From a virus, in IMG/VR virus record IMGVR_UViG_3300044678_002668, positions 15,503 through 79,502 of that record: DNA of 64,000 bases; one strand, given 5' to 3'. The position numbers were made by a program, and so were the translations under genes. This document shows positions 1-64,000 of this stretch, piece by piece. The notes beneath the pieces were generated by a model. That model saw only the letters and a list, made by a program, of their open reading frames with translations, was not told where the DNA came from and ran no database searches. The stretch's first letter is position 1, and every line of letters begins with the position of its first letter.

Positions 1-43
1 ATCCAATGTCTTTTCTTAAAGCGGAAGTGAGCGTATAATAATA

Positions 44-202
44 ATGGAAAACTTGTTTCACATTTCTACATATAAGTTTGTAGGAAATGTTTTTGATTCG
101 TCAGCTAATTTTATTTCGTTTATAGATACTGTTAATAATAAAGGGTTTTTAAAAACGTCTTTGATTACAGGAAGTATAAGTTTTTTGGATTATTTAATAT
201 GA
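44..202 (+). CDS. microprotein (52 aa), array A
   Basis: Hand-translated ATG..TGA (MENLFHISTYKF...); ATGA overlap with next ORF. Confidence 0.6.
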   Translation: MENLFHISTYKFVGNVFDSSANFISFIDTVNNKGFLKTSLITGSISFLDYLI

Positions 203-357
203 AACGATTAAACACTCTAGAAGCCACTTATTTATTATATAATCCTCAATACAGTCCAGAATACGTTGGATATAGCCTCTATATCTTTAATCCTAAAGAA
301 GATACGGTTAAAGCGGCGGTTAGATTCACCATAAAACATAACGCAGAGTATTTATGA
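199..357 (+). CDS. microprotein (52 aa), array A
   Basis: MKRLNTLEATYLL...; ATGA overlaps at both ends. Confidence 0.65.
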   Translation: MKRLNTLEATYLLYNPQYSPEYVGYSLYIFNPKEDTVKAAVRFTIKHNAEYL

Positions 358-497
358 TTAGTTTAGGTATAGGTAACATGCACATGTATAGGTGGTATTA
401 TTGGGACTCCCAATACATCCTAGAAATCTTTGATGGACTTAGCTTTGATTTCTTTGTTGGGTTTAACGGCTATTCTGAGGTGTATGAATTTATATGA
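354..497 (+). CDS. microprotein (47 aa), array A
   Basis: MISLGIGNMHMYRWYYW...; ATGA overlaps at both ends. Confidence 0.65.
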   Translation: MISLGIGNMHMYRWYYWDSQYILEIFDGLSFDFFVGFNGYSEVYEFI

Positions 498-640
498 GTA
501 GTTTAGAAAGTACTCCCTTTTTTAAATACCGTTTAGAGGTCTATCTAAAAGACCTAACTTATATGCAAATAGACTATGGACCTTGGCTACACTCTATTCA
601 TTTAGGACATTGGCACTACTTTCACCAGGGAAGTATTTAA
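494..640 (+). CDS. microprotein (48 aa), array A
   Basis: MSSLESTPFFKYRLEV...; TAATG junction with next gene. Confidence 0.65.
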   Translation: MSSLESTPFFKYRLEVYLKDLTYMQIDYGPWLHSIHLGHWHYFHQGSI

Positions 641-951
641 TGGAAAAGGTACATAAATACAGTCTTCAAGAGCTGGAAGAAAAGATGGAGACCCTATTTA
701 TCAAGTTAGAATACACTGCCAATTCTCTGGATACTTTAGGAGAAAAAATTAGAGAACTTTATAAGGACCCAATGAAATCCGAAACTCTCCATAAATATTA
801 CATCCGAGAATTTAGCTTGGCCATTGAAAACCACAACTACCAACAAGACCTAGAAATAGTAGTACAATATATCCTAGACGACCATCCAACTCATTTTAAT
901 GCGAACAGAATAAAGCGGTCTATGAAAAGCTTTAATAGGTGCGTTGAATAA
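640..951 (+). CDS. hypothetical protein
   Basis: ORF track 583..951; start moved to ATG 640 (TAATG coupling). Confidence 0.7.
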   Translation: MEKVHKYSLQELEEKMETLFIKLEYTANSLDTLGEKIRELYKDPMKSETLHKYYIREFSLAIENHNYQQDLEIVVQYILDDHPTHFNANRIKRSMKSFNRCVE

Positions 952-1073
952 CCCAGCGATATCAAGCATTTGTAAAACAACGCCCTCATATTGGATATGA
1001 ACCCTAATTATATTGCAGGTGAAGCTTTGCTTCCGCCGCAGCCCCTTAAGGGGCTCTTAGAAAGGACTTCCCC

Positions 1074-1367
1074 ATGTACCTGCCCCTACCCACCTCTCCC
1101 CATAAAGCCTGGCTTGCAGCGGGTTTTGTGAGCTTTACAGCCCTACCAGCCTATAGCCTCACTGAATACTATATGCTCCACTACCCTGTAAAAGACGGGG
1201 GTATTCAGGATCATCCAGCCGCTGACCCTAACGTGGAAAGCCTCGTATCCGACTATGGCCCCTATAGCCCCTTAGAAGGCCATAGGAGCTTTTTAGTTAA
1301 GCTTAAAGACCCATCAGCCTACCTATCCCACCCCAAGGTTCACATCACTTCCATGGAGACCTTATGA
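1074..1367 (+). CDS. hypothetical protein
   Basis: ORF with AAAGGA upstream; ATGA overlap with next. Confidence 0.65.
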   Translation: MYLPLPTSPHKAWLAAGFVSFTALPAYSLTEYYMLHYPVKDGGIQDHPAADPNVESLVSDYGPYSPLEGHRSFLVKLKDPSAYLSHPKVHITSMETL

Positions 1368-1600
1368 AATATCCCTTCCAGCCCATAGCCTCGGCTGTAG
1401 GCCCCTATGGCCAGCAACTCCGCATAGAGGCCTGTATGCCCGCTAAATACAGCTCAGAGAAGACTCCAGGCATGACGGCGGTGTATGGCCCCATTTTTAG
1501 GATTGTGATGGAGGAGATAGATCCTAAAGGTAACGTTAAAGAAATTGCGGAGATGTGGGTGGATGAGAAGGCCTTATTAAGTTTAGGTGTGAAAATTTAG
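1364..1600 (+). CDS. hypothetical protein
   Basis: ORF with GGAG RBS. Confidence 0.65.
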   Translation: MKYPFQPIASAVGPYGQQLRIEACMPAKYSSEKTPGMTAVYGPIFRIVMEEIDPKGNVKEIAEMWVDEKALLSLGVKI

Positions 1601-1718
1601 TGTTTGTGCATAGTAATAGCCCAAGTCACAGTCAAAGTCATCTATACCCCCCCCCAGCAAAACTAAACAAACCTTTAGACAACTCCAAGCGCAAGCGATA
1701 TTACAGTCCGCGCCAAAT

Positions 1719-1750
1719 AAAAAAAAAGGGAGAGGCTTTCGCCCCTCCCC
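1719..1750 (-). terminator. rho-independent terminator of the 1758-2102 gene
   Basis: - strand GGGGAGGGGC-GAAA-GCCTCTCCCC followed by a long T tract. Confidence 0.85.
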
Positions 1751-1757
1751 GTTTCAT

Positions 1758-2102
1758 TTATCCGATCTTCGCTCGTCGCTTTGGCTCAGGACTTGACTCG
1801 CCCTTCGCCTTGGCTTTATAAGCCGCTTTGTTAATCGCTTGGGCCTCAAGGTCTGCTTTTCGTGCCTCATCGTGTGATCCGTCTTCCAGCTCCGTGTCGG
1901 CTTGGACGATCTTCGAGGCGACCTCGAGGAGCTTGATCCACGCCTCACGACCGATCACCGCTTGGCCGCGTGAAAGTTTCACTCGAACCGCTCCGTTGGC
2001 GCAATAGACCGCAACATCCGAATTTATGTCGAGCAACATACGACCGTTGTCTTCTGTTTTTACTTCGAACTGAGAACCTGAAACCTGTTTGAGTTTTGCC
2101 AT
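1758..2102 (-). CDS. hypothetical protein, stand-alone transcription unit
   Basis: 114-aa ORF with TAAGGAG RBS, its own promoter and terminator. Confidence 0.8.
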   Translation of the reverse strand: MAKLKQVSGSQFEVKTEDNGRMLLDINSDVAVYCANGAVRVKLSRGQAVIGREAWIKLLEVASKIVQADTELEDGSHDEARKADLEAQAINKAAYKAKAKGESSPEPKRRAKIG

Positions 2103-2155
2103 CTGGCCTTTATCTCCTTAGTGTCGCGGTCTTAATTGACCGTTTCGACATACCC

Positions 2156-2184
2156 AGAATAGCGCATCTAATTTTGAAAGTCAA
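2156..2184 (-). promoter_or_regulatory. sigma70-type promoter (leftward)
   Basis: - strand TTGACT-17 nt-TATTCT. Confidence 0.75.
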
Positions 2185-2245
2185 GTAATGGATTACGAAT
2201 CTCATTTTGAGACAGAGTGCGTTGTGCGCACCAAGTAAAAAGAAA

Positions 2246-2450
2246 GGGGGCACTGTTAAGGCAGAGTGTTTTAGTAAAGGGGGCACTGTTAAGCTTACAC
2301 ACTCGCGCAAGAAGAAACGCGTTACGCGCATGAAGGGGGCACTGTTAAGAAAATAATTTTGTTTCAATTTGAGATTATTTAATTATATGAGTATGATATT
2401 ATTTTTTATTCCCTTCCCTTGGTTTGATTCAGATTAGGGGCAGTGTTAAG
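2246..2450. repeat. direct repeats GGGGGCACTGTTAAG (iteron/operator-like)
   Basis: Exact copies at 2246-2260, 2279-2293 and 2335-2349; variant GGGGCAGTGTTAAG at 2437-2450. Confidence 0.85.
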
Positions 2451-2661
2451 TATCAGATTGATATTTAGCTAGGGGATTAGTGTTTTCGCATAATCAAATC
2501 ACTATCTTTTCTCTCCTCATTCTCTCTCCTCATTATCCTTCATTTCTCATGTCCCTGACAGTAGGTATAATAACTTATATCCTAAATATAAATAATAATC
2601 ATACTTAATCTTTGCCCGACCCGAGTCGTTCCGCAGGGTTACGCCACACGAAAAAAATCGT

Positions 2662-2691
2662 TTGACACGACCGGCGGCTCGGTGCTATTCT
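2662..2691 (+). promoter_or_regulatory. sigma70-type early promoter (rightward)
   Basis: TTGACA-18 nt-TATTCT with extended -10 TG; A-tract upstream. Confidence 0.75.
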
Positions 2692-2748
2692 GGTTTTGGT
2701 CGGCCGCTCCCTCGCACTAATTAAGCCCGCTCTAATAAGGAGGTTGTT

Positions 2749-3021
2749 ATGTTATACAGAGTTATTCCTTTCTGGTATAAGCATGAGCAGTTCTTTAATG
2801 TATATGACGAGGTGAATAAGCGCACTGTTAAGAGCTTCTTTCTCTCTAAGGTTGAAGCGGATCTCTATATTAGAAAGCTTCTTGGTGAGGACACTATCAT
2901 TCAAGATAAGCCCGCTTCTTTCCATAAGAATCCTTGGAAGTCTTGTAGAGAGAAGCGCCTTCTTAGAGAGAAGGCTTTGAATACTAAATTGGATAATATT
3001 AAGAAGAAGTTTGCCCTTTAA
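2749..3021 (+). CDS. early hypothetical protein
   Basis: AGGAGG RBS; first gene after promoter. Confidence 0.8.
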   Translation: MLYRVIPFWYKHEQFFNVYDEVNKRTVKSFFLSKVEADLYIRKLLGEDTIIQDKPASFHKNPWKSCREKRLLREKALNTKLDNIKKKFAL

Positions 3022-3037
3022 TTTAGGAGGTTCTCTT

Positions 3038-3250
3038 ATGAACGTCAGCAAAAATATCGTTGTGTGGCCATACTATTACAAACCTATTCCAAAACCTTTT
3101 GTAGTTGTTCAATTGGAAGATCATTTTATGGTTTGCAAGGTAGCCGAAGATGGCGAGCTTTTGGAGGAAGTGTCAGTGAAACACTGGAATAAGCTTCGTG
3201 TTCGACGATGGGCCTTTGAATTCGCCAATTTTAATTCCATTAAAAATTAA
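3038..3250 (+). CDS. hypothetical protein
   Basis: AGGAGG RBS before ATG 3038. Confidence 0.75.
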   Translation: MNVSKNIVVWPYYYKPIPKPFVVVQLEDHFMVCKVAEDGELLEEVSVKHWNKLRVRRWAFEFANFNSIKN

Positions 3251-3282
3251 GGTTGATCCCATATCTACAAAGGACAAGTGTT

Positions 3283-3474
3283 ATGAACAAATTTGTTGTT
3301 AAGGCTAAGTTTAGAGGTCCTAAACTTGACATCATGGTGGTTGATAGGTTTGCCACTCGTGAAGAAGCTGAAGAATTCATTGAGTATTGTTTTGATTTAG
3401 GATATGTGAAGAGAGATCATGGCTACTATCACATAGACATGTTTGAGGGACTGTTCATAGAAGACTTTACTTAA
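3283..3474 (+). CDS. hypothetical protein
   Basis: AAGGA RBS before ATG 3283. Confidence 0.7.
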   Translation: MNKFVVKAKFRGPKLDIMVVDRFATREEAEEFIEYCFDLGYVKRDHGYYHIDMFEGLFIEDFT

Positions 3475-3485
3475 GAGGTTCTCAT

Positions 3486-3632
3486 ATGCACCGTCTTGAT
3501 TACATTGGCTCCTATCTTAAATATGAAATCCATCGTATTACCATTAAGGGTGGCGGTACGACATATGATAAGAGTCTTTTATTTGGATGGCATGAAGCTG
3601 CAAAAGAGGGCGTCTATTATGCGCTCTTGTAA
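3486..3632 (+). CDS. small hypothetical protein (48 aa)
   Basis: Hand-translated MHRLDYIGSYLKYEI...; GAGGT RBS. Confidence 0.6.
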   Translation: MHRLDYIGSYLKYEIHRITIKGGGTTYDKSLLFGWHEAAKEGVYYALL

Positions 3633-3939
3633 GAAGTGTGGAGACTCCTATAATCCAGAACTTAGGCGAGGTAAGGGTGGCCTCATTACAGAATGTCAAT
3701 TCTGTGCTGAAGAGAAGGTAGTTAAATATACGGGCAACATGATATATGACCATAAGACTGGATGTTCCATACAAATCAATACAGACCCTAGTCTTACGGC
3801 CTATATTAGAAAGTCCACAGAGCTTAAGAACAAAGGTTCTAACCTCGCTAATAACCTCAAGGTAAGTGGCATAACAAAGGGTATGGGTAGATGTTTGGTT
3901 TCTGTAGCGGCGTCTAATGCTAAAGGAAGGAAGGTATAA
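3619..3939 (+). CDS. hypothetical protein with N-terminal zinc ribbon
   Basis: CKKC...CQFC; start at ATG 3619. Confidence 0.7.
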   Translation: MRSCKKCGDSYNPELRRGKGGLITECQFCAEEKVVKYTGNMIYDHKTGCSIQINTDPSLTAYIRKSTELKNKGSNLANNLKVSGITKGMGRCLVSVAASNAKGRKV

Positions 3940-3940
3940 G

Positions 3941-4324
3941 ATGGACTTAACAGGCTTTTTTATTTTCTCCACTGATAATCCTAAACACACTCCAAAGAAA
4001 GATAAGCATGCCGTATTGGGCTATCTTATGGAGAACTCAGAGGTTATGTATAAAACTTCTGGAGTATTTGGAGGTAAAGAAGAGGTTACATACATGGCTA
4101 AGTTTAAGGGAGAGGCCATGTTTTATAGGATTAAAGATGTCATCTTGGAAGACTTAGGTCAAGAAGCTTTCTTAGAAGTTACACAAACAAAAGTAATATT
4201 CCACACTTTAGGAAACAGTGATTTCTTTTTAAGGAAAGAAGAGATTTCTGTTAGCGATACTAGAGACCATGTTAAGCTGCCTGATGGACGTAGTTTACAT
4301 TTTGTAATGGAGGTATCTTTGTGA
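3941..4324 (+). CDS. hypothetical protein
   Basis: ORF track; ATG 3941 after AGGAAGG. Confidence 0.7.
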   Translation: MDLTGFFIFSTDNPKHTPKKDKHAVLGYLMENSEVMYKTSGVFGGKEEVTYMAKFKGEAMFYRIKDVILEDLGQEAFLEVTQTKVIFHTLGNSDFFLRKEEISVSDTRDHVKLPDGRSLHFVMEVSL

Positions 4325-4497
4325 TACGTATACCAAGATGGAAAAAAGACAATAACAATTATAGATTTGCCATTAGAAAAGATAGAAAAATAGAAGCCTC
4401 CTATAGTGCAAGGTTTACATACTATTGTTTGAATGTTGGTAAAGTTATTGGCGCTTTTGAAGAAGTGTTTAGAAACTCTTGGAGGCTTTCATGTTAA
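4321..4497 (+). CDS. microprotein (58 aa), array B
   Basis: GTGA overlap; GGAGG RBS. Confidence 0.6.
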   Translation: MIRIPRWKKDNNNYRFAIRKDRKIEASYSARFTYYCLNVGKVIGAFEEVFRNSWRLSC

Positions 4498-4649
4498 GTA
4501 CTATGGGTGTACTTATGTCTCTTGCTGGGTTTGTTATGTCTGTTGCCTATCTTCCACTTAATGCACAGACCTCTTATCATTTCTTTTGTGTAGCGGTGGT
4601 GTTTGGATTAGTGGCCGCCATTGGAGCTTATGCAGAGCAGAAAGAGTAG
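4491..4649 (+). CDS. small membrane protein (52 aa, two hydrophobic segments), array B
   Basis: MLSTMGVLMSLAGFVMSVAYL...; GGAGG RBS. Confidence 0.65.
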   Translation: MLSTMGVLMSLAGFVMSVAYLPLNAQTSYHFFCVAVVFGLVAAIGAYAEQKE

Positions 4650-4656
4650 GGTGTAT

Positions 4657-4803
4657 ATGGAACAGATTCCTAATTGGAATGGTAGGTTTCACATCATAGG
4701 ACTTCTTGTTCAAGAGTTTGGCATGGATGTTCAATACTCAACTCAGCCTAGAAGTTTTTTAGAAATCAGAGATTTCTCTTGGTATTTAGATAGGTCCATA
4801 TGA
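4657..4803 (+). CDS. microprotein (48 aa), array B
   Basis: MEQIPNWNGRF... Confidence 0.6.
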   Translation: MEQIPNWNGRFHIIGLLVQEFGMDVQYSTQPRSFLEIRDFSWYLDRSI

Positions 4804-4970
4804 GAAGTTTATTTAAGCGTACAGGTTGTGTGTGGTATATTAAGTTATTTATTGATTCTGGAATTCCAGTCATGCGGTATGATAGTGCCACTAACATTAA
4901 ACATTTCGCCACCTATAACGATTTAACAGAAGGGCTTCATTATGTTTTGGTTTGTATATACGTGGTCTGA
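4800..4970 (+). CDS. microprotein (56 aa), array B
   Basis: ATGA overlap; MRSLFKRTGCVWY... Confidence 0.55.
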   Translation: MRSLFKRTGCVWYIKLFIDSGIPVMRYDSATNIKHFATYNDLTEGLHYVLVCIYVV

Positions 4971-5121
4971 TGGTACATATATCCATTCTGAATGTGTTGA
5001 GAGCTTCGATGAGATGAGAGAGACTTTAAGAAAATATAGAGAAGCTTTTGGTCCTTGTGTTAAGGTGTGGTATAGAGGTATGGATAGAGGAGAAGCTACA
5101 CAAATTAAGAAGGTAGGTTAA
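4942..5121 (+). CDS. microprotein (59 aa), array B
   Basis: MFWFVYTWSDGTY... Confidence 0.6.
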   Translation: MFWFVYTWSDGTYIHSECVESFDEMRETLRKYREAFGPCVKVWYRGMDRGEATQIKKVG

Positions 5122-5122
5122 C

Positions 5123-5302
5123 ATGAAATTTTGTAAAGTATATCTGCTCTTTAATGATGGCTACACTCTCACCTTTCTATGCACACCTGATAAGTGTGAG
5201 TCCTACATCAATCGCATTACTCATAGCCGCCCTGCTAAACACGTATCTGTTAAGGAGTTCATTAAGCTTCCTCAAAGTGAAAAAGAATATTGGGAGTATT
5301 GA
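5123..5302 (+). CDS. microprotein (59 aa), array B
   Basis: MKFCKVYLLFNDGY... Confidence 0.65.
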   Translation: MKFCKVYLLFNDGYTLTFLCTPDKCESYINRITHSRPAKHVSVKEFIKLPQSEKEYWEY

Positions 5303-5304
5303 TA

Positions 5305-5454
5305 ATGAGACGTCTTGACAATTACAAATATTCCGCTGCTAGTTTTTATTATGCTCCTCAACACGTTTTCGATTTATTTTCAGAAGAATTTGAAAAGATT
5401 TTATTGGTTAGTTCTTTTGTATATTCTTTTCGAGCTTGTTTAACAAGATTATAA
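5305..5454 (+). CDS. microprotein (49 aa), array B
   Basis: GGGAG RBS; MRRLDNYKYSAASFYY... Confidence 0.6.
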   Translation: MRRLDNYKYSAASFYYAPQHVFDLFSEEFEKILLVSSFVYSFRACLTRL

Positions 5455-5465
5455 AAGAGGTGAGC

Positions 5466-5615
5466 ATGAATAAGTTAAATGATAGTGGATATTTTGTATG
5501 TAGACATATATACAGTCCTCCTGAAATTTGGAATATATATAGCGATTATGTACAAGCACAGCTTTGTGTTGGAGAAATACGAAATTATTTCAAACAAGTA
5601 CTTGGAGTGTTATAA
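5466..5615 (+). CDS. microprotein (49 aa), array B
   Basis: GAGGTGA RBS; MNKLNDSGYF... Confidence 0.65.
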   Translation: MNKLNDSGYFVCRHIYSPPEIWNIYSDYVQAQLCVGEIRNYFKQVLGVL

Positions 5616-5617
5616 AA

Positions 5618-5824
5618 ATGCAAACATTATTCCGAACTAGATATGCTAAGTATGCCGCTTTTAACTTTAGAAAAACAAAAGGAGGAGAGCTAGTTGTAGA
5701 CATTATTGTTAGGCCAGAAAGTAGTCAAGAAAAGCTCATTAAGAAGGAGGTGTCTTATACCCGCTTTGTTAAACACATCAAAACAAATGGGTGGTTAAAT
5801 GAAATTCGCAAAGCTTCATCCTAA
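5618..5824 (+). CDS. hypothetical protein
   Basis: GGAG RBS before ATG 5618. Confidence 0.65.
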   Translation: MQTLFRTRYAKYAAFNFRKTKGGELVVDIIVRPESSQEKLIKKEVSYTRFVKHIKTNGWLNEIRKASS

Positions 5825-5999
5825 GTATGGTTTGTTACAGTTTGAATATAACAAAGAGAGGTGTACACTCAAAGTAATTGACGGTATTGGTAATGACCTG
5901 ATGCTAAAGTGGCCTAAGAAAATGTCTCGTTTGTATTTCGATTATGTTATGTTAGATAAAGCAATGGAAGAGGAGATGAAGAAATGTCCAATGAACTGA
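5799..5999 (+). CDS. hypothetical protein
   Basis: ORF track; packed between neighbours. Confidence 0.6.
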   Translation: MKFAKLHPKYGLLQFEYNKERCTLKVIDGIGNDLMLKWPKKMSRLYFDYVMLDKAMEEEMKKCPMN

Positions 6000-6661
6000 A
6001 CCTAACCCCAGCACAACAGCAAATTGTAGAAGATGTCAAGAAAGAGTTTCTTAAATACAACCTTGACACCACACAAGAAAAACATGCAGATGCAGAAGAA
6101 GCCATTAAGCGTTTGTATAAGTATGAGAAACGTAAAGAAGCAGATGACTTGGTATTTATGTGGGTAAAGAATCCCATTCAAGGTGCTAAGCTCGCTGCTT
6201 ATTTCCATCTTGAGAAGAATAAAAACATGAGTAAGGAGGAACTCCAACAAGCCTATCAAGACTACCTTGATGGTAAGCTAAAAGGATTTAAGAACATCAA
6301 TGCTAACCATGCTAAAGAACAGACTAGCTCAGCTTCTTATGGTAGCTTTGAGTCTTATTGGGTGGCTGTCTATCATGCTGTTAAGAACGTAATTCAGGGT
6401 GAGAACAACGAGCTTATTCACATTCTTGTAGACATCGTTAAGAAATGTGGGGTATTCTGGAGGTTTGATAAGGGTGTCATCCTTTGCAACAAACCTTTGG
6501 AAATTCATACGCTTAATAACGAACGTCTCCATAATGATAAGGGACCAGCTCTTGTATATCCTGGACTTAAGATGCACTTCTACAAAGGAGAGTTTAAGAA
6601 CAGTCTTTTGGATTTGATGATGGCTAACAAAATTAATTTGGAAAAGTCTAGTAACGAGTAA
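5984..6661 (+). CDS. DUF6745-like protein
   Basis: C-terminal RLHNDKGPALVYPG motif typical of DUF6745. Confidence 0.6.
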   Translation: MSNELNLTPAQQQIVEDVKKEFLKYNLDTTQEKHADAEEAIKRLYKYEKRKEADDLVFMWVKNPIQGAKLAAYFHLEKNKNMSKEELQQAYQDYLDGKLKGFKNINANHAKEQTSSASYGSFESYWVAVYHAVKNVIQGENNELIHILVDIVKKCGVFWRFDKGVILCNKPLEIHTLNNERLHNDKGPALVYPGLKMHFYKGEFKNSLLDLMMANKINLEKSSNE

Positions 6662-6691
6662 GGTTTTATTAACGAGTTTGAAGGGAGCTTT

Positions 6692-7855
6692 ATGAATATT
6701 CGTACACTTAAAAAGGTATTGCCCGTATTGTTTTCACATAACATCGTTCCATTCTTGTGGGGTAATCAAGGTATTGGTAAGACCCAATCAGTAGGACAGC
6801 TAGCTAAAGAGCTGGGCTATGGATTTGTCCATCTCAACTTTGCCACTCAAGAGGTGGGTGATTTGGTAGGTTTGCTTGATAAGCGGCCTGATGGTACAGT
6901 GGCCCACTTGCGTCCTAATTGGATGCCCACTGACGAGGATGGTCCCCACATCATCTTCATGGATGAGCTTAACCGCTCTCATCCTGACGTGATTCAGGCC
7001 CTATTCTCGCTCATTACAGAGCGTCGTATCCATCAACATAAGCTGGGTAAGGAGTGTTATTTAGTGGCTGCTGGCAACTACAATAACGAGAAGTTCACTG
7101 TCACTGACACGTCAGATCAGGCATGGAACTCTCGCTTCTGCCATCTTGATGTGACTCCATCGGTGGAAGAGTGGCTTGATTACATGTCTGATAAGCATGG
7201 AACTAAAGCTTCAGATGTGTTGGATTTTATTAGGGAACTTCCCTCTAATCTAGAGGGCTCTAGTAAATCTTCTTCCACTCTTGACACTAACTTCTTGCGT
7301 CCTGATAGACGTTCATGGGAGTCCATCATCAAGCTTGATTGTGAAGAACGGCTTAGTGAGGGAGTTAAGTTCGAGGTATTTCAAGGTCTTGTAGGTACGG
7401 CATCAGCCGCTAGCTTCCTTTCTCATAAAGAAAACAAGGAGAAAGCTGTAAACCTTGACGACATTCTCCTTCGTTTTGATAAGGGAGTTAAGGAACGCTT
7501 GGATAAGCTTGTTAATAAAGCCGTCTCTACGGAAGTTCGGTTTGACATCTACAGTCAACCTGTTAATGAGCTGCTAGAGAAAGCCACAACGAAGCCTAAG
7601 TACCTGCTTGAGAATGTGCATAACTTGATTAAGTTCCTTGAACATATGCCTTCAGAGATGGCGGTTAATGTTCTCACTAAGCTGGGTTCTCTCAGCCAAG
7701 ATCAAGTTAAGGAAGATGATTTGGATATTGTTAGGGAGCTTAAAGACAACACAGTTAACAATGCAGAACTGTTGTCTAAGGTTCTCTTGAACAAAGAGAA
7801 AGAAGCCGAGCAGGTTCTTCCTAAGAAACGTGGTCGGCCTCGTAAGGTAGTTTAA
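6692..7855 (+). CDS. MoxR-like AAA+ ATPase
   Basis: Walker A GNQGIGKT, Walker B IIFMDE(LNR), AAGN sensor 1, SRF arginine finger. Confidence 0.9.
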   Translation: MNIRTLKKVLPVLFSHNIVPFLWGNQGIGKTQSVGQLAKELGYGFVHLNFATQEVGDLVGLLDKRPDGTVAHLRPNWMPTDEDGPHIIFMDELNRSHPDVIQALFSLITERRIHQHKLGKECYLVAAGNYNNEKFTVTDTSDQAWNSRFCHLDVTPSVEEWLDYMSDKHGTKASDVLDFIRELPSNLEGSSKSSSTLDTNFLRPDRRSWESIIKLDCEERLSEGVKFEVFQGLVGTASAASFLSHKENKEKAVNLDDILLRFDKGVKERLDKLVNKAVSTEVRFDIYSQPVNELLEKATTKPKYLLENVHNLIKFLEHMPSEMAVNVLTKLGSLSQDQVKEDDLDIVRELKDNTVNNAELLSKVLLNKEKEAEQVLPKKRGRPRKVV

Positions 7856-7898
7856 TAATTAAGTATTGTTTAAGGCTCTTTATTTAGGAGATAATTAT

Positions 7899-9167
7899 AT
7901 GAGTATTGTTCCAATGAATACTAAAGCTAACGGAGTTCCCTTCAAACTCGATGAGCTTATGATTAAGCTCCTGACTAAAGAGCCTTTCTTTGCTAACCTA
8001 ATCTATCAATGTAAGATTAAGTACGACCACCCTAAGATTCCCACAGCGGCAGCCACATTTGAAAAGTATACTCCTGTCATCTTCATCAACAGAGACTTCA
8101 TGAGCATGTATACTCAAGATCAACAGGTAGCCGTACTTAAACATGAAGTGTTGCACCTATTACTTGGCCATGTGCAAGATGCCCGAGCTAAGGGTAAACA
8201 TATGCAGGTATGGAACTATGCTGTTGATTGTGCCATCAATCAATACATTGAAAATATTCCTGAGAAGATGTGGGTATTTAATCCCGAATCTAAAGAGTGG
8301 GAATTAGGAGGTTCTGCCATCACCCTTTCCACCCTTAGAAAAATGCTTAACCAACCTAATCTAGAAGCTCTACAAGCCGCTGAATACTATTATGAAAAGC
8401 TTATGGAGAAAGGTAAAGAGAACTTTGAGAAGAACAAAAGCATGGGCTCCGTTATGGATGTTCATGAAGATATTCCTGACAGTGGAGAGGGTACAGAAGA
8501 AGGTCAAGAGGAAGGTAATACTCCAGGACAAGGAAGCCTACAACAAGAACAGATGAAAGCCGCCGCTAAGGATATGTTAAGTAAAGCCCTTAAGCAAACT
8601 AGTCCAGGTTCTGTTCCTGGAGATTTGGTTAAAGCTTTTGATTTCTTGTTCCAAGAATCTTCGCTTAGCTGGAAGTCTATGCTTCGTAACTTTGTGGCTA
8701 GTGCCACGTCAAGCAAACGTAAGGCCACACGTAAGAAGCCCCATCGTAGGTTTGGATTGGAAGTTCCTGGATATAAGAAACATCGGGAGCTTAAGGTGGC
8801 CTATTGCATGGATACTTCTGGTAGTGTTAGTGAAGAGCAGTTTAATTCCGGTGTATCGGAAATGATTAACATGCTTAAGAGCGGGATGATTAGTGAGCTG
8901 CATGTGATTTATGCAGACTGTAAGGTTAACAAGGTAATCAAGGTGGATAAGGTAAGCAAGGTGCCATATGAGCGACATGGCTATGGTGGTACTGCCTATC
9001 AACCAGCCATTGACAAAGCTAAAGAGATTGGATGTGATGCCATTATTTATTTCGGTGATATGGATACCGCTGATACTCCTGAGAATCCTCATATCCCTTT
9101 TATGTGGCTAACTGTTGGGTCCACTGAAAAGCCTGGAAATTTTGGACTTATGGTGGAGCTTAAGTAA
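7899..9167 (+). CDS. DUF2201-type metallopeptidase + VWA domain protein
   Basis: HEVLH (HExxH), WNYAVDCAIN, MIDAS DTSGS, GGT, YFGD. Confidence 0.88.
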   Translation: MSIVPMNTKANGVPFKLDELMIKLLTKEPFFANLIYQCKIKYDHPKIPTAAATFEKYTPVIFINRDFMSMYTQDQQVAVLKHEVLHLLLGHVQDARAKGKHMQVWNYAVDCAINQYIENIPEKMWVFNPESKEWELGGSAITLSTLRKMLNQPNLEALQAAEYYYEKLMEKGKENFEKNKSMGSVMDVHEDIPDSGEGTEEGQEEGNTPGQGSLQQEQMKAAAKDMLSKALKQTSPGSVPGDLVKAFDFLFQESSLSWKSMLRNFVASATSSKRKATRKKPHRRFGLEVPGYKKHRELKVAYCMDTSGSVSEEQFNSGVSEMINMLKSGMISELHVIYADCKVNKVIKVDKVSKVPYERHGYGGTAYQPAIDKAKEIGCDAIIYFGDMDTADTPENPHIPFMWLTVGSTEKPGNFGLMVELK

Positions 9168-9316
9168 TGGAAGTAATAGTAGGTGGATTAAAAGCTATCA
9201 GGTGGTCTATACCATCTGCACAACTTAATCGTAGGATTTTAATTTCTCCTTGGAGAAGAGGCCTATCAACCAGTATGTTAGAACTTTATTTTGAAAGAAT
9301 GTTATGGATTTTATAA
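9167..9316 (+). CDS. microprotein (49 aa), array C
   Basis: TAATG coupling to VWA gene; GGAG RBS. Confidence 0.6.
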   Translation: MEVIVGGLKAIRWSIPSAQLNRRILISPWRRGLSTSMLELYFERMLWIL

Positions 9317-9441
9317 AAAATCTTTCTTTTTATAGAGAGGAAAATCGCCATCCTTATTTGCACACACTAAATACAAAATATTTTATTCTTAGATTTGAAT
9401 ATGTACACATCTTAAATCTAGCTCAAAGCTATTTGCATTAG
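9304..9441 (+). CDS. microprotein (45 aa), array C
   Basis: MDFIKNLSFYREEN... Confidence 0.55.
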   Translation: MDFIKNLSFYREENRHPYLHTLNTKYFILRFEYVHILNLAQSYLH

Positions 9442-9579
9442 GGGGAACTATTTTTTTAATAGAAAGACTTATTAGAATTCTCTATAGAAGTTCCACGTAT
9501 AATGTGGAGATTGAATTTTTAGTTACTTATCAAGGAGGTTGGTCTCCTTTAGTTAGAACAACTTTGATGAGATTGTTAT

Positions 9580-9738
9580 ATGACGTTTATTGAATATATT
9601 TTTTCAGAATATGGTCCCAGTTATGAAATGTATAACATGTTCAAATGGTATAGCGATTATAAAAGATTAATGGATACGAATGGTGTTTCTAATTTTATAA
9701 TGGAAGATAGTTTACAATTTAACCTGGACAGTATATGA
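9580..9738 (+). CDS. microprotein (52 aa), array C
   Basis: MTFIEYIFSEYGP...; ATGA overlap with next. Confidence 0.6.
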   Translation: MTFIEYIFSEYGPSYEMYNMFKWYSDYKRLMDTNGVSNFIMEDSLQFNLDSI

Positions 9739-9881
9739 GTAGGATTAAATTTAGGGGTTCAAGAAGTAGATTGCAAATGGTTGAGATGTTTTTTTGGATG
9801 GGTGATGGTTATTCTCAATATATAGACAGCTCTCAATTTAAATCAATAATACGTGTTTTTATGGAAGAGAGGGTGTTGTGA
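9735..9881 (+). CDS. microprotein (48 aa), array C
   Basis: ATGA/GTGA overlaps. Confidence 0.6.
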   Translation: MSRIKFRGSRSRLQMVEMFFWMGDGYSQYIDSSQFKSIIRVFMEERVL

Positions 9882-10054
9882 ATAAGATTAAGTATTTGAA
9901 CTCAGATTTTATTCGTCATGCTGATGCAGCCCACAGTATGCGAAACATATTTAACTGGTCAAAATTACCTTCAAAACTTTCTTCAAGTTTTTATCATGGT
10001 ATGACTGTGTTTGGTATTAAAGAACATTTCTTTGAGTGTTTAGAGTGTTTATAA
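9878..10054 (+). CDS. microprotein (58 aa), array C
   Basis: GTG start, GAGG RBS. Confidence 0.6.
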   Translation: MNKIKYLNSDFIRHADAAHSMRNIFNWSKLPSKLSSSFYHGMTVFGIKEHFFECLECL

Positions 10055-10061
10055 GGAGTAT

Positions 10062-10781
10062 GTGCCAATGTCTAAGTTCCAATATAAGTTCCTCATGTTA
10101 ACCTTTGTAATATTGTTCTTTCTATTAGGCCTTAAGGCAGGAGCTACTGGCGACCAAGTAAAGGTATTGGTGGTGGATGGAGAGCTTCCCTATGGGGCGT
10201 ATAAGAAGAATGGAGGGGTGTCTTGTGGTATGGCTCCCATTACAGAACCCTTTTATCCTAATAACGAAACTGTTAGACATGCCCTTAACATTGCCTTAAC
10301 CATTAGTCAGGATAATGATGGGGTATGTGTGGATGTTATGCCTCTCTACACCACGTCCAGTAATGCCGATAAGGGGGGATGGGAATATGATGGGGACCTC
10401 TATCATGCCGCCCTTAAGGCTGGTCTTAAGTACGACATTGTACACCTGTCCTTGGCTGGAGATAGGGAAGCTTCCATTGAGAAGCGTCTCATTAAGGATT
10501 TAATTAAGTCTGGAGTCATTGTGGTGGTTAGCTCAGGTAATTGTGAGGAGAATGTTGAGACATGTAAGAAGGTACAATGGCCAGCTAACTACATTCGAGA
10601 AGAGGTCTTTAAGAACTCTAATAGGTTCGTAGTGGTGAGAGCTAAGAGCGTATCTAATAATCTGGAATATGAGGATGTGGCCTTCACTGAGAAAGCTTGT
10701 AGCCATCCTAGAGGCATGACTAAAGGAATGTGTGGGAGTAGTCAAGCCGCTGCTTGGTATACAAGGAAGCTCATTCCATGA
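10062..10781 (+). CDS. secreted subtilisin-like (S8) serine protease, minimal
   Basis: N-terminal signal/TM; VKVLVVDG (Asp), HALNIA (His), VVVSSGN (oxyanion Asn), GSSQAAA (Ser). Confidence 0.75.
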   Translation: MPMSKFQYKFLMLTFVILFFLLGLKAGATGDQVKVLVVDGELPYGAYKKNGGVSCGMAPITEPFYPNNETVRHALNIALTISQDNDGVCVDVMPLYTTSSNADKGGWEYDGDLYHAALKAGLKYDIVHLSLAGDREASIEKRLIKDLIKSGVIVVVSSGNCEENVETCKKVQWPANYIREEVFKNSNRFVVVRAKSVSNNLEYEDVAFTEKACSHPRGMTKGMCGSSQAAAWYTRKLIP

Positions 10782-10903
10782 AAATGCTAAGCAGCCTCAC
10801 ACTCGTAGTTCCCATATCAAACATAGATGATTTAATTAGTAAACAAACTCCGTATTTAGATTCACAATATCAAATATGGAATGAAGGAATATTAATCCTA
10901 TGA
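10778..10903 (+). CDS. microprotein (41 aa), array D
   Basis: MKMLSSLTLVVPISNIDDLISKQTPYLDSQYQIWNEGILIL. Confidence 0.7.
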   Translation: MKMLSSLTLVVPISNIDDLISKQTPYLDSQYQIWNEGILIL

Positions 10904-11046
10904 TAAAATTAAACAGTTTCCTCAACTTAACCTACGACTTACGCATCTTAGCTCCCATCTCAATTGTACATGATTTAATTCATAAACCGACTTTGTATTT
11001 AACTTATCGTGAAGATATGTGGAATAAAGGATGTGTTTATGCGTAG
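10900..11046 (+). CDS. microprotein (48 aa), array D; paralog of 10778-10903
   Basis: ...APISIVHDLIHKPTLYLTYREDMWNKGCVYA. Confidence 0.7.
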   Translation: MIKLNSFLNLTYDLRILAPISIVHDLIHKPTLYLTYREDMWNKGCVYA

Positions 11047-11161
11047 CTTAAAACCTATTTATAACTTGTTTGGATGGGATGATTTGTTGGATAGGATGTA
11101 TTCTCATATACCTTATGCCACCTATGAATTCTGGAAAGAGGCTTCTGAATGGAATACTTAA
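11039..11161 (+). CDS. microprotein (40 aa), array D
   Basis: MRSLKPIYNLFGWDDLL...EFWKEASEWNT. Confidence 0.65.
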   Translation: MRSLKPIYNLFGWDDLLDRMYSHIPYATYEFWKEASEWNT

Positions 11162-11310
11162 TTGTTTTCCGTGAAAAATATAGTTATAAACTACATATGA
11201 TAAACACCATAGAACCTTCAATGGAAATTGATTATAAAATGTTAGAACATGAAAGCTATAGACCAGCCCATTTTACCTTTTGGTCGAATGTAAATTGGAA
11301 TGTGGTATGA
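11149..11310 (+). CDS. microprotein (53 aa), array D
   Basis: MEYLIVFREK...TFWSNVNWNVV. Confidence 0.6.
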   Translation: MEYLIVFREKYSYKLHMINTIEPSMEIDYKMLEHESYRPAHFTFWSNVNWNVV

Positions 11311-11453
11311 ACAATATTTCTAATCTTTATCTAGCATTGTATACTAGTACGTATTTTATTATTAAAGCAAGAGAGAATAATCCTATAGCTATAGATGCTC
11401 CTGCTTATTGGAGCGACATCATTAAGAAAGTTGAAAGGTATGAGTATGTCTAA
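11307..11453 (+). CDS. microprotein (48 aa), array D
   Basis: MNNISNLYL...AYWSDIIKKVERYEYV. Confidence 0.6.
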   Translation: MNNISNLYLALYTSTYFIIKARENNPIAIDAPAYWSDIIKKVERYEYV

Positions 11454-11592
11454 ATTAAAAGAGCTTTATAGGATTGTGTTTGAACGCAGAGATCTTCATG
11501 TTAAGATTAACCCTCTTTATTTTCATGAAGAGTTTTATCCTGGGCATAACTTCTTTTGGGATACCGCTATAAGGAAAGGGAATTTTCTGTGA
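11446..11592 (+). CDS. microprotein (48 aa), array D
   Basis: MSKLKELYRIVF...FFWDTAIRKGNFL. Confidence 0.65.
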   Translation: MSKLKELYRIVFERRDLHVKINPLYFHEEFYPGHNFFWDTAIRKGNFL

Positions 11593-11750
11593 CTAATTTA
11601 GAATACAATATGTGGGATGAATGTAATGTTATATCTGAACATAATGTTTGGGTAGAACACACTACTCCTGAAAATAGAAATCATTTTCAAGCTTCTTTTA
11701 CAAGTAACTGGTCTTGGTGGATTATGAAAACAGGGGAATATATTACATGA
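11589..11750 (+). CDS. microprotein (53 aa), array D
   Basis: GTGA overlap; ...WSWWIMKTGEYIT. Confidence 0.6.
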   Translation: MTNLEYNMWDECNVISEHNVWVEHTTPENRNHFQASFTSNWSWWIMKTGEYIT

Positions 11751-12082
11751 AATACGAAAAGTATAAAGATTTCACACAGTTAACAGGATCGTTAGAGGAC
11801 ATTGCTCTTGGTCTTGAGGATGAGCTAGTTAATGTGGACATTAAAGTCAAGCGTAAGAACTTCTTGGAGTGGTTGGGAGGAGATGAAGTTATCCTAGAAT
11901 CTGAATGGCCTCTTTATTGGGGCTCATCCTTTACTCTTAAAGGAGTATTGGAACCTCAAGAAGGAACCTGGGAAGTGGAGTTAGCGGTTACTGAGGGGGG
12001 AGATGAGGTGAGTGTATACGATATGGGGAACACTCTCTATTCCTACTTAGACGAACTCTTATCAGATTACACTAATACGTGA
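11747..12082 (+). CDS. acidic hypothetical protein
   Basis: ATGA overlap; GGGGA RBS. Confidence 0.75.
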   Translation: MKYEKYKDFTQLTGSLEDIALGLEDELVNVDIKVKRKNFLEWLGGDEVILESEWPLYWGSSFTLKGVLEPQEGTWEVELAVTEGGDEVSVYDMGNTLYSYLDELLSDYTNT

Positions 12083-12084
12083 CA

Positions 12085-12500
12085 TCCTGTTTATAGCTAC
12101 CCTTGCGCTTCGTGCTTTTAGGCACTACGCTTTTGGCGTTTGCTTAGATACACTAACCCTATTACGGGACTTTAAGTTACGCCGTTCCTTTTGGGAACAT
12201 TGGCGGGACATATAGCTTAGAACCCTTATGGGTTCAGTCTAGGGTGGCTTATGCCACCGAGCTGTTCAAGAGGGTAGAGCCTCTCTAGGGTAGTATGCCC
12301 AGCTCTTGACCACCTGTGGTTAGGCTAGTAGAATATATATCTACAGTCGGTTAACCTAACTCTTTGGGCGGGCCTTGCGCCTTCACTATATGTCCAGGTT
12401 CAGACCCTTGATTGTCCTTTAAGAAGGGGCACTAGTAGTCTAACCTGTTTGGCCTGGCCTCATTAGCTTCGGCGTCTAATGGGTAGGTCTTACTATTATT
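12085..12500. ncRNA. putative large structured noncoding element (strand unresolved)
   Basis: No ORF in the supplied track; GC-richer than flanks; >10 hairpins plus long-range helices (12206-15/12386-95; 12395-400/12442-47). Confidence 0.65.
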
Positions 12501-12503
12501 GTA

Positions 12504-12516
12504 ATATTATTTGTTA
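12504..12516 (-). promoter_or_regulatory. putative late promoter motif TAACAAATAATAT
   Basis: Exact copy of motif found upstream of late genes. Confidence 0.55.
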
Positions 12517-12551
12517 CTTAAGTAAAGAATAAAAAGAGTAAAAGGAGTGAC

Positions 12552-12743
12552 ATGATTATCTTAGATTACTTTGATGGGTCTCTTATTAAAGAGTTAAGAC
12601 GAGAGATTAAGAACTTACAATTTCAACAAGAATATATGAAACAGTTTGAAGATATTTATGTAGGTACTCGAGACAGTTTTTTAAGTATTGGAATAAATTA
12701 TATTTCTGACCATTATAAGAGGTATATGGATACATGGTTTTAA
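12552..12743 (+). CDS. microprotein (63 aa), array E
   Basis: AAGGAG RBS; RDSFLS motif. Confidence 0.75.
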   Translation: MIILDYFDGSLIKELRREIKNLQFQQEYMKQFEDIYVGTRDSFLSIGINYISDHYKRYMDTWF

Positions 12744-12916
12744 TCACAAATGAACTTGGATTTTATAACCACTATCTAAAACATACAGATGGAGATATTC
12801 CTGCTGAAGAAGATAGTCCAATCTGGTATTATTTTTTTGGTAGTGATAGGGATGGTATGCTAGTATCTCATTCATATTTATGGGAATTTATTAAAGAACA
12901 TATGGAGACTATGTAA
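12734..12916 (+). CDS. microprotein (60 aa), array E
   Basis: RDGMLV motif. Confidence 0.7.
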   Translation: MVLITNELGFYNHYLKHTDGDIPAEEDSPIWYYFFGSDRDGMLVSHSYLWEFIKEHMETM

Positions 12917-12917
12917 G

Positions 12918-13106
12918 ATGACGAGCCTACATGAGTTTGGAATTGTAAGATATTATCTTTTTGATAGCGGCGCCACTTTAGACATCTTAGAGCTTAAAAA
13001 AACTCTCTATTATAGAGAACAGCCTTCCATGAGAGACAGTTTTTTATCTATAAAAACAACTTATTTATTCTCTGATTTGGATACTTATTTAGAAAGAGGT
13101 TTATGA
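12918..13106 (+). CDS. microprotein (62 aa), array E
   Basis: RDSFLS motif. Confidence 0.75.
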   Translation: MTSLHEFGIVRYYLFDSGATLDILELKKTLYYREQPSMRDSFLSIKTTYLFSDLDTYLERGL

Positions 13107-13258
13107 AAATCTTATCTTATGAGAATGCAATACCAGCATACTTTGACTATGATGTTGTTTACTATCTTTTTTTCGCAGCTTCTGGTGATGGTTTTTTAAC
13201 ATTAGGAGATTGCGATACGATGCTACGTATTATGGAAAAGGTTTTGGAAAATTTATGA
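13103..13258 (+). CDS. microprotein (51 aa), array E
   Basis: Hand-translated; GDGFLT motif; ATGA overlaps. Confidence 0.65.
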   Translation: MKILSYENAIPAYFDYDVVYYLFFAASGDGFLTLGDCDTMLRIMEKVLENL

Positions 13259-13437
13259 ATCCTATATATAAGCCTATTAGCCTGATATTAAACATGTACT
13301 ATAGTGTTAAACAAAACCTGTTAGTAAATAATGTAGCTCATAATGGTGGATTTACTTATCTAAGAGATGGATGGTTTACTAGAAATACTTCTAAACTTTT
13401 ATTTGAAATTTTTGAAGAGGCTTTTAATGTACTCTAA
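13255..13437 (+). CDS. microprotein (60 aa), array E
   Basis: RDGWFT motif; ATGA overlap. Confidence 0.65.
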   Translation: MNPIYKPISLILNMYYSVKQNLLVNNVAHNGGFTYLRDGWFTRNTSKLLFEIFEEAFNVL

Positions 13438-14212
13438 ATATGATGACCATACCTTTCTTCCCCTAACAATTAACGAACATGGCCGTCCCGATGGAGGAGA
13501 TAGTTTAGCTAACTTTGCAAGATATTACCTAGCATGTTTAGCCACTGGCAAACCCTTTACATTAGAACCTCTAACACATGTCCTCTCCCCAGAAGGAGTT
13601 TGTATTAGACATCCAGGAGAAGGCTTTTATTGCAGCTTCTATTATCAAGGTCCGCTTTTTTGGAACAACCCTAAAGAAGTTAGTAGGGACCAAATGAAAG
13701 CTTTAATGTGGGTTATGGCCTATTATAAGAAACATCCCGAATTGTTAAAGGACAAGCCCAAATTCGCAACACTCTTCACACAGCTCGAATACCTTTATTC
13801 TAAAAGGCTATATATGTTTGCCCAGAATGGTGACGTTATGTTGCCTTTCTTTATGGCTAAATCTTATCCTTGGCTCCTGTTTAGAGATTTAGAAATGTTA
13901 ATTAACCTTGCCATTGTTTGTGGGGTATTACCAATTGTAAGGCATGATAAGCCTTGGGGATTTGGTAAAGGATACAAGGTCATGTTTAGTTGGCAAGATA
14001 AGGAAGACTGGTGTGATGGAGATTGCAACATGCTTGTTGACTTGATTGGTTCTTTTCTGATAAAAGATACCTGGATGTCAAAGTGGATGCGACGTATCTA
14101 TAATAAAATTAGAGGAGATAAATATATCCAACACTATTATAGAAATGAATCTGGCAATAATGAAGAGATTGGTAGGGAGCTAGCTTTAGCTGGAAAGAGC
14201 AGTACTTTATGA
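13427..14212 (+). CDS. hypothetical protein (possible enzyme)
   Basis: GAGG RBS before ATG 13427; DGGDS, RHP and SRDQ motifs. Confidence 0.75.
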   Translation: MYSKYDDHTFLPLTINEHGRPDGGDSLANFARYYLACLATGKPFTLEPLTHVLSPEGVCIRHPGEGFYCSFYYQGPLFWNNPKEVSRDQMKALMWVMAYYKKHPELLKDKPKFATLFTQLEYLYSKRLYMFAQNGDVMLPFFMAKSYPWLLFRDLEMLINLAIVCGVLPIVRHDKPWGFGKGYKVMFSWQDKEDWCDGDCNMLVDLIGSFLIKDTWMSKWMRRIYNKIRGDKYIQHYYRNESGNNEEIGRELALAGKSSTL

Positions 14213-14352
14213 AATCCATTAAAGATCGAGATGAATTTAATTCTCATGTATATGATTCTTCAATAGCGTATTGTTTTTTTGAACATCGTAGCTCTGCCAT
14301 AAGTTCAGATTTTTCTAACACTCTTTTAGAGGAATATATATGGAACTTATAA
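14209..14352 (+). CDS. microprotein (47 aa), array F
   Basis: ATGA overlap. Confidence 0.6.
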   Translation: MKSIKDRDEFNSHVYDSSIAYCFFEHRSSAISSDFSNTLLEEYIWNL

Positions 14353-14468
14353 GTGTTATGTATCTTATTAAAAATAGGCTGTATAGCTTCTATATAGAAG
14401 TTCTATACAATACAAAATTTTACTTAGTTACTGAGTTTTATTATGGTTTTATACAGGAGTGGTTTTGA
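14340..14468 (+). CDS. microprotein (42 aa), array F
   Basis: GAGGA RBS. Confidence 0.55.
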   Translation: MELISVMYLIKNRLYSFYIEVLYNTKFYLVTEFYYGFIQEWF

Positions 14469-14593
14469 ATCTTTTACAAGATATACATAGCATGCAAAAT
14501 CATTCATTGCAATATATACATATAATTTACTTTTTAGAAGGAACCTCTCTTATTAGTTTTCCAAACTATACACCATACATAGAGTATTTATAA
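14465..14593 (+). CDS. microprotein (42 aa), array F
   Basis: TTGA overlap, AGGAG RBS. Confidence 0.55.
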   Translation: MNLLQDIHSMQNHSLQYIHIIYFLEGTSLISFPNYTPYIEYL

Positions 14594-14715
14594 TGCGTTT
14601 ATTACGAAGCTTATCAGCAGAACATTTTCCTACTTTTATCTTTCTTAAAACTTTTTATACTTTTAAATGGCAACTTTATGAAGGATTAAAAAGAGGTTGC
14701 AAATGTTTTTATTAG
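14593..14715 (+). CDS. microprotein (40 aa), array F
   Basis: TAATG coupling. Confidence 0.55.
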   Translation: MRLLRSLSAEHFPTFIFLKTFYTFKWQLYEGLKRGCKCFY

Positions 14716-14840
14716 ATACAGTTTCAAGAAAACTAAACAATAAAGATCTCACAATGAATCTTTTTTCTTTGCGAGATTATGAAAAGTCTTTTAAATACCG
14801 TTTAGTTGTGGACATAATGAAAAAAGGAGAAAGGCTATAA
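14703..14840 (+). CDS. microprotein (45 aa), array F
   Basis: GAGGT RBS. Confidence 0.55.
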   Translation: MFLLDTVSRKLNNKDLTMNLFSLRDYEKSFKYRLVVDIMKKGERL

Positions 14841-14841
14841 T

Positions 14842-15042
14842 ATGACTTTTGATGAAGCGCACATGTATCTATTTGAAATGTTTGAAGAACTTAAAGAAAG
14901 TTTCTCTGAAGAAATGCAAGAAGTGTTGGTGGATACCCTAGCTCATCCACAAGAGCTAACTCTAGAAGATCTAAACGCTTTAGCAGAGGTAATGAATATA
15001 TCCTTAGAAAAAGTAAAACCAACCCTTTACATCGTAAAGTGA
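14842..15042 (+). CDS. small acidic protein, possible degenerate Cro/C1-type HTH
   Basis: AGGAG RBS; LTLEDLNALAEVMNISLE resembles an Xre C-terminus. Confidence 0.6.
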   Translation: MTFDEAHMYLFEMFEELKESFSEEMQEVLVDTLAHPQELTLEDLNALAEVMNISLEKVKPTLYIVK

Positions 15043-15061
15043 TTGGAGTACAATAAGGGAT

Positions 15062-15166
15062 ATGACTAACTTAATTAATACTGCTTTCAACATTTCTTTA
15101 GTGGCGTTTATGATTTGGGCACCACTATTTTCAGTTTGGATTATATGGAAACATTCTTCAAAATAG
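15062..15166 (+). CDS. small membrane peptide (34 aa)
   Basis: AAGGGA RBS; single hydrophobic segment. Confidence 0.45.
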   Translation: MTNLINTAFNISLVAFMIWAPLFSVWIIWKHSSK

Positions 15167-15236
15167 TGTTCATTATCTTTATGTTAAAGCTAAGTGGTAC
15201 CTTTATTGATTGGGTATCTGGAAAGGAATAAGTTAT

Positions 15237-15536
15237 ATGGCTAGACCACCAATGGCTAACAGAATTCGTTATGTTAAAGTAGAAGACGGAGTATATAAAT
15301 CCTTCCGTCGTTATAATGGCTATCTAGTTTTGCTTTACGTGAAGCTTAAGTCTTTTAAGATTATTGATGATCTTGGTAAGTCAGTAGTAGAAGGCACCAT
15401 TATGGGAGGTAGCCACCAGTTAAAAGTGGCAGCTAAGAAAGCTTTAATGAAACTGGGAGTGGCGTTTAAAGAAGAAGGACGAGATAATACAAGTCGCATC
15501 TTAAAGAAAGCTAAAGAGAAAGGATTGATTAAATGA
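15237..15536 (+). CDS. basic hypothetical protein
   Basis: AAGGA RBS before ATG 15237. Confidence 0.7.
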   Translation: MARPPMANRIRYVKVEDGVYKSFRRYNGYLVLLYVKLKSFKIIDDLGKSVVEGTIMGGSHQLKVAAKKALMKLGVAFKEEGRDNTSRILKKAKEKGLIK

Positions 15537-15949
15537 GCAAAGCTTTAGGTTTTTTATTTGCATGTTTTATGTTAGGATGTCAACCAGCTTCTTATCATTA
15601 TCCTTATAATGACGAACATTTAATTCAAGCAGACAAAGAGTTAAAGGAAGCCATTGCCGCTTTACAAAATAGTATTACAGATCTTCAAGTAAGACAAGCA
15701 ACTTTAGAGGGTTATGGATATGTAGCGGCAATTGTAGATCCCTGCACAGATCATCCAACAAAGATTGATGAAATCTTTTTAAGGTTAAGTGATGGAAGTC
15801 TTATTGCTTCTTTTTCAGATAATGCTAACGGACTAAATACAAGGTGGAGTATAATCCAAAATGGAACATATTCAACCACTGATGGTACGGGATGTACTTT
15901 CACTGTAAGCAATGGAGTAGTTAGTCCTTCTATTGTTAAGGAGCTTTAA
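15533..15949 (+). CDS. putative lipoprotein (coiled coil + C-terminal beta domain)
   Basis: Signal peptide ending MLGC (lipobox-like); IVDPC...YSTTDGTGCTFTV domain. Confidence 0.7.
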   Translation: MSKALGFLFACFMLGCQPASYHYPYNDEHLIQADKELKEAIAALQNSITDLQVRQATLEGYGYVAAIVDPCTDHPTKIDEIFLRLSDGSLIASFSDNANGLNTRWSIIQNGTYSTTDGTGCTFTVSNGVVSPSIVKEL

Positions 15950-16003
15950 TACATGTCTCAAAGTGGTTGAAGAGGGTCGTCAACAAGTAGACTTAAAAGA
16001 AGA

Positions 16004-16336
16004 TTGGAGGGGGTTGTGACATTTTATGAAGCATTAAAAGCGAACGAAACAAAGAGGGTGCGGTCTAAGCGCACTGGAATTATCTGGCTAGACGGTGAGT
16101 TGATTAAAGAGCTTAACGAAGGAAATTTTCATTTGAAGCCCAGCATCGAATACGAGTGGGAAGTCTTCGAGGAGCCCCAGGAGTTTTGGGGTGTTTTAGC
16201 AAACGACGATACCTTATCAATTTTGCGTAGTTCAAAGGAGTTAGCCATCGAGGCTTCAAAGAATTTCGGTAAATATTACAACAAAATCGCCCTATTCCGC
16301 GAAGTGCCAGGCACGCGTGAAGAGGTGAAGCCGTGA
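16004..16336 (+). CDS. hypothetical protein
   Basis: ORF track; true start possibly GTG 16016. Confidence 0.65.
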   Translation: MEGVVTFYEALKANETKRVRSKRTGIIWLDGELIKELNEGNFHLKPSIEYEWEVFEEPQEFWGVLANDDTLSILRSSKELAIEASKNFGKYYNKIALFREVPGTREEVKP

Positions 16337-16397
16337 AGCGATGGGAGTATTTCGAGAAGTGGAATAGCAAGCGCACAAGCGCAGAAAGTGAGAAGCG

Positions 16398-16733
16398 ATG
16401 AGCAAAATTAGATTCATTACATTCCGAAGCAACGGCGGACTTTATGGCTTTCCTGCGCGACTCGCGGCGGAAAGTCGCGCTAAATATTACGCCGCGAGAG
16501 ATCAAGAAACTACATTCGGTGAAGAGTTTGAATATACCATGCAAGACGACTATGCGGCGGTTGACTGGTTTCGGAACGCCATGGACCCGACCGATGTCGC
16601 GGAACATTTGCGGTGCTTTGTTCAGCCCAACACTGACAATGCTTCGCTCATCGCTGAAGGCGTGGATTTTGATTTGCGTGACTACGACGCCGACGATTTG
16701 CCTCCTATGATGCCAAACAAAAAATTCAAATAA
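16398..16733 (+). CDS. hypothetical protein (GC-rich islet)
   Basis: ORF track; CG-rich codons unlike neighbours. Confidence 0.7.
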   Translation: MSKIRFITFRSNGGLYGFPARLAAESRAKYYAARDQETTFGEEFEYTMQDDYAAVDWFRNAMDPTDVAEHLRCFVQPNTDNASLIAEGVDFDLRDYDADDLPPMMPNKKFK

Positions 16734-16767
16734 TGCGCTCGATCCACGACGCGGAAAGTGAGGAGAT

Positions 16768-17121
16768 ATGAGTCTTACAATGTGGTTCTATTGGATTGAT
16801 GTTTTGCAGAAAGTAGGAATTCTTTTTATTGTTTCTGGAGCGGCTTTGATTTTTCTTAGCGGTTTTATTGCTTTGTTTGCTAATGAGGTATTTGAAATAC
16901 CGGAATTAAAAGCTAAAAAACTAATGGTTCTATCTTGGATTTGTGGATTTCTGTTAATTACACTTAGCATGTTTATTCCGTCAAAAGAAACCATGCACGC
17001 TATGCTGGCCGCAGAAGCTGCTAACGAAATAGTGAAGCATCCTGAAGTTCAAAAAATCGGAGGTCGTGCGCTTGATATTCTGAATAAAAAACTTGATGAG
17101 ATGGAAGGAGAAAAGAAATGA
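16768..17121 (+). CDS. membrane protein (2 TM)
   Basis: Two hydrophobic helices, IPSKETMHAM motif; GAGGAG RBS. Confidence 0.8.
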   Translation: MSLTMWFYWIDVLQKVGILFIVSGAALIFLSGFIALFANEVFEIPELKAKKLMVLSWICGFLLITLSMFIPSKETMHAMLAAEAANEIVKHPEVQKIGGRALDILNKKLDEMEGEKK

Positions 17122-17387
17122 CACAACCTAAAACTTTGTTGCTATATCCTAGTCATGCCCGATGGTTTTTAAACAATCTTGACGTATATGAAAACCCTTG
17201 GACAAGTGAAATTGAAGACAAATATATTCGTGATATACATTATCACATGGCTCATGTTATGTATGATGAACCCATCGAAGTAAAAGTCCTTGGAACAAGT
17301 TGGGTAGCGGATAACACTTTTCGCATTCAACATCCAAGCGGCTCTAGTTATTATGTTGAAACTAAAGATGGAAAAACAGTTCGATAG
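17118..17387 (+). CDS. hypothetical protein
   Basis: ATGA overlap, AGGAG RBS. Confidence 0.7.
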   Translation: MTQPKTLLLYPSHARWFLNNLDVYENPWTSEIEDKYIRDIHYHMAHVMYDEPIEVKVLGTSWVADNTFRIQHPSGSSYYVETKDGKTVR

Positions 17388-17405
17388 AATAGAAAAGGAG
17401 ATTAA

Positions 17406-17615
17406 ATGACTGAAAAAGATTTACTTTCACTTTTACTTATTTTTTGTACTAAAACAAATGACTTAAATTATACTCACAAAGAGGTTGTTACAGCTCGAAT
17501 AAAATGTGTGAGTACATTAAGTAAATGTTCTATTGATGAAAAAACTCAAAAGTTTTCTTATAAGAAATTTTTAACAGATTGTGAAGAATCGGTTAAACAT
17601 ATAGTATTGAGGTAA
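17406..17615 (+). CDS. hypothetical protein
   Basis: AAGGAG RBS. Confidence 0.7.
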   Translation: MTEKDLLSLLLIFCTKTNDLNYTHKEVVTARIKCVSTLSKCSIDEKTQKFSYKKFLTDCEESVKHIVLR

Positions 17616-17616
17616 C

Positions 17617-17829
17617 ATGACCTATATTGATTTTTCTCAAACCGAAGAAGCTAGAGTATTACCTCCTACTTTACAAACCCTCACCATCACTCTCAACGTA
17701 TCCTCTTCCTCTCTTAAAGAGAACTTAGAAAAGTTAGCTAAAGAAAAGGATATGAGTGTAGAACAAATGTTAACAGAACATATGCAAGAAACTCTTGAGT
17801 ATGTTTATAATCCAGAGGTACCTGTATGA
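17617..17829 (+). CDS. hypothetical protein (possible ribbon-helix-helix)
   Basis: GAGGT RBS; LTITLNV strand followed by helices. Confidence 0.65.
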   Translation: MTYIDFSQTEEARVLPPTLQTLTITLNVSSSSLKENLEKLAKEKDMSVEQMLTEHMQETLEYVYNPEVPV

Positions 17830-18389
17830 TGATTAACGTACCCACCACGAAGGTTTATGTAAAGCCTGAATACTTAGGTCTATCTCCAGACCTTCCTTTA
17901 CAAGAAGCCTATCTAATTGCGGTGGAAGGAAAACAAAATGAGTCTCTTAAGCACACTATACACCTTTCGTCTGGAGCTTTATTTGGTGGTTTACCGATTG
18001 AATGTCTATACTGGAAAGAGGCAGCAGCTTCTTCTGAGCATGCTTTATTTTGGGACACCTCTGTATTACAACCGTATAGCTGTACAGAAGGGCCTATCCA
18101 CTGTGTAGAGCTTTCCTATCTTCGCAACTATCAAGGAGTGGCTAGAATTGATGGAGCAGATTATAACGTAGAATATATGTTTACTATTTCCTATAGTGGT
18201 ATTGGACTTACTTCTGACCCAGAACAGAATAAGACTCATAACTATGTAAAACTTTTAGACAACGGTCAAATTGCTGCGTTGCCTAATAACAAGCTTCTTT
18301 GGATTGATGAACATTTTACAGACAATGGAGATCCTGTAACATGGCCCCCTTATCGAAGGGTGAGCAAAAAGTATTTGGCTGGCAGTTAA
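17826..18389 (+). CDS. phage hypothetical protein
   Basis: 187-aa ORF; EYMFTI...KTHNYVKLLDNGQIAALPNN. Confidence 0.75.
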   Translation: MMINVPTTKVYVKPEYLGLSPDLPLQEAYLIAVEGKQNESLKHTIHLSSGALFGGLPIECLYWKEAAASSEHALFWDTSVLQPYSCTEGPIHCVELSYLRNYQGVARIDGADYNVEYMFTISYSGIGLTSDPEQNKTHNYVKLLDNGQIAALPNNKLLWIDEHFTDNGDPVTWPPYRRVSKKYLAGS

Positions 18390-18403
18390 GTTTCTGATAT
18401 AAT
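18375..18403 (+). promoter_or_regulatory. sigma70-type promoter upstream of RNR
   Basis: TTGGCT-17 nt-TATAAT with extended -10 TG. Confidence 0.6.
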
Positions 18404-18438
18404 AAAAATCCTAACCCCCAACACTCAAGGAGCCATTA

Positions 18439-21246
18439 GTGAATCCAAGCAACAAGATTCTCTCAGACATCACCGCCTTTACTAAGTATGCTAAATACTT
18501 ACCTCATCTAGGACGACGAGAAACCTTGGCAGAAACCATTAACCGCTGTATGTCAATGCACCTGGATAGGTTTTCTCATCTGTCTTATGACATCACTAAA
18601 GCCTTTCAACGGGTACATGATTTGCGCGTTATGCCTTCCATGCGTTCCCTTCAGTTTGCAGGAGAGGCCGTATTAAAAAATCCAGCCCGTCAATATAACT
18701 GTTCCTACACTCCTATTAACGACACTAAAACTTTTAGTGAGGTTTTGTTTCTTCTTCTGTCTGGAGTCGGTGTGGGGTTCTCTGTTCAACGAGACCATGT
18801 AAACCAACTTCCTAAAATCACAATGCCCAAAGAACAAGGTCTTTATGTTGTGCAGGATTCCATTGTGGGATGGGCTGAAGCTCTTAATACTTTAATGGAA
18901 GCTTATTTCTTTGGAAAGATTAAGCCAGAATATGATTTCTCACAAGTACGTCCTAAAGGCTCATATCTCGTCACCACGGGTGCTAAAGCTCCTGGCCCTG
19001 AGCCCCTTAAGTACATGCTTAAAACAGTGGAGGGAAAGCTATTAGAAGCAATGGGACGTAGGCTAAAGCCCATTGAAGTACATGACATTGTATGTATTAT
19101 TAGCGATTGCGTTCTTTCTGGAGGTATTCGTAGGGCTGCCCTTATTTCTGTATTTGATAGAGACGATATGGAAATGCTAAAAGCTAAGCATGGAGAGTGG
19201 TGGGTTAAACATCCCTATAGAGCTAGATCAAATAACTCTGCCGTTCTTCCTTATGATAAGGTCACTAAGGAAGAGTTCTTTGAAATTTTTAAAATCTGTC
19301 AAGACTCTAATTCTGGAGAGCCTGGATTTAGTTGGACCAATAACACAGATTGGTCTTTTAACCCATGTGTATCAGGTAACACAGAAATTCTAACTCGTAA
19401 TGGATACGAGCGTATTGACTCTGTTGTAGATACTGAAGTGGAAGTTTGGAATGGTTTTGAATGGTCTAAAGTAACTCCTAAAGTAACAGGCACAAACCAA
19501 GAAATGCTTACCATTACTTTTAATAACGGCATTTCACTAGAGTGTACTAAATATCATAAGTTCCATATTGCCACTAACTACACGGGCGGAGTTAAAATTG
19601 TTGAGGCTAAAGATCTTGAGCCTGGAATGAAGTTAATCAAACATGAATTTCCTATTATTGAGCATGGAAAAGTTTTAGAAAACGCTTATACACAAGGATT
19701 TGTGTCAGCGGAAGGGATGGATAATTACAAATTTTGTTGGGTATATGAACCTAAAAAAATGTGTATTGAACGGTTAAAAGAAAACGCTTCACGAATTAGT
19801 GAAGAAAGTTTTGGAAGAGTTTCTGTACATTTTAAAACAGCTCTTCTTCCAAAGAACTTCGTGCCATTTGAATATAATCTCAAATCAAAACTAGATTGGT
19901 TGTCTGGATTATTTGATGGAGATGGGTGTGAGCTAAAAGAAGGAGGCTTGCAATTAACTTCCATTGACAAGCAGTTTCTTCTAAATGTTCAAAAACTTTT
20001 ATCCACTGTGGGAGTTTCTTCTAAGGTAGTGGCTGGAATGAAGGCTGGACTAAGAAGTTTACCAGACGGTAAAGGAGGACACAAAGACTTTAATTGTCAA
20101 GAAGCTTATAGAATCCTTGTAGGATCTGTACAAATGCAAAGCTTAAAAAAGCTAGGACTTTCTTGTGAGCGTCTCAAGTTTGACAAGTCTCCTCAACGAG
20201 ACGCTTCACAGTTTGTGTCTGTAGTGGATGTTGTTGATTCTGGAGTGGCAGAAAAAGTATATTGTTTTAACGAGCCTAAAAATCATACAGGAATTTTTGG
20301 TGGAGTTATTACAGGACAGTGCCATGAGATTGCACTGAATCCCAACCAGTTTTGCAATTTGTCCACAATCAATCAATCTAATATTAAAGATAAGCGAGAC
20401 TTTATGAATAGGGTTCATTCAGCCACGCTTATTGGAACTCTTCAAGCGGCTTATACAGACTTCCATTATTTGCGTCCTATTTGGCGAGAGCAAACAGAAC
20501 GTGAGGCTTTGTTGGGTGTGAGCTTTACTGGTATTGCTGATGGTACAGGTATTGTTACAAACGAATGGCTAAAAGAAGGAGCAGAGTTCGCTAAAGAGAT
20601 TAATCTTAAATATGCTAAGAAGCTAGGAATTAACCCAGCGGCTCGCATCACCACCACTAAACCAGAAGGCACTAGCTCTTGTATTTTAGGATCTTCTAGT
20701 GGTGTACATGCTCGTCATGCTCCATATTACATTCGCCGTATCCGAATGAATAAAGACGATGCTCTAGCTGTATACTTACGAGCCATGCTACCAGACTTGG
20801 TGGAAGACGATAAGTTTTCTTCTACTGGAGTAGTGGTTAGTATTCCACAAGAAAGTCCAAAGAACTCTGTTATTAGAAATGATGAGACGGCGTTTACACT
20901 ATTCCAGCGTACTCTAGATTACAATACTCATTGGGTACGTAATGGGCATCGCTATGGAGATAACCACCATAATGTAAGCGCCACCATTTCAGTACGTCCA
21001 AATGAATGGGACACTCTTAAAGAACAAATGTGGGAGAATAGGTATTCCTATCATGGCATTAGCTTACTTCCATACGATAATGGAACTTATGTACAAGCTC
21101 CCTTTGAAGAGTGTACGGAAGAAAAGTATAATGAAATGATGACTCTTGTTAAAGAAGTAGACCTCACTCAAGTAAGGGAAGAAGAAGATAAAACTACCAG
21201 AGCTGAAGAATTAGCTTGTGTTGGCGGTGTTTGCTTGGTAGAATAA
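18439..21246 (+). CDS. nrdJ: class II (B12-dependent) ribonucleotide reductase, intein-containing
   Basis: PSMRSL, YNCSY, GVGVGFSV, GGIRRAALI, NP|CHEI, KPEGT; C-terminal CVGGVC; no nrdB nearby. Confidence 0.9.
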   Translation: MNPSNKILSDITAFTKYAKYLPHLGRRETLAETINRCMSMHLDRFSHLSYDITKAFQRVHDLRVMPSMRSLQFAGEAVLKNPARQYNCSYTPINDTKTFSEVLFLLLSGVGVGFSVQRDHVNQLPKITMPKEQGLYVVQDSIVGWAEALNTLMEAYFFGKIKPEYDFSQVRPKGSYLVTTGAKAPGPEPLKYMLKTVEGKLLEAMGRRLKPIEVHDIVCIISDCVLSGGIRRAALISVFDRDDMEMLKAKHGEWWVKHPYRARSNNSAVLPYDKVTKEEFFEIFKICQDSNSGEPGFSWTNNTDWSFNPCVSGNTEILTRNGYERIDSVVDTEVEVWNGFEWSKVTPKVTGTNQEMLTITFNNGISLECTKYHKFHIATNYTGGVKIVEAKDLEPGMKLIKHEFPIIEHGKVLENAYTQGFVSAEGMDNYKFCWVYEPKKMCIERLKENASRISEESFGRVSVHFKTALLPKNFVPFEYNLKSKLDWLSGLFDGDGCELKEGGLQLTSIDKQFLLNVQKLLSTVGVSSKVVAGMKAGLRSLPDGKGGHKDFNCQEAYRILVGSVQMQSLKKLGLSCERLKFDKSPQRDASQFVSVVDVVDSGVAEKVYCFNEPKNHTGIFGGVITGQCHEIALNPNQFCNLSTINQSNIKDKRDFMNRVHSATLIGTLQAAYTDFHYLRPIWREQTEREALLGVSFTGIADGTGIVTNEWLKEGAEFAKEINLKYAKKLGINPAARITTTKPEGTSSCILGSSSGVHARHAPYYIRRIRMNKDDALAVYLRAMLPDLVEDDKFSSTGVVVSIPQESPKNSVIRNDETAFTLFQRTLDYNTHWVRNGHRYGDNHHNVSATISVRPNEWDTLKEQMWENRYSYHGISLLPYDNGTYVQAPFEECTEEKYNEMMTLVKEVDLTQVREEEDKTTRAEELACVGGVCLVE
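19366..20319 (+). mobile_element. intein with LAGLIDADG homing endonuclease (318 aa)
   Basis: Begins CVSGNTEILT after NP; LECTKYHKF block B; WLSGLFDGDG; VYCFNEP...ITGQ followed by extein Cys. Confidence 0.92.
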
Positions 21247-21279
21247 AAGAACTTCATCGGCCCTCCTTTCGCACTTGTG

Positions 21280-21310
21280 GCCCCGAGAGTTAAATCGGGG
21301 CGTTTATTTT
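21280..21310 (+). terminator. putative terminator after RNR
   Basis: GCCCCGA-loop-TCGGGGC followed by GTTTATTTT. Confidence 0.6.
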
Positions 21311-21532
21311 ATGGGACCAGAATTAGTATTGTTAGCTTCTATTGTAGCTCTTCAACCAGAAACCAGAGCCCCCATTTCTAGGGAAGCTGTTTCCTATGTT
21401 AAAGTTGATAAGATGGTGGAAGAGTACTATAAAAAACAACTTACAAAACAAGAACGAGAAATATTAGAAAAAACTTCTTTGTATATTCTTCCTTTAGTAG
21501 AGCGAAAAATTGTGTATAAGATGGAGTTTTAA
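21311..21532 (+). CDS. hypothetical protein
   Basis: ORF track. Confidence 0.6.
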   Translation: MGPELVLLASIVALQPETRAPISREAVSYVKVDKMVEEYYKKQLTKQEREILEKTSLYILPLVERKIVYKMEF

Positions 21533-22024
21533 ATGCCAATTAGTCAAGCTACCATTGCAGAATTTCATGAAAAGTTTACTTACAATAAAGCTACAGGTAA
21601 ACTCAAAAGCCGCACTACACTAAAAGAAATTGGCCATCAGAAAAAAGACGGCTATGTGTATATTCTCCATAATAAAAAATCCTATCCTATACATAGAGTG
21701 GTGTATGCCATGGTTATGGGAGAAGATCCCCCAGGATTAATGGACCATAAGAATGGAGATAAGGCAGATAACCGATGGGTAAATCTAAGACTGGTTAGCC
21801 ATAAGGAAAATGCCTACAATGCTGGCATTCCTAAACACAACACTTCTGGATATAAGGGAGTATGTTGGCATAAGCACAAGAAACGCTGGTACTCTTACAT
21901 TAAAATGAATGGAAAGACTTTACATGTTGGGTATTTCCGTACAGCTAGGGAAGCGGCGAGAGCTTATAATAGGATGGCTAGGAAATTGCGTGGAGAGTAT
22001 GCAAAAGTAAACCCCAATACGTGA
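21533..22024 (+). CDS. HNH homing endonuclease with AP2 DNA-binding domain
   Basis: DHKNGDKADNRWVNL; NTSGYKGVCW...HVGYF..AREAARAYN. Confidence 0.92.
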   Translation: MPISQATIAEFHEKFTYNKATGKLKSRTTLKEIGHQKKDGYVYILHNKKSYPIHRVVYAMVMGEDPPGLMDHKNGDKADNRWVNLRLVSHKENAYNAGIPKHNTSGYKGVCWHKHKKRWYSYIKMNGKTLHVGYFRTAREAARAYNRMARKLRGEYAKVNPNT

Positions 22025-22062
22025 TGGTTTAGACATATAAAGGACGTATTATACGTGGGGGC

Positions 22063-22091
22063 TTGACTTATTGGTGGAGTTAGGGTAGAAT
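22063..22091 (+). promoter_or_regulatory. sigma70-type promoter upstream of dut
   Basis: TTGACT-17 nt-TAGAAT. Confidence 0.75.
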
Positions 22092-22135
22092 GTAAGTGTT
22101 GAAAGACGCGGCTTGTCTATTTTTGGAGGTTATCT

Positions 22136-22582
22136 ATGCGTAAAGTTGAAGTGAAAGTAAAATCTTTAGTTGAGGAGCTACCTAAATATGAAACTCTTGG
22201 GGCTGCGGGAATGGATGTACGAGCATCTATCCCAGATGAAGGAATCGTATATGTGTTATCCGGCCAACGTGCGATTATTGGAACCGGGATTGCGGTATCA
22301 GTACCTAATGGGTATGAAATTCAAGTCCGATCTAGATCTGGTTTAGCTGCCAAAACAGGACTTATGGTATTAAATGGAGTTGGTACTATTGATAGCGACT
22401 ATCGAGGAGAGATTAAAGTGATTCTCTACAATTCAGGCAGCAGTCCAGTTACCGTTAAGAACGGAGATCGTATTGCTCAGCTAGTATTGTCAGAGGTTCC
22501 TAAGATTGATTGGGTTCCAGTAAACGAACTAACAGAAACTGAAAGAGGAGAAGGTGGACTTGGTTCCACAGGAGTAAATTAA
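22136..22582 (+). CDS. dut: trimeric dUTPase
   Basis: AGMD, RSGLA, GTIDSDYRGE, GDRIAQ, RGEGGLGSTG. Confidence 0.97.
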   Translation: MRKVEVKVKSLVEELPKYETLGAAGMDVRASIPDEGIVYVLSGQRAIIGTGIAVSVPNGYEIQVRSRSGLAAKTGLMVLNGVGTIDSDYRGEIKVILYNSGSSPVTVKNGDRIAQLVLSEVPKIDWVPVNELTETERGEGGLGSTGVN

Positions 22583-22583
22583 A

Positions 22584-22799
22584 ATGAAATTCAAAAATCC
22601 TGATATGTTTAAAGAAGCTTCCCTGAAAAACTTTAAAGAACCTAGTGTCAGTGTGACTGACTATGCTAAACGTTTAGCTAAACTTCATGGTAAAGAAGGG
22701 GCTCTTAAGCTAGCTTCTAAATATGCTAATGAAAAAAATCAGCTAACAGATAACCTCACTAAGAACTTCTTTACTTTAGTTATTCGGGAACTTAAATAA
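22584..22799 (+). CDS. hypothetical protein
   Basis: ORF track, coupled. Confidence 0.7.
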   Translation: MKFKNPDMFKEASLKNFKEPSVSVTDYAKRLAKLHGKEGALKLASKYANEKNQLTDNLTKNFFTLVIRELK

Positions 22800-23002
22800 T
22801 GAAAAGCAAGGTTGTTGATATTGACGTATTGCGTTGGTGGGATGTTGGTGCCACCACTAAAGTTCAAGTTCGTTTAACTTATGAACGAGAAGATGGCCTA
22901 CGTTATACAAAAGATTTAGAAAAGTTTTTAAACAGTGATTTAAAAACAGTGAGCAACATTAACCAAATGTTTAAGGAATTAATTACAGATCTGGAAAGCT
23001 AA
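22799..23002 (+). CDS. hypothetical protein
   Basis: TAATG coupling. Confidence 0.7.
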   Translation: MKSKVVDIDVLRWWDVGATTKVQVRLTYEREDGLRYTKDLEKFLNSDLKTVSNINQMFKELITDLES

Positions 23003-23368
23003 ATGAAAAAGCGTTTTGTTAGGCTAGCTAAAAAATGTGCCACTAATAGTGAACATAAATTCCAACTTGGATGTGTAATTGTAAAGAACAATAAAGTTAT
23101 TGGGGCTGGTTGGAATACTACCAAAACCCATACAAAATCTCCTCAAAAATATAAAACTCTTCATGCCGAAATGTCAGCTCTTTTTTCCGCTAAGAAAGCT
23201 CCTGTAAAAGGGGCTGAAGCCTACGTGTTTCGTATTCTTAAAAACGGAGAATATGCTTTGGCTAAGCCCTGTCCAATTTGCGAAAACATGTTAAAGCTTG
23301 CGGGAATTAAGAAAGTCCACTATACTACAGATAGTAAAGGGTTTATCTGTACGGAGCACTATAAATGA
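23003..23368 (+). CDS. zinc-dependent cytidine/deoxycytidylate deaminase family protein
   Basis: HAE and PCPIC zinc motifs. Confidence 0.88.
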   Translation: MKKRFVRLAKKCATNSEHKFQLGCVIVKNNKVIGAGWNTTKTHTKSPQKYKTLHAEMSALFSAKKAPVKGAEAYVFRILKNGEYALAKPCPICENMLKLAGIKKVHYTTDSKGFICTEHYK

Positions 23369-24465
23369 AAACAAAGCTAAGTCACTCAGCGGTAAGTAAA
23401 TATCAAGATTGTCCAACAGCCTATCGCTACCATTACATTGAAGGCTACCGCTCTAAAACAAAAAGCGGAGCTTTATTTTTTGGTACTGCAATTGATAAGG
23501 CCATGGAAGAACTTCTCATCACTGGTCAAGGTGGAGTGGAAACTTTTGAAGCTAATTGGCTAGAGCAAGAACACAATGGAAGGAAACTATATCTTCCTCT
23601 TTCCACTGAGATTGTATATGCCGAATCAGACTATGATGAAGATTTAATGCTTCCTGAAGATTGGCAATCTATTTCTAATATGTTGGATCTTCCTGAAGGG
23701 TTTGACATTAAAGAAAAACTTGCTTCTATCTATAAACAAAAGAAAGCCATTGGATTTGATTTACTTTCAAAAGATAACAAAACCTTATTAAATCTAGCAA
23801 ACTGGAAATGTTTGCGAAGAAAAGGTTTGGTTATGATTGAAGCTTTAAAGCAAGAAGTATTGCCAAACATTGAACAAGTATTGGGAACTCAAGAAAAAGT
23901 GGAGCTAGTAAATGAGCTTGGAGACAGTGTTGTTGGATATGTAGACATTGTAGCTAAACTTAAAGGACACGATGAACCTGTAATCCTAGATTTAAAAACA
24001 TCCACTAGGATGTATGAGGAAGATAGTGTTCTTACAAGTCCACAACTATCTCTTTACGTATGGGGATTACATGACAAGTATAAAACAAGTAAGGCTGGCT
24101 ATGTTGTTCTCCTTAAATCCATATCTAAAAATAAACTCAAGCTATGCAAGTCCTGCGGTAATGATGGATCTTCTGGCTCTCACAAGACCTGTAATGCAAC
24201 GGGACCAGATGGAAAACGTTGCCATGGCGAATTTAATATAACAATTAATCCTAAAGCTTCAGTTCAAATTATTATTGACTCCATTCCAGAAAGAGTGCAG
24301 AATATGGTGGTGGAAAACTTTAATGAAGTTAACCATGCTATTAAGTCTGGAACGTTTACAAAGAATTTGCAGTCTTGCATTAAGCCTTATGGCAAATGTG
24401 CTTTCTATAACATTTGCTGGAAAGGTACAGAGGAAGGATTAGTAAAGAGTGAAACCTCTCGTTAA
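23365..24465 (+). CDS. PD-(D/E)xK exonuclease (Cas4/RecB-like) with zinc-ribbon insertion
   Basis: LSHS..CP, GYVD, DLKTS, QLSLY, C-terminal Cys cluster. Confidence 0.85.
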   Translation: MKTKLSHSAVSKYQDCPTAYRYHYIEGYRSKTKSGALFFGTAIDKAMEELLITGQGGVETFEANWLEQEHNGRKLYLPLSTEIVYAESDYDEDLMLPEDWQSISNMLDLPEGFDIKEKLASIYKQKKAIGFDLLSKDNKTLLNLANWKCLRRKGLVMIEALKQEVLPNIEQVLGTQEKVELVNELGDSVVGYVDIVAKLKGHDEPVILDLKTSTRMYEEDSVLTSPQLSLYVWGLHDKYKTSKAGYVVLLKSISKNKLKLCKSCGNDGSSGSHKTCNATGPDGKRCHGEFNITINPKASVQIIIDSIPERVQNMVVENFNEVNHAIKSGTFTKNLQSCIKPYGKCAFYNICWKGTEEGLVKSETSR

Positions 24466-24670
24466 AGCTGCTTTTTGGGCTAGTTTAGCTAGGCTTATCA
24501 GTATTGCTCTAGCTGCTGGAGCTGGTAATATTATTCATCAAACTGTAGGAGGGGGATTACAAGCTTGGCCTGTAGCTGCATTTATGGCAGTGGTTAGTTT
24601 TTTACTTATGTGGTTTAGTGAAATACAAAGAGAGGAAAATAGAAATGCCCAAAGCAACAGAAAGATATAA
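24449..24670 (+). CDS. small membrane protein
   Basis: Two hydrophobic segments. Confidence 0.65.
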   Translation: MKPLVKAAFWASLARLISIALAAGAGNIIHQTVGGGLQAWPVAAFMAVVSFLLMWFSEIQREENRNAQSNRKI

Positions 24671-24923
24671 AAAGATTAAAGAAGATATTTTAAAAGAAGA
24701 ACAAAAAGTAAATGAGGTGGTTGAATATAGCCACTTCATTTATGATTGTTATAAATCGGAGGAAGGAAAATATGTAATTGTAAAACTAAGCTTTAATTCA
24801 AACGGAGACGTGTCACTGGAGCTTACAGGAAAAGAGTTTGACAATCCTGCTAAAGCAGACTACAATATACAAGAACTCAATGGTAATGAACGAGTTCGAA
24901 GATTAAGAAAGGGTAATTTATGA
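24645..24923 (+). CDS. hypothetical protein
   Basis: GAGG RBS before ATG 24645. Confidence 0.7.
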   Translation: MPKATERYKKIKEDILKEEQKVNEVVEYSHFIYDCYKSEEGKYVIVKLSFNSNGDVSLELTGKEFDNPAKADYNIQELNGNERVRRLRKGNL

Positions 24924-25441
24924 AAACGGTAAAAACGCCAAAAGGTACAGAACTACAGGTAATGTCTCTTAAGGGTAAAGACTACATGCAAGTTCAACAG
25001 CGGTTGATCTGGTTTGTAGAGGAAAATCCTCGCTATGACATCCAGACTACAGTGGATACTTCTGTGGCAGATCAAGCCACTGCTCGATGCACAGTCGTAA
25101 TCTTTGATGAAGATAGCAAGGTTATCCGAAAGGTAACTTCACATAAAACAGAAACTGCTAAAGGCTTTGCTGATTATATTGAAAAAGCTGAGACAGGCTC
25201 TTTAGGCCGGGCTCTATCCCTTCTAGGATATGGTACACAGTTTAGTGCCGAACTAGATGAAGGTGACCGCATCGTTGACAGTCCTGTAACGGTAACTAAA
25301 TCTTCAGCAGTAACTACAATGTCAGAAGCTTTGTCTTCAATGTCTGGAAGTTCTGAGTCTTCTGCTGCATCTACCACTGTAGCTTCTAGTACAACAAAGC
25401 CAAAGTTTACACGTAAATCTTCTTCAGGATTTAGTATCTAA
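24920..25441 (+). CDS. putative single-strand annealing protein (Rad52/Sak-like)
   Basis: KGKDY..V..RL and EKAETGSLGRAL..LG motifs; near the exonuclease. Confidence 0.65.
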   Translation: MKTVKTPKGTELQVMSLKGKDYMQVQQRLIWFVEENPRYDIQTTVDTSVADQATARCTVVIFDEDSKVIRKVTSHKTETAKGFADYIEKAETGSLGRALSLLGYGTQFSAELDEGDRIVDSPVTVTKSSAVTTMSEALSSMSGSSESSAASTTVASSTTKPKFTRKSSSGFSI

Positions 25442-25770
25442 TGGAAAGCCAAATTAAAACTGAAAAGGTAAGCGTGGAAAGTGAAGATCCTAAAGTTCAA
25501 GAGCTTCTTAAAGTTGCTGAACATGATCTTAAAACTTTAGGTCCAATGTTCAATCGTCTCTTAGAGCAGAGTTCTGCTGGTGGAGTAAAACGTATTCTTA
25601 AAACAATTGCTACGTTTCAAGACGTTAAGCTAAAAAAAGAAGAGTTTGAACTTCATGCCTTGACAGAACATCTACTTAAGAGTAAACTAAGTATTATGTT
25701 AACCGCTGCACACCAAGCAGCTAACAAACAGAAAGAAGAAGGAGTACAAGAAAATGAATCGCAAGGGTAA
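25441..25770 (+). CDS. hypothetical protein
   Basis: TAATG coupling. Confidence 0.7.
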   Translation: MESQIKTEKVSVESEDPKVQELLKVAEHDLKTLGPMFNRLLEQSSAGGVKRILKTIATFQDVKLKKEEFELHALTEHLLKSKLSIMLTAAHQAANKQKEEGVQENESQG

Positions 25771-26032
25771 TTATAACGGCAATAAGTCTGGTGGTAGTGC
25801 TTGGCGGCGTGTAGGAGAAATCCTAGTTAGCAAACAAGGTAAAGCTTACGTCAAAATTAAAGAAGACGTAACTCTACAAAAAGACATGGTATTGCAGATG
25901 CAAGATCCTCGTGACCGTATCCACAAAGCTGTAGAAGCTGGACGCATGACTGAGGAACAAGCAGAAGAACGTTTGAGCAAGATTAAAGACTTCGTAAAGT
26001 ATGAGCTAGTCCTCGCTCCTCCACGAGACTAA
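25754..26032 (+). CDS. hypothetical protein (possible ssDNA-binding)
   Basis: AGGAG RBS; WRRVGEILVSKQGKAYVKI beta-strand pattern. Confidence 0.65.
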   Translation: MNRKGNYNGNKSGGSAWRRVGEILVSKQGKAYVKIKEDVTLQKDMVLQMQDPRDRIHKAVEAGRMTEEQAEERLSKIKDFVKYELVLAPPRD

Positions 26033-26061
26033 AGACTCCTTTACGATGATGTGACCCTGTA

Positions 26062-26094
26062 GGGGAGGTAGTGCAATGCTGCCTCCCCTTTTTT
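26062..26094 (+). terminator. rho-independent terminator upstream of primase-helicase
   Basis: GGGGAGGTAG...CTGCCTCCCC followed by TTTTTT. Confidence 0.8.
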
Positions 26095-26115
26095 AAAAAC
26101 GCTTGGAGGTTGGAG

Positions 26116-28080
26116 ATGATTGAAATGGCTCAGAAAAAATATGTTCGTGTTTCTCAGGGTGTGAATAAATATACGTTGGTACCTGAAGATCAGGTAGAAT
26201 CTCAAATTAAATCTAACGAAGAAGATTATTATACGTCTCTTTATACATATAATGAATCTCACTATAATACTTGGAAAAGCTCTAAGTCTGTAGCGGGCAT
26301 TCGAGATGTTGTTACTAATCGCATCTTCTTTGACTTTGATAAGAAGGATGATGTAGAGGCAGCTCGTAAAGACGCTGTGACTTTAGTGGACCGTCTAGTT
26401 AAAGACGGCATTAATCCCACTAACATTCAAATCTGCTTTTCTGGAAGCAAAGGTTTTTCCATTGAAGTGCTGTCAACAAACTATTTAAATCCTCAACAGT
26501 TTAAGAACTTAGTGTTTTCTTATGCTTCTGACCTTAAGACTTTCGATCAAGTTGTAAATGATCCTAATCGACTAATTCGAGTAGTGGGTACAAAGCATAA
26601 AGAATCAGGCCTATATAAGTTTCCTCTTAAGGCCGATCAGCTTAAGTTTCTTAAAGTGGAAGAAATCCTAAATCTTGCTAAAGATTTGGACAATGCAGAT
26701 GAGTCTTTGACTCAAGGGTGGATTCCTGTAGCTTTGCCTAAAGAAGTACATGAGCGAGCTTTTAAAGACACTCGACCAGAAAAACCAAAGGTAGAAATGA
26801 ATTTGGCAGTAATTGATTCCATTAAAGATTTGCCTTGGTACACTAAACCTAAGTGGCTTACAAACTGTAAGTTTTCCATTATGAATGGTTTCGTACCTCA
26901 AGGCCAACGAAACAATGCGTTAATGGCTTTGGCTGCCACTCTTAAAGCTCAAGGTTTTTCTAAAGAACATACTTTAGCTTCTTTAAAAACCACCACAGAG
27001 AAGATGGCTTCTCTAACTGGAGAGGATATCTTTCCTGAAGACGAGCTTAAGAAGAATGTTATTGAGTATGTGTATGGTCCTTCCTGGAAAGGTGGAGCTT
27101 ACACTTGCCGAGAAGAGGGTTGGCTTAAAAACTATTGCGATAGCTTAGGCCACCATAAGTGCCAACATACTCAAGTACTTGGAGATAGCCCACGTACCAT
27201 TATTGATGTTAGTCCAAAGTTCAAAGAGTTCGTAATGAACATTGAACAAAACACCATTAAGACTGGAGTACCCTCTCTAGATGAAAACCTATTCATCACC
27301 ACAGGAATGGGTCTTGGACTTGTTGGCGCTCCAGGTAGCGGTAAGAGTTCTTTGGCTTTGGAGATTTTAAACAACACTTCTAAGCAAGGTATTCCCTCTG
27401 TCTTTGCTTCTTTGGATATGACTGCCACTCGTATTTATGAAAAGCTTGCCTATCGTCTTACAGGCCAATCTCGTAAACAACTCTATGAGATGTTCCGACA
27501 GAACAAAGAAGAGAAGTATTTGGAAACTCTACAAGAGGAGTTTGGAAACGTTTTCTTCTACGATAAGAGTAGCCCCACTGTTCGGGAAATCCGAGATTAC
27601 ATTGTTGCTTGTGAACAGGAGAGTGGAAAGAAAATTAAGCTTGTAGTTATTGATTACTTTGAGAGAGTATTTTCTGACGTATCAGACGATACCGCTGCAA
27701 GTAAACGAGTGGCCGCTGAGATTCAGGACTTGATTAACGATTTGGGAGTCTGTGTAATTGTTCTGCTTCAGCCAAATAAAATGTCTGGAGACCTATCAGA
27801 TCCAATTACATCCTACTTATCCATTAAAGGAAGTTCCTTTATTCAGCAGTCTCTACGTATGATTTTGTCCGTATACAGGGAAGGTTTTGATCCTCGCCAT
27901 CCTCAAGACGACCGCTATCTAACCATTAACGTTCTTAAGAACGATTTGGGAGAAACCAATAGTTTTGACTTCCTATGGGAAGGCAAGCGTGGTAAAATCT
28001 ATGAAGCTTCTCCTGAAGATCTAGATGACTTAGATGCTATTCGTAAACGGAGAAAGCAAGAGGATTCGGAGGGCTGGTGA
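26116..28080 (+). CDS. AEP primase-helicase (PrimPol + PriCT + DnaB-like helicase)
   Basis: FFDFD, FSGSKGF, RLIRVVGT, GQRNNAL (PriCT), Walker A GAPGSGKS, VVIDY; start 26116 or 26125. Confidence 0.9.
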   Translation: MIEMAQKKYVRVSQGVNKYTLVPEDQVESQIKSNEEDYYTSLYTYNESHYNTWKSSKSVAGIRDVVTNRIFFDFDKKDDVEAARKDAVTLVDRLVKDGINPTNIQICFSGSKGFSIEVLSTNYLNPQQFKNLVFSYASDLKTFDQVVNDPNRLIRVVGTKHKESGLYKFPLKADQLKFLKVEEILNLAKDLDNADESLTQGWIPVALPKEVHERAFKDTRPEKPKVEMNLAVIDSIKDLPWYTKPKWLTNCKFSIMNGFVPQGQRNNALMALAATLKAQGFSKEHTLASLKTTTEKMASLTGEDIFPEDELKKNVIEYVYGPSWKGGAYTCREEGWLKNYCDSLGHHKCQHTQVLGDSPRTIIDVSPKFKEFVMNIEQNTIKTGVPSLDENLFITTGMGLGLVGAPGSGKSSLALEILNNTSKQGIPSVFASLDMTATRIYEKLAYRLTGQSRKQLYEMFRQNKEEKYLETLQEEFGNVFFYDKSSPTVREIRDYIVACEQESGKKIKLVVIDYFERVFSDVSDDTAASKRVAAEIQDLINDLGVCVIVLLQPNKMSGDLSDPITSYLSIKGSSFIQQSLRMILSVYREGFDPRHPQDDRYLTINVLKNDLGETNSFDFLWEGKRGKIYEASPEDLDDLDAIRKRRKQEDSEGW

Positions 28081-28385
28081 AAATTAGTAGAACCTTTCTT
28101 CTAGCGTTTCAAAGGCAGCACGTACTTATTCTTTTAAAAAATGTTGGAGCAGTGAGTCTAGATCAATCCGCAGATGGAGAGTTCCGAGTAAGTGGAGCTG
28201 CCGCTGTAATGGGATATGTCATAGACCACTGCGATAACTTCCTATACTTAGGAAACAAAGAAGGTACGGTTATTGAAAAGGCAGTGTCCATTGTGGATAT
28301 TTCTTCCATCTCTTTACACGAAGAAGAGGAAGAAATTTCCTTAATCACCGCTGAAGGTCCTAAGAGCGATATGGAGATTAACTAA
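28077..28385 (+). CDS. hypothetical protein
   Basis: GTGA overlap. Confidence 0.7.
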   Translation: MKISRTFLLAFQRQHVLILLKNVGAVSLDQSADGEFRVSGAAAVMGYVIDHCDNFLYLGNKEGTVIEKAVSIVDISSISLHEEEEEISLITAEGPKSDMEIN

Positions 28386-30634
28386 TGTCTGACATTGAAG
28401 TGACCATTTTAAAAAATAAACAAGACCTAGATGAAGTACTAGGCTATTTAAAACAACATTTTAACGATGGTTCAGTTCATGTATTAGACGTGGAAACAGA
28501 TAGCTCCACTCCTCAAACAGCTACCTTGTATGGGCTTGGTATTTCAGTGGACGAAAACCAAGCCTTCTATATCCCCTTTAAATCTCCTGAAGGCAAGAGC
28601 CTTGTTGGAGACCTATACAAAAAAGATATCCAAAACTTTCTTCTATCTCAAAACATGCGGGTAGTGGGACATAATCTAAGCTACGACGTTATTGTTTTAA
28701 AACAGCAATTAGGAGTGGACTTAGTTCCTAAGATCTATTGTGACACTATTCTTTTAAAGCACACGGTGGATGAAGAGAGACCTCATGGTCTTAAAGAAAC
28801 CGCTGTGAAGTACTTAGGTTCTTGGGCTGATAAAGCCCAGCAGGACCTTTATGACAGTATTGAAGATAACGGCGGGTCCACCACCAAAGAAAATTTGGAA
28901 ATGTATAAAGCCTCTACAGAGGTATTAGGAACCTATTGCGGTTGGGACGTATGTCTAACCTATAAACTTCTTAACATATTGTCTAAAAAGCTTGAAGAAG
29001 AAAAGCTTCAAGAGTTGTTTTACGAAAAAGAAGTGATGCCTCTTTACAAAGAAGTCACTATTCCCATGATAGAAAAAGGCTTTCCTGTAGACACAAATCA
29101 TCTACAGAAGCTTCAAGTACAGATTCAAAGCGAAATAGATCAGATTGAGTCAGGCTTATACAATACTCTTAAAGACATCTTGATATTGCGAGAAGCTGAA
29201 GTATTAGAAAAGAAAGCTCCAGTTAAACGTTCTGGAAAGTTCCCAGTAGTGTTGGCTGAGGTTAGTGGAGTAAAGCTCCCCATTAATCCTAAAACTGGCC
29301 AGGTTACGCTTTCTGCTAAAGCCTTGGCAGAAACCCTAGATCAAGAAAGCCCTTTCTATAAGTGGATTACAGAGCAATCAGAAGGAGAGGGCCTATTATT
29401 AGAACAGGCCCAAAAGGAACTATATTTCTCTAAATATCCTAATCGTAGGTATGTATTTAATTTTAAGAGTGCAGATGACTTAAAGTGGCTTTTCTTTGAC
29501 CAGCTAAAAAAAACTCCCCTTTCCACCACTGAAACAGGGGAGCCCCAGGTTAATGAAGATTTTATTGAAACTATGGATTATCCATGGGTTCAGGATTTAT
29601 TGGACTTTAAACGCTTAATTAAACTAGAGTCTACCTATATTACTGGAATGTTAGACGTACAGATTAATGGAGTGGTATATCCATCCTGGATGCAGTTTGG
29701 CACTACATCAGGCCGTTATTCTTGTTCTGGCCCCAATCTTCAACAGATTCCTAGGATTAGAGAAGAAGATAGTGATGAGATTTCTGAACGGGTTAAGAAG
29801 TATTTTAATCAGATCAAAGCGGCTTTCATTGCTCCAGAAGGCTATAAGCTAGTTAATGCTGACTATTCCCAGCTAGAACCTTGTGCCTTTGCTTGCGCTT
29901 CTGGAGACGCTAAGCTCCAAGAATCCTTTAGAAAAGGACATGATTTATATTCCTCAATTGCCATTGAAGCTTTTGGATTAGAAGGATACAGCGCAAACAA
30001 AAAAGATTCTAACTATCTAGGAGCCCATAAAAAAGACTTACGTCAGGTGGCTAAGGTTATTGCTCTTGCCACTGTATATGGAGCTGGAGCTGGACGGCTT
30101 TCTTCTACACTAAAGGTAGACAAAGAAGAAGCTCAAAAGATTATTGACGACTATTTAAGTGCCTATCCTCAGCTTAAAAGTTATATGGAAACTTGTGATT
30201 TACAGGCCATTACTTTAGGTAAGGTTACCTCTAGGTTTGGAAGAGTGCGCCATTTAAAAGAAGCTAAAGAGCTTTATAAGATTTATGGAGATGATATTTT
30301 AGATGAAGAGTTATGCCGTAGAAATAAAAAACTTAGAGAACCTTTTTGGAAACTGAAGGGTTTACTTAACCTAGCAAAGAATCATCCTATTCAAGCAACA
30401 GCGGCCTATATCGTTAATCAAGCTTCCATTGCCGTCACTAGAAAGATGAAAGAAGTTGGTATTGAAGGTTATGTTGCTGGTCAAGTACATGATGAGATTT
30501 GCTGTATTGTTAAAGAAAAAGATGCAGATAAAGTAAAAGAACTCTTGAAAAGTTCTATGGAATCAACTACAATTATCGAAGTACCTTTAAGAGCCGATCC
30601 TCTTATTGGAAAAAATTGGGCAGAAGCAAAATAA
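28385..30634 (+). CDS. polA: family A DNA polymerase with 3'-5' exonuclease
   Basis: DVET exo I, GHNLSYD, TTSGRYS..PNLQQIP, DYSQLE, RQVAKVIALATVYG, QVHDE. Confidence 0.95.
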   Translation: MSDIEVTILKNKQDLDEVLGYLKQHFNDGSVHVLDVETDSSTPQTATLYGLGISVDENQAFYIPFKSPEGKSLVGDLYKKDIQNFLLSQNMRVVGHNLSYDVIVLKQQLGVDLVPKIYCDTILLKHTVDEERPHGLKETAVKYLGSWADKAQQDLYDSIEDNGGSTTKENLEMYKASTEVLGTYCGWDVCLTYKLLNILSKKLEEEKLQELFYEKEVMPLYKEVTIPMIEKGFPVDTNHLQKLQVQIQSEIDQIESGLYNTLKDILILREAEVLEKKAPVKRSGKFPVVLAEVSGVKLPINPKTGQVTLSAKALAETLDQESPFYKWITEQSEGEGLLLEQAQKELYFSKYPNRRYVFNFKSADDLKWLFFDQLKKTPLSTTETGEPQVNEDFIETMDYPWVQDLLDFKRLIKLESTYITGMLDVQINGVVYPSWMQFGTTSGRYSCSGPNLQQIPRIREEDSDEISERVKKYFNQIKAAFIAPEGYKLVNADYSQLEPCAFACASGDAKLQESFRKGHDLYSSIAIEAFGLEGYSANKKDSNYLGAHKKDLRQVAKVIALATVYGAGAGRLSSTLKVDKEEAQKIIDDYLSAYPQLKSYMETCDLQAITLGKVTSRFGRVRHLKEAKELYKIYGDDILDEELCRRNKKLREPFWKLKGLLNLAKNHPIQATAAYIVNQASIAVTRKMKEVGIEGYVAGQVHDEICCIVKEKDADKVKELLKSSMESTTIIEVPLRADPLIGKNWAEAK

Positions 30635-30639
30635 GGAGT

Positions 30640-31356
30640 ATGAGAGTGAAAGCAAAAAAGCAGCCTAAAATTTTGGTTATTGGAGATACGCATTTTCCAG
30701 CGGCGGATCAAAGGGTTCTAGAAGCCATTTACAAAGAAGCTCAGGAAATGAAGCCTGACTATATTGTACAGCTTGGAGACCTATATGATTTTTTCTGTTT
30801 CTCTAAGTTTGCTCGATCTCTTAATTGGATGACTCCAGAAGAAGAGATTAATTTAGGACGAGAACAAGCTGAAGAGTTTTGGAAACGTTTACAGAAAGCT
30901 GCTCCTAAAGCTCAGTGTTACCAGCTTCTTGGAAACCACGATCAACGTTTATTAAAACGAGTGTTAGATAAAGTTCCAGAGCTTGAGTCCATTATGTCTG
31001 CTCAAAAAGAACTGTTTAACTTTTCTAAAGTCACTAGCATGAAAGATGCCACTAGTGAACTCATCTTAGGGGATATCCTCTTTATTCATGGATATAAGAG
31101 TGGGCTTGGTGCTCATATGCGCCGCAATGGTAAGAAGACTGTAGTGGGTCATTCCCATCTTGGTGGCGTAGTAAATGAGAAGTTTCTTGGTTCCGTATTG
31201 TGGGAAGCCAATGCTGGCTACACTGGAGACCCTTCTCAACCAGTGTTTAAATATGGAAGTCAAGACACTGACAAGTGGACTCGCGGCTATCTCACTATTG
31301 ATGAGAAAGGTCCTAAGTTTATTTGTCTAGAAGACCAACTCTACAAGGGGAAATAA
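30640..31356 (+). CDS. calcineurin-like metallophosphoesterase
   Basis: GDTH, GD, GNHD, HG, GHSH. Confidence 0.92.
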   Translation: MRVKAKKQPKILVIGDTHFPAADQRVLEAIYKEAQEMKPDYIVQLGDLYDFFCFSKFARSLNWMTPEEEINLGREQAEEFWKRLQKAAPKAQCYQLLGNHDQRLLKRVLDKVPELESIMSAQKELFNFSKVTSMKDATSELILGDILFIHGYKSGLGAHMRRNGKKTVVGHSHLGGVVNEKFLGSVLWEANAGYTGDPSQPVFKYGSQDTDKWTRGYLTIDEKGPKFICLEDQLYKGK

Positions 31357-31764
31357 ATGAAAGTGGCTCGATTTAATTACATGGGCGATACTTGGACTAT
31401 CTATCTGACTTCTCCAGAAGAAGTGGCTCAGCTTGCAGATGATCCTAGCTGCCCTGCATTTGTTGAGCCAGATGATAGACAGATTTATTTTTCTAATACA
31501 TATGATTTAAACTCTGTTAATATTCGCCACGAGCTTTGGCATGTCTGTTTTCATTATAGATATTTAGACTCCACCATTGGACTTTCTGTACAAGACGTTG
31601 AAGAAATTAGTGCAGAAACATTTGCCAGAGAGGGTGAAAAGCTGGTACAATTATCTATACTCTTAGAGAAGAAGCTCAAAGAACTAGCGGAATCTAAATC
31701 AGAAGAAGACATGGAGATTGACCTTGAAGAAACAAAAGAAAAAGGAAGACGGAAAAAAGAATGA
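31357..31764 (+). CDS. putative zincin-like metallopeptidase
   Basis: HELWH motif plus downstream EE. Confidence 0.65.
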   Translation: MKVARFNYMGDTWTIYLTSPEEVAQLADDPSCPAFVEPDDRQIYFSNTYDLNSVNIRHELWHVCFHYRYLDSTIGLSVQDVEEISAETFAREGEKLVQLSILLEKKLKELAESKSEEDMEIDLEETKEKGRRKKE

Positions 31765-32116
31765 CCAGAATAAACCCTCCCTCTCTCTTATTCCTGGAGA
31801 GGCCATATGGGCATGTGGACAGGCTCTATCACATGGTGCTAAGGTCTATGGTAGGTACAATTTTCGCAAGGGACTCTCTCATTCGCGCCTTTTGGACTCT
31901 GCACTTAGACATATTACACAGAGGTTAATGGGAGAAGAAATTGATAAGGATTCAGGTAATCTCCATATTTGGAATGCCATGGCTAGTTTAGCTATGTATG
32001 AATGGATGAGAGTTAATAGACCCGACTTAAACGATTTGTACGAGTATCCTAAAAAGAAAGGCCTTAAAAATGCAAGTAATAACAAACGAACTAAGAGTCG
32101 CGGTGGACGTAGATAA
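31718..32116 (+). CDS. DUF5664 dATP/dGTP diphosphohydrolase-domain protein
   Basis: KNDQNKPSLSLIP..GAKVYGRYNFRKG..SALRH..DKDSGNLH; start may be TTG 31724. Confidence 0.8.
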   Translation: MTLKKQKKKEDGKKNDQNKPSLSLIPGEAIWACGQALSHGAKVYGRYNFRKGLSHSRLLDSALRHITQRLMGEEIDKDSGNLHIWNAMASLAMYEWMRVNRPDLNDLYEYPKKKGLKNASNNKRTKSRGGRR

Positions 32117-32417
32117 CACCATTATTAAATGGGTAAACTCACCTACAGAAAATTCAAAAACAGTTTCTTATTACGGCACGTCTAAAGAAGTAGAGCCTAA
32201 TCAAGCAGTGATTGCTTTTGTAAAATCTTTAAAGCAACGAGGCTATCACGTCACAGTACATTCTAACAACGGTTGGCAATGGGCTAAGAATGTAGTGGAG
32301 GCTTTGGAACTAGAGTCAGTGGTGGATTTAGTATGTACTAAAAGCAGTAAGTGTATTGATGATGAACTAAATGTAGAACATATTATTGGTACTCTCATTA
32401 ATCCAGAGATATTATGA
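32070..32417 (+). CDS. HAD-superfamily phosphatase-like protein
   Basis: VAVDVDNTI (DxDxT), K..IDD. Confidence 0.75.
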   Translation: MQVITNELRVAVDVDNTIIKWVNSPTENSKTVSYYGTSKEVEPNQAVIAFVKSLKQRGYHVTVHSNNGWQWAKNVVEALELESVVDLVCTKSSKCIDDELNVEHIIGTLINPEIL

Positions 32418-32731
32418 TTAATCTATATTTTATGACTGTTCAAAAATTGCAATATCAAGTTGCAGCACAAATTATTTTTTATACTGGAAGATCTCCTTAC
32501 TACCTACTTTCTGCACACTATATGTTAGAAGCTCCATATACTAACTTAGACAATTTTTATTTAATTTACAACAACTCTTTTGTACATAAATTACATAGCT
32601 TTTTTAATAAGTTTTTTGGTTCTAATACAGATCCTTTATACATAAAGGAAGAGCAGTTTAAAAATATCTTGCTAGACATACGAAAACATTGGTACAATAA
32701 TTTGTTTGAACATGGATTTAAAGTACTATGA
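32414..32731 (+). CDS. AT-rich hypothetical protein
   Basis: ATGA overlaps. Confidence 0.6.
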   Translation: MINLYFMTVQKLQYQVAAQIIFYTGRSPYYLLSAHYMLEAPYTNLDNFYLIYNNSFVHKLHSFFNKFFGSNTDPLYIKEEQFKNILLDIRKHWYNNLFEHGFKVL

Positions 32732-32844
32732 ATCTTTTATGTAGAGTTTTAGATTATAGGGAACCTACCGCTTTTGGTATAACTTTATGGTATAGAAAAG
32801 TATTTGATATGTTTATAGATATTCCAACACATGAGTATAGTTAA
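32728..32844 (+). CDS. microprotein (38 aa)
   Basis: Hand-translated MNLLCRVLDYREPT...; ATGA overlap. Confidence 0.5.
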   Translation: MNLLCRVLDYREPTAFGITLWYRKVFDMFIDIPTHEYS

Positions 32845-32892
32845 ATGCAAAGACATTCAAGAAGAGTAGTGCAACATAGAAAGAAAGGACAC

Positions 32893-33183
32893 ATGTCCAA
32901 GAGTAAGAGTCATAAAGAGGGTGAAGACTTACGACAAGAAATTAAAAAATGGAAGACCTATGCTCGCCATCTTGAAAAGCGGTTAAAACAGTATGAAAAA
33001 TTAGATCATTACTTGGAAGAGGCTCTAGAAACTGTACATGAATCTGAAGCTTCTAAAGAACATGAAACATCATATAAAGATCCTAAATGTCCAGACTGCC
33101 ATAAAGGTACTCTACGGGTATTGGATTTAGGAAGGTTTACCTATCATGCGTGCTCGCACTGCTCGTACCGCAAAAAGATCTAA
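32893..33183 (+). CDS. coiled-coil protein with C-terminal zinc ribbon
   Basis: CPDC...CSHC; AAGGA RBS. Confidence 0.75.
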   Translation: MSKSKSHKEGEDLRQEIKKWKTYARHLEKRLKQYEKLDHYLEEALETVHESEASKEHETSYKDPKCPDCHKGTLRVLDLGRFTYHACSHCSYRKKI

Positions 33184-33565
33184 GAAAAAACCTAAAGTAA
33201 AACGAGTAAAGAAAAAGAAGGAGTGGCGTCTAGAGCGGTATTTAATTCCAGCTCTTAGACGCATTTGGCGTTATTATCCTATTCGTAGGTCTGTAAAAAG
33301 TTCTTGCATTTTACCCAACGGTATGATAGCATGTAATATGTGTAAGCTTCAATTTAGAGAAGAAAACATTCAAGTAGACCACATCATACCTGTAGGCTCT
33401 CTTCCTAAGCTTGAATCTGGCAAAATTGATTGGAACACCTATATTGAAAGACTCTTGTGTGTTCCTGAAAATCTTCAGTGCTTGTGTGAATCTTGTCATA
33501 AAGATAAAACACAGCGAGAAAACCAGGAGAGAAAACGTGCAAAAAAGCTTTTGGACCCCAGCTAG
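33146..33565 (+). CDS. HNH endonuclease
   Basis: CNMC, VDHIIP, NLQCLCESCH. Confidence 0.85.
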   Translation: MRARTARTAKRSKKKPKVKRVKKKKEWRLERYLIPALRRIWRYYPIRRSVKSSCILPNGMIACNMCKLQFREENIQVDHIIPVGSLPKLESGKIDWNTYIERLLCVPENLQCLCESCHKDKTQRENQERKRAKKLLDPS

Positions 33566-34238
33566 AGTTTTTGTATATTCCGTTCTTTTAATGTTAACCG
33601 CCCTTACAACTCACTTATATCTTCAAGGATTGGGCTATTTTGTAAGAGAAGAGTTTTCTTACGACTTGCCTCCAATGAAGCTTTGTGAAGAATATAAAGC
33701 TTATATGAACGATTCTCCAGAAGTTCGTTTAAGGGGCACTGGATCTTTCTGTTCTGGTGTTGTGGTTAGTTCTAAATACATTTTAACTGCTGCCCATTGT
33801 GTAGAGGAACTTAAACAACCTTTAAGCATTGAGGACACTTCCTTACACTATCTTGGCATTGCTAGAGTGGTGGGCATTAGCGACAAATACGATAGTGCTT
33901 TGTTGTTAGCGGATTTAAAACATCTCATTAGACCTGCCAAAGTGGATTTTACGGGAGAGTTTTCTAAATCTATGACAGTGCCCATTATCACTTGTGGATG
34001 GCCAGAAACACAAAAGCACCTTCTTTGTACTCCTGGAATGTTAACTGGTACACTATTCTTTAAACGTACTGGTAAGGGTCTTTTGTATCAGGGAATGTCT
34101 GGAGGACCTACCTATCACGCTTTAAACAGAGTGGTGGTGGGTCTTAATTCCGCTGTAACTGTAAACTCCATTGTGGTGGCTCCCATTGTAGGATTACCTG
34201 AATTATTTAATGTGAGGGTATTGCATGAATGTCAATAA
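33537..34238 (+). CDS. membrane-anchored trypsin-like serine protease
   Basis: N-terminal TM; CSGVVV..ILTAAHC, YDSALL, GMSGGP; GTG start after AGGAG. Confidence 0.88.
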   Translation: MQKSFWTPARVFVYSVLLMLTALTTHLYLQGLGYFVREEFSYDLPPMKLCEEYKAYMNDSPEVRLRGTGSFCSGVVVSSKYILTAAHCVEELKQPLSIEDTSLHYLGIARVVGISDKYDSALLLADLKHLIRPAKVDFTGEFSKSMTVPIITCGWPETQKHLLCTPGMLTGTLFFKRTGKGLLYQGMSGGPTYHALNRVVVGLNSAVTVNSIVVAPIVGLPELFNVRVLHECQ

Positions 34239-34503
34239 TGTGTTAACATTAGTTTTAGGATTAATTATAGGAGTGGGAGCTACTTGGTACTTTACAAATG
34301 ATCCTGAAGCTAATAGACGATTTTTAGAACAGATTAAAGAGTTAGAAAAAGATAAAGCTAGGTTAGAAGAGCAGCTAAAACAAGCTAAAAAAGAAGAGTT
34401 ACAAATTGTAGAAAGGGTTCGCAATCGTGAAAAATCTAAAGATGTTAAAGAAGTTCTTGCTTATTGGCGCTCTGCTAAACATTACACTCCAGGCCCATAC
34501 TGA
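34225..34503 (+). CDS. putative i-spanin-like membrane protein
   Basis: N-terminal TM + coiled coil; overlaps next gene. Confidence 0.5.
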   Translation: MNVNNVLTLVLGLIIGVGATWYFTNDPEANRRFLEQIKELEKDKARLEEQLKQAKKEELQIVERVRNREKSKDVKEVLAYWRSAKHYTPGPY

Positions 34504-34819
34504 GGAATACCTTGGAGCAGCTTTTGTAGATAAAGGAGAACCCGCTCCCTTTGCTGGATTTTTATTAACTCCTCAAAAAGAATTTGCCATTCGAGAAGAG
34601 CGAGAGATTAACCTTGAGCGTTTGGATAATTATAAAATCCAAAACGACATCCTTTCTAAGTTAGTGGGGGCTCAACATACTCAAATTGAAGTACTCACTA
34701 AAGATCATTTGCGATTAGAAGAAGAGCTAGAAGAGTCTAAATCCCGACAACGTATTACTTTTGTAGCTGGAGTGGCAGCTACATTAGGCACTATGTTTGT
34801 CCTATCTAACGTAAGGTAA
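34427..34819 (+). CDS. putative spanin-like exported protein
   Basis: Signal peptide, GEPAPFAGFLL, coiled coil, C-terminal TM. Confidence 0.5.
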   Translation: MKNLKMLKKFLLIGALLNITLQAHTEEYLGAAFVDKGEPAPFAGFLLTPQKEFAIREEREINLERLDNYKIQNDILSKLVGAQHTQIEVLTKDHLRLEEELEESKSRQRITFVAGVAATLGTMFVLSNVR

Positions 34820-34820
34820 G

Positions 34821-35279
34821 ATGAAAAAAGGCAAGAAAGAATATGAAACCCTGGGACATCTAAGCAAAGATGATCCTGATTATTTACGAGCTGTGGAGGA
34901 GCTTGTATCTAAGGTTAAATCAGCTCCCAGTGAGCTTAGCGAGGAGCGCAATCAAAACATTGAAGCGTTCCTTACAACCTTTCAAATCAAGTCAGGTACT
35001 TCAAAAATCCGAGCTAATTGGATTTACCATCTATATACCACTCTAGCTAAAGAGTCGGCTCTTTCTTATTCCTCTTTCTTTAAAGCGTTTTCTCCTAAGT
35101 TTCCTAGCCGCCACACTAAATACGGCAGGGTATATTTACTTAATAAAGAACCTTTTACATATTATTTTGAACTCAACAAAGATAAACAACATAGCATAGG
35201 AAAACCCATCTATGAAAAAACAGGATCAAAGATCATCGAGAAGCTCCAAGAAGATGAAAGCTCTGGACAAGAAACATAA
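34821..35279 (+). CDS. hypothetical protein (possible winged-helix DNA-binding)
   Basis: ORF track; IYHLY...FFKAF pattern. Confidence 0.7.
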   Translation: MKKGKKEYETLGHLSKDDPDYLRAVEELVSKVKSAPSELSEERNQNIEAFLTTFQIKSGTSKIRANWIYHLYTTLAKESALSYSSFFKAFSPKFPSRHTKYGRVYLLNKEPFTYYFELNKDKQHSIGKPIYEKTGSKIIEKLQEDESSGQET

Positions 35280-35679
35280 GCAGAGAGCTAAGAATTCAAA
35301 AAGAAGCCGAGCAGCTTTTCCAAATCTTCAAAAGAAATTTCATAATCTAAATGTTCATGAGTTTTTAGACTACGATTATATTGGACAGCTTTCTACAGAA
35401 GAAAAAAAGTGGTTCGATAAGTTTAATGAAGAGTATTATAGAGCTTATTTTAACAAGAAAACAAACAAGCACGTACATAAAAAAGCTCAAAGAAAAGAAG
35501 TATATAGTGCAAATAATGCTAGGAATAGGGACTTATACGCCCAATCCTTAAAGACTCGTACTTTAGAATTAGTGGAAGATTCTAAGACGTATATGGAAAA
35601 AGCTGTAGAAAACTATGAAGATGAGCTAATTGAGTGTTTGGACAATCAGGTAATTATTGATGTACAGGAAGAAGAATAA
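35212..35679 (+). CDS. hypothetical protein
   Basis: Basic N-terminus, DYDY..LS.EEKKW..KFNEEYY, NNARNRD. Confidence 0.75.
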   Translation: MKKQDQRSSRSSKKMKALDKKHKQRAKNSKRSRAAFPNLQKKFHNLNVHEFLDYDYIGQLSTEEKKWFDKFNEEYYRAYFNKKTNKHVHKKAQRKEVYSANNARNRDLYAQSLKTRTLELVEDSKTYMEKAVENYEDELIECLDNQVIIDVQEEE

Positions 35680-35698
35680 GTTAATCTTCTTCTTTTTT
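35667..35698. terminator. putative terminator at strand convergence
   Basis: GAAGAAGA..TCTTCTTC inverted repeat built from the two gene ends, followed by a T run. Confidence 0.45.
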
Positions 35699-36913
35699 AA
35701 GCAAATCTGTAATTAAATCAGCAATACTCAAACCACCAGAAGCATAGTTTAAAGGGTTTGTAGCTAGTTCTGTAAGGCCTTCTACGATGGGTAGAGCAAC
35801 ATCAGACTCTTTGCTATAAGACTTATCTACGGCTTTTATAGGATTTGCATATATTTTATCTACAATAGCTTTAGACACAGGTTTAACAAAAGCCTCTACT
35901 GGTTTACGAACAGTTGTAGCGGCTTCTCTAGTACCTTCTACAAGATCCTTAAAAGGATTTAAACTTTGGAATTGACGTTTAGCTTGGGGTTGATAAAACT
36001 CTGCTGCCTCTGCGTCTTGCCCAGCAGCCATACCAGCCCCAATAGTTAAAGGAACCGCAAGTCCTGCTGGCTTTTTTCTTTGAAGGATATCAAACATTTT
36101 TTTAAGCTCAAAGCCTTGAGGATGTTCTGCTGAATGTCCTACAGAAGGTTTTACCACTCTAGTAAAAGCTTCTATTTCTGGACTTTGTTCTGTGGCTAAC
36201 TCTGTTAAAAGAGATCTTTCTTTAGAAGTAATTAAAGGAAGTCTTCCTAGAGACTCCGGAATATCTTCTGGAATAGATTGAAGATTTTTAAGTCTAGTTA
36301 AAGCGGAATTTTTAACGTTTTTTAAAAGAGTTTTTCCTAAAGTTAAATTTTTAGCATCCGTACTTTGATGTCCGCCAAGTTCATGAAAAGAAGTTGCCAA
36401 CAAATCTACAGGAGTTTTTAAATAGTTTGAGTTTAAAAGAGTTTGTTTTGTTCTTGGATTATAGCTACCAAAAACGTTTTTAGAAAACTCGTCTGCTTGT
36501 TTTTTAGCCGCTTCATAAATTACAGCCAAGTCTCTTTCAGAGAGTTCTTTATTTGTGTTTTTTATTTTTGCTGTATATAAATCATTAAAAAGACTATTAA
36601 AAAGCTCTTGGGCTTGTTCTGGATCTTTTGGATCTACTAATACAAGGTTAGGCTTACCTAAACTATCATTGTAAAAATTATTATAAAGATATACAAGGGC
36701 TTCATCTAAGTCTTTAATGTTCTGTTCTTCCATGACTTTGGAAGCGTTGAATTTGCCTAGAGCGCGTCTTAAAATAAGTTTATTTGTGTCTAAAGGTAGT
36801 TGGGTTGTGTTAATAAGTTTTTCAGCCGTTGCCATTCTTTTAGCAGGATCTTGAATTTTATCCAATTCTTTAAAAGCAAGATATAGCTCACTAACAAGCT
36901 TATTTTTGCTCAT
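35681..36913 (-). CDS. late protein with zincin-like motif (possible ejected protein)
   Basis: GSYNPRT..LLN..ATSFHELGGH. Confidence 0.6.
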   Translation of the reverse strand: MSKNKLVSELYLAFKELDKIQDPAKRMATAEKLINTTQLPLDTNKLILRRALGKFNASKVMEEQNIKDLDEALVYLYNNFYNDSLGKPNLVLVDPKDPEQAQELFNSLFNDLYTAKIKNTNKELSERDLAVIYEAAKKQADEFSKNVFGSYNPRTKQTLLNSNYLKTPVDLLATSFHELGGHQSTDAKNLTLGKTLLKNVKNSALTRLKNLQSIPEDIPESLGRLPLITSKERSLLTELATEQSPEIEAFTRVVKPSVGHSAEHPQGFELKKMFDILQRKKPAGLAVPLTIGAGMAAGQDAEAAEFYQPQAKRQFQSLNPFKDLVEGTREAATTVRKPVEAFVKPVSKAIVDKIYANPIKAVDKSYSKESDVALPIVEGLTELATNPLNYASGGLSIADLITDLLKKEED

Positions 36914-37340
36914 CGCTTTTATTCTCTTCTTTCGGAGGCTGGATTAGCTGCATTACTTTTTGTTTAAAGTCTAAACCAGTAATCCTAGAAAGATTTTCAT
37001 ATACGCTTAGAAGCTCTGTGGCTCCAATTAAACCAGCCACTACATGTACAACGGGAACGGTATCTCCCATAAGGTATTTTTGAGCTACAAAACCAGAACA
37101 AACAGCTAGTAGATAAGCTGCTGATTTACTTACACTTCTACGTAACTTAGCACTTTCAATCTTTTGACCAATCTTTAAAGCGGCCCATACTCCTGTAATT
37201 AAATCCGCCACAATTAAAAACCCTACAGAGAAGAGCACTTCTTTGATGGGAGCAAAGAAAAGAGCTATCCAAGCCATAGCTTTAAGTAGAACTTTTTGTA
37301 CTTCACCGTCAGCTAAAGCAGCTTCTATGTAGCGTTTCAT
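36900..37340 (-). CDS. phage holin (holin_4_1-like)
   Basis: LIVADLITGVWAA..IESAKLR..ELLSVYENL; TM helices. Confidence 0.85.
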   Translation of the reverse strand: MKRYIEAALADGEVQKVLLKAMAWIALFFAPIKEVLFSVGFLIVADLITGVWAALKIGQKIESAKLRRSVSKSAAYLLAVCSGFVAQKYLMGDTVPVVHVVAGLIGATELLSVYENLSRITGLDFKQKVMQLIQPPKEENKSDEQK

Positions 37341-37341
37341 T

Positions 37342-39294
37342 TTAATTCTCCAAGTGGTCAGTCAAATGCGATTTTACGAAGTCTCTAAATACGGGGGTTT
37401 GTAACATAACATATAACATGGCAGCTCGTTTTTTACCTTCTGCATTATATAGGCCATGTAAATATTGAGCAATCTTAGGCTGGTCTAATTGATTGGCTAA
37501 ACGAGAAAGATAGTTGTAAATTCCAGCGTCAGTAAGAACACTAGCCATGGCACCAGGACTACGAAGAGCAGCACTGGTGGCTTGTTTACCAATAATGCCT
37601 TGTACAGAAGATCTTAAAAAGTCCGCTGCTTCTGCACTAATGGCAGTACCTTGAGTAATGAGACCTCGAGCACTAATACCTAAGTTACCTCTACCAGATT
37701 GTCCAAGAGCTGCACGCTGTTGAGCAGTACCACCAAGATCGGCAAACAATAGGTCATCTTTTAAATCAGCTAAGTTTTTATTATATTTATTAACTAAACC
37801 CTCATATTCTGGAATATATTTTTCTCTGCCTGTTTCTTTAAGACGCTCTTTCATTTCTTCAAGAACTTTTTTATCTCCTAAAAATTTATTTACTTTTCCA
37901 GAAGTAACTTTTTCATAATATTTTCTAATAGCTACTCCTGTTGGATTAACAGAAGAAGGATCGTTTAAGTCTGTTAATTTACCGATAAATAAAGCAATAT
38001 CTTTTTCTAAGCTAGAAACATCTCCGTAATAAAGATTTTCAAGACCTGTTAAGTCTTTAAAAATAGCTATGTCATTTTTAATTTCAGAAATTTCATCTAA
38101 TTTTTGAGAAAGTTTAGGATCAATTTGACGAAGTTTTGTAGAAATTTCAGATTCAATATTTTTTAAAATTTGACGACCTTGATTTCTAATTGGCTCAGAA
38201 TAGCCAATAGAAGGAAGTCCCCGTTCTCCTCTAAGCTCTGCCATGGATGGGTTTCTAGTCATCATTAAATCTAAATCTTCAGTTATTTGACGAGCTTTGT
38301 CAATTGATAATTGTCTAGTGCCAGGAATTAAAAACCCATCTTTATTAACTGATAAAATGTTGTTTTTAGTTAAATACTTAGCAAGAGCTTCTGCTGGATC
38401 AAATTCAGAACCAACAGTGTTAGCTTTCATTCTATTTAATAGTTCAATCCATCCAGTAGGATTGATATTAACAGGATCTGTTACGTTTTTAGAAGCTTCA
38501 TTTACAAGTTTTTTATACGTAGTTCCTAAAACTTGTTCTGCATTCATTAAATCTTTAGCAGTACGTATAGCTGTTTCATGTAATTTTGATCCAGCTTTTT
38601 CACTAAAAGTTCTAGAACCTACTAATCCAAAATCAGAAAATTCTGGATTGTCTTTCACTTTACGTACAACGTCAATGGTTTCTCGAATGTCTTGAAGAGT
38701 TCGAGAATCATCTACTCGCTTTAAAAGGTTTTTAGCAATGGGCATTGCCACTTCCATAGTTTCGCCTAAAGCAGCACCTAAAGCACCACCAAAAGCTGCA
38801 CTAGTAGCAGCATCTTTTAAACTCATATCTTCAGACTTAGTTCTTCCTAAATAGTCTAAAGCTCCAGCAGTGCCTCCTTGGGCAGCATATCCTGTAGCTC
38901 TCACAAGTCCTGAAGGAACCTTTGCTAGGTTAGCAGAAGTTTTAGCTAGTTTTGTAGCTTTTAATCCTAAGCTACCAATACCCGCTCCAGGAACAGACAC
39001 TGCTCCTGCCACGGTACCTGCACCATAAGCTAACGGATTTTGAGCAGCTAGCCGTTGGTCTTCTAAATCGTATTCTTCTTGAAGCTCTTTATATTCTTTA
39101 TCAGAAAAAGGAGCCACTACACCAGCTAGGAGTTCATCTCCCCAGTTAAACAAAGCACCTTGAGCAGCTCCAGCTCCAAAAGCTTTAGCTGTATCTGCAA
39201 ATCCACCTGGCTCAGTAGTGTCCATTTCTGGTTTTACAGAGGGGCTTTGAGCAATAAGTGCTTCTAATTCTTCTGGAGTCCAAGCTGATGACAT
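37342..39294 (-). CDS. internal virion / ejection protein
   Basis: GAAQGALFNWGDEL and Gly/Ala-rich segments; position after tail genes. Confidence 0.6.
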   Translation of the reverse strand: MSSAWTPEELEALIAQSPSVKPEMDTTEPGGFADTAKAFGAGAAQGALFNWGDELLAGVVAPFSDKEYKELQEEYDLEDQRLAAQNPLAYGAGTVAGAVSVPGAGIGSLGLKATKLAKTSANLAKVPSGLVRATGYAAQGGTAGALDYLGRTKSEDMSLKDAATSAAFGGALGAALGETMEVAMPIAKNLLKRVDDSRTLQDIRETIDVVRKVKDNPEFSDFGLVGSRTFSEKAGSKLHETAIRTAKDLMNAEQVLGTTYKKLVNEASKNVTDPVNINPTGWIELLNRMKANTVGSEFDPAEALAKYLTKNNILSVNKDGFLIPGTRQLSIDKARQITEDLDLMMTRNPSMAELRGERGLPSIGYSEPIRNQGRQILKNIESEISTKLRQIDPKLSQKLDEISEIKNDIAIFKDLTGLENLYYGDVSSLEKDIALFIGKLTDLNDPSSVNPTGVAIRKYYEKVTSGKVNKFLGDKKVLEEMKERLKETGREKYIPEYEGLVNKYNKNLADLKDDLLFADLGGTAQQRAALGQSGRGNLGISARGLITQGTAISAEAADFLRSSVQGIIGKQATSAALRSPGAMASVLTDAGIYNYLSRLANQLDQPKIAQYLHGLYNAEGKKRAAMLYVMLQTPVFRDFVKSHLTDHLEN

Positions 39295-39296
39295 AA

Positions 39297-40841
39297 TTAT
39301 TTACCTTCTCGTTTTTTCAATTCTGCTGTAAGTTCACGAAGTTTAGCGAGTGTTTGAGGATCTGTTTGCCCAGATTTAACTTGCTCTTGAAATTTTTCAA
39401 ATGCGGTTTCAAGTTGAGAAGTTGTAAATCTAGAAAAAGGACTGTCTGATTTGGGGCTCTGTCTTTCAAAATCCCAATAAGGAAAAGCTTGTTGTTCTAG
39501 TTTTTTAATCATTTCAGGATTATCTATTCCGTAAATTTCCATTTTAGTTTTAATTAAACTTTGTGTGGGTTTAATTACAGTGTTGTTAAACTCATCTCGT
39601 TTATATTCTGACATTTTTTCTAACTGTTTAACTAAGTTTCTAAATGTAGTGGAACCGATAGCTTTTGGATTATCTCCATATACCCTAGAAAGATTTGCTT
39701 CAACCCAATCAGAGAAAGTAGAGGCTCCTAAGAACATCTTGATTTCACCTTCTCTAACAGCAGAATCTTGATCTAATTGTTTAATAATATTATAGATTTC
39801 CATAATCTGCTGTGCAGAGTTTACTTTTTTAGGATTTTCAGCATATTCTCTTAGTTGTCTAATCTTCTCATCAAATCCTACAAGGCTTCTAGCTGTTTTA
39901 CGTACATCTCTATCAGAAGATGCTTTATATAAAGTATCTGACAATTCAGCTTGTACTTTACGAAGAGATTCTTCTTGTTTTGTTTGTTTTTCTTGAGATT
40001 TTTTAGCAGCTTCAGCTTTAGCTTTAATTTGAGGCTCAAGCATTGGATATAGTTTAGTGACTTGAGAATAGTTTAATTTATCAAAAGAAGCAGGAAGACT
40101 CATTCCTAAATTATCAAACATGTCCTTAAGAGAGTCTCTTGCCACTTGGCTAATAGTGGACCCAGTATCATATTGGTCCATAGATTCCATGGTGGGAGTT
40201 ATGGCTAGTTCTTGATTAATATTTTGTAAAGGAGTTTTGTATAGCTCTCCAATACCTGCCTGACCAACTACCCTAGCTTCAGTTGGAGTATAACCAGCAC
40301 CTGCAATGGCGCGGCTAATAGACTCTCCAGACTTCATAATAGACTCTAACTGTTGTCCTTTGCTAGCCTGTTCTTGAGCTTGTTTATAACGAGCCATTAA
40401 ATCCTTTAGAGGATCTGTAGTTTGTGGCATAGCTGTAGCTACAGTGGTGCCAATCTTTTCTTCAGCTTCTGGCAAATCTACACTGGCAGGTTGTTTTAAA
40501 ATTTCTTGAGTTGTAAGGTCAGCTTCAAATCGGTCAGCATAATCCTTAGCTAATTTAGAAAGCTTACCAAAGCTTTCTTTAATGGTGGGATCTGTAGCTT
40601 CTGAAGCCCTGGTTTCTGTAATGGAGGCAAACTCTCGTAACTTAGCGGGATCTTTAGTATTAGTTAAAAAGTCTCCCATTGTGGAAAAATCAGGAGCATT
40701 TTCCTCAAATGTTTCATATTGAGCAGGATTAAACATTTTACGGGTTCCAGCTTCAATAGCTTCAACTTGGCGTTGTTGAAGCTGTCGAAACTTATCTTCC
40801 GCTGTAAGATCGTCTTGTCCAAAAAGAGGTTGTCTTGGCAT
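39297..40841 (-). CDS. internal virion / ejection protein
   Basis: Helical, Q/K-rich; LDQDSAVREGE motif. Confidence 0.6.
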   Translation of the reverse strand: MPRQPLFGQDDLTAEDKFRQLQQRQVEAIEAGTRKMFNPAQYETFEENAPDFSTMGDFLTNTKDPAKLREFASITETRASEATDPTIKESFGKLSKLAKDYADRFEADLTTQEILKQPASVDLPEAEEKIGTTVATAMPQTTDPLKDLMARYKQAQEQASKGQQLESIMKSGESISRAIAGAGYTPTEARVVGQAGIGELYKTPLQNINQELAITPTMESMDQYDTGSTISQVARDSLKDMFDNLGMSLPASFDKLNYSQVTKLYPMLEPQIKAKAEAAKKSQEKQTKQEESLRKVQAELSDTLYKASSDRDVRKTARSLVGFDEKIRQLREYAENPKKVNSAQQIMEIYNIIKQLDQDSAVREGEIKMFLGASTFSDWVEANLSRVYGDNPKAIGSTTFRNLVKQLEKMSEYKRDEFNNTVIKPTQSLIKTKMEIYGIDNPEMIKKLEQQAFPYWDFERQSPKSDSPFSRFTTSQLETAFEKFQEQVKSGQTDPQTLAKLRELTAELKKREGK

Positions 40842-40853
40842 GTTAACTAATCC

Positions 40854-41873
40854 TTAATCTTCAGGAAAATTTTGAAAAGCAAAGTACTCATCTTTTTGTT
40901 TTTGAGTATTTGCAGAAGGTTTTCCAGCCCCAAATGCAGCGGCAATAGAACCAACACCAGAGCCAAGAGTTCCCCACATATTAGCCGTGGCATTAGCTTG
41001 CTGTTGGGCGGCTTGGGCTTGACCTGTCATAGCACCTGCTCTAGCTGATCCTAACCCAAGACGATTTTGGAACTGTTGTTGTAATAATCCTCTATTATAT
41101 TGCTGTTGTTGATTACGAAGAGCTACGTTTTGATCTGCAAAAGATTGACGAGCAGCTAAATTAGCAGCTTCTACTTGTCGGGCTCTATCTATATTTCTTT
41201 GAGCAGCATTTAATCTATTTGCTAGATTAAATCTTTCTACAGCGTCTTTAGATTGAGCAATATTAGACTGTTCATTAAACTCTTGACCCCTTAGTGATCC
41301 AGCTAACTCTCCACCTTTTGACATAGCATTTAGTCTATTTTGAAAAGCTTGTGCCCTTAAATCATCCATAGAAGCAGCTAAAGCATTTCCAGCCTGTTGA
41401 GAAGAACCTAAACGAGCAGCGGCTTCAATACCGCTTCCACCAGCTCCACGAGCTGCCATATTTTGAAGGATGGAAGCTTGACGAGCCGCTTCAGCAGCTT
41501 GAGCTTGTTGAGCCATACGAGCAGCCATAATTTGATCTGCTTCAGTAAGTCCTGTTTTGGAAATTTCTCCAAGCATATCTAAATAAGAACGTTGTTGCTG
41601 TTTTAAACGTGGATCAATTTGAAGAGCTTCCATGGCGGAAGCTTGTAATTGTTCTGGGGTTTGTTCCATTAAGCTTGAAAGAAGACCTTGAAGTTGATAT
41701 TCTTCTAAAGCTAGCTTTTGATCCTCAATATTAGGTATTTCAAAATTAAACTGACCAGCGGCACGATTAATTAAATCCCTTGAACGAGCCCTGTCACCTT
41801 CAGAAAGAAGGTTTCCAGCAATGCCTCCAACGGCCTGAGCACCTAAAATAGCAGCTAATGTCATTGGGTCCAT
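40854..41873 (-). CDS. DNA pilot/ejection protein
   Basis: MDPMTLAAILG..., Q/A-rich, ARGAGGSG. Confidence 0.65.
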   Translation of the reverse strand: MDPMTLAAILGAQAVGGIAGNLLSEGDRARSRDLINRAAGQFNFEIPNIEDQKLALEEYQLQGLLSSLMEQTPEQLQASAMEALQIDPRLKQQQRSYLDMLGEISKTGLTEADQIMAARMAQQAQAAEAARQASILQNMAARGAGGSGIEAAARLGSSQQAGNALAASMDDLRAQAFQNRLNAMSKGGELAGSLRGQEFNEQSNIAQSKDAVERFNLANRLNAAQRNIDRARQVEAANLAARQSFADQNVALRNQQQQYNRGLLQQQFQNRLGLGSARAGAMTGQAQAAQQQANATANMWGTLGSGVGSIAAAFGAGKPSANTQKQKDEYFAFQNFPED

Positions 41874-41879
41874 TTTATA

Positions 41880-43799
41880 TTATCCTTTTCGTAGTCTATC
41901 AAGAGCACTTAAAATTTGAGGAGAAGCATAATTTAAAGCTTGTCCGGCAGTGTTAAGACCAGCTACTGATCCAGCACCACCAGCAAGAACTGCTCCTGGT
42001 CCTAAAGTTAACATTGCGGCGGTTAAAAACGGGTTCTTAGCCGTATCATCAATTACCCCAGAAGCTAAGTTTAAAGATTCTCTAAAAGGTTGAGAAATAG
42101 GTCCTAAACGAACTAAGGCTTCATCTTTAGCTAAGTTGCCTACAGATCTACCCACTTCTCTAACTGGAGCGGCAGCTAATTCATTTAATTGTTCAAAAAA
42201 AGTAGAACCGCTTCTACGTCCATAAGCTGGACCGCCAATGTCCTGACCTACGAATTGACCTTCTTTTTTAAGTAAAGATTCTCCTGTGGCTGTTTGACCT
42301 CGTTGTAAATAAGGTCTCATTTGTTCGATGAGGTTTTGAGCCCTACCCCATCCAATACCCATCTGTTCAGCTAAATCATTAATACGAATATCATCAAAGC
42401 TTCCAGCTTCGGCAGCTCTACGAAAAGCTGCTCGTAGATCCGCTTCATCTTGATTACCAGCAATGTAAGCTTGACGTTGTTCAGGAGTCATAGACTCAAA
42501 GTCACGATTAAAATAACCAGCCACATCAGCTCTATTATTATAAGCTCCAAGAAGCTCATTCATAGCCGCTTCATATTCTGAAGCACGTTGAGCGGTAGTT
42601 TTTTCCGATTCCATAATACGAGTTCTTAAATTTTCTAGAACATTTTTATCTAGACCAATTGCCATATCAGCTTGAGCTTTATCTAAATATTCTCTGCCAG
42701 CAAGCTCATCTTCTAATCCATATAAAGATTTAAGCCTTTTCCTTTGATCCGCTGTCATAGCTTCTTCAGCGGTTCTAGGACCTAATCCAGTGGCGGCTTT
42801 ACGAAGAGTGGAAATAAGCTCTGCTTGACCGATATCAGTAATGTCTGCTTTATCTAAATCAATTCCAGCACCACTGAGAAGATTACGAATTTGCATAGCG
42901 GCAGAAGGGGGGAGTCCAGCTCCTTTTCCACCACCAGCTAATACATCTTCAACAGACCCTTCAGGAGAGAGTTTTTGAAAAGTTTGTACTGGCTGTCCAG
43001 TTAATTGAGTTAAAAGGTCTTCTTTTCCTAAGAAGTCTTTAAGAGCTTTTACTTGTTCATTGTATCCTTCAGCGGCTTCTTTAGCTCCAGTTTCAAGGCC
43101 AGTGATGGCTTGTGTACGAGCTTTTAGGATATTTTCACGAGCTGTTTTAGCTTGTTCTGCTAAAGCTTTGTTTGAAGCTTCAATAGACTGAGCTTGTTTT
43201 TGAGCCTCTCTATCAAGGCTAAAACCCTGTCTAGCCGCTTCATTAGCCGCTGTTTGTAGGTTTACACTACGAGCCAACAAACTGCTATCCAAAGCTCCTA
43301 AAGCCCCAGCACGAGGCTGGGAAGTAAGAGACCTACCAGCAGCCCTAGCAATGGCTTGCTGCCTTGCCATGGGGTCAAAACCAATGTTACGAGTCTCTTC
43401 TACAGCGGAACCAAGAGTTCCTTGCATAGCTTGAATACCACCCGTATCAGCGGTTTGAGCTTTGCCAGAACTGAGGTTTTTATATAATTCTTTATTTACG
43501 TCTGTAGGAGCGTTTTGTAAAGTTCCAATAAGACCTTGAGCTTGTCCTAAACGCTGAGTTTCCGCTTGGGTTTGAGCCCCAGCGGCTTGCACAGCTCCTT
43601 GAAGTTGTCCTTGAGCCCCTTGTACTTGTTGCTGTAAGCCCTGTTGAATTTGAGAGCCAATAGCTTGAACAGGCTGTACGTTCTGTTGTACAGTCTTTTC
43701 AAGACCTTGGTAGCCAGACCCTTGCTTTTTCTTTTTCCCTGATAAATCAAGGGGTTGCAAGGGTTGTACTTGTGTGGATGGAGGCTTCATCATGTTCAT
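41880..43799 (-). CDS. internal virion protein
   Basis: Q/A-rich helical protein, preceded by late motif. Confidence 0.6.
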   Translation of the reverse strand: MNMMKPPSTQVQPLQPLDLSGKKKKQGSGYQGLEKTVQQNVQPVQAIGSQIQQGLQQQVQGAQGQLQGAVQAAGAQTQAETQRLGQAQGLIGTLQNAPTDVNKELYKNLSSGKAQTADTGGIQAMQGTLGSAVEETRNIGFDPMARQQAIARAAGRSLTSQPRAGALGALDSSLLARSVNLQTAANEAARQGFSLDREAQKQAQSIEASNKALAEQAKTARENILKARTQAITGLETGAKEAAEGYNEQVKALKDFLGKEDLLTQLTGQPVQTFQKLSPEGSVEDVLAGGGKGAGLPPSAAMQIRNLLSGAGIDLDKADITDIGQAELISTLRKAATGLGPRTAEEAMTADQRKRLKSLYGLEDELAGREYLDKAQADMAIGLDKNVLENLRTRIMESEKTTAQRASEYEAAMNELLGAYNNRADVAGYFNRDFESMTPEQRQAYIAGNQDEADLRAAFRRAAEAGSFDDIRINDLAEQMGIGWGRAQNLIEQMRPYLQRGQTATGESLLKKEGQFVGQDIGGPAYGRRSGSTFFEQLNELAAAPVREVGRSVGNLAKDEALVRLGPISQPFRESLNLASGVIDDTAKNPFLTAAMLTLGPGAVLAGGAGSVAGLNTAGQALNYASPQILSALDRLRKG

Positions 43800-43808
43800 A
43801 ACTACTCT

Positions 43809-43821
43809 AAATTATTTGTTA
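43809..43821 (-). promoter_or_regulatory. putative late promoter motif
   Basis: TAACAAATAATTT, ~10 nt before ATG 43799. Confidence 0.6.
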
Positions 43822-44259
43822 ATTCGTAAATATTAGGATGTTTAACTGATAGCGTTTGTTAGCCACTAAGCCAGAAACATTCTGAATATTTAAAAGATTG
43901 TTTTGATCCACTGAAAAAGTAATGTAAGGGGTAGACGTTACAAACAAGCTACTATCGTCTATACACGTCGCTTTAACTACAAGGCTACCAAATATAGTAC
44001 CAGTGCTTGGATTCTTAATACGGGCCGTTAAACGCGAATCAGACCCATCCACAAGAGGAGTACCATTAGCGTCTACTTTTACAATGAAGTTTGTTAGCAA
44101 ACCCCATTTAAAATTACTTAAACTTAGCTCTCCTTGTAAAGTTTGCCAAAACTCTTCAAGAGCTGGATTAATTACGTCTGCCATTTTTTCCACAGTTGGA
44201 CGGATTTCTTCATCAAAATCCGAAGCTACAATGCGAGCGGGTTTTTGAATATTAGCCAC
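43819..44259 (-). CDS. virion structural protein
   Basis: ORF track; GTG 44259 is the likely start. Confidence 0.65.
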   Translation of the reverse strand: MANIQKPARIVASDFDEEIRPTVEKMADVINPALEEFWQTLQGELSLSNFKWGLLTNFIVKVDANGTPLVDGSDSRLTARIKNPSTGTIFGSLVVKATCIDDSSLFVTSTPYITFSVDQNNLLNIQNVSGLVANKRYQLNILIFTN

Positions 44260-47200
44260 GATATGCCCTTTCGCTTGCGCTACTTGGTACAACGCTTACT
44301 CCAAGAAGAGAAAAAGTATGACGAGCCACGTTATGTTTAAGTCTAAAGAACCAGTAACGGCCTCTTTGTTTTTCTCTTGGAAGATAAGTTCTAAACGGAT
44401 AAGAAGGTCCTGACCCACCATATACACTTTCACCCCAATTAAAATTACCCCAAGTTCCAGAACCTTGCATTGTAAAGTTTACGAAATCATACGAAGCGTC
44501 TAGATCAGTGGCATAGCCCATAGAGGCGTTTTTAAACGTGGTGTTTTCAAAAAGAGTAGTGGTTTCACGTACCTGTTTCATCATGCTAGGATCTCCTAAA
44601 GAGATGGGAGCATAAATTAAATCAGATTCAATGGCTTTTACATGTAATGAAGGTCCCACTACAAAAGGAGGAGTGTCATCAATTTTTACAATACGAACAT
44701 TAGAAAGTACTTCTGTAATGTTAGTTTCATAAAGTTTTGTTCCAACACTATGTTTATAGTCTGAAAAAGAAGGCACTAAGCTTAAATTTAAGCTATCAAT
44801 AAAAGCATTATATTGTGTTTGAAACGTAGCTGGATTAGGATCTGAAGGAGCTACAAACGCAGTGGATAAATCTGCATTTAATTGAGTTACTAGTGCGCTC
44901 ATCAAAGTAGTTAAATTAGATCCAGGCAATACTGAAAAGTTTTGATAAAAGCTAACACTGCCGCTTGGAATAGAAGCATCTAAAGCTAGTTTAAGAGAAA
45001 GGTTTTTAATGTCTGCTAAAGTTACATATTGAGTTTGTAATAGAGCGTCTCCTGCTTTTACTAAAGCAATAGATGGTAAAAGAAGTTCTTTATCTGCATA
45101 TATATAAAAGTTTGTAGTAAATTCAGTGTTAAACTCTCTGTCTGCATAATCTGTTCTATCAAAATTCTTACGTTCTTCTTCTACAACAGCTAAATCAGCT
45201 ACGCCCAAGTATAATTTATTGCTTGAAAGAGATACCAATCCAGATGTAGCGGGCTTATTCCAGTTAGTCCAAGACTGTGTAAAAAGATTATATCTGTAAC
45301 ACTGGGAAGCAGAGGTGTCGTCAGAAGATGATGGGACATATAAGATAAGGGCTCGATCTGTTTCATAAGAAATACCAAAAGTTAAGAATTTAAAATCAGA
45401 GTTATTTAAAAGAGGGAAAAGTTTATTTTCAATAGAACGAGAAATTACTTGTACTCCGCTGTCACTCACAGCTACAATACCTTGGTTTGAAAACATATAA
45501 ACCAAGTTACTTAATACTACGGCACTGTCTGGAGCTAAAATAAAATTAGTTAAATCAAGTGGATATGTAGTAAAATTAGGAGCTTGAGTCCCAGTTACTC
45601 GGAATACTCCGTCTTCTTTTAATACAAGCAGACTATCTCGAAGAGCTAAAATGCGCTCAATGGCTTTATTTTTAGCTCCTAAATCTACATAATTTAAAAG
45701 AGGAAAAGCTTCTGGCTGTTGGTATTTAGAAAAATATAGCCTGTTTGGATTTGTAGAAGCCGCAGAAAATACTGTGGCTTTATACCATAAAACTCTTCCA
45801 GCAGTTTCTGCTCCAGGTAATTCCACAGTGAAAATCGTAGAAGTTGGAGCAGTTAATACTTCATATACTCCGCTATAAGTAGGAAGCTCTAATCCTACTT
45901 CATCTCCTACAAGTAGTCCATGAGCCACATCTGTAGTTACGGTGATGATGGTGGCGCCATTGCAAGACCCTCCCAACACTTCAGGAAGAGTTGGTTCAAA
46001 ATCATCTCTACCAGCAGTACCAACAGTATCTCTAAAGCCTAAAAAGATTTCGTTATCTTCTAACGTATTGGCTGTAAATGTAATACGAGGAGTAAAGTCT
46101 TGAGTTCCAGAAGTATAAAAGAGTTTGACAAAAGTATTGTCAGGATCTGTGTTTGCCACTTTAATTAAGCTTCTAGCTGTTTCGTCAATCTTATCAGAAA
46201 CTGTAATAAAATCTGAACGTTTTACTAAAAGTTTATCTTCTACAAGAACTTCTCCAAAAGCCCTACTTAAAAGGGATGCAGAAAAAGCTCCAGTTGAACT
46301 AGTATCAACATATAAATCTTGGTTTACTGCTGAAGAGGGGAGTCCCCACCAACCAGAAGTGGCATTTTCCGCTGTTATGCGGTTTGAATGGATTGTATGT
46401 ACCCCAGTACCAATAGAAGTAAAATTAACTAAAGTGGTGAGTCCAGAATCTCTATATAGCTTAAATTCATTAGCATTTAATACGTTAACATAATAGCCAC
46501 TAGATCCCATAATTACGGAAGTAATGGGACCTGTTCCAGAGCTGGTAATGTATATTTGATCTCCAGTAGATAAACCATGAGAAGTAATTAAAATGCTGTC
46601 GTTTAATAGATCTAAATCATCGGGTTCAAAAGAAAGCTCATAAGCTTTTAGATTTTTCCAGTCTCCAAAAGCAGTTAAAGCCTCCACTAAATTAGCGGCA
46701 ACTTGAGCTTTATTTGATTTTTTAAATAAAGTTCCTGCTCCAGTTAAAGATAGAGCCGCACCATTATAAGTTGGAGTTACAGAAAAAGTAGTATCAGTAA
46801 GCTTTAGTACATAGAGCTGATCTCCAGCTACTGCACCAGTAACTCCCAGAGTTCCTAAAGCAATTAAATCTCCAGTAGAAAGTCCATGATTGGTAGTGGT
46901 GGTGGCCACTGTTCCTAATACAGAGCTAACTGTAACTTCAGAAGAAGTTTGCACTATGTTTACAGGAATTCTTTGAGCAGTTTCTGGAAACGTAATTGTA
47001 GATAGAGGAGGAGCAGTTTCATTGTCGGAAGTATAGAAATAATACTTTCTTTGTCCATCATACGAATTTAGATAAAACAGTTTATCTTCAAAAGAAGATA
47101 GAGTATCTAAAGTGGAATCTGTAACTTTAAGAGTAAACTTACCAGTTGAGCCACCAATATAATATTTTAAATATCCCAAAGCTCCTTCTTTTTGAAGAGC

Positions 47201-48688
47201 TAAATGAGAAGTGATAACACGGGCTCCTTGAGCTGATACGATGGTTTGATTAGCAGGAAGAGTAATTACTAAAGTAGAGCCAGTAGAAAGAGCTTCAGCA
47301 TCAAACCTACCTACAACTCCACCATGAATTCTAAGATCTGCTGTTGTTCCAGAAGTTAAATCTAAAACAGATCCCATATCATTAACAAGCTGTACTAGAC
47401 TTGTTCCATCATACCGTTTAATGCGGTAGTAAGTATTAGCAATAGCACCGCCAGGTAAACTACCAATAAAACGAGCCTTGAACCCTTCATAAGCGTATAA
47501 CGTAGAGTCATTTAGGATATTTAAAGTAGTGTCTAAACTGACTCCAGTCCTTTCAATGTAGGAGTCAGGAAAAGCCACATAGCACTCATCTCCCACTTGG
47601 AGATTATGAGAACCTGACAAGGTTAAAGTATAAGTTTGACCAGAACTTGTAAAAGAGTTTACATCAAGTCCTTCAAAACCCTCTACACTAAGTACATTAA
47701 TGTCCAAAGTATGTTTAGTGCGAGTATTAGCAGCAAATAAACTTCCTTGAAATTGAGTTAAATCCTTAGCAAAAGGAGGAGTGTAGTTGGATTGTAAAAG
47801 TCCCTCTCCACTAAATTCATTAGTGTATAAGAATGCAGACACTTCCCAAACTTCAGCGGTGGTGGTGTCTGTTAAATCTACATATCCTTTAGCAATATCT
47901 TCAGAGGTGAGAACATGTTCAGCTACTTGCTGCATTTCATCGTTAGGAACTACAGCCGTGGCTAAAAGATCTAAAGAGCTTGTAAAAGGATTGTTACTGC
48001 GATATACCTGAACAAAGTAGTCTGTAGTGAGATTTTCAGGTAGCAATATACGTAAATCTACATTACAAGTATTAGAGCTTACGTTAGTGATAATTACTCG
48101 ATTAGAAGGAGCACCTAAAAGTAAGTTGCTATTGTTGTCATTATATCCAACCACAATGCGATAGGCCACCTTAGATAAAGGTAGCATAAAGCCCGTAGTG
48201 GTGTAGTTAGTGTTTAAAATAGGATCTAAAGCTTGAGGAATTCCAGCATCTAATAGCTTGTTTTCTCCAGAAGAAGCGATAAAAGCATTTGTAGAAGAGC
48301 TGATCTTTTTAATACCTTGAGACGTGGTGACGTATAAGTTTCCATTAACTTCAGCAGATCTAACTCTACGTCCAGTTTCAGTGGGAGCGCATTCAGCATC
48401 TGTGCTGCCATCTGCTTGTTTAAAAGTCTGTAAAGTGGTAGAGGACCCATCATCATAAGCTAGATTGGTACCATATTGGGCTAAAATACGGTCTCTATAG
48501 GATAGGAGTTGATTAGCTCGTCCTGAAGCACTAGCAATATTACGCCATTGCTTAAACCCTCTACGAGGTTGAATGATTCCATCACGGTCAATAACCGTGT
48601 TAAGAGCTTGTAAAAGGGCTCCTTCTGGGATTTCAGAAAGAAAGTTAGGAAGGAGTTGTAGACCTTTGGCTCGAAGCATTACGGCCAT
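44252..48688 (-). CDS. tail tubular protein B / nozzle (P22 gp10, T7 gp12-like) with large insertion
   Basis: NRLYFSK..PEAFP, LLVLKEDGVF propeller motifs; position after adaptor. Confidence 0.65.
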   Translation of the reverse strand: MAVMLRAKGLQLLPNFLSEIPEGALLQALNTVIDRDGIIQPRRGFKQWRNIASASGRANQLLSYRDRILAQYGTNLAYDDGSSTTLQTFKQADGSTDAECAPTETGRRVRSAEVNGNLYVTTSQGIKKISSSTNAFIASSGENKLLDAGIPQALDPILNTNYTTTGFMLPLSKVAYRIVVGYNDNNSNLLLGAPSNRVIITNVSSNTCNVDLRILLPENLTTDYFVQVYRSNNPFTSSLDLLATAVVPNDEMQQVAEHVLTSEDIAKGYVDLTDTTTAEVWEVSAFLYTNEFSGEGLLQSNYTPPFAKDLTQFQGSLFAANTRTKHTLDINVLSVEGFEGLDVNSFTSSGQTYTLTLSGSHNLQVGDECYVAFPDSYIERTGVSLDTTLNILNDSTLYAYEGFKARFIGSLPGGAIANTYYRIKRYDGTSLVQLVNDMGSVLDLTSGTTADLRIHGGVVGRFDAEALSTGSTLVITLPANQTIVSAQGARVITSHLALQKEGALGYLKYYIGGSTGKFTLKVTDSTLDTLSSFEDKLFYLNSYDGQRKYYFYTSDNETAPPLSTITFPETAQRIPVNIVQTSSEVTVSSVLGTVATTTTNHGLSTGDLIALGTLGVTGAVAGDQLYVLKLTDTTFSVTPTYNGAALSLTGAGTLFKKSNKAQVAANLVEALTAFGDWKNLKAYELSFEPDDLDLLNDSILITSHGLSTGDQIYITSSGTGPITSVIMGSSGYYVNVLNANEFKLYRDSGLTTLVNFTSIGTGVHTIHSNRITAENATSGWWGLPSSAVNQDLYVDTSSTGAFSASLLSRAFGEVLVEDKLLVKRSDFITVSDKIDETARSLIKVANTDPDNTFVKLFYTSGTQDFTPRITFTANTLEDNEIFLGFRDTVGTAGRDDFEPTLPEVLGGSCNGATIITVTTDVAHGLLVGDEVGLELPTYSGVYEVLTAPTSTIFTVELPGAETAGRVLWYKATVFSAASTNPNRLYFSKYQQPEAFPLLNYVDLGAKNKAIERILALRDSLLVLKEDGVFRVTGTQAPNFTTYPLDLTNFILAPDSAVVLSNLVYMFSNQGIVAVSDSGVQVISRSIENKLFPLLNNSDFKFLTFGISYETDRALILYVPSSSDDTSASQCYRYNLFTQSWTNWNKPATSGLVSLSSNKLYLGVADLAVVEEERKNFDRTDYADREFNTEFTTNFYIYADKELLLPSIALVKAGDALLQTQYVTLADIKNLSLKLALDASIPSGSVSFYQNFSVLPGSNLTTLMSALVTQLNADLSTAFVAPSDPNPATFQTQYNAFIDSLNLSLVPSFSDYKHSVGTKLYETNITEVLSNVRIVKIDDTPPFVVGPSLHVKAIESDLIYAPISLGDPSMMKQVRETTTLFENTTFKNASMGYATDLDASYDFVNFTMQGSGTWGNFNWGESVYGGSGPSYPFRTYLPREKQRGRYWFFRLKHNVARHTFSLLGVSVVPSSASERAYRG

Positions 48689-48697
48689 TAAACCCCC

Positions 48698-49678
48698 TTA
48701 AGGTCGAAAAGTATACCGACGCGAACGTAAAGGAGACTGTGTATTTACAACTTTTTGTGGACTTCCTTCTACTCGATTTTGTAGTAGAATATTTGTATTA
48801 ACTAGCATTTCGGCTAGTTTAGCATTGGCTGCATTTAGACCTTCCCTGTCTCCTAGGGCTTCTAAACAACGGCAAGCAATACGTTGGGCCAATACTGAGT
48901 GGAGTTCGTCTGTAAGCTGGGGAACTTTTGTTTCCCCTGCTAAAGACACAAAATCTCCTGCTTTTGGCACTCTATAACGAATAGAATTATCAGGGTTTCT
49001 TTGAGCATCTTCTAACTGATTACGAGGAATAACAATGGTGGAAGACGTTACAGCGGAAGGGGTAATATCATATTGCAAGATTTTATAGGGAGAATATCCT
49101 TGAACAATGTCATATTTTTCTTGCGCTGTAAACGCTGTTGGAGAAGCTGCTGTAAAGGTAAGAGTATACTCTTGTGTTCCTGAATTATAGCTTACGCTTT
49201 GAATAGTGGCCACTCGTTCTTCTGCCACCATGTTATTAGGACGCATATAATACGTCATTAACAAATCGTCTCCAGTATTTCCAGGACTATTTAAAGGCAT
49301 TAAATTAATAGTGTTGCTTAGAACATAAAAGCCCCTAGCAAAACCATTACCGTAATAGCTTGGATAATCTCCTAGATCATCTTTGTTAATGCGAGTCATG
49401 TTAATTAGATTGCCTGAGCTATCTAATACATAAACGTCTCTTAGCTTATTTGCAATGGCTCGATATGGAATTTCATATGCCGAGACATTGGGATTAATAG
49501 CAAAAGCTTCTTGAAAAAGCATATGTTCTTCATGTGTTTGAAGAACGTTAGGAACCATGCCAATCAACATTTCTTCGTTAGCAAAACGAAGAAAATCAGC
49601 CGTTGTAAACGTCTGTTGATTAGTTGGAATTAAAGCCCTATTTTTTACGCTTTCAATAAGCGTGGAAGACGTAAGCAT
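48698..49678 (-). CDS. head-tail adaptor / tail tubular protein A
   Basis: LIESVKNR..DFLRFANEE N-terminal helix; synteny. Confidence 0.6.
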   Translation of the reverse strand: MLTSSTLIESVKNRALIPTNQQTFTTADFLRFANEEMLIGMVPNVLQTHEEHMLFQEAFAINPNVSAYEIPYRAIANKLRDVYVLDSSGNLINMTRINKDDLGDYPSYYGNGFARGFYVLSNTINLMPLNSPGNTGDDLLMTYYMRPNNMVAEERVATIQSVSYNSGTQEYTLTFTAASPTAFTAQEKYDIVQGYSPYKILQYDITPSAVTSSTIVIPRNQLEDAQRNPDNSIRYRVPKAGDFVSLAGETKVPQLTDELHSVLAQRIACRCLEALGDREGLNAANAKLAEMLVNTNILLQNRVEGSPQKVVNTQSPLRSRRYTFRP

Positions 49679-49698
49679 TGTAAAACCTTTCAGAAATA

Positions 49699-50091
49699 TT
49701 AAGACTTCATCTTAGCAAGCATTTCTTGAAGGTCTTTTAGCTTCTCCTCTAACATGGCAATTTTTTCATCTTTATCCATGTCCATATCTTCTTCCATGTC
49801 ATCGTCTTCTTTTTCGCCCATTAAAGCATCAGCCATTTCTACAGGATTACCTTCTTCAGGCAACTCTTCTAAAACGTCTTCAGCTTTTTCTAAACCTTTT
49901 TTAAGACCTTCTTTGTCAGGAGCAGCTACAGTTACTTTCTGCATCATTCCTGATTTTAAAGATTCTTTCATGTCATCAGAAGCAGCATCACGTAAATCTT
50001 TAACTACGCTCATTTTAGCTTCTTTTTCTAATTGGTCAGCCTTTTTTGGCTTACCAAACTTTTCTGCCATATATCCTTTAAGATCTTTCAT
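49699..50091 (-). CDS. acidic hypothetical protein
   Basis: KVTVAAPDKEGLKKGLEKAE; GGGAG RBS. Confidence 0.75.
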   Translation of the reverse strand: MKDLKGYMAEKFGKPKKADQLEKEAKMSVVKDLRDAASDDMKESLKSGMMQKVTVAAPDKEGLKKGLEKAEDVLEELPEEGNPVEMADALMGEKEDDDMEEDMDMDKDEKIAMLEEKLKDLQEMLAKMKS

Positions 50092-50105
50092 CTTAATATT
50101 CTCCC

Positions 50106-50765
50106 TTATGTAAATACGGCCAATAGGCCAATTAAAACTAATGCAATATATAATTTTTTATTATGAGATTTGATTTCTTCTTTAAAAAGATCCAACTCAT
50201 GTTTCATTACAGTCATCTTATGTTCCAACGCCTCTACAGCCGAATTATCTGCTTTGTGAACAATAATGGGATTTGGAACTTGAACGGGTTCTGGTTTAGG
50301 TAAGTTTTTAATCTTTTCTTTTAAATCAGACATTTCTTTTTCTAAAAGATCTAAACTAAAAGCAGTGTCTAGCTCAACTTTAGAGACTTCTTCTTTGCAC
50401 GAACATTTAGGATGTTTTTTGTGCAGGAGCTTACGAACTCTAAGTTTATTTTTTAAAGCGTGTTTATAAAGGTGTTCCATTTCATCTGCAAGTAAAGCAA
50501 ATTTTGCTTCATCTGTAAACGTAGGTCCAGGCTCAACTACCTCAAAAGGAAAAGGTTCTTCTTCTTTAATGGGCTCAGCTTTAATTGGAGCGTGAAAAAA
50601 GGTAGCAAATTCTTGATCTTTTACAAAAGCTTGACGAGCCCGTTCCTTATCAAAAGGAACTAATACAAAACCTTGCTCTTGAAGTTGTTTTAAAACGTCT
50701 TCGGAAGGATTTACTAAAATCCTTACAATATTTCCGTTTTGTTCAACCATTATTTTCTGTTTCAA
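50106..50765 (-). CDS. hypothetical protein with C-terminal TM
   Basis: ORF track. Confidence 0.7.
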   Translation of the reverse strand: MKQKIMVEQNGNIVRILVNPSEDVLKQLQEQGFVLVPFDKERARQAFVKDQEFATFFHAPIKAEPIKEEEPFPFEVVEPGPTFTDEAKFALLADEMEHLYKHALKNKLRVRKLLHKKHPKCSCKEEVSKVELDTAFSLDLLEKEMSDLKEKIKNLPKPEPVQVPNPIIVHKADNSAVEALEHKMTVMKHELDLFKEEIKSHNKKLYIALVLIGLLAVFT

Positions 50766-50922
50766 GAGTACCTTCTTTTTTATCTTTTGTTGATTCTGTT
50801 AAAGCTTTTACAATTGTTTCTAAAGCTTTTGCTATTTCTCTATGTTCTTTAGCAGTGGCTACATGTTTTTCACACACTTCCGCAATTGTTTTTAAAGCTT
50901 TGTTTAATTCTTGGATATCCAT
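50743..50922 (-). CDS. hypothetical protein
   Basis: GAGGTG RBS before MDIQE. Confidence 0.65.
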   Translation of the reverse strand: MDIQELNKALKTIAEVCEKHVATAKEHREIAKALETIVKALTESTKDKKEGTLETENNG

Positions 50923-50946
50923 AACACCTCGCAAAGCCTTATTTTA

Positions 50947-51324
50947 TCAGATTTCAACCCACCCTTCAATATAAATAAATCTTTTAGGAGCTGTTAAAGT
51001 TTGTTGTAAACCATTGATAGAGCAATTAATAGCTTGAGGACCACCAACCATTAAACCTACAGTAAATTTAGAAAGAGGTTTAGGATTTAATGGAAAAGTA
51101 TAAGAAGCTCCCTCTTGAGCTATTACAATAATTTCATTCAATCCAAATAAAAGACTGTCGTCTTCTGCGTTACCTTGAATACGAATACTACCATCTGTTT
51201 TAAATGTTAAGATATCGTCTTTAGATGTGGCTACAGGCATGGTGCCTTCTGGAGCTTGTACAACTCCAAAAGACTCAATTTGAGCTGGACGAATAAAAGT
51301 ACCTGTAATTGGATCAAAAGGCAT
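50947..51324 (-). CDS. putative virion protein
   Basis: ORF track, coupled. Confidence 0.7.
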   Translation of the reverse strand: MPFDPITGTFIRPAQIESFGVVQAPEGTMPVATSKDDILTFKTDGSIRIQGNAEDDSLLFGLNEIIVIAQEGASYTFPLNPKPLSKFTVGLMVGGPQAINCSINGLQQTLTAPKRFIYIEGWVEI

Positions 51325-51325
51325 C

Positions 51326-51592
51326 TTATGGCTCCACTACAGTGGCATTAGAAACGTATTGTTTTGTGCCGTCTGTATAATTAATGGTAATGGTGCCTAC
51401 AAGAGTTCCACTTGCTCCGCCTCTTTTATATGTATATACTTCTTGAGTGGCAGAAGGGTAGGCTACACTGTAATAATCAAAGTCAAATTTAATTAAAGAG
51501 CTTGCAGCAACAGTGCGAAGAGCATAGCTATCCTGGTCAAAGGATTGCTTAATTGCTCCTCCCATATCTGCATTAATGTTTCTTTTTGCCAT
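51326..51592 (-). CDS. putative virion protein
   Basis: GAGG RBS; beta-rich; preceded by late motif. Confidence 0.7.
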   Translation of the reverse strand: MAKRNINADMGGAIKQSFDQDSYALRTVAASSLIKFDFDYYSVAYPSATQEVYTYKRGGASGTLVGTITINYTDGTKQYVSNATVVEP

Positions 51593-51601
51593 AAGTCCTC
51601 G

Positions 51602-51614
51602 ATATTATTTGTTA
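51602..51614 (-). promoter_or_regulatory. putative late promoter motif
   Basis: TAACAAATAATAT, ~10 nt before ATG 51592. Confidence 0.65.
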
Positions 51615-54029
51615 ATTCAATCGTTTAAATACTACGTAAGCACTATCTAGTCCAACAGGACCGTCTGAATAGGCTCTTACGTCTAAAATGTCTCCTGCAA
51701 CACAATCAGTAACAACATCAGTACCTTGAAGAACTCTGTTATATGTGCCAGCAGTTTCAATTTGAGTTCTGTCCATAATGTTATATTGAGAACCATTTTT
51801 AAAAATATATAACTCTTGAACACTTCCAACTGTCCAAGAAGCAGAGCCACATCGTAAAAATGTAGTTATTTCATAATCTCCATCTGCTCCACTTGGAACA
51901 GTAAACCTACCTGTAGAGGTGTTATATGCAGAGCTGGTATCTTTGTTTTCAGTTCCGTTTATAACAATGGGAGTAGTGTTGTTAATTAGAGTGGCAGCAT
52001 TAGAAGCTCTAGCAAAAATATATGGACGAGGTTCTAAGTTTACCCAAGAAGTACCATTATAATATTTTAAAAATCCTGTAGAGCTGTTATAATATGTAGC
52101 TCCACCTTCTGGAGTTCCAGGGTCTGCTGTGGCTACTGGAGGTCTAAAATAACGTCCAGCGGCAACAACTTTACCTCGTGTGCCAGAAACAACAGTTCCA
52201 GCTATAAGGTTAACGTCTCCACTAGAACCTGTACCAGATACGTTACCTGTACCTACAGTGGCAGAACCAGAAGTTCCATCTACTACCGTACCGCTTCTAA
52301 AAGTTTGGGCTCCGCTTGATGTGGCACCAGTTTGGTTTGTTGTACCAACTCGACCAGAACCGTCTGATGGCATACTAAAAAATACACCATGTAGAGAAGC
52401 CCAACGAACTGTTCCAGAACCTAAGTTTTTAGTATTATTAGTATCTGGTATAATATCAGCATTAACAGCCGTTGAAGCTAAGTTATTAAGAGAAGTGGTG
52501 GCTCTTCCATCAATGTCTGTTTGTAATTCGTTTAAAGCTCCTTGTACATCAGTGGCTGCTAAATTACCAGAAGGAATATTACTAATAGCAGAAGCATCAT
52601 GTGCATCAGCGGCATCAGAAAGATGGTTTGATAAATCTGTAGAAACTGTATTAATTTGTGTTTGTATTGCAGAAGTAACTCCAGATAAATGACCTAATTC
52701 TGTAGAAGTTACAGTGGAATGAGTGGGAATACCGTTAGCATCAGAAATTAAAGCTCTTGCCGCTGTAATGGCCGCAGCATCTATCATAGTTCCAGTAGCG
52801 TTATTAACAACCATTCTATTGCCAGTACCGTTTGCTAGCTTTGATCTAGCAATTGCAGCAGAAGCACTTACATCAGCATTTACAATAGTGGACGCACTAA
52901 ATACACCAGCATTAGCTTTAACTACCCCAGTAAAAGAAGCTCCGCTAGTTCCTAATCCACCACGAGAAGCTGAAAGAGCTGATTCACTGGACATTACTCC
53001 AGTACCGTCATTAATTAATACGTGGTTAGCAGTACCAGACGCTAATTTAGATCTAGCAATTGCAGCGGCTGTAGCAATATCAGTATTTACAATGGAGTTT
53101 GATAGGTTTAATTTACCATAAGTAATACCAGCGGCAGGATTTACGTCAGCATTAGTTAATAAAGCTGCCGTTACGTTATTGCTTGCGTCTAGTTTTAGGA
53201 TTGTAGATGGAGAAAGAGCTGAAAGATTTAACGTTCCACTAAAAGTTTTATTACTTGTAAAAGTTTCTGAAAGATTTAAAGAAGCAAGTGTAGCACTTCC
53301 AACAGGATATGTATAAGTACGAGATCCAGCTTGTGCTTCAAAATCTAAAATAATATTGTGAGTGGCAGTGGGTGGTAATACCTCAAACTCACCGCTATTA
53401 GCAGGAGCTTTAAATATCCAACCATCTCGTGTAGGATTAGTACGAACATAACCCGTAATGGAGTTAGCTTCTTCTACTTCTAAACCAGCAGAAGCTGCTG
53501 ATCCTGCACTACCTCCGTTATTAATAGTAATAGCTTTGTCTGCCACTTCATAATTAGTGACATTTTGAAAAGCCGTAGTACCTTGTACGTTAACTGTAGC
53601 ACCACTATTACCAATATTAATAATTTGAGCAGTGGAGTCAGTTCCAATATTTAAAGTACCGTTAGTAGCACGTTGAATAGAAGTAGTAGTAATTTGCTCA
53701 GCGGCTAGTTTATTAGCCACGCTATCGTAGGTTAGTTCTGCTTCTGACGTTAAGTTACCACCCGTATCCGTAAATATTACTCGTCCAGAACCTAATGAAG
53801 CAGTTAAGTTAGGAATTTGTCTAAAGTTAGTATCATTAGCCGTAGTGGTATGTTTAATATATACGCCACCAGTAGAGGTAGACATATAAATAGATCCAGG
53901 AGAAAGACTAATACCAGGAGCTACTGAGGTGGGGTCTACACTTCCAGTGGCAATGGTGGTGCCTTCAGCTAACTTTAAAGCTGATTTAAGAGCTTTTAGT
54001 CTATCTCCAGAAAAAATAACTGAGGCCAT
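51612..54029 (-). CDS. tail fibre / spike protein with C1q/TNF-like tip
   Basis: S/T/G/A-rich, repeated AIARSKLA and HDASAIS modules; C-terminal AYNTSTGRFTVP..GDY. Confidence 0.75.
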   Translation of the reverse strand: MASVIFSGDRLKALKSALKLAEGTTIATGSVDPTSVAPGISLSPGSIYMSTSTGGVYIKHTTTANDTNFRQIPNLTASLGSGRVIFTDTGGNLTSEAELTYDSVANKLAAEQITTTSIQRATNGTLNIGTDSTAQIINIGNSGATVNVQGTTAFQNVTNYEVADKAITINNGGSAGSAASAGLEVEEANSITGYVRTNPTRDGWIFKAPANSGEFEVLPPTATHNIILDFEAQAGSRTYTYPVGSATLASLNLSETFTSNKTFSGTLNLSALSPSTILKLDASNNVTAALLTNADVNPAAGITYGKLNLSNSIVNTDIATAAAIARSKLASGTANHVLINDGTGVMSSESALSASRGGLGTSGASFTGVVKANAGVFSASTIVNADVSASAAIARSKLANGTGNRMVVNNATGTMIDAAAITAARALISDANGIPTHSTVTSTELGHLSGVTSAIQTQINTVSTDLSNHLSDAADAHDASAISNIPSGNLAATDVQGALNELQTDIDGRATTSLNNLASTAVNADIIPDTNNTKNLGSGTVRWASLHGVFFSMPSDGSGRVGTTNQTGATSSGAQTFRSGTVVDGTSGSATVGTGNVSGTGSSGDVNLIAGTVVSGTRGKVVAAGRYFRPPVATADPGTPEGGATYYNSSTGFLKYYNGTSWVNLEPRPYIFARASNAATLINNTTPIVINGTENKDTSSAYNTSTGRFTVPSGADGDYEITTFLRCGSASWTVGSVQELYIFKNGSQYNIMDRTQIETAGTYNRVLQGTDVVTDCVAGDILDVRAYSDGPVGLDSAYVVFKRLN

Positions 54030-54040
54030 AGTTTATATCC

Positions 54041-55297
54041 TTAACCTAAGAAGGTTACAATGAAAGAGCCAGCAGTGGGGGCAGATCCATTAGAACGAAC
54101 TGTAATGCGCGTAGAAGCATTAATAGAGGCTTCTAATGGAGAGTCCTGTCCAGGTCCTACATAAGCTAAAAGACTACCAGAAGCAGCTCCTGTTCGTAAT
54201 TGAAGAGTTTCCCCAGTGGTTTCATATAAAGCTATCTTTTTTACTGCACTACCAAAACCAGCAGTAATTTCATAAGGAGCAGTTACAGAGTTTGGAATGG
54301 ATGAAAAGTCCACTACAAACGATCCTAATACTTGAAGAGGATTTAATTTTGTGTTAATAGAAGAAAGAGAAGTATTAGCAGTGTCTTGTTTAGCTTCTGT
54401 AGCGGCTCCAGTTGGAAGAGTTGAACTTACCACTGTAACGCTATCTGTGTCAACAGAAATTATTTTTCCATCAATATTGCTTAAAGTACTTTCTGTAGCG
54501 GCATCTGGAGGTAAAACAGCATTTGTTACATCTGCTTCTACTGTTAAAGCTCCTGAAGGATTTACTTTTACATTAACATATCCTCCACCTCCACCAGTAG
54601 TTTCTCCAGTAATGATGGAACGATTTAATTCTGCAAACATATTACTGTTTACAGTTTGACTTAAAGTATAAAGAGAACCTTGAACTTTTGTAGTTTTAAA
54701 AATAGTTTGAAGTCTAAACGCAGTTTGAGGAGAAGCTCCGTTAATGTATACTATTCGAGCATACCTAAATTCGGCATTAAAAATATACCCTACTCCAGAA
54801 ACAGCAGTATATGTTGTTGAATGGGAATGATCCCAATTTACTCCATTAGTAGAAAATTCTACTCTTACTCCGTTTGTAGCAGAAGGAACATTTGAAAATA
54901 CGTTAACATTAATACAAGCATAGTTAGTAATATCAAATGCCGTGCCAGTAAAAACTCCTGCTCCAGCTAATAAAGTGGTAGAAGAGTTTCCAGCATCTAC
55001 TTGTCCATCTAACTCAATGGAATTTGATACAGTTACAAGACCGTTTGATCCAATGTCAACAGGAACTTTACCACCAATTAAAGCGGGAGTTTTGTTGTCA
55101 ATGGATGTAATGCTAGTTTCTAAACCGTCTGTATTATTTTCAATATCGGTTAAAATAGCTGTTTGAACGTCTTGCTTAGCAGCGGTGGCTAATCCACCAG
55201 CTCCTGTAGAGGCAACAATATTTACTTGAACGGATTCCGTAGCTGGGTCATAAACCTGTTTAACTACGTTTCCAGGACTTAAATCTTTAGTAGACAT
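54041..55297 (-). CDS. virion structural / fibre-associated protein
   Basis: ATxAKQD/ATESTL repeats, S/T-rich. Confidence 0.65.
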   Translation of the reverse strand: MSTKDLSPGNVVKQVYDPATESVQVNIVASTGAGGLATAAKQDVQTAILTDIENNTDGLETSITSIDNKTPALIGGKVPVDIGSNGLVTVSNSIELDGQVDAGNSSTTLLAGAGVFTGTAFDITNYACINVNVFSNVPSATNGVRVEFSTNGVNWDHSHSTTYTAVSGVGYIFNAEFRYARIVYINGASPQTAFRLQTIFKTTKVQGSLYTLSQTVNSNMFAELNRSIITGETTGGGGGYVNVKVNPSGALTVEADVTNAVLPPDAATESTLSNIDGKIISVDTDSVTVVSSTLPTGAATEAKQDTANTSLSSINTKLNPLQVLGSFVVDFSSIPNSVTAPYEITAGFGSAVKKIALYETTGETLQLRTGAASGSLLAYVGPGQDSPLEASINASTRITVRSNGSAPTAGSFIVTFLG

Positions 55298-55455
55298 TAT
55301 TTCTTCTCCGGTAAGTTTTTATATTTTAGCTTACCTTTATTTTCTTTTGTAAACTCTTCAGCTTCTTTTTTAGTTAAACCTTTTTCTTTTCGTAAGTTTG
55401 GGTTATTTTGGAGAGCTTTGAAGAATCTGAATTGTCTTTTACTTTTTGCTGGCAT
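55297..55455 (-). CDS. small basic protein (52 aa)
   Basis: Hand-translated MPAKSKRQFRFFKAL...LPEKK; AAGGA RBS; coupled to next gene. Confidence 0.65.
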   Translation of the reverse strand: MPAKSKRQFRFFKALQNNPNLRKEKGLTKKEAEEFTKENKGKLKYKNLPEKK

Positions 55456-55568
55456 GGGCAGGTTTCCTTACAATCTTTCTTTAAACTATATCTACAAGTT
55501 CCACATTTTATCCAACCGTGAAGTTCTGGATGGGTTGTCATCCATCCTAAGCATATGGGACAAGTCAT
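55374..55568 (-). CDS. small Cys-rich protein
   Basis: CPIC...CGTC zinc ribbon. Confidence 0.45.
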   Translation of the reverse strand: MTCPICLGWMTTHPELHGWIKCGTCRYSLKKDCKETCPCQQKVKDNSDSSKLSKITQTYEKKKV

Positions 55569-55571
55569 TAA

Positions 55572-56363
55572 TTACTCAACCCACTGGATAATTAAATATC
55601 CATCTCCACCATTGCCGCCATTAGCTCCGTTTTCAAAAGTGTGGCCACCACCACCACCGCCTCCACCACTACCTAAAGAACCGCTGGTTCCAGCAGTGGC
55701 ATTTACAGCGGGGTTTCCTGCATCGAGACTTCCTCTACCTCCAGCACCACCAGCGCCAATGGAAGCTCCACCGCCTCCACCACCGCCACCACGAGATCCA
55801 AAAGGACCTGGAGCAGATCCGTTGGGACCTCCGGCTCCACCAGAAGCATGAAGCGTAGCTTGACCAGAAGATCCATTTTGACCTGTACGGCCTCCTCCAC
55901 CGCTGTGAGCGGCTGGCATAGCTTCAGTGGGCTTACCTGCACCGTTTCCACCTTGACCGTTACCTGCGGCTTGAGGTAATCCGTTACCTTGAGCAGCTAC
56001 TCCGTTACCCGCTCCACTACCACCAACACCTCCTAAAAAGGTTTTAGTGTCAAAAATAGTGTCTCCACCATTTAAACCAGCACTAGCCGCTATAGATGGA
56101 TTATTTGATCCAGCTCCTCCTGTACCACCAGCTCCAATAGTAACTCCATAAACTAATCCAGGACTTACATATAAAGGTGTTTCTAAAATAGGAGCACCAG
56201 CTCCTCCAGCTCCACCCGTACCAGAAGTAGCTGAAGCAGCGGCACAACCTCCACCGCCGCCTCCGCCTCCTCCACCACATCCCCATAAACGCACTTCAGT
56301 GACACCAGCAGGACATCGCCAAGTTCCAGAAGAAGTAAATACAACAGAACGTAATTTTGCCAT
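55572..56363 (-). CDS. glycine-rich tail-associated protein
   Basis: FTSSGTWRCPAGVT..GGGGGG...GGDGYLIIQW glycine-rich domain. Confidence 0.8.
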   Translation of the reverse strand: MAKLRSVVFTSSGTWRCPAGVTEVRLWGCGGGGGGGGGGCAAASATSGTGGAGGAGAPILETPLYVSPGLVYGVTIGAGGTGGAGSNNPSIAASAGLNGGDTIFDTKTFLGGVGGSGAGNGVAAQGNGLPQAAGNGQGGNGAGKPTEAMPAAHSGGGGRTGQNGSSGQATLHASGGAGGPNGSAPGPFGSRGGGGGGGGASIGAGGAGGRGSLDAGNPAVNATAGTSGSLGSGGGGGGGGHTFENGANGGNGGDGYLIIQWVE

Positions 56364-56369
56364 ATAGAC

Positions 56370-57341
56370 TTACTCCTTAAACCAATTAGTACCGTCGCTA
56401 AAGATTACAACGGAACCCCAGAATCCACCTTGAGAGTAAAATTCTTGGTTAAAAGCCACACCATCAATCTGCTCTGAACCAGAACGAACAAGGGTAATTT
56501 TATTAGATGGAGAAGATCCTTTAATATTTAAACGTACCCAAGCTCCAGTTACAGGAGTGGGTAAGGTCATATTAATATTAGCTCCAGTAGGAGTAATGAG
56601 ATAAGTTTTTCCACTAACCATAGTGGTATTTGAATTTACTGCCACTACATCAAACTGAGAAGCAGAAATAAGGTTATCAATATCGTCTTGAAGTTCTTCT
56701 AAAGCTTCTTGCACTTCAGTGGCTGTTAAATTACCAGAAGGAGTTACACTAATGGCAGAAGCATCGTGTGCATCAATAGTATCAGAAATATGATTATCAA
56801 GATTGTCTTGGATTTCTTCTAAAGCCGCTTGAGCATCAATGGCCGTATTAGTGCCAAAAGGAGCCACACTGATTGCTGAAGCGTCATGAGCATCTATTGT
56901 ATCTGATAAGTGATTAGAAAGATTAGTGGCGTTAGTATTTAGTTGCGTTTGAATATCAGAAGTTACATTATCTAAATATCCAAGCTCCGTTGTGGTGATG
57001 GAACTATCCACCATAACACCACTTCCATCATTAACTAATACCCTATTAGATGTACCAGAAGCTAGTTTAGAACGGGCAATATTGGCTCCAGCTTTAATAT
57101 TGCCGTCATCAATATTTGTAAGAGTGTTACTATCAGCATCAATGCTTTTATTAGTTAAAGTGGCCGTATTAGATTCTGATTGAATGGTGGTGCCTGTAGA
57201 AGGAAGCGTAACGCTTAAATCTACGTTAGGACTGGAAATTGTATAGTTTCCTTGTCCAGCATTAAAGATTAAGTTTTTAGCTCTGTTTACGATATTTTGT
57301 ACCGCTATAGATCCAAAAAACTTTTTAGGAACTAGTGCCAT
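56370..57341 (-). CDS. tail fibre-like protein
   Basis: TLTNKSID, IARSKLA, two HDASAIS repeats, C-terminal SDGTNW. Confidence 0.7.
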   Translation of the reverse strand: MALVPKKFFGSIAVQNIVNRAKNLIFNAGQGNYTISSPNVDLSVTLPSTGTTIQSESNTATLTNKSIDADSNTLTNIDDGNIKAGANIARSKLASGTSNRVLVNDGSGVMVDSSITTTELGYLDNVTSDIQTQLNTNATNLSNHLSDTIDAHDASAISVAPFGTNTAIDAQAALEEIQDNLDNHISDTIDAHDASAISVTPSGNLTATEVQEALEELQDDIDNLISASQFDVVAVNSNTTMVSGKTYLITPTGANINMTLPTPVTGAWVRLNIKGSSPSNKITLVRSGSEQIDGVAFNQEFYSQGGFWGSVVIFSDGTNWFKE

Positions 57342-57343
57342 AG

Positions 57344-57802
57344 TTAAGCCTCAATTCCTGTTGCTCGGAACCTAATATTAGAAGTTCCAGTCGCAATTAC
57401 TCCACTTGTGTACACAACACTGCCACTATTTACAGCTAAAGTAATGTCTGTTGGCACTGACCCACTATCATATTCAATATTGTAATCCCAATCTGCTCCA
57501 GTGCTAATCATGGTGAGATAGCCAGTTTCACGAGTAGTATTACGAATAATAGAAAATTCAATTTCTACCCGTCGATACAAAGACGGGTTAAAGGTCAATA
57601 AAGTAATTACTGCATTAGTTTGAGAGTTTAAAAGAGTTTGAGTTGTTACTGGTACGAAAAGAGAAAAGGAGTTTACTTGGTTAGATACGTCTACAATCCA
57701 ATCTGTGACGTTTTCTCCCCAAAAACTATCTAATGGGTTAGCTCCTTGATTTGGAATCTGATATGTGTTGGAGCCAACTGTTACTTGGGTGGTATTAGAC
57801 AT
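57344..57802 (-). CDS. virion structural protein
   Basis: GAGG RBS; WGENVTDW motif. Confidence 0.7.
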   Translation of the reverse strand: MSNTTQVTVGSNTYQIPNQGANPLDSFWGENVTDWIVDVSNQVNSFSLFVPVTTQTLLNSQTNAVITLLTFNPSLYRRVEIEFSIIRNTTRETGYLTMISTGADWDYNIEYDSGSVPTDITLAVNSGSVVYTSGVIATGTSNIRFRATGIEA

Positions 57803-57835
57803 TATAAGTCCTCAAAATTACTAGGTATAGGTCAT

Positions 57836-57848
57836 ATATTATTTGTTA
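57836..57848 (-). promoter_or_regulatory. putative late promoter motif
   Basis: TAACAAATAATAT, intergenic. Confidence 0.65.
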
Positions 57849-57853
57849 AACGC

Positions 57854-58261
57854 TTAAGGTTTGAATACCCGTACCTTTCTAGCTGATCTTGTGCCTGTAT
57901 CTAAATGAACCCAACCTTTTGTAAAGCTTGGATCTTCCATCCAAAGTCCGTGTTTTTCAAGAAGTTCTGGTCTTTCTAAAATAGCTTTAGCAAGCCTACC
58001 ATCAGGATCTTTAATGTCCATGGCTCTACCACTCATGTGATGGCTACGCTTGGCACTATTAGCCACTGAAGCGTTTATAGATGGTGGTCTCCATCCAGAA
58101 GATACATATGCAGGGCTAGGCCAATTTAAGTCAGCTAATAGAGCATTAACCCTATTTAAAAGGTTATCAGCATTTGCCTTTATTTCTTCTGTCAAATCTT
58201 GGGAATGTGATTTATCCCTACCCATGAAATACTCGGAAGAAGAGAACTTAGCTACCTTCAT
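57854..58261 (-). CDS. peptidase M15A family endolysin
   Basis: SSGWR, SHHMSGRAMD, WVHLD zinc motifs. Confidence 0.9.
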   Translation of the reverse strand: MKVAKFSSSEYFMGRDKSHSQDLTEEIKANADNLLNRVNALLADLNWPSPAYVSSGWRPPSINASVANSAKRSHHMSGRAMDIKDPDGRLAKAILERPELLEKHGLWMEDPSFTKGWVHLDTGTRSARKVRVFKP

Positions 58262-58271
58262 AATTACCTCA

Positions 58272-58284
58272 ATATTATTTGTTA
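58272..58284 (-). promoter_or_regulatory. putative late promoter motif
   Basis: TAACAAATAATAT, ~10 nt before endolysin ATG. Confidence 0.65.
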
Positions 58285-58286
58285 TA

Positions 58287-58668
58287 CAAAAGGCAATAGC
58301 AGACCTCTACTCCCCATTAGTAGCCCCACAGGTACGTAGGGTTTAATGCCGGGAAGCACGAATCTGTTGTTTTCCTATTAGGCACTAGAGAGTTTACAGC
58401 CACCATTTTCCTGGGGTTAACCAGTATGGGTTTAATGCTAGATCACTCACAGCAGAGCACACGGTTTTTTAGTCCCGTTTTGGCTTCTATCTTCTCTGCC
58501 CTAATAAGTTGTTTCCTGTAGGCTCATCCCGTTTTCTTGCTGCTATGCCTGGTCTTTTAGTGAGTGGGGCATAGGGTTTACTCCCACAGCCGGACTCGCT
58601 TACAGGTACCCAGCTTTCACTGGTACTTTGCCTGGTTTAAGGTCTTTTTCAGGCTACGCAATCGACCT
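58287..58668 (-). ncRNA. putative large structured ncRNA (~380 nt)
   Basis: No credible ORF; own sigma70 promoter; GAAA tetraloop hairpin; several crossing long-range helices. Confidence 0.7.
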
Positions 58669-58674
58669 AAATAC

Positions 58675-58703
58675 AGTATAGCAAAAGTGTTAAGGGGAGT
58701 CAA
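58675..58703 (-). promoter_or_regulatory. sigma70-type promoter of putative ncRNA
   Basis: - strand TTGACT-17 nt-TATACT with extended -10 TG. Confidence 0.8.
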
Positions 58704-58735
58704 ATAAAAAAGCCCCCTGGAAATACCAGAGGGCT
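58704..58735 (-). terminator. rho-independent terminator after major capsid gene
   Basis: AGCCCTCTGG-TATTT-CCAGGGGGCT followed by TTTTT. Confidence 0.88.
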
Positions 58736-58767
58736 AGAGCCTGAAAACCTAGTGACCTAGGCGGCTA

Positions 58768-59991
58768 TTAAGCAGCTTTTAGGTTGCTGATGATGAATGA
58801 GCGGCCAGGAGCAGAGCAGAAGAGGGCCTGATCTGTCCATGCACGCATTTCATAAGCAGTGGAGTTCTCAAGGTGCTTGAGGTACTGATCGCCCATGAGT
58901 GGGTCACGGAACGTAATGTCCGTAGAACCAACACGAACGAAGTCAGACTTACATACACCGTAAGCATAACCTTCTTTTACATAGACAGAAGGTACGATTT
59001 CAATCATACCGTTCTGACCAGCAAACTTAAGGCTCTTCGCACCGTTTTCCATCTGCTGTGAGCTGTATGAGCTGTCATACATGCGCTTAGCAGCTTGTTC
59101 AGTGAGAAGATCGTCGAAGTGGCCAGGGTTAACAAGCAATACTACGTCTTCGTCTAGACCTTTTTCAACAGCTTTTGAGATAGCGTTCTCAACAATAGCA
59201 AAAGTCAAGACACTTGCAGCGCCTGCTGGAGCATAAGCTGCGCCTTTCCAGAGGCTGTAAGAAGTGGCGTTGATGCCGAAGAGAGTGCCAGTGTTTGTTA
59301 GGATCTTATGAAGACCAGCCATTTCGTTACCATAAGCACCGTCATACCATAGTACGTCAGTGGCTACAGTGCCGCCAGGAACTGCATCTAGCGTGATGGC
59401 TTTGTTTTCAAAGTCAACCGCTGCAACAATTGCAGTACCACGAGCAGTGGCACCAGTAACGTCACGGATTTGGATTTTCATGCCTTCAGCACCAGCCCAA
59501 ATACCAGGAGCCCATTCAGCGTCTGTGATGGAAACTACAAGACCAACAACACCTTCTACAGTACCAATGCCCATGCCACCGTACATTAGTGCGGATTCAA
59601 GGCGCTTGGTTAGAGAGCGCATCATGTTGCCAACAACTAGCTTAGAAGCGTCTTTGAACGCCTTAGCGCCACCACCAAGGGTACGCTGGAGAGCTAGGTA
59701 GCTTAGAGCTGCTCGGATGTAGATTTCTGCACCCTTAACTTGAGCGGGTTTTGTAGCACCTGCAATGGCGTTGTTAAGAGTAACAACTGCACCACTGCCG
59801 TCTGCGTACGTAACACCGTGCTCTAGGCCAAGTACAACGTCGATTACGAACTGGTTACCTGGTTGTTTATCACGTTGGATAAAGGGAACCATGTTTAGGA
59901 GTTTCACCCCATCTGGGATGATTTCTTTCAAATCACCATACACGTCTTTTGCAAGACCATTAAGCGTGGTGAGATCATTCACTACTGCCAT
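58768..59991 (-). CDS. major capsid protein
   Basis: 407 aa, strongly biased codons, follows scaffold region, strong terminator; LxxLAKDVY N-terminus, MAGLHKI. Confidence 0.8.
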   Translation of the reverse strand: MAVVNDLTTLNGLAKDVYGDLKEIIPDGVKLLNMVPFIQRDKQPGNQFVIDVVLGLEHGVTYADGSGAVVTLNNAIAGATKPAQVKGAEIYIRAALSYLALQRTLGGGAKAFKDASKLVVGNMMRSLTKRLESALMYGGMGIGTVEGVVGLVVSITDAEWAPGIWAGAEGMKIQIRDVTGATARGTAIVAAVDFENKAITLDAVPGGTVATDVLWYDGAYGNEMAGLHKILTNTGTLFGINATSYSLWKGAAYAPAGAASVLTFAIVENAISKAVEKGLDEDVVLLVNPGHFDDLLTEQAAKRMYDSSYSSQQMENGAKSLKFAGQNGMIEIVPSVYVKEGYAYGVCKSDFVRVGSTDITFRDPLMGDQYLKHLENSTAYEMRAWTDQALFCSAPGRSFIISNLKAA

Positions 59992-60152
59992 AAAAATATC
60001 CTTTTTGCCCTTTACTCGGGCGGTTAGTTTACATTAAATATACTCACGTACATTCTCTATGAACTCTCCGCTTTCGACAGGATTGGTTGTCGCTCGCCTT
60101 TCGGTTGGAGCAAGCCTTGCCTAACTACTGGCTTTGACTAGAGAAACTTATA

Positions 60153-60165
60153 TTATTATTTGTTA
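60153..60165 (-). promoter_or_regulatory. putative late promoter motif for capsid gene
   Basis: TAACAAATAATAA, ~160 nt upstream of capsid ATG. Confidence 0.65.
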
Positions 60166-60259
60166 AATACTCGCCATTTCCGCTTTTTTTTAGCCGGAAC
60201 TGATCCGTATTGATCCTTAGCTAAACCTGCTAAGTTATTTAAATCATTAACTTCTTGGC

Positions 60260-60922
60260 TCATAACTCATCGTTTCCAATAAACGTTTTACGTGCCATAG
60301 CGTCTAACTCATCGTTTCCAATAAACGTTTTACGTGCCAAAGCGTCTTTAAGTTTTACAAGACGAGTATTTGCTTGACGAAGTTCTTTTTCTTTTCCAGG
60401 AATTTTTTCTAGTTCTCGAATGTATTTTTGAGTATTTTCAATTTCTTTTAGAATACGCCCTTCTTTTAAGGCTACCTGTGGAGATTTACCAATATTTGCA
60501 ACGGCTTTTTGAGATGCTTGAGCCGTTCCTGAAATAACATCTGCTTCTTTAGTGGCAAGTTTTGAAAGATTCTTTAATGTAGCTACGGTTTTAGGATTGA
60601 GATTATTTAATCCTCCAGCTAAAGGAATATCAACATTTCCTTGAGCAGCACCTAAATTAGAAGCTTGCATGTTTAAAGGAACTTGTTGTAATAAATATCG
60701 TTTTAAAGACTCTCCAATATTTTGAGAAGGATTTTCTTCATTATACTGATCTAAAGCGGCTTGCTTTTCTTCTAACTCAGCTTGCATTTGAGCATACATA
60801 TCTTTAACTTTATCATCAGCGCCACTAAATTGTTTTCTATCTGCTACAGGTTTTCCTGTAATTGGATCTACGTTTTGAGCACCAAATCGCTGTCTAAATC
60901 TAGATCTATAAGAATTATCCAT
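60260..60922 (-). CDS. hypothetical protein with C-terminal duplication
   Basis: ARKTFIGNDEL twice. Confidence 0.7.
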   Translation of the reverse strand: MDNSYRSRFRQRFGAQNVDPITGKPVADRKQFSGADDKVKDMYAQMQAELEEKQAALDQYNEENPSQNIGESLKRYLLQQVPLNMQASNLGAAQGNVDIPLAGGLNNLNPKTVATLKNLSKLATKEADVISGTAQASQKAVANIGKSPQVALKEGRILKEIENTQKYIRELEKIPGKEKELRQANTRLVKLKDALARKTFIGNDELDAMARKTFIGNDEL

Positions 60923-61196
60923 TTTTTAACCTTTTTAAACTTCCCCAGGTTCTTCCTGATTTGTGAGAAGAAAACTGTTTACCTTCTTTAGTGGCTTTTT
61001 GTTTTAATCGTATAGCTTTTTGTTTTTCTTCTTTGGTCATTTCTCCCCAAGTTTCGGGAGTTTTATTAGTTACTTTTTTAGTGGGTCGGCATTTAACTCT
61101 GCCTTTTCCTTTATAATCACCACACTCAGAGCCATCTTGAGCTTTCCATTTTTCTGCGTGCCAACGTGCTAAACCTGTTTTAGTGGGTTTACTCAT
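60915..61196 (-). CDS. small basic protein (DUF5872-like, C-terminal part)
   Basis: GLARWHAEKW..CG..CRPTKKVTNKTPET. Confidence 0.65.
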   Translation of the reverse strand: MSKPTKTGLARWHAEKWKAQDGSECGDYKGKGRVKCRPTKKVTNKTPETWGEMTKEEKQKAIRLKQKATKEGKQFSSHKSGRTWGSLKRLKNG

Positions 61197-61387
61197 TTGT
61201 ATTTTCCACCACGAGCTTTATATTCTTTTACAAGCCAAGAAGAACCATAAGCTGAAGGCCATACTTCAAATTTACGCATAGCCTCAGCTTTAACCTGTTT
61301 ATATAATTCAGGATTGGTTGGTCTGGGACCACTTGTAGCAGCCCCAGAACCTTTCTTTTTTTTAAAAGACCAATCTTTTCTAGCCAT
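61193..61387 (-). CDS. small basic protein (DUF5872-like, N-terminal part)
   Basis: PTNPELY..VK...WPSAY...VKEYKARGGKY. Confidence 0.65.
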   Translation of the reverse strand: MARKDWSFKKKKGSGAATSGPRPTNPELYKQVKAEAMRKFEVWPSAYGSSWLVKEYKARGGKYK

Positions 61388-62358
61388 TACCACCCACGCA
61401 ATAGATCTTTAATTTTTGTTTTTGGCTTTTCTGGTTCTTGTTTTTGTCCTCGTGGAGCAGCGGCAGCAGCAGATTCTCGCATTTGATTAGCTGTTGGAAT
61501 AGCTTTACGAGCAGCAGCTACTTTCTTTTTACGCACTCGGTCTAGGTTAGTACCCATTAAACGCTCAATAGCTTCTTCTGGCAAACGTCCAAACATTTCC
61601 TGAAGTTCTCGTTCCATTTGACTCTGTACAAATGGAAGTACGTCTTTTACTCGTACTTTTGTATATCCTAATTCAACAGCTTCATAAAGAGCGTCTGCAA
61701 GGCGTTTTACCATGTAAGTAGAACGAGGAATTTCAGCGGAAGTAAGAGCTTCATCAATATCCTTATCAAGCTGAGTAAAGGCTTCTTCTTCTAAACGAGC
61801 CCGTTCAGCGGCACGACGAGCATCTTCTTCAGCTTTCTTTTGCTCTTCAGTCATACGAAGTTTCTTTTCAAGTTCTTCAATACGACGTTGTTCGGGAGAT
61901 TTATTTAAGTTTTCAATCTCCTCGTTGATTACTCTCTCAGCAAGTTCTTTAACATTGATACCAATGTCAGGATGGCTTAATACAGCCAAAGGATTTTCTT
62001 TTAGAGCTTGCAAGAGACCTGCCATTTGTTTACGTACAGTGGAAGCTTCTTGAAACTTCTCATCAGCTCCTAGAGCTTTTTCTAGGGCCTTACGAAGTTG
62101 AGTTTCATCGTCAAGGTCAATCTCATATTCCATCTCTCGACCATTGACTTTAAGAGGAAGTTTCTTTTTTCCAAGAGACTTACGCTGCTCTTCTTGTACT
62201 TTAGCAGCCTCTTCTGGAAGAAGCTCTCCTCGCTCACCTTCAGCAGAACCATCAGCTTGCGCCTCATAGTTTTCGTTAAGTTCAGCTCCTTCTGCTCCTG
62301 TGTCCATTACTTCTTCTGACATTACTGGAGCATCTGCTCCTTGACTCATTTCTGACAT
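61387..62358 (-). CDS. capsid scaffolding protein
   Basis: Acidic N-terminus, LKVNGRE motif, long coiled coil, upstream of capsid. Confidence 0.75.
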   Translation of the reverse strand: MSEMSQGADAPVMSEEVMDTGAEGAELNENYEAQADGSAEGERGELLPEEAAKVQEEQRKSLGKKKLPLKVNGREMEYEIDLDDETQLRKALEKALGADEKFQEASTVRKQMAGLLQALKENPLAVLSHPDIGINVKELAERVINEEIENLNKSPEQRRIEELEKKLRMTEEQKKAEEDARRAAERARLEEEAFTQLDKDIDEALTSAEIPRSTYMVKRLADALYEAVELGYTKVRVKDVLPFVQSQMERELQEMFGRLPEEAIERLMGTNLDRVRKKKVAAARKAIPTANQMRESAAAAAPRGQKQEPEKPKTKIKDLLRGW

Positions 62359-62406
62359 AAAACATCCTTTCAGGGTAGTTTTGTTGGTTAAGTCCGCCCT
62401 TATGGG

Positions 62407-62550
62407 TTAGGACATTGAAAACAATAGATATAAAGTCATGGCATGTAATACTAGATTAAGAACTTCTAAACCAATTCTAGTGTAATTAAGCCTACGATTA
62501 GGTCGTATAGCTTTCTTAGTTTCTGGTATTACAGTTTGCAATTTTGCCAT
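62407..62550 (-). CDS. small membrane peptide (47 aa)
   Basis: Hand-translated MAKLQTVIPE...; hydrophobic C-terminus; preceded by late motif. Confidence 0.5.
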   Translation of the reverse strand: MAKLQTVIPETKKAIRPNRRLNYTRIGLEVLNLVLHAMTLYLLFSMS

Positions 62551-62559
62551 AAGTATTCA

Positions 62560-62572
62560 ATATTATTTGTTA
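62560..62572 (-). promoter_or_regulatory. putative late promoter motif
   Basis: TAACAAATAATAT. Confidence 0.6.
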
Positions 62573-63099
62573 TTTGCTTTTTTAATATTGTCTAAAGCCC
62601 ACAAAGGCTGTAAATTAGTATAATGACATAGAGAATATAGCTCTTCTTTGCTTTTAGCGGAGCTTAAAGGTATCTTGTGATCTATGTGCCATTTTCCAAA
62701 ATTGCTCCAAGACATATTTGGTAAAAATTGACTTTCTAAATGATTTTTTAAATCTTCAAAAGAACAACCCAACCACTCTTTCCACTCTCCCTTTTTCCAA
62801 CCTTTTCTTAAAACTAACCAAGTTCTAGTTCTTAAATTTTTTCTTAATTTAAAAAGAGGGTCTTTGCATTTTTCTTTCATATAACGTCTTCTAGAAGCTT
62901 TAAATTTTTCTCTATTTGCGTTTCTATACGAGTTATATAAAATTCTCATTTGTTCTTTGTTCTTATCTCTATAGTTTTTTGTTTTAATAGAGTTGTTTTT
63001 TCTGCAAGAAGAACAATTCTTAGCCACATAAAACTTTTTATTATGAAAAATTTCATACTCACAAATAGGAAAATTTTCCTTACAAGTTTTACAAATCAT
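62563..63099 (-). CDS. HNH endonuclease (endonuclease VII-like, free-standing)
   Basis: LGCS..LKNHLESQF..MSWSNFGKWHIDHKIP..HYTNLQPLW..NIKK. Confidence 0.85.
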   Translation of the reverse strand: MICKTCKENFPICEYEIFHNKKFYVAKNCSSCRKNNSIKTKNYRDKNKEQMRILYNSYRNANREKFKASRRRYMKEKCKDPLFKLRKNLRTRTWLVLRKGWKKGEWKEWLGCSFEDLKNHLESQFLPNMSWSNFGKWHIDHKIPLSSAKSKEELYSLCHYTNLQPLWALDNIKKANNK

Positions 63100-63386
63100 T
63101 TAAAACGCTCTTTTTTATTTCCTTTAAATACAGGAGAATTTGCAGACCAAAGTTTTTTACAAGCCCAGTAACGAGCTTTGAGCTTTGAGCCTGGAGTTTC
63201 GCAGTTGTGTCTGGCTTTAAAATTTTTTCTAGCTTCTTTAGAATAATTTGAGCTATATCCATCTGCACCAAAATGCACAAGACGTTCTTTACCGTCCTCC
63301 GTAGCTCTCACCATCATCTTTTTTCCTGGTCTTGTAGAAGATACTGGTTTATTTGCAGGAAGAGATTTCCAATTACGTTTTGCCAT
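63096..63386 (-). CDS. small basic conserved virus protein
   Basis: STRPGKKMMV..VHFGADGY..RKNFKARHNC..ARYWACKKLW. Confidence 0.75.
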   Translation of the reverse strand: MAKRNWKSLPANKPVSSTRPGKKMMVRATEDGKERLVHFGADGYSSNYSKEARKNFKARHNCETPGSKLKARYWACKKLWSANSPVFKGNKKERFK

Positions 63387-63398
63387 ATAATAATCCTA

Positions 63399-63947
63399 TT
63401 AGATATCTTGTTTACTGATATCCAAAAAGTCCACGTCATTTTTTAATCTAGTAAAGCTATCATAAATACCTAAATGATTTACATATATTTTATCAGTATA
63501 TGTGTCTCCCCATTTAGTTAGAGTAGCTTCAATTAATAAAGTACGTTCGCCATCTAAATCGTTATTAATACCTAAAGCTGCTTGATTAGGAGAAGCTATC
63601 CATTTATTTCCAGAAGAAGAACCTGATCCAGTAAAAATTAAAGTTTTATTCCAATTATTTGAAGCATCTAAATAATAAACTTTAAACTCACATGATCCAG
63701 AAGAAGTCTCTTCTTTATTTTTATTTTCTAACCAAGCAATCATCTGAATACCATCAAAAGTATTTGTATTAAATTTAGCCCATAAAAATACAGATTGAGT
63801 TGTTTGATTATCTGCTACATGTTTTTGTGTAAACAATACTGAATTATAAGTAACTCCGGGTGTTAATAATAGTCTACGCCCCATCCTTAATTTTAAAGGT
63901 TGAGTGTATTGATTGTTTACAGTGCTTTTAATTCTTCTACTAGCCAT
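63399..63947 (-). CDS. hypothetical (probable virion) protein
   Basis: AGGAG RBS; 182 aa. Confidence 0.75.
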   Translation of the reverse strand: MASRRIKSTVNNQYTQPLKLRMGRRLLLTPGVTYNSVLFTQKHVADNQTTQSVFLWAKFNTNTFDGIQMIAWLENKNKEETSSGSCEFKVYYLDASNNWNKTLIFTGSGSSSGNKWIASPNQAALGINNDLDGERTLLIEATLTKWGDTYTDKIYVNHLGIYDSFTRLKNDVDFLDISKQDI

Positions 63948-64000
63948 TATTCTCCTAGAGTAATACCAACAGTACCAACTCTAGTCTGACCAGCAGCAGT

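Follow-up and report, generated by a model that had tools for sequence, protein, structure and literature searches.

Six tandem arrays of small adjoining genes in an uncultured phage look like a protein repertoire with a common N-terminal tag and variable bodies

The window, the whole 64,000-nt stretch of DNA that was analysed, belongs to an uncultured phage of ~80 kb carrying 34-40 adjoining genes for proteins of 40-63 residues. An earlier note on this DNA had proposed that six apparent gaps in the ORF track are tiled by ~35 coupled microproteins, and our refined model comes very close to it, with 34 + strand ORFs of 40-63 codons across six AT-rich blocks. As described there, the blocks are AT-richer than the flanking genes (GC 0.28-0.35 vs 0.40-0.49) and the genes are joined by NTGA or TAATG overlaps or by short spacers: 32 of 34 starts lie <=30 nt from the upstream stop, 17 of them with 4- or 1-nt overlaps. 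The junctions comprise 15 four-nt NTGA overlaps, 2 one-nt overlaps, 9 overlaps of 7-29 nt, 6 spacers of 0-12 nt and one 138-nt spacer, and one array-first gene has no gene just upstream. Every junction has its own start codon, and the Shine-Dalgarno (SD) sequences that the note had placed inside previous genes appear as an enrichment of SD-like AGAGG at -12..-8 (G at -11 in 18/34 and at -9 in 19/34). Promoter-like and terminator-like sites were found at chance levels (47 vs 48.4 and 9 vs 10.1, respectively), and no intergenic repeat family was found between microgenes, most junctions being without intergenic DNA. The common strand, the overlaps or short spacers and the putative ribosome-binding sites within upstream genes are those expected of a translationally coupled operon.

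Table 1. Microgene arrays, candidate additional members and conserved neighbours in the window
Feature	Position (nt)	Strand	Remarks
Array A, 4 microgenes	44-202, 199-357, 354-497, 494-640	+	Three ATGA overlaps
Candidate longer member, 88 aa, METLF...	685..951	+	Carries M-x-x-L; 44 nt after array A
Candidate isolated member, 48 aa, MHRLD...	3486..3632	+	Uncertain, because a 147-aa ORF overlaps in another frame
Array B, 8 microgenes	4321-4497, 4491-4649, 4657-4803, 4800-4970, 4942-5121, 5123-5302, 5305-5454, 5466-5615	+	Starts refined
Candidate ninth array B member, 68 aa, MQTLF...	5618..5824	+	3 nt past B8 stop
DUF6745-like gene	5984..6661	+	Pfam PF20530; conserved neighbour
MoxR-type AAA_5 ATPase, conserved anchor gene	6692..7855	+	Pfam PF07728
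DUF2201 HExxH metallopeptidase-like + VWA protein	7866..9167	+	Pfam PF13203, PF09967
Array C, 5 microgenes	9167-9316, 9304-9441, 9580-9738, 9735-9881, 9878-10054	+	Ile at residue 4 in all
Array D, 7 microgenes	10778-10903, 10900-11046, 11039-11161, 11149-11310, 11307-11453, 11446-11592, 11589-11750	+	L/I at residue 4 in all
Array E, 5 paralogues	12552-12743, 12734-12916, 12918-13106, 13103-13258, 13255-13437	+	From alignment
Array F, 5 microgenes	14209-14352, 14340-14468, 14465-14593, 14593-14715, 14703-14840	+	L/I at residue 4 in all
Candidate membrane member, 34 aa, MTNLI...	15062..15166	+
Candidate member, 70 aa, MTYID...	17617..17829	+

The arrays share their strand with thymidylate synthase (TS), RNR, a DnaB-like helicase and PolA, late genes lying on the other strand, and they alternate with TS, AAA, VWA, RNR and other conserved genes. 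The DUF6745-like gene is present in closer relatives with or without arrays, and the MoxR-type ATPase gene in nearly all related loci. The VWA protein has 444 homologues and invariant residues H93, E94 and H97, and the stop of its gene overlaps the C1 start (TAATG). A ClpP-like protease with an N-terminal membrane anchor is encoded at the operon head and is also found in array-less relatives.

Individual arrays differ in character. The array A proteins begin with MENL, MKRL, MISL and MSSL; in array B, 6/8 proteins have L/I at residue 4 and the microgene at 4491-4649 encodes a two-TM membrane protein. C3-C5 have the common motif M-x-[NE]-[MI]-F-x-W, and a weak hairpin lies inside the 138-nt gap 9441-9580. 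Arrays D and E each carry a motif of their own, as the note had seen and as BLASTP, alignment and a direct repeat confirm: all 7 array D proteins have [FYWIM]-W ~8-13 residues ahead of the C-terminus, and array E follows the pattern M-x-x-[LI] ... YY ... [RG]-D-[GS]-[FMW]-[LF] ... C-terminal helix. Array F has the lowest array GC (0.26-0.28). The microgenes are absent from the ORF track, as stated earlier, but this reflects a mere length cut-off: 28/30 exact products occur in public gene calls, each on 1-6 contigs (array A, 4/4, together with same-length variants; array B, those starting at 4321, 4800, 4942, 5123, 5305 and 5466; array C, 4/5; array D, 6/7; array F, 4).

We compared the tiling of each block by ORFs of >=40 codons with 300 dinucleotide shuffles. 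Coverage of the + strand was 0.79-0.97 per block (0.91 in array A vs 0.13 in its shuffles), and none of the 300 shuffles reached the observed value (mean 0.10-0.20, maximum 0.67); the - strand of the same six blocks gave 0-0.33. Exact 4/1-nt coupled pairs, whose comparison with shuffled sequence had been set in advance as a check, numbered 1-3 per block vs a shuffle mean of <=0.02. Recoding TGA, TAG or TAA left the microgene ORFs unfused. Third-position T is 0.43 in microgenes vs 0.425 in long genes, G peaks at codon position 1, and the synonymous-codon score (-0.04, best in arrays B and E) compares with -0.17 +/- 0.12 for chance ORFs and +0.15 for long genes. About 20 close-relative variants hold length and frame (42 substitutions/1078 positions), with alternative start calls and one 3-residue C-terminal extension as exceptions. 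Altogether, because tiling and coupling are far above chance, synonymous codon usage is gene-like, frames and lengths are kept in close relatives and an N-terminal signature exists at the amino-acid level, these data support the view, already expressed in the earlier note, that the microgenes are coding genes maintained by selection rather than junk. The reported aromatic richness holds as a number (18.3% vs 7.7% in long genes), but base composition alone predicts 14.5%, and much of it is therefore compositional.

Besides Leu/Ile at residue 4, the 34 microproteins share little. This residue is Leu/Ile in 31/34 microproteins (P = 3e-21) vs 8/54 long genes of the same phage, and a start-agnostic scan found the signature in 20/28 coupled small ORFs vs 3/20 coupled long ORFs (Fisher P = 1.4e-4). 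In the window, L/I at this position is encoded by seven different codons, with TTA over-used (48% vs 24% of L/I codons elsewhere); Phe occurs once, Val and Met never. The signature is independent of junction type (15/15 and 16/19 across types). The window consensus is M-x-x-[L/I]; K/R/N are preferred at residues 2, 3 and 5, residue 7 tends to be hydrophobic (22/34, P = 0.01), and other positions are weakly biased.

Local duplication is visible for 15/34 ORFs (C3-C5, D1-D7 and E1-E5), and the local amplification that had been proposed thus holds for these, but not for arrays A, B and F, where no paralogy was detected besides the N-terminal signature. D1/D2 are the best pair (BLASTP E = 2e-6; 42% protein identity; an 86-nt direct repeat with 71% DNA identity), E1~E3 and E2~E4 are weak BLAST pairs, and most microprotein pairs are undetectable by BLAST. 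The duplication is old and diverged, and no recent near-identical tandem copies were found within the arrays; the gene accordion of the note, taken in the strict sense, therefore does not fit. In poxvirus gene accordions (e.g. K3L amplification), copies are recent, near-identical and transient. Rapid adaptation draws there on tandem copies of a host-interaction gene, as it may in the arrays; the array copies, however, are old, with hardly any recognisable similarity left, and the arrays themselves are conserved within a clade.

Searches of Pfam, PHROGs, PDB sequences and the ESM Atlas returned no usable homologue, fold or family indicating function. Among the 34 microproteins, PHROGs gave no match, internal proteins included, and Pfam two chance-level matches only; no significant Pfam, PHROG or PDB match linked them to known anti-defence or annotated phage families. 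The array E profile found nothing among PDB sequences, and among 1.84 billion representatives it recovered its own lineage only, with no credible match to any longer protein; E3 has a 62-aa homologue of 89% identity. In the AlphaFold2 model of the L010 family, from a related lineage, a single long helix spans residues 9-64 (pLDDT 87) and excludes the conserved residues 1-8. The model obtained for window protein E2 cannot be relied on (pLDDT 52), and in the window family residue 4 could therefore lie buried in the core instead of being exposed as a tag.

Related phages, fetched through the VWA gene (VWA neighbour 32-41% identical), bear equivalent arrays, some of them at a matching position: in the window phage, in L022/L004 and in L010 alike, the VWA stop is overlapped or abutted by the first microgene. 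Because relatives were fetched in this way, part of the association between the arrays and the AAA/VWA pair is built in, and many phages have this pair without arrays. Each lineage has its own signature: M[KR]KY in L022/L004 (21 matches on the gene strand vs 1 on the other in a 79.8-kb genome, with Y4 and I/V/L7 as the conserved positions), MKPQ in L005, MxKRxQ[IF] in L010/11, MxKHKQI in L006/7 and MIR[KR]P[WF] in L016/17; that of the window, with one strong position, is much weaker. Invariant residues are encoded with free synonymous variation (CGT, CGC, CGA, AGA and AGG for Arg4 of the L010 family; CCT, CCA and CCG for Pro3 of L005), and selection therefore acts on the peptide, not on the DNA. 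Signature similarity is greatest between L006 and L010, the phages whose VWA proteins are also the closest (49%). Bodies are paralogous within each of the L010 and L016 families; homology between lineage families would rest on genome position together with weak K3/K5 and hydrophobic-7 preferences. The microprotein family appears old, because arrays and signatures follow a phage clade in which identity between VWA proteins is no higher than 32-51%. The fast divergence previously suggested is borne out, in the sister lineage only: between L022 and L004, pN/pS is 0.12-0.46 for four microgenes and 1.1 for one, on few substitutions, vs 0.02-0.07 for core genes, and one cassette has been replaced exactly at gene borders.

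Because relatives bear equivalent arrays with their own N-terminal signatures, the arrays look like a so far undescribed repertoire of proteins with a common tag and a variable body. The reading that we favour, with modest confidence, is that of a clade-specific, fast-diverging family of ~34-40 translated genes with a shared N-terminal handle and a variable body. The products would be mostly soluble, aromatic-rich proteins of 40-63 residues, encoded within long + strand early/replication operons and presumably expressed early. Judging from gene arrangement, they would be expressed through translational coupling rather than from promoters of their own, stop/start overlaps and the SD-like AGAGG inside the preceding gene acting as coupling elements. 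Each protein would combine a short N-terminal signature under amino-acid selection with a body that has diverged until paralogy is nearly erased. The signature may be a shared handle for one common partner or process (addressing, processing or turnover), the variable bodies would give each member a different, probably host, target, and the overall role would be that of an early host-manipulation or counter-defence repertoire.

The closest known analogue is found in the internal proteins of T-even phages, a diverse set whose common element is a capsid-targeting sequence (CTS). IPI, IPII, IPIII and their polymorphic replacements are, like the array products, small and highly diverse with only a short N-terminal sequence in common, and an arms race with the defence systems of the host is believed to have shaped the T4 internal proteins. 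Mature T4 IPI* is also similar in size to the microproteins. The T4 CTS comprises the first 10 residues (PMC9026906), with targeting information carried mainly by residues 4 and 7 (PMC9026906, PMC3012670), and these are the conserved positions in the window (residue 4 and, weakly, residue 7) as well as in the sister lineage with Y4 and I/V/L7. The signature could be a capsid- or injection-addressing tag, with microproteins loaded in proheads and delivered with the DNA as a counter-defence arsenal. The likeness is one of pattern, however, not of sequence: there is no sequence homology, PHROGs internal proteins included, the members are ten times more numerous, and the phages belong to a different, non-T4 clade. 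The genes lie in early/replication operons, on the other strand from the virion genes and not beside head genes. No conserved protease site follows the tag: with respect to a prohead-protease site ([L/I]-x-E type), positions 8-10, and indeed 8-12, are unconstrained in the window, and the MKKY family is without a consistent site. Only 11/34 microproteins are basic, and the ClpP-like protease at the operon head is membrane-anchored and not specific to array-bearing phages. Packaging of the microproteins is, on this evidence, unlikely.

Alternatively, the signature might serve translation, with codons 2-5 tuned for early elongation or re-initiation of short coupled ORFs on which unrelated ORFans converged. 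In E. coli, protein yield depends strongly on which residues occupy positions 3-5, the best motifs being K|N-Y and K|N-I at codons 3-4 (AADUAU, AAVAUU; PMC6920384); this K|N-Y|I 'short translational ramp', which acts at the peptide and codon level, consists like our signatures of 2-3 residues right after the start codon (Verma et al., 2019, PMC6920384). The sister M-[KR]-K-Y signature fits it exactly, MKKY being an instance of the motif, and the enrichment of K/N at residues 2, 3 and 5 and the over-use of TTA at codon 4 point the same way. The window and three other lineage signatures do not fit, however: K|N-Y|I occurs at codons 3-4 in 2/34 window ORFs, and the others hold Pro, Trp or CGN-encoded Arg (MKPQ, MIRKPW, MxKRxQI). 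The signature is confined to the microgene family, not to highly expressed genes, and is missing from the long, presumably highly expressed genes of the same phage; it is independent of both junction type and SD presence, and bodies are demonstrably paralogous within arrays C, D and E and the L010 and L016 families. We regard this explanation as improbable. A further possibility is an N-terminal degron or protease-docking motif, conferring a short programmed lifetime or making the microproteins decoys that swamp a host AAA+ protease. AAA+ proteases read short unstructured N-terminal degrons, with three N-motif classes for ClpX (PMC12723719); the sister-family tag is predicted to lie outside the folded helix and the operon encodes a MoxR AAA+ ATPase, an HExxH/VWA protein and a ClpP-like protease, but these genes occur without arrays too, and we consider such a role quite unlikely. 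That the ORFs are nonfunctional (decayed gene fragments, sequencing-error frames, a recoded genome or chance ORFs) is suggested by their very small size, AT-richness, lack of a database family and a codon-usage signal weaker than that of long genes. This explanation is close to refuted: shuffles never reached the observed tiling, each junction has its own start codon (15 with exact NTGA overlaps), recoding merges no ORFs, identical frames and lengths recur on independent contigs, the array E profile has no credible longer match, and a residue-4 signature is impossible from non-coding DNA.

The arrays also resemble the hyperplastic regions of T4-type phages with PeSL cassettes (Arbiol et al., 2010, PMC2839356; PMC4122927), where blocks of small non-conserved ORFans lie among core genes, as the arrays do. 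The repeated sigma-70 promoter and stem-loop cassettes of those regions were not found in the window, nor was repeated DNA between microgenes, and PeSL genes are individually promoted whereas the microgenes are apparently translationally coupled. The arrays share a protein-level signature, and none has been reported for PeSL-bounded ORFans. In both, close relatives differ through the gain, loss and replacement of single genes, as the comparison of L022 with L004 shows for the arrays.

The six AT-rich blocks of the window (arrays A to F) are tiled by small + strand genes, as the earlier note had described. ORFs of at least 40 codons on this strand fill 0.79-0.97 of each block, as compared with a mean coverage of 0.10-0.20 in dinucleotide shuffles (the observed value was reached in 0 of 300) and with 0-0.33 on the - strand. 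Starts were picked according to where they lay with respect to the preceding stop, which gave 34 ORFs, each 40-63 codons long. Of their junctions, 15 are NTGA overlaps, 2 are one-nt overlaps and 9 are longer overlaps; another 6 are spacers not exceeding 12 nt, one is a spacer of 138 nt, and one ORF is an array-first gene. Stop/start overlaps are in excess of those in shuffled sequence, and a purine-rich AGAGG followed by a T-rich spacer is found at -12 to -8 of the microgene starts. The position-specific composition of the microgenes (T3 0.43, G highest at position 1) is closer to that of long genes than the composition of chance ORFs is, and so is their synonymous-codon score, at -0.04 (chance ORFs, -0.17; long genes, +0.15). 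Exact translations of 28 of 30 are present in a public gene-call collection, on 1-6 contigs, including the chosen GTG and internal-ATG starts, and the frames are kept in near relatives, where about 20 variant sequences are unchanged in length and frame; the exceptions are differing start calls and a single C-terminal extension by 3 residues. Contigs with such variants measure 27,069, 21,196, 30,081, 22,154, 12,720 and 5,155 bp. The two sequence-level outcomes that the earlier note had named as refuting (coupling as rare as in shuffles, and frames lost in relatives) were thus not observed. That the microgenes are coding can be regarded as close to settled. Stop-codon recoding was also considered and rejected: reading TGA, TAG or TAA as sense leaves the ORFs unfused and no long genes arise. 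TAG terminates none of the 46 ORFs of at least 150 codons in the genome (40 TAA, 6 TGA) and is the stop of four microgenes (ends at 4649, 9441, 11046 and 14715). Promoter and terminator sites proper to the microgenes occurred only at chance level, and there are no intergenic repeats of the type of the T4 promoter/stem-loop cassette (PeSL) or any other, the sole repeats being paralogue traces (D1/D2, E1/E3 and E1/E4).

The microproteins carry a short N-terminal signature, M-x-x-[L/I]. Of the 34 ORFs, 31 have Leu (19) or Ile (12) at residue 4, for a background of 0.17-0.18 (P = 3e-21), as do only 8 of 54 long genes of the same genome. In a start-agnostic scan, in which each start that lies in a 4- or 1-nt overlap with an upstream stop is counted, L/I was found at this position in 20 of 28 small coupled ORFs vs 3 of 20 long coupled ORFs (Fisher P = 1.4e-4), and the signature is present irrespective of junction type. 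Mild enrichments are also seen for K/R/N at residues 2, 3 and 5 and for hydrophobic residues at position 7. Because the residue-4 L/I is spelled by seven codons, and because Phe occurs there once despite abundant TTT one step away (Val and Met, zero times), the constraint on codon 4 is for a branched aliphatic side chain and not for an RNA 'WTW' pattern. A backup stop for the upstream frame (+11 to +13) does not account for codon 4 either, since just 6 of the 15 junctions with a four-nt overlap have one, as do 9 of the remaining 19. Six + strand ORFs outside the arrays bear the signature, and the family may thus number about 40. A MAFFT alignment of all 34 microproteins had no meaning past Met1. 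Most of the ORFs are likely members of one old, diverged family that the signature defines.

Related phages have signatures of their own. The VWA protein (DUF2201 HExxH/VWA) has hundreds of homologues, the alignment of which led to 44 viral loci, and these loci were tiled greedily for microgenes. In a near relative, P0004 (on a 6,938-bp contig), the VWA is 58% identical to that of the window. Several phages whose VWA is 32-41% identical to that of the window possess both arrays and a distinct signature: M-[KR]-K-Y-[KN]-x-[IVL] in L022/L004, M-K-P-Q in L005 (10 genes), M-x-K-R-x-Q-[IF] in L010/L011 (12 genes), M-x-K-H-K-Q-[IL] in L006/L007 (3 genes) and M-I-R-[KR]-P-[WF] in L016/L017 (8 genes). 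In the complete 79.8-kb genome of L022, ATG-[KR]-K-Y sites number 21 on the gene strand vs 1 on the opposite strand, and 11 form one run. Synonymous codons vary freely inside the signatures (five codons for the invariant Arg of the L010 family, three for the L005 Pro and, in the MKKY family, AAA/AAG for K, AGA/AGG for R and TAT/TAC for Y), showing that selection acts on the peptide. The first microgene begins at the VWA stop codon, either overlapping or abutting it, in the window and also in L022/L004 and L010. Of the signatures, KRxQI and KHKQI are the closest to each other, and they come from the pair of phages whose VWA proteins are most alike (49%). Both observations suggest that arrays and signature were inherited and drift slowly, the bodies having diverged past recognition. 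Other relatives with the AAA/VWA pair are without such arrays. A search for a gene that co-occurs with the arrays yielded only AAA, VWA and DUF6745, which all track phylogeny and not arrays, and the ClpP-like protease is widespread too.

The bodies are diverse. The blocks are indeed AT-richer than their neighbours (GC 0.28-0.35 vs 0.40-0.49 in flanking genes). Aromatic residues reach 18% in the microproteins vs 7.7% in long genes, but base composition alone already predicts 14.5%, so that the clear excess is restricted to Tyr and Trp. All microproteins are predicted to be soluble except B2, a two-helix membrane protein, and acidic and basic members are intermixed. Tandem amplification was only partly borne out: sequence comparison supports local duplication for 15 of 34 genes, the copies being old, and none was detected in arrays A, B and F. 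D1/D2 form one clear BLAST pair (E = 2e-6) that is also an 86-nt DNA repeat with 71% identity, and the sub-threshold list is topped by the weak intra-array pairs E1~E3, E2~E4, D1~D4 and D4~D6. The motifs proper to arrays D and E were recovered, as an aromatic-Trp pair near the C-terminus of all seven D proteins and as a pattern common to E1-E5 (YY...[RG]-D-[GS]-[FMW]-[LF]...helix); C3-C5 share M-x-[NE]-[MI]-F-x-W. Evolutionary rates were measured in a sister lineage, on L022 vs L004, the sole sufficiently close pair with DNA: pN/pS was 0.12-0.46 for four orthologous microgenes and 1.1 for a fifth, vs 0.02-0.07 for five of six adjacent longer genes (0.39 for the sixth). In one array segment, two L022 genes are swapped for one unrelated L004 gene, with breakpoints at gene borders. 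A profile of the E family searched against 1.84 billion representative proteins retrieved its own lineage only (a match to a low-complexity 1027-aa protein was taken as spurious), no family in Pfam, PHROG or PDB sequences matched any microprotein and the ESM Atlas returned nothing usable.

Because the signature is strong within each genome, different between lineages, selected as peptide and missing from other genes, it is most simply explained as a shared handle that a common partner or process would recognise, each variable body supplying the specificity of its member. Several readers are candidates. By analogy with the capsid-targeting sequence (CTS) of T-even internal proteins, the handle could be read by the prohead core; it could also be read by an AAA+ protease, since proteases of this type that recognise N-terminal degrons are known (PMC12723719). 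A third candidate is the ribosome, with an effect on early elongation: the motifs K|N-Y|I, which Verma et al. (PMC6920384) described at early codons, match the MKKY lineage, whereas the window and three other lineages do not fit them. Alternatively, the conserved residues may be a buried structural part of the fold. AlphaFold2 predicted the L010 family as one long helix (residues 9-64, pLDDT 87) with the conserved residues 1-8 outside it, a model that agrees with an exposed tag in that lineage and does not settle the window family, for which the prediction of E2 (8-row family alignment) was unusable (pLDDT 52).

As to what the microproteins do, we infer a role in host takeover or counter-defence from their place in the early region, their shortness, the speed at which they evolve and the turnover of cassettes. 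A bolder proposal, which we hold to be rather improbable, is that this clade of roughly 80-kb phages has a general system in which an address label is joined to a variable payload. The label, 4-7 N-terminal residues specific to the lineage, would be read by one phage or host machine (a module of the AAA+/protease kind, a prohead core or some other partner), and the fast-evolving microproteins, dozens of them, would all be routed to one shared fate. If true, the phage would possess a broad, evolvable set of binders that target the host or counter its defences: a counterpart of the T4 CTS/internal-protein system, expanded many-fold and independent in mechanism. As a rule, blocks of small early ORFans in phages are regarded as unrelated 'dark matter'; here, a short peptide-selected signature unites about 35 of them in one genome, and similar sets exist in five related lineages or more. 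Hypothetical proteins that were simply listed thereby become one family, whose organising principle is testable by tag mutation or transplant. It also provides a cheap sequence rule for locating more members and more phages. Should the tag direct proteins to one shared machine, it would represent a new way for phages to deploy large, fast-evolving repertoires against hosts, and it might be reused in phage engineering to deliver or regulate proteins, for which the T4 CTS is a precedent.

The virus record that contains the window is 79.5 kb long (completeness estimate, 95%). A + strand gene block starts 2.1 kb ahead of the window and ends at about 35.7 kb; its products include a ClpP-like protease, thymidylate synthase, a MoxR-type AAA_5 ATPase, the DUF2201 HExxH/VWA protein, a class II RNR with intein, a DnaB-like helicase and PolA; portal, terminase and major head and tail genes are on the - strand. 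Given this partition of replication and virion genes, the six arrays are, judged by gene position, within the first 17 kb of the early/replication transcription unit. Megablast against phage records found nothing close to the window at the DNA level, and neither peptides of the window nor protein P0002 gave matches in scans of viral and metagenome data. Two distant relatives are binned in Bacteroidia and Flavobacteriaceae MAGs, and the best match of the window PolA is from a Flavobacterium phage (33%); the clear SD-like sites agree poorly with that phylum. An Rfam search of window 1-18000 found nothing, and the window has no tRNAs. The 18-nt repeat, located in a poorly coding stretch, looks like a set of iterons or regulator-binding sites.

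Positions of the arrays and of other features (window numbering unless another is named)
Feature	Position	Strand	Details
Array A	44-640	+	
Array B	4321-5615	+	
Array C	9167-10054	+	
Array D	10778-11750	+	
Array E	12552-13437	+	
Array F	14209-14840	+	
ClpP/head-maturation-protease-like serine protease	L052:13351-14160 (numbering reaching upstream of the window)	+	2.1 kb upstream of window; PHROG 94, E = 2e-30
GC-rich island	1000-2200		GC about 0.50 vs 0.30-0.38 around; ORFs on both strands
Strong terminator-like hairpin	1750-1727	-	10-bp stem, 7 G-C pairs, T run; inside GC-rich island
18-nt repeat AAAGGGGGCACTGTTAAG	2243-2832		5 copies: two exact, one 94%, two 78%; spacing 33-382 nt
GC-richer gap without ORFs	12083-12551		separates arrays D and E; nothing in Rfam reaches threshold
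B12-dependent ribonucleotide reductase	18439-21246		intein with LAGLIDADG endonuclease domain
Late-module island in the L022 genome (G001)	G001:45393-46332	-	between head and tail genes; three MKKY-type microgenes + 66-, 85- and 141-residue genes; orientation opposite

The ClpP-like protease is the first gene of the + strand block, carries an N-terminal membrane anchor and lies on the strand opposite portal and terminase. In L005, L024 and many distant large-phage loci, its homologues follow the VWA gene at 1-5 kb downstream; those of L009/L012 lie upstream of that gene, and the L022 genome has the protease elsewhere. The same phage group has a second multi-copy family of small proteins, in which the fixed end is the C-terminus: in L018, L021, L023, L025, L031 and L032 (VWA about 32-34% identical), dispersed proteins of 57-85 residues with variable beta-rich bodies share the C-terminal motif S-L-E-x-E-L-L (HP[IT]LVKLW in L023). 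The nearest cultured carriers of the MoxR/VWA-metallopeptidase gene (H16-H35, 23-30% identity) have mostly 68-80-kb podovirus-type genomes and include Escherichia Pollock, Erwinia S6, Salmonella FSL SP-058, Vibrio SBP1 and Acinetobacter nACB1, which we take to be N4-like phages; the VWA gene of cultured N4-like phages is 23-27% identical. In cultured phages this gene is frequently labelled 'HNH endonuclease', which looks like an annotation error.

Follow-up and report, generated by a model that had tools for sequence, protein, structure and literature searches.

GOLLD and ROOL are large, heavily structured noncoding RNAs encoded by phages, and their function is unknown (PMC12286853). GOLLD expression rises during phage lysis, and both RNAs use A-minor contacts and kissing loops (PMC12286853). 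The element described here, a noncoding block of about 400 nt in the genome of a lake phage, resembles them in several respects. It is phage-borne and probably expressed late, it has A-rich loops on the minus strand, and it carries a self-complementary AUAUAU loop. It differs in size, GOLLD/ROOL-type RNAs being about 580 and 800+ nt long, and in its surroundings. There is no tRNA gene neighborhood, and the window (the whole stretch of DNA that was analyzed, 64 kb in length) is without tRNA genes. It also differs in that no Rfam 15 model matches it above chance level, even at E-values up to 10. Judged by these likenesses and differences, the element may work like GOLLD or ROOL but is not one of them.

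The phi29 pRNA is another phage-encoded structured RNA, and it too is used in a late process. This RNA is about 174 nt long, its gene lies at the genome end of a protein-primed phage and has an early promoter, and it multimerizes by loop-loop pairing. The phage studied here is unrelated, a PolA phage of 80 kb. A pRNA family exists in Rfam and, that being so, it gives no match to the element.

The GC-IGR orphan RNA candidates also lie in unusually long, GC-enriched intergenic regions of AT-rich genomes (PMC8632094). Those candidates were accepted on covariation across homologues, whereas the present element is a singleton.

Group I introns of phages share with the element a size of 250-450 nt, a GC content above that of the flanks, and a multibranch fold. 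Short stretches of the element (GUUCAG... and AUAUGUCC) resemble the R and S core elements of these introns. Unlike a group I intron, the element matches no Rfam intron model, and the ORFs on its two sides are separate genes.

Phage genome and flanking genes

The phage genome is a 79.5-kb IMG/VR virus record, estimated to be 95% complete, of which the window covers bases 15503-79502. It encodes a family A DNA polymerase (PolA), a DnaB-type helicase, a MoxR ATPase with a VWA partner, a ribonucleotide reductase-like protein with intein signatures, and an HK97-type major head protein. A 935-aa protein encoded on the plus strand at 18439-21246 has weak matches to the class II ribonucleotide reductase insertion domain, to LAGLIDADG, and to intein splicing; on these matches it is probably an intein-containing B12-dependent reductase. 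Early and replication genes occupy the plus strand at 5984-35679, and virion genes occupy the minus strand at 35681-63947. Lake and freshwater metagenomes of up to 17 studies, all of them DNA only, are reported to contain the stretch around the element, and four runs were compared.

The element is flanked by two genes on the plus strand. The upstream gene (11714-12082, 111-122 aa) ends at its own stop codon at 12080-12082, just before the element. GC skew on the plus strand is +0.36 to +0.40 over 11700-11999, so that the antisense of this gene is C-rich and G-poor. The downstream gene (12552-12743, 63 aa) has its own AAAGGAG ribosome-binding site and an ATG at 12552, and its frame is closed by a TAA at 12519. 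In one lake-run contig, the upstream 122-aa gene carries 9 differences in 162 nt (11800-11961). Most of those checked alter the amino acid, as would fit rapid evolution of the early genes. This contig could not be linked to the same strain as the contig that covers the element, and the differences therefore carry no claim about conservation.

Noncoding status and composition

The noncoding status of the element is directly supported. A preliminary description of this DNA had proposed a densely base-paired noncoding element of about 410 nt, and both parts of that proposal hold, as the region is ORF-free on both strands and folds beyond its shuffles. ORFs of at least 30 aa are absent from both strands of 12083-12551, where each of the six frames contains 9-14 stop codons. 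Because the stops in every frame are of all three kinds, protein coding with an altered genetic code is ruled out. No other ORF-free gap in the genome is as long as this one of 469 nt, the second longest being 217 nt. The GC content inside the element is 0.47-0.50 compared with 0.26-0.33 in the flanking small-gene arrays, which makes the element a GC island.

Structured RNA genes of AT-rich genomes have an established signature, namely a long intergenic region enriched in GC (PMC8632094). The longest intergenic region of an AT-rich genome, a GC island, and an exceptional fold coincide in the element, and it therefore bears that signature (PMC8632094).

Predicted structure

The exceptional fold is likewise a direct result. 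With RNAfold, the whole element reaches -150.9 kcal/mol on the plus strand (z -3.35) and -136.0 kcal/mol on the minus strand (z -4.17). These scores come from 100 dinucleotide shuffles, and 0/100 folded as well on either strand, making the excess significant on both. The core at 12206-12395 has z-scores of -4.0 on the plus strand and -5.6 on the minus strand, with 0/200 shuffles as good. The segment at 12104-12205 scores -3.3 and -2.4, respectively. Over 12396-12499 there is no significant excess over shuffles (z -1.7 on the plus strand, -0.9 on the minus strand), and the well-supported structure is therefore 12112-12395.

The fold also stands out across the genome. In a scan of 200-nt windows with the minimum free energy (MFE) regressed on GC, two windows over the element have the two largest negative residuals on the plus strand, and one of them ranks second on the minus strand. 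The element also has the highest folding energy per base. Judged by these predicted folds, it is a real and striking structured noncoding element, though one that stands as a singleton candidate.

Every helix named in the preliminary description was found in the sequence. These include the hairpins at 12112-12125, 12127-12139, 12180-12205, 12220-12235, and 12243-12258, the GAGCTG/CAGCTC pairing (12259-64/12300-05), a perfect 10-bp helix (12206-15/12386-95), and CAGGTT/AACCTG (12395-400/12442-47). The claimed 3' stem with a cTTCGg cap fared less well. The stem and the UUCG are present, but the cap needs a 3-nt bulge, and the predicted loop is the 6-nt UUCGGC.

The outer domain at 12112-12153 is predicted on the plus strand as a nested three-part stem, composed of GUG/CAC, an 8-bp helix with two G-U pairs, and an ACGCU/GGCGU hairpin, with pair probabilities of 0.91-0.99. 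This nested 16-bp stem forms on the plus strand only; the minus strand has two short hairpins with CAAAA and CUAAAA loops. A hairpin at 12180-12205 follows, in which CGCC/GGCG surrounds GUUCC-loop-GGAAC (pair probabilities 0.94-0.98).

The core multibranch domain (12206-12395) is closed by the perfect 10-bp helix. It contains two hairpins, at 12220-12235 and 12243-12258, of 6 bp each and with the same 4-nt loop, as well as an arm at 12259-12305, an arm at 12328-12344 with a self-complementary AUAUAUA loop, and a hairpin at 12366-12382. The AUAUAU part of this loop (12333-12339) is only a hint of possible self-association. On the minus strand the core folds as a five-way junction with one long arm, and on the plus strand as seven hairpins in a row. 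The MFE structure and the centroid structure of the minus-strand core are the same, which indicates a well-defined ensemble. Among the predicted pairs, 12325/12354 and 12312/12369 are particular to the minus-strand fold, and 12118/12147 and 12121/12144 to the plus-strand fold.

Beyond the core lies an arm at 12396-12446 (AGGUU/AACCU, AGAC/GUCU, and an 8-bp tip helix that is complete on the plus strand only), which is not significant alone. The terminal irregular hairpin with UUCG occupies 12447-12493. On the plus strand it is followed by a U-rich, non-canonical tail, and on the minus strand it would open a late transcript.

Known RNA families

That the element belongs to no known family is directly supported. 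Rfam 15 at gathering scores gave 0 matches across the 64-kb window, with families covered that include GOLLD, ROOL, OLE, HEARO, raiA, pRNA, 6S, RNase P, ToxI, and riboswitches. At E-values up to 10, the region 11900-12700 yielded only two chance-level matches, to snoR21 (19.6 bits) and P26 (13.8 bits). ARAGORN found neither tRNA nor tmRNA genes in the 64-kb window.

Several specific candidates were rejected. No Intron_gpI match (catalytic core P3-P8) appears at E-values up to 10, which excludes a group I intron. An intron splitting a single gene is excluded as well, since the upstream gene ends in a stop codon of its own, translation of the downstream gene has a separate ribosome-binding site and ATG, and the downstream frame is closed at 12519. 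A riboswitch or leader of the downstream gene has no Rfam match, and the ribosome-binding site lies 50 nt past the last helix.

The late motif

The 11-mer TAACAAATAAT occurs in 10 exact copies in the genome, where about 0.25 copies are expected from base composition by our estimate, and it is the most over-represented 10-11-mer of the genome. The bias of the motif in strand and position is a direct observation. All 10 copies are on the minus strand; seven of them precede the start codon of a minus-strand gene by 5-36 nt, and another precedes the major head gene by 164 nt. The preliminary description had a late motif pointing into the element on the minus strand, and this is correct. The copy at 12506-12516 adjoins the element and is directed into it, with no ORF following. 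It is the sole copy within the plus-strand early region, and a weak sigma-70-like TTTACT-17-TACAAT overlaps it.

Based on its distribution, TAACAAATAAT is a candidate for the late promoter of the phage. Several copies are followed by GAGG after 3-4 nt and by ATG after 11-12 nt. If the motif is a promoter, this spacing would leave the late mRNAs with very short leaders. Being so near start codons, the motif could instead act at the mRNA level.

Other copies of TAACAAATAAT are found on the minus strand at window positions 43811-62572 and at genome positions 4433, 10983, and 13319. One copy without a close start codon is followed by an ORF-free gap of 183 nt at genome 13169-13351 (window -2334 to -2152). 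A second noncoding stretch is located on the minus strand at 58287-58703, between the terminator of the major head gene and the next late motif. It is A-rich, has repeated UAAACCC-type words and a promoter-like TTGACT-17-TATACT site of its own, is without an Rfam match, and has a folding z-score of -2.2. The element was rejected as a paralogue of this stretch, as the late motif is the only match between the two.

In a related phage of 77.6 kb (G004), AAACCCGAGCATCACCA and overlapping 10-mers occur in 12-14 copies on one strand (L011-L014). From this repetition, AAACCCGAGCATCACCA is a candidate regulatory repeat of that phage, distinct from TAACAAATAAT.

Strand of the putative functional RNA

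Whichever strand is considered, the element is probably a functional structured RNA, though well short of certainly so. The earlier reading of it as an unannotated base-paired noncoding RNA element without an Rfam match, with a late motif aimed into it from the minus strand, stands; its preference for the plus strand does not. That preference relied on G-U wobbles. The plus-strand fold does have 13 G-U pairs compared with 6-8 on the minus strand, but shuffled sequences give 22 and 10. The plus strand is G+T-rich and the best fold of each strand takes its own wobbles, so that the asymmetry is uninformative on strand.

On the minus strand, A makes up 49% of the unpaired bases, and 67% of the A residues there are unpaired; on the plus strand, unpaired bases are 46% U. 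Natural structured RNAs typically have A-rich unpaired positions, and rRNA, for example, leaves most of its A unpaired. The position of the putative promoter, the z-score of the core, and the A-rich unpaired bases make the minus strand at least as likely as the plus strand. The strand of the element thus leans to minus, and if the element is a functional RNA, the minus strand would be mildly favored as the functional one.

The best-surviving alternative is that the functional RNA is the plus strand, within an early polycistronic transcript between two small-gene arrays. Such an RNA could be an excised stable RNA or a long structured spacer, which the late antisense promoter would silence or destroy. 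The plus strand of the element is certainly transcribed in the early operon, as it is co-oriented with all neighboring genes, and this orientation is that of all genes from 5984 to 35679. Its absolute MFE is lower, at -150.9 compared with -136 kcal/mol, and it alone has the nested 16-bp stem at 12112-12153 (z -3.3 for this part). It also carries a 3' hairpin with UUCG, after which comes a U-rich tail. These points are set against the G-U excess, which is what composition predicts, a core z-score worse than that on the minus strand, unpaired positions rich in U rather than A, and a core that turns into an unusual 8-way string of hairpins. A plus-strand RNA would also be without a promoter of its own. 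A sigma-70-like scan found no plus-strand promoter directly upstream of the element; the only plus-strand matches lie inside it (12306-12334) and, further upstream, within the flanking ORF (11697-11725 and 11873-11900). A plus-strand RNA is accordingly regarded as unlikely, though still credible.

The match at 12306-12334, within the core, is TTGACC-17-TAGAAT with 10/12 positions matching. It is probably due to chance, given that the count of matches in the region is not above that in shuffles.

Relatives and population data

Searches for relatives of the element were negative. By blastn, the element has no match in phage and plasmid collections. Homologues were also sought with five loop-and-junction IUPAC patterns with free stems, three against IMG/VR, one against JGI metagenome contigs, and one against GTDB. 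None of the three structure-aware patterns matched in IMG/VR. The JGI metagenome pattern gave one match (L015), an AT-rich chance match without stems, and the GTDB genome pattern gave two chance matches, also without stems.

The neighborhood is similarly isolated. No IMG/VR relatives were found for the 122-aa, 281-aa, 239-aa, and VWA neighbor proteins. In a set of 5.8 billion proteins, the 122-aa protein finds only itself, and the 281-aa protein finds itself and one relative of 50% identity on a 1.4-kb contig. Going by the major head protein, the closest phages are G003 (55% identity) and G004 (41%). The two genomes are near-complete, and in both the whole early region is missing and no comparable noncoding gap is found; they have only the replication and virion modules in common with the phage.

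Across the four lake runs, there are 0 substitutions inside the element and the sole variant is an extra T after 12130, in contigs that are too fragmentary for a claim of conservation. The extra T falls in the loop of the inner hairpin of the outer domain.

A compositional island without relatives, in a hypervariable region of relative-less genes, is what would be expected of a functionless relic, either GC-richer DNA acquired from elsewhere or the decayed remains of a mobile element rich in hairpins. However, no source sequence turned up in the phage, plasmid, IMG/VR, JGI metagenome, and GTDB searches, and neither terminal inverted repeats nor a second genome copy was found. An outlying fold with an exact late motif at its edge would be unexpected for junk. 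A relic is quite unlikely on this balance.

Proposed late RNA and antisense transcription

The reading put forward here, tentatively and with rather less than even confidence, is that the element is a late, free-standing, structured noncoding RNA of an undescribed class, encoded on the minus strand and about 400 nt long (from about 12500 down to about 12100). The motif at 12516-12506, acting as a late promoter, would start the minus-strand transcript at about 12500. The transcript, which has no ORF, would enter the GC-rich folds in the order of terminal hairpin, arm, and core. The 190-nt core would form a five-way junction closed by a helix of 10-11 bp, and distal hairpins with A-rich loops would follow.

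This RNA would probably end by factor-dependent termination where it runs antisense to the upstream gene, in C-rich, G-poor sequence. Rho-dependent termination would suit the C-rich, G-poor sequence that lies just beyond the element on the minus strand. An intrinsic terminator scan found no canonical site on either strand of the element, and terminators are absent from the minus strand for several kb leftward of it. Late timing would argue for a late-stage role, such as assembly, packaging, or host handling at lysis, over an early role in host takeover. Against a late minus-strand RNA stands the first hairpin of the proposed transcript, which is weak on that strand.

The same late promoter could instead drive antisense transcription against the early operon, through interference or double-stranded RNA, with no stand-alone function for the RNA. 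The folded GC-rich block would then merely stabilize the 5' end of the antisense transcript or block early read-through. This would explain why the only late motif in the early region is oriented against the early genes and why no terminator interrupts the minus strand for several kb leftward. However, a 5' stabilizer would need far less than a GC island of 400 nt with a closed multibranch core of 190 nt, and the promoter-proximal part is the least structured on the minus strand. Antisense shut-off without an RNA function is thus distinctly unlikely.

A DNA-level element acting through single-stranded hairpins or cruciforms, for example as a priming or protein-loading site, is highly improbable, since the significant fold with DNA parameters (z -3.5) reflects Watson-Crick helices common to the RNA folds and is not independent evidence, the phage has a DnaB-type helicase and PolA that lend such a site no mechanistic support, and the whole element is not palindromic.

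Implications for large phage RNAs

The strand question has a methodological side, as it shows that counting G-U pairs is an unsafe means of strand assignment where composition is skewed.

It is conceivable, but very unlikely, that in this abundant and uncultured lake phage the element represents a new class of late large phage RNA, one that serves as a scaffold or an RNA machine in the late phase. Such an RNA might self-assemble through its palindromic AUAUAU and A-rich loops, or it might have a role in head assembly or packaging. In function it would then be a counterpart of GOLLD, ROOL, or pRNA, although unrelated to them.

Few natural RNAs are as poorly understood as GOLLD and ROOL, which were recently shown to form cages made solely of RNA. 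If the proposed late RNA is real, another, unrelated large phage RNA of 400 nt would widen the category that GOLLD and ROOL represent. The element would bring to this category a clear timing signal, in the form of the late promoter motif, and a compact object for probing and cryo-EM.
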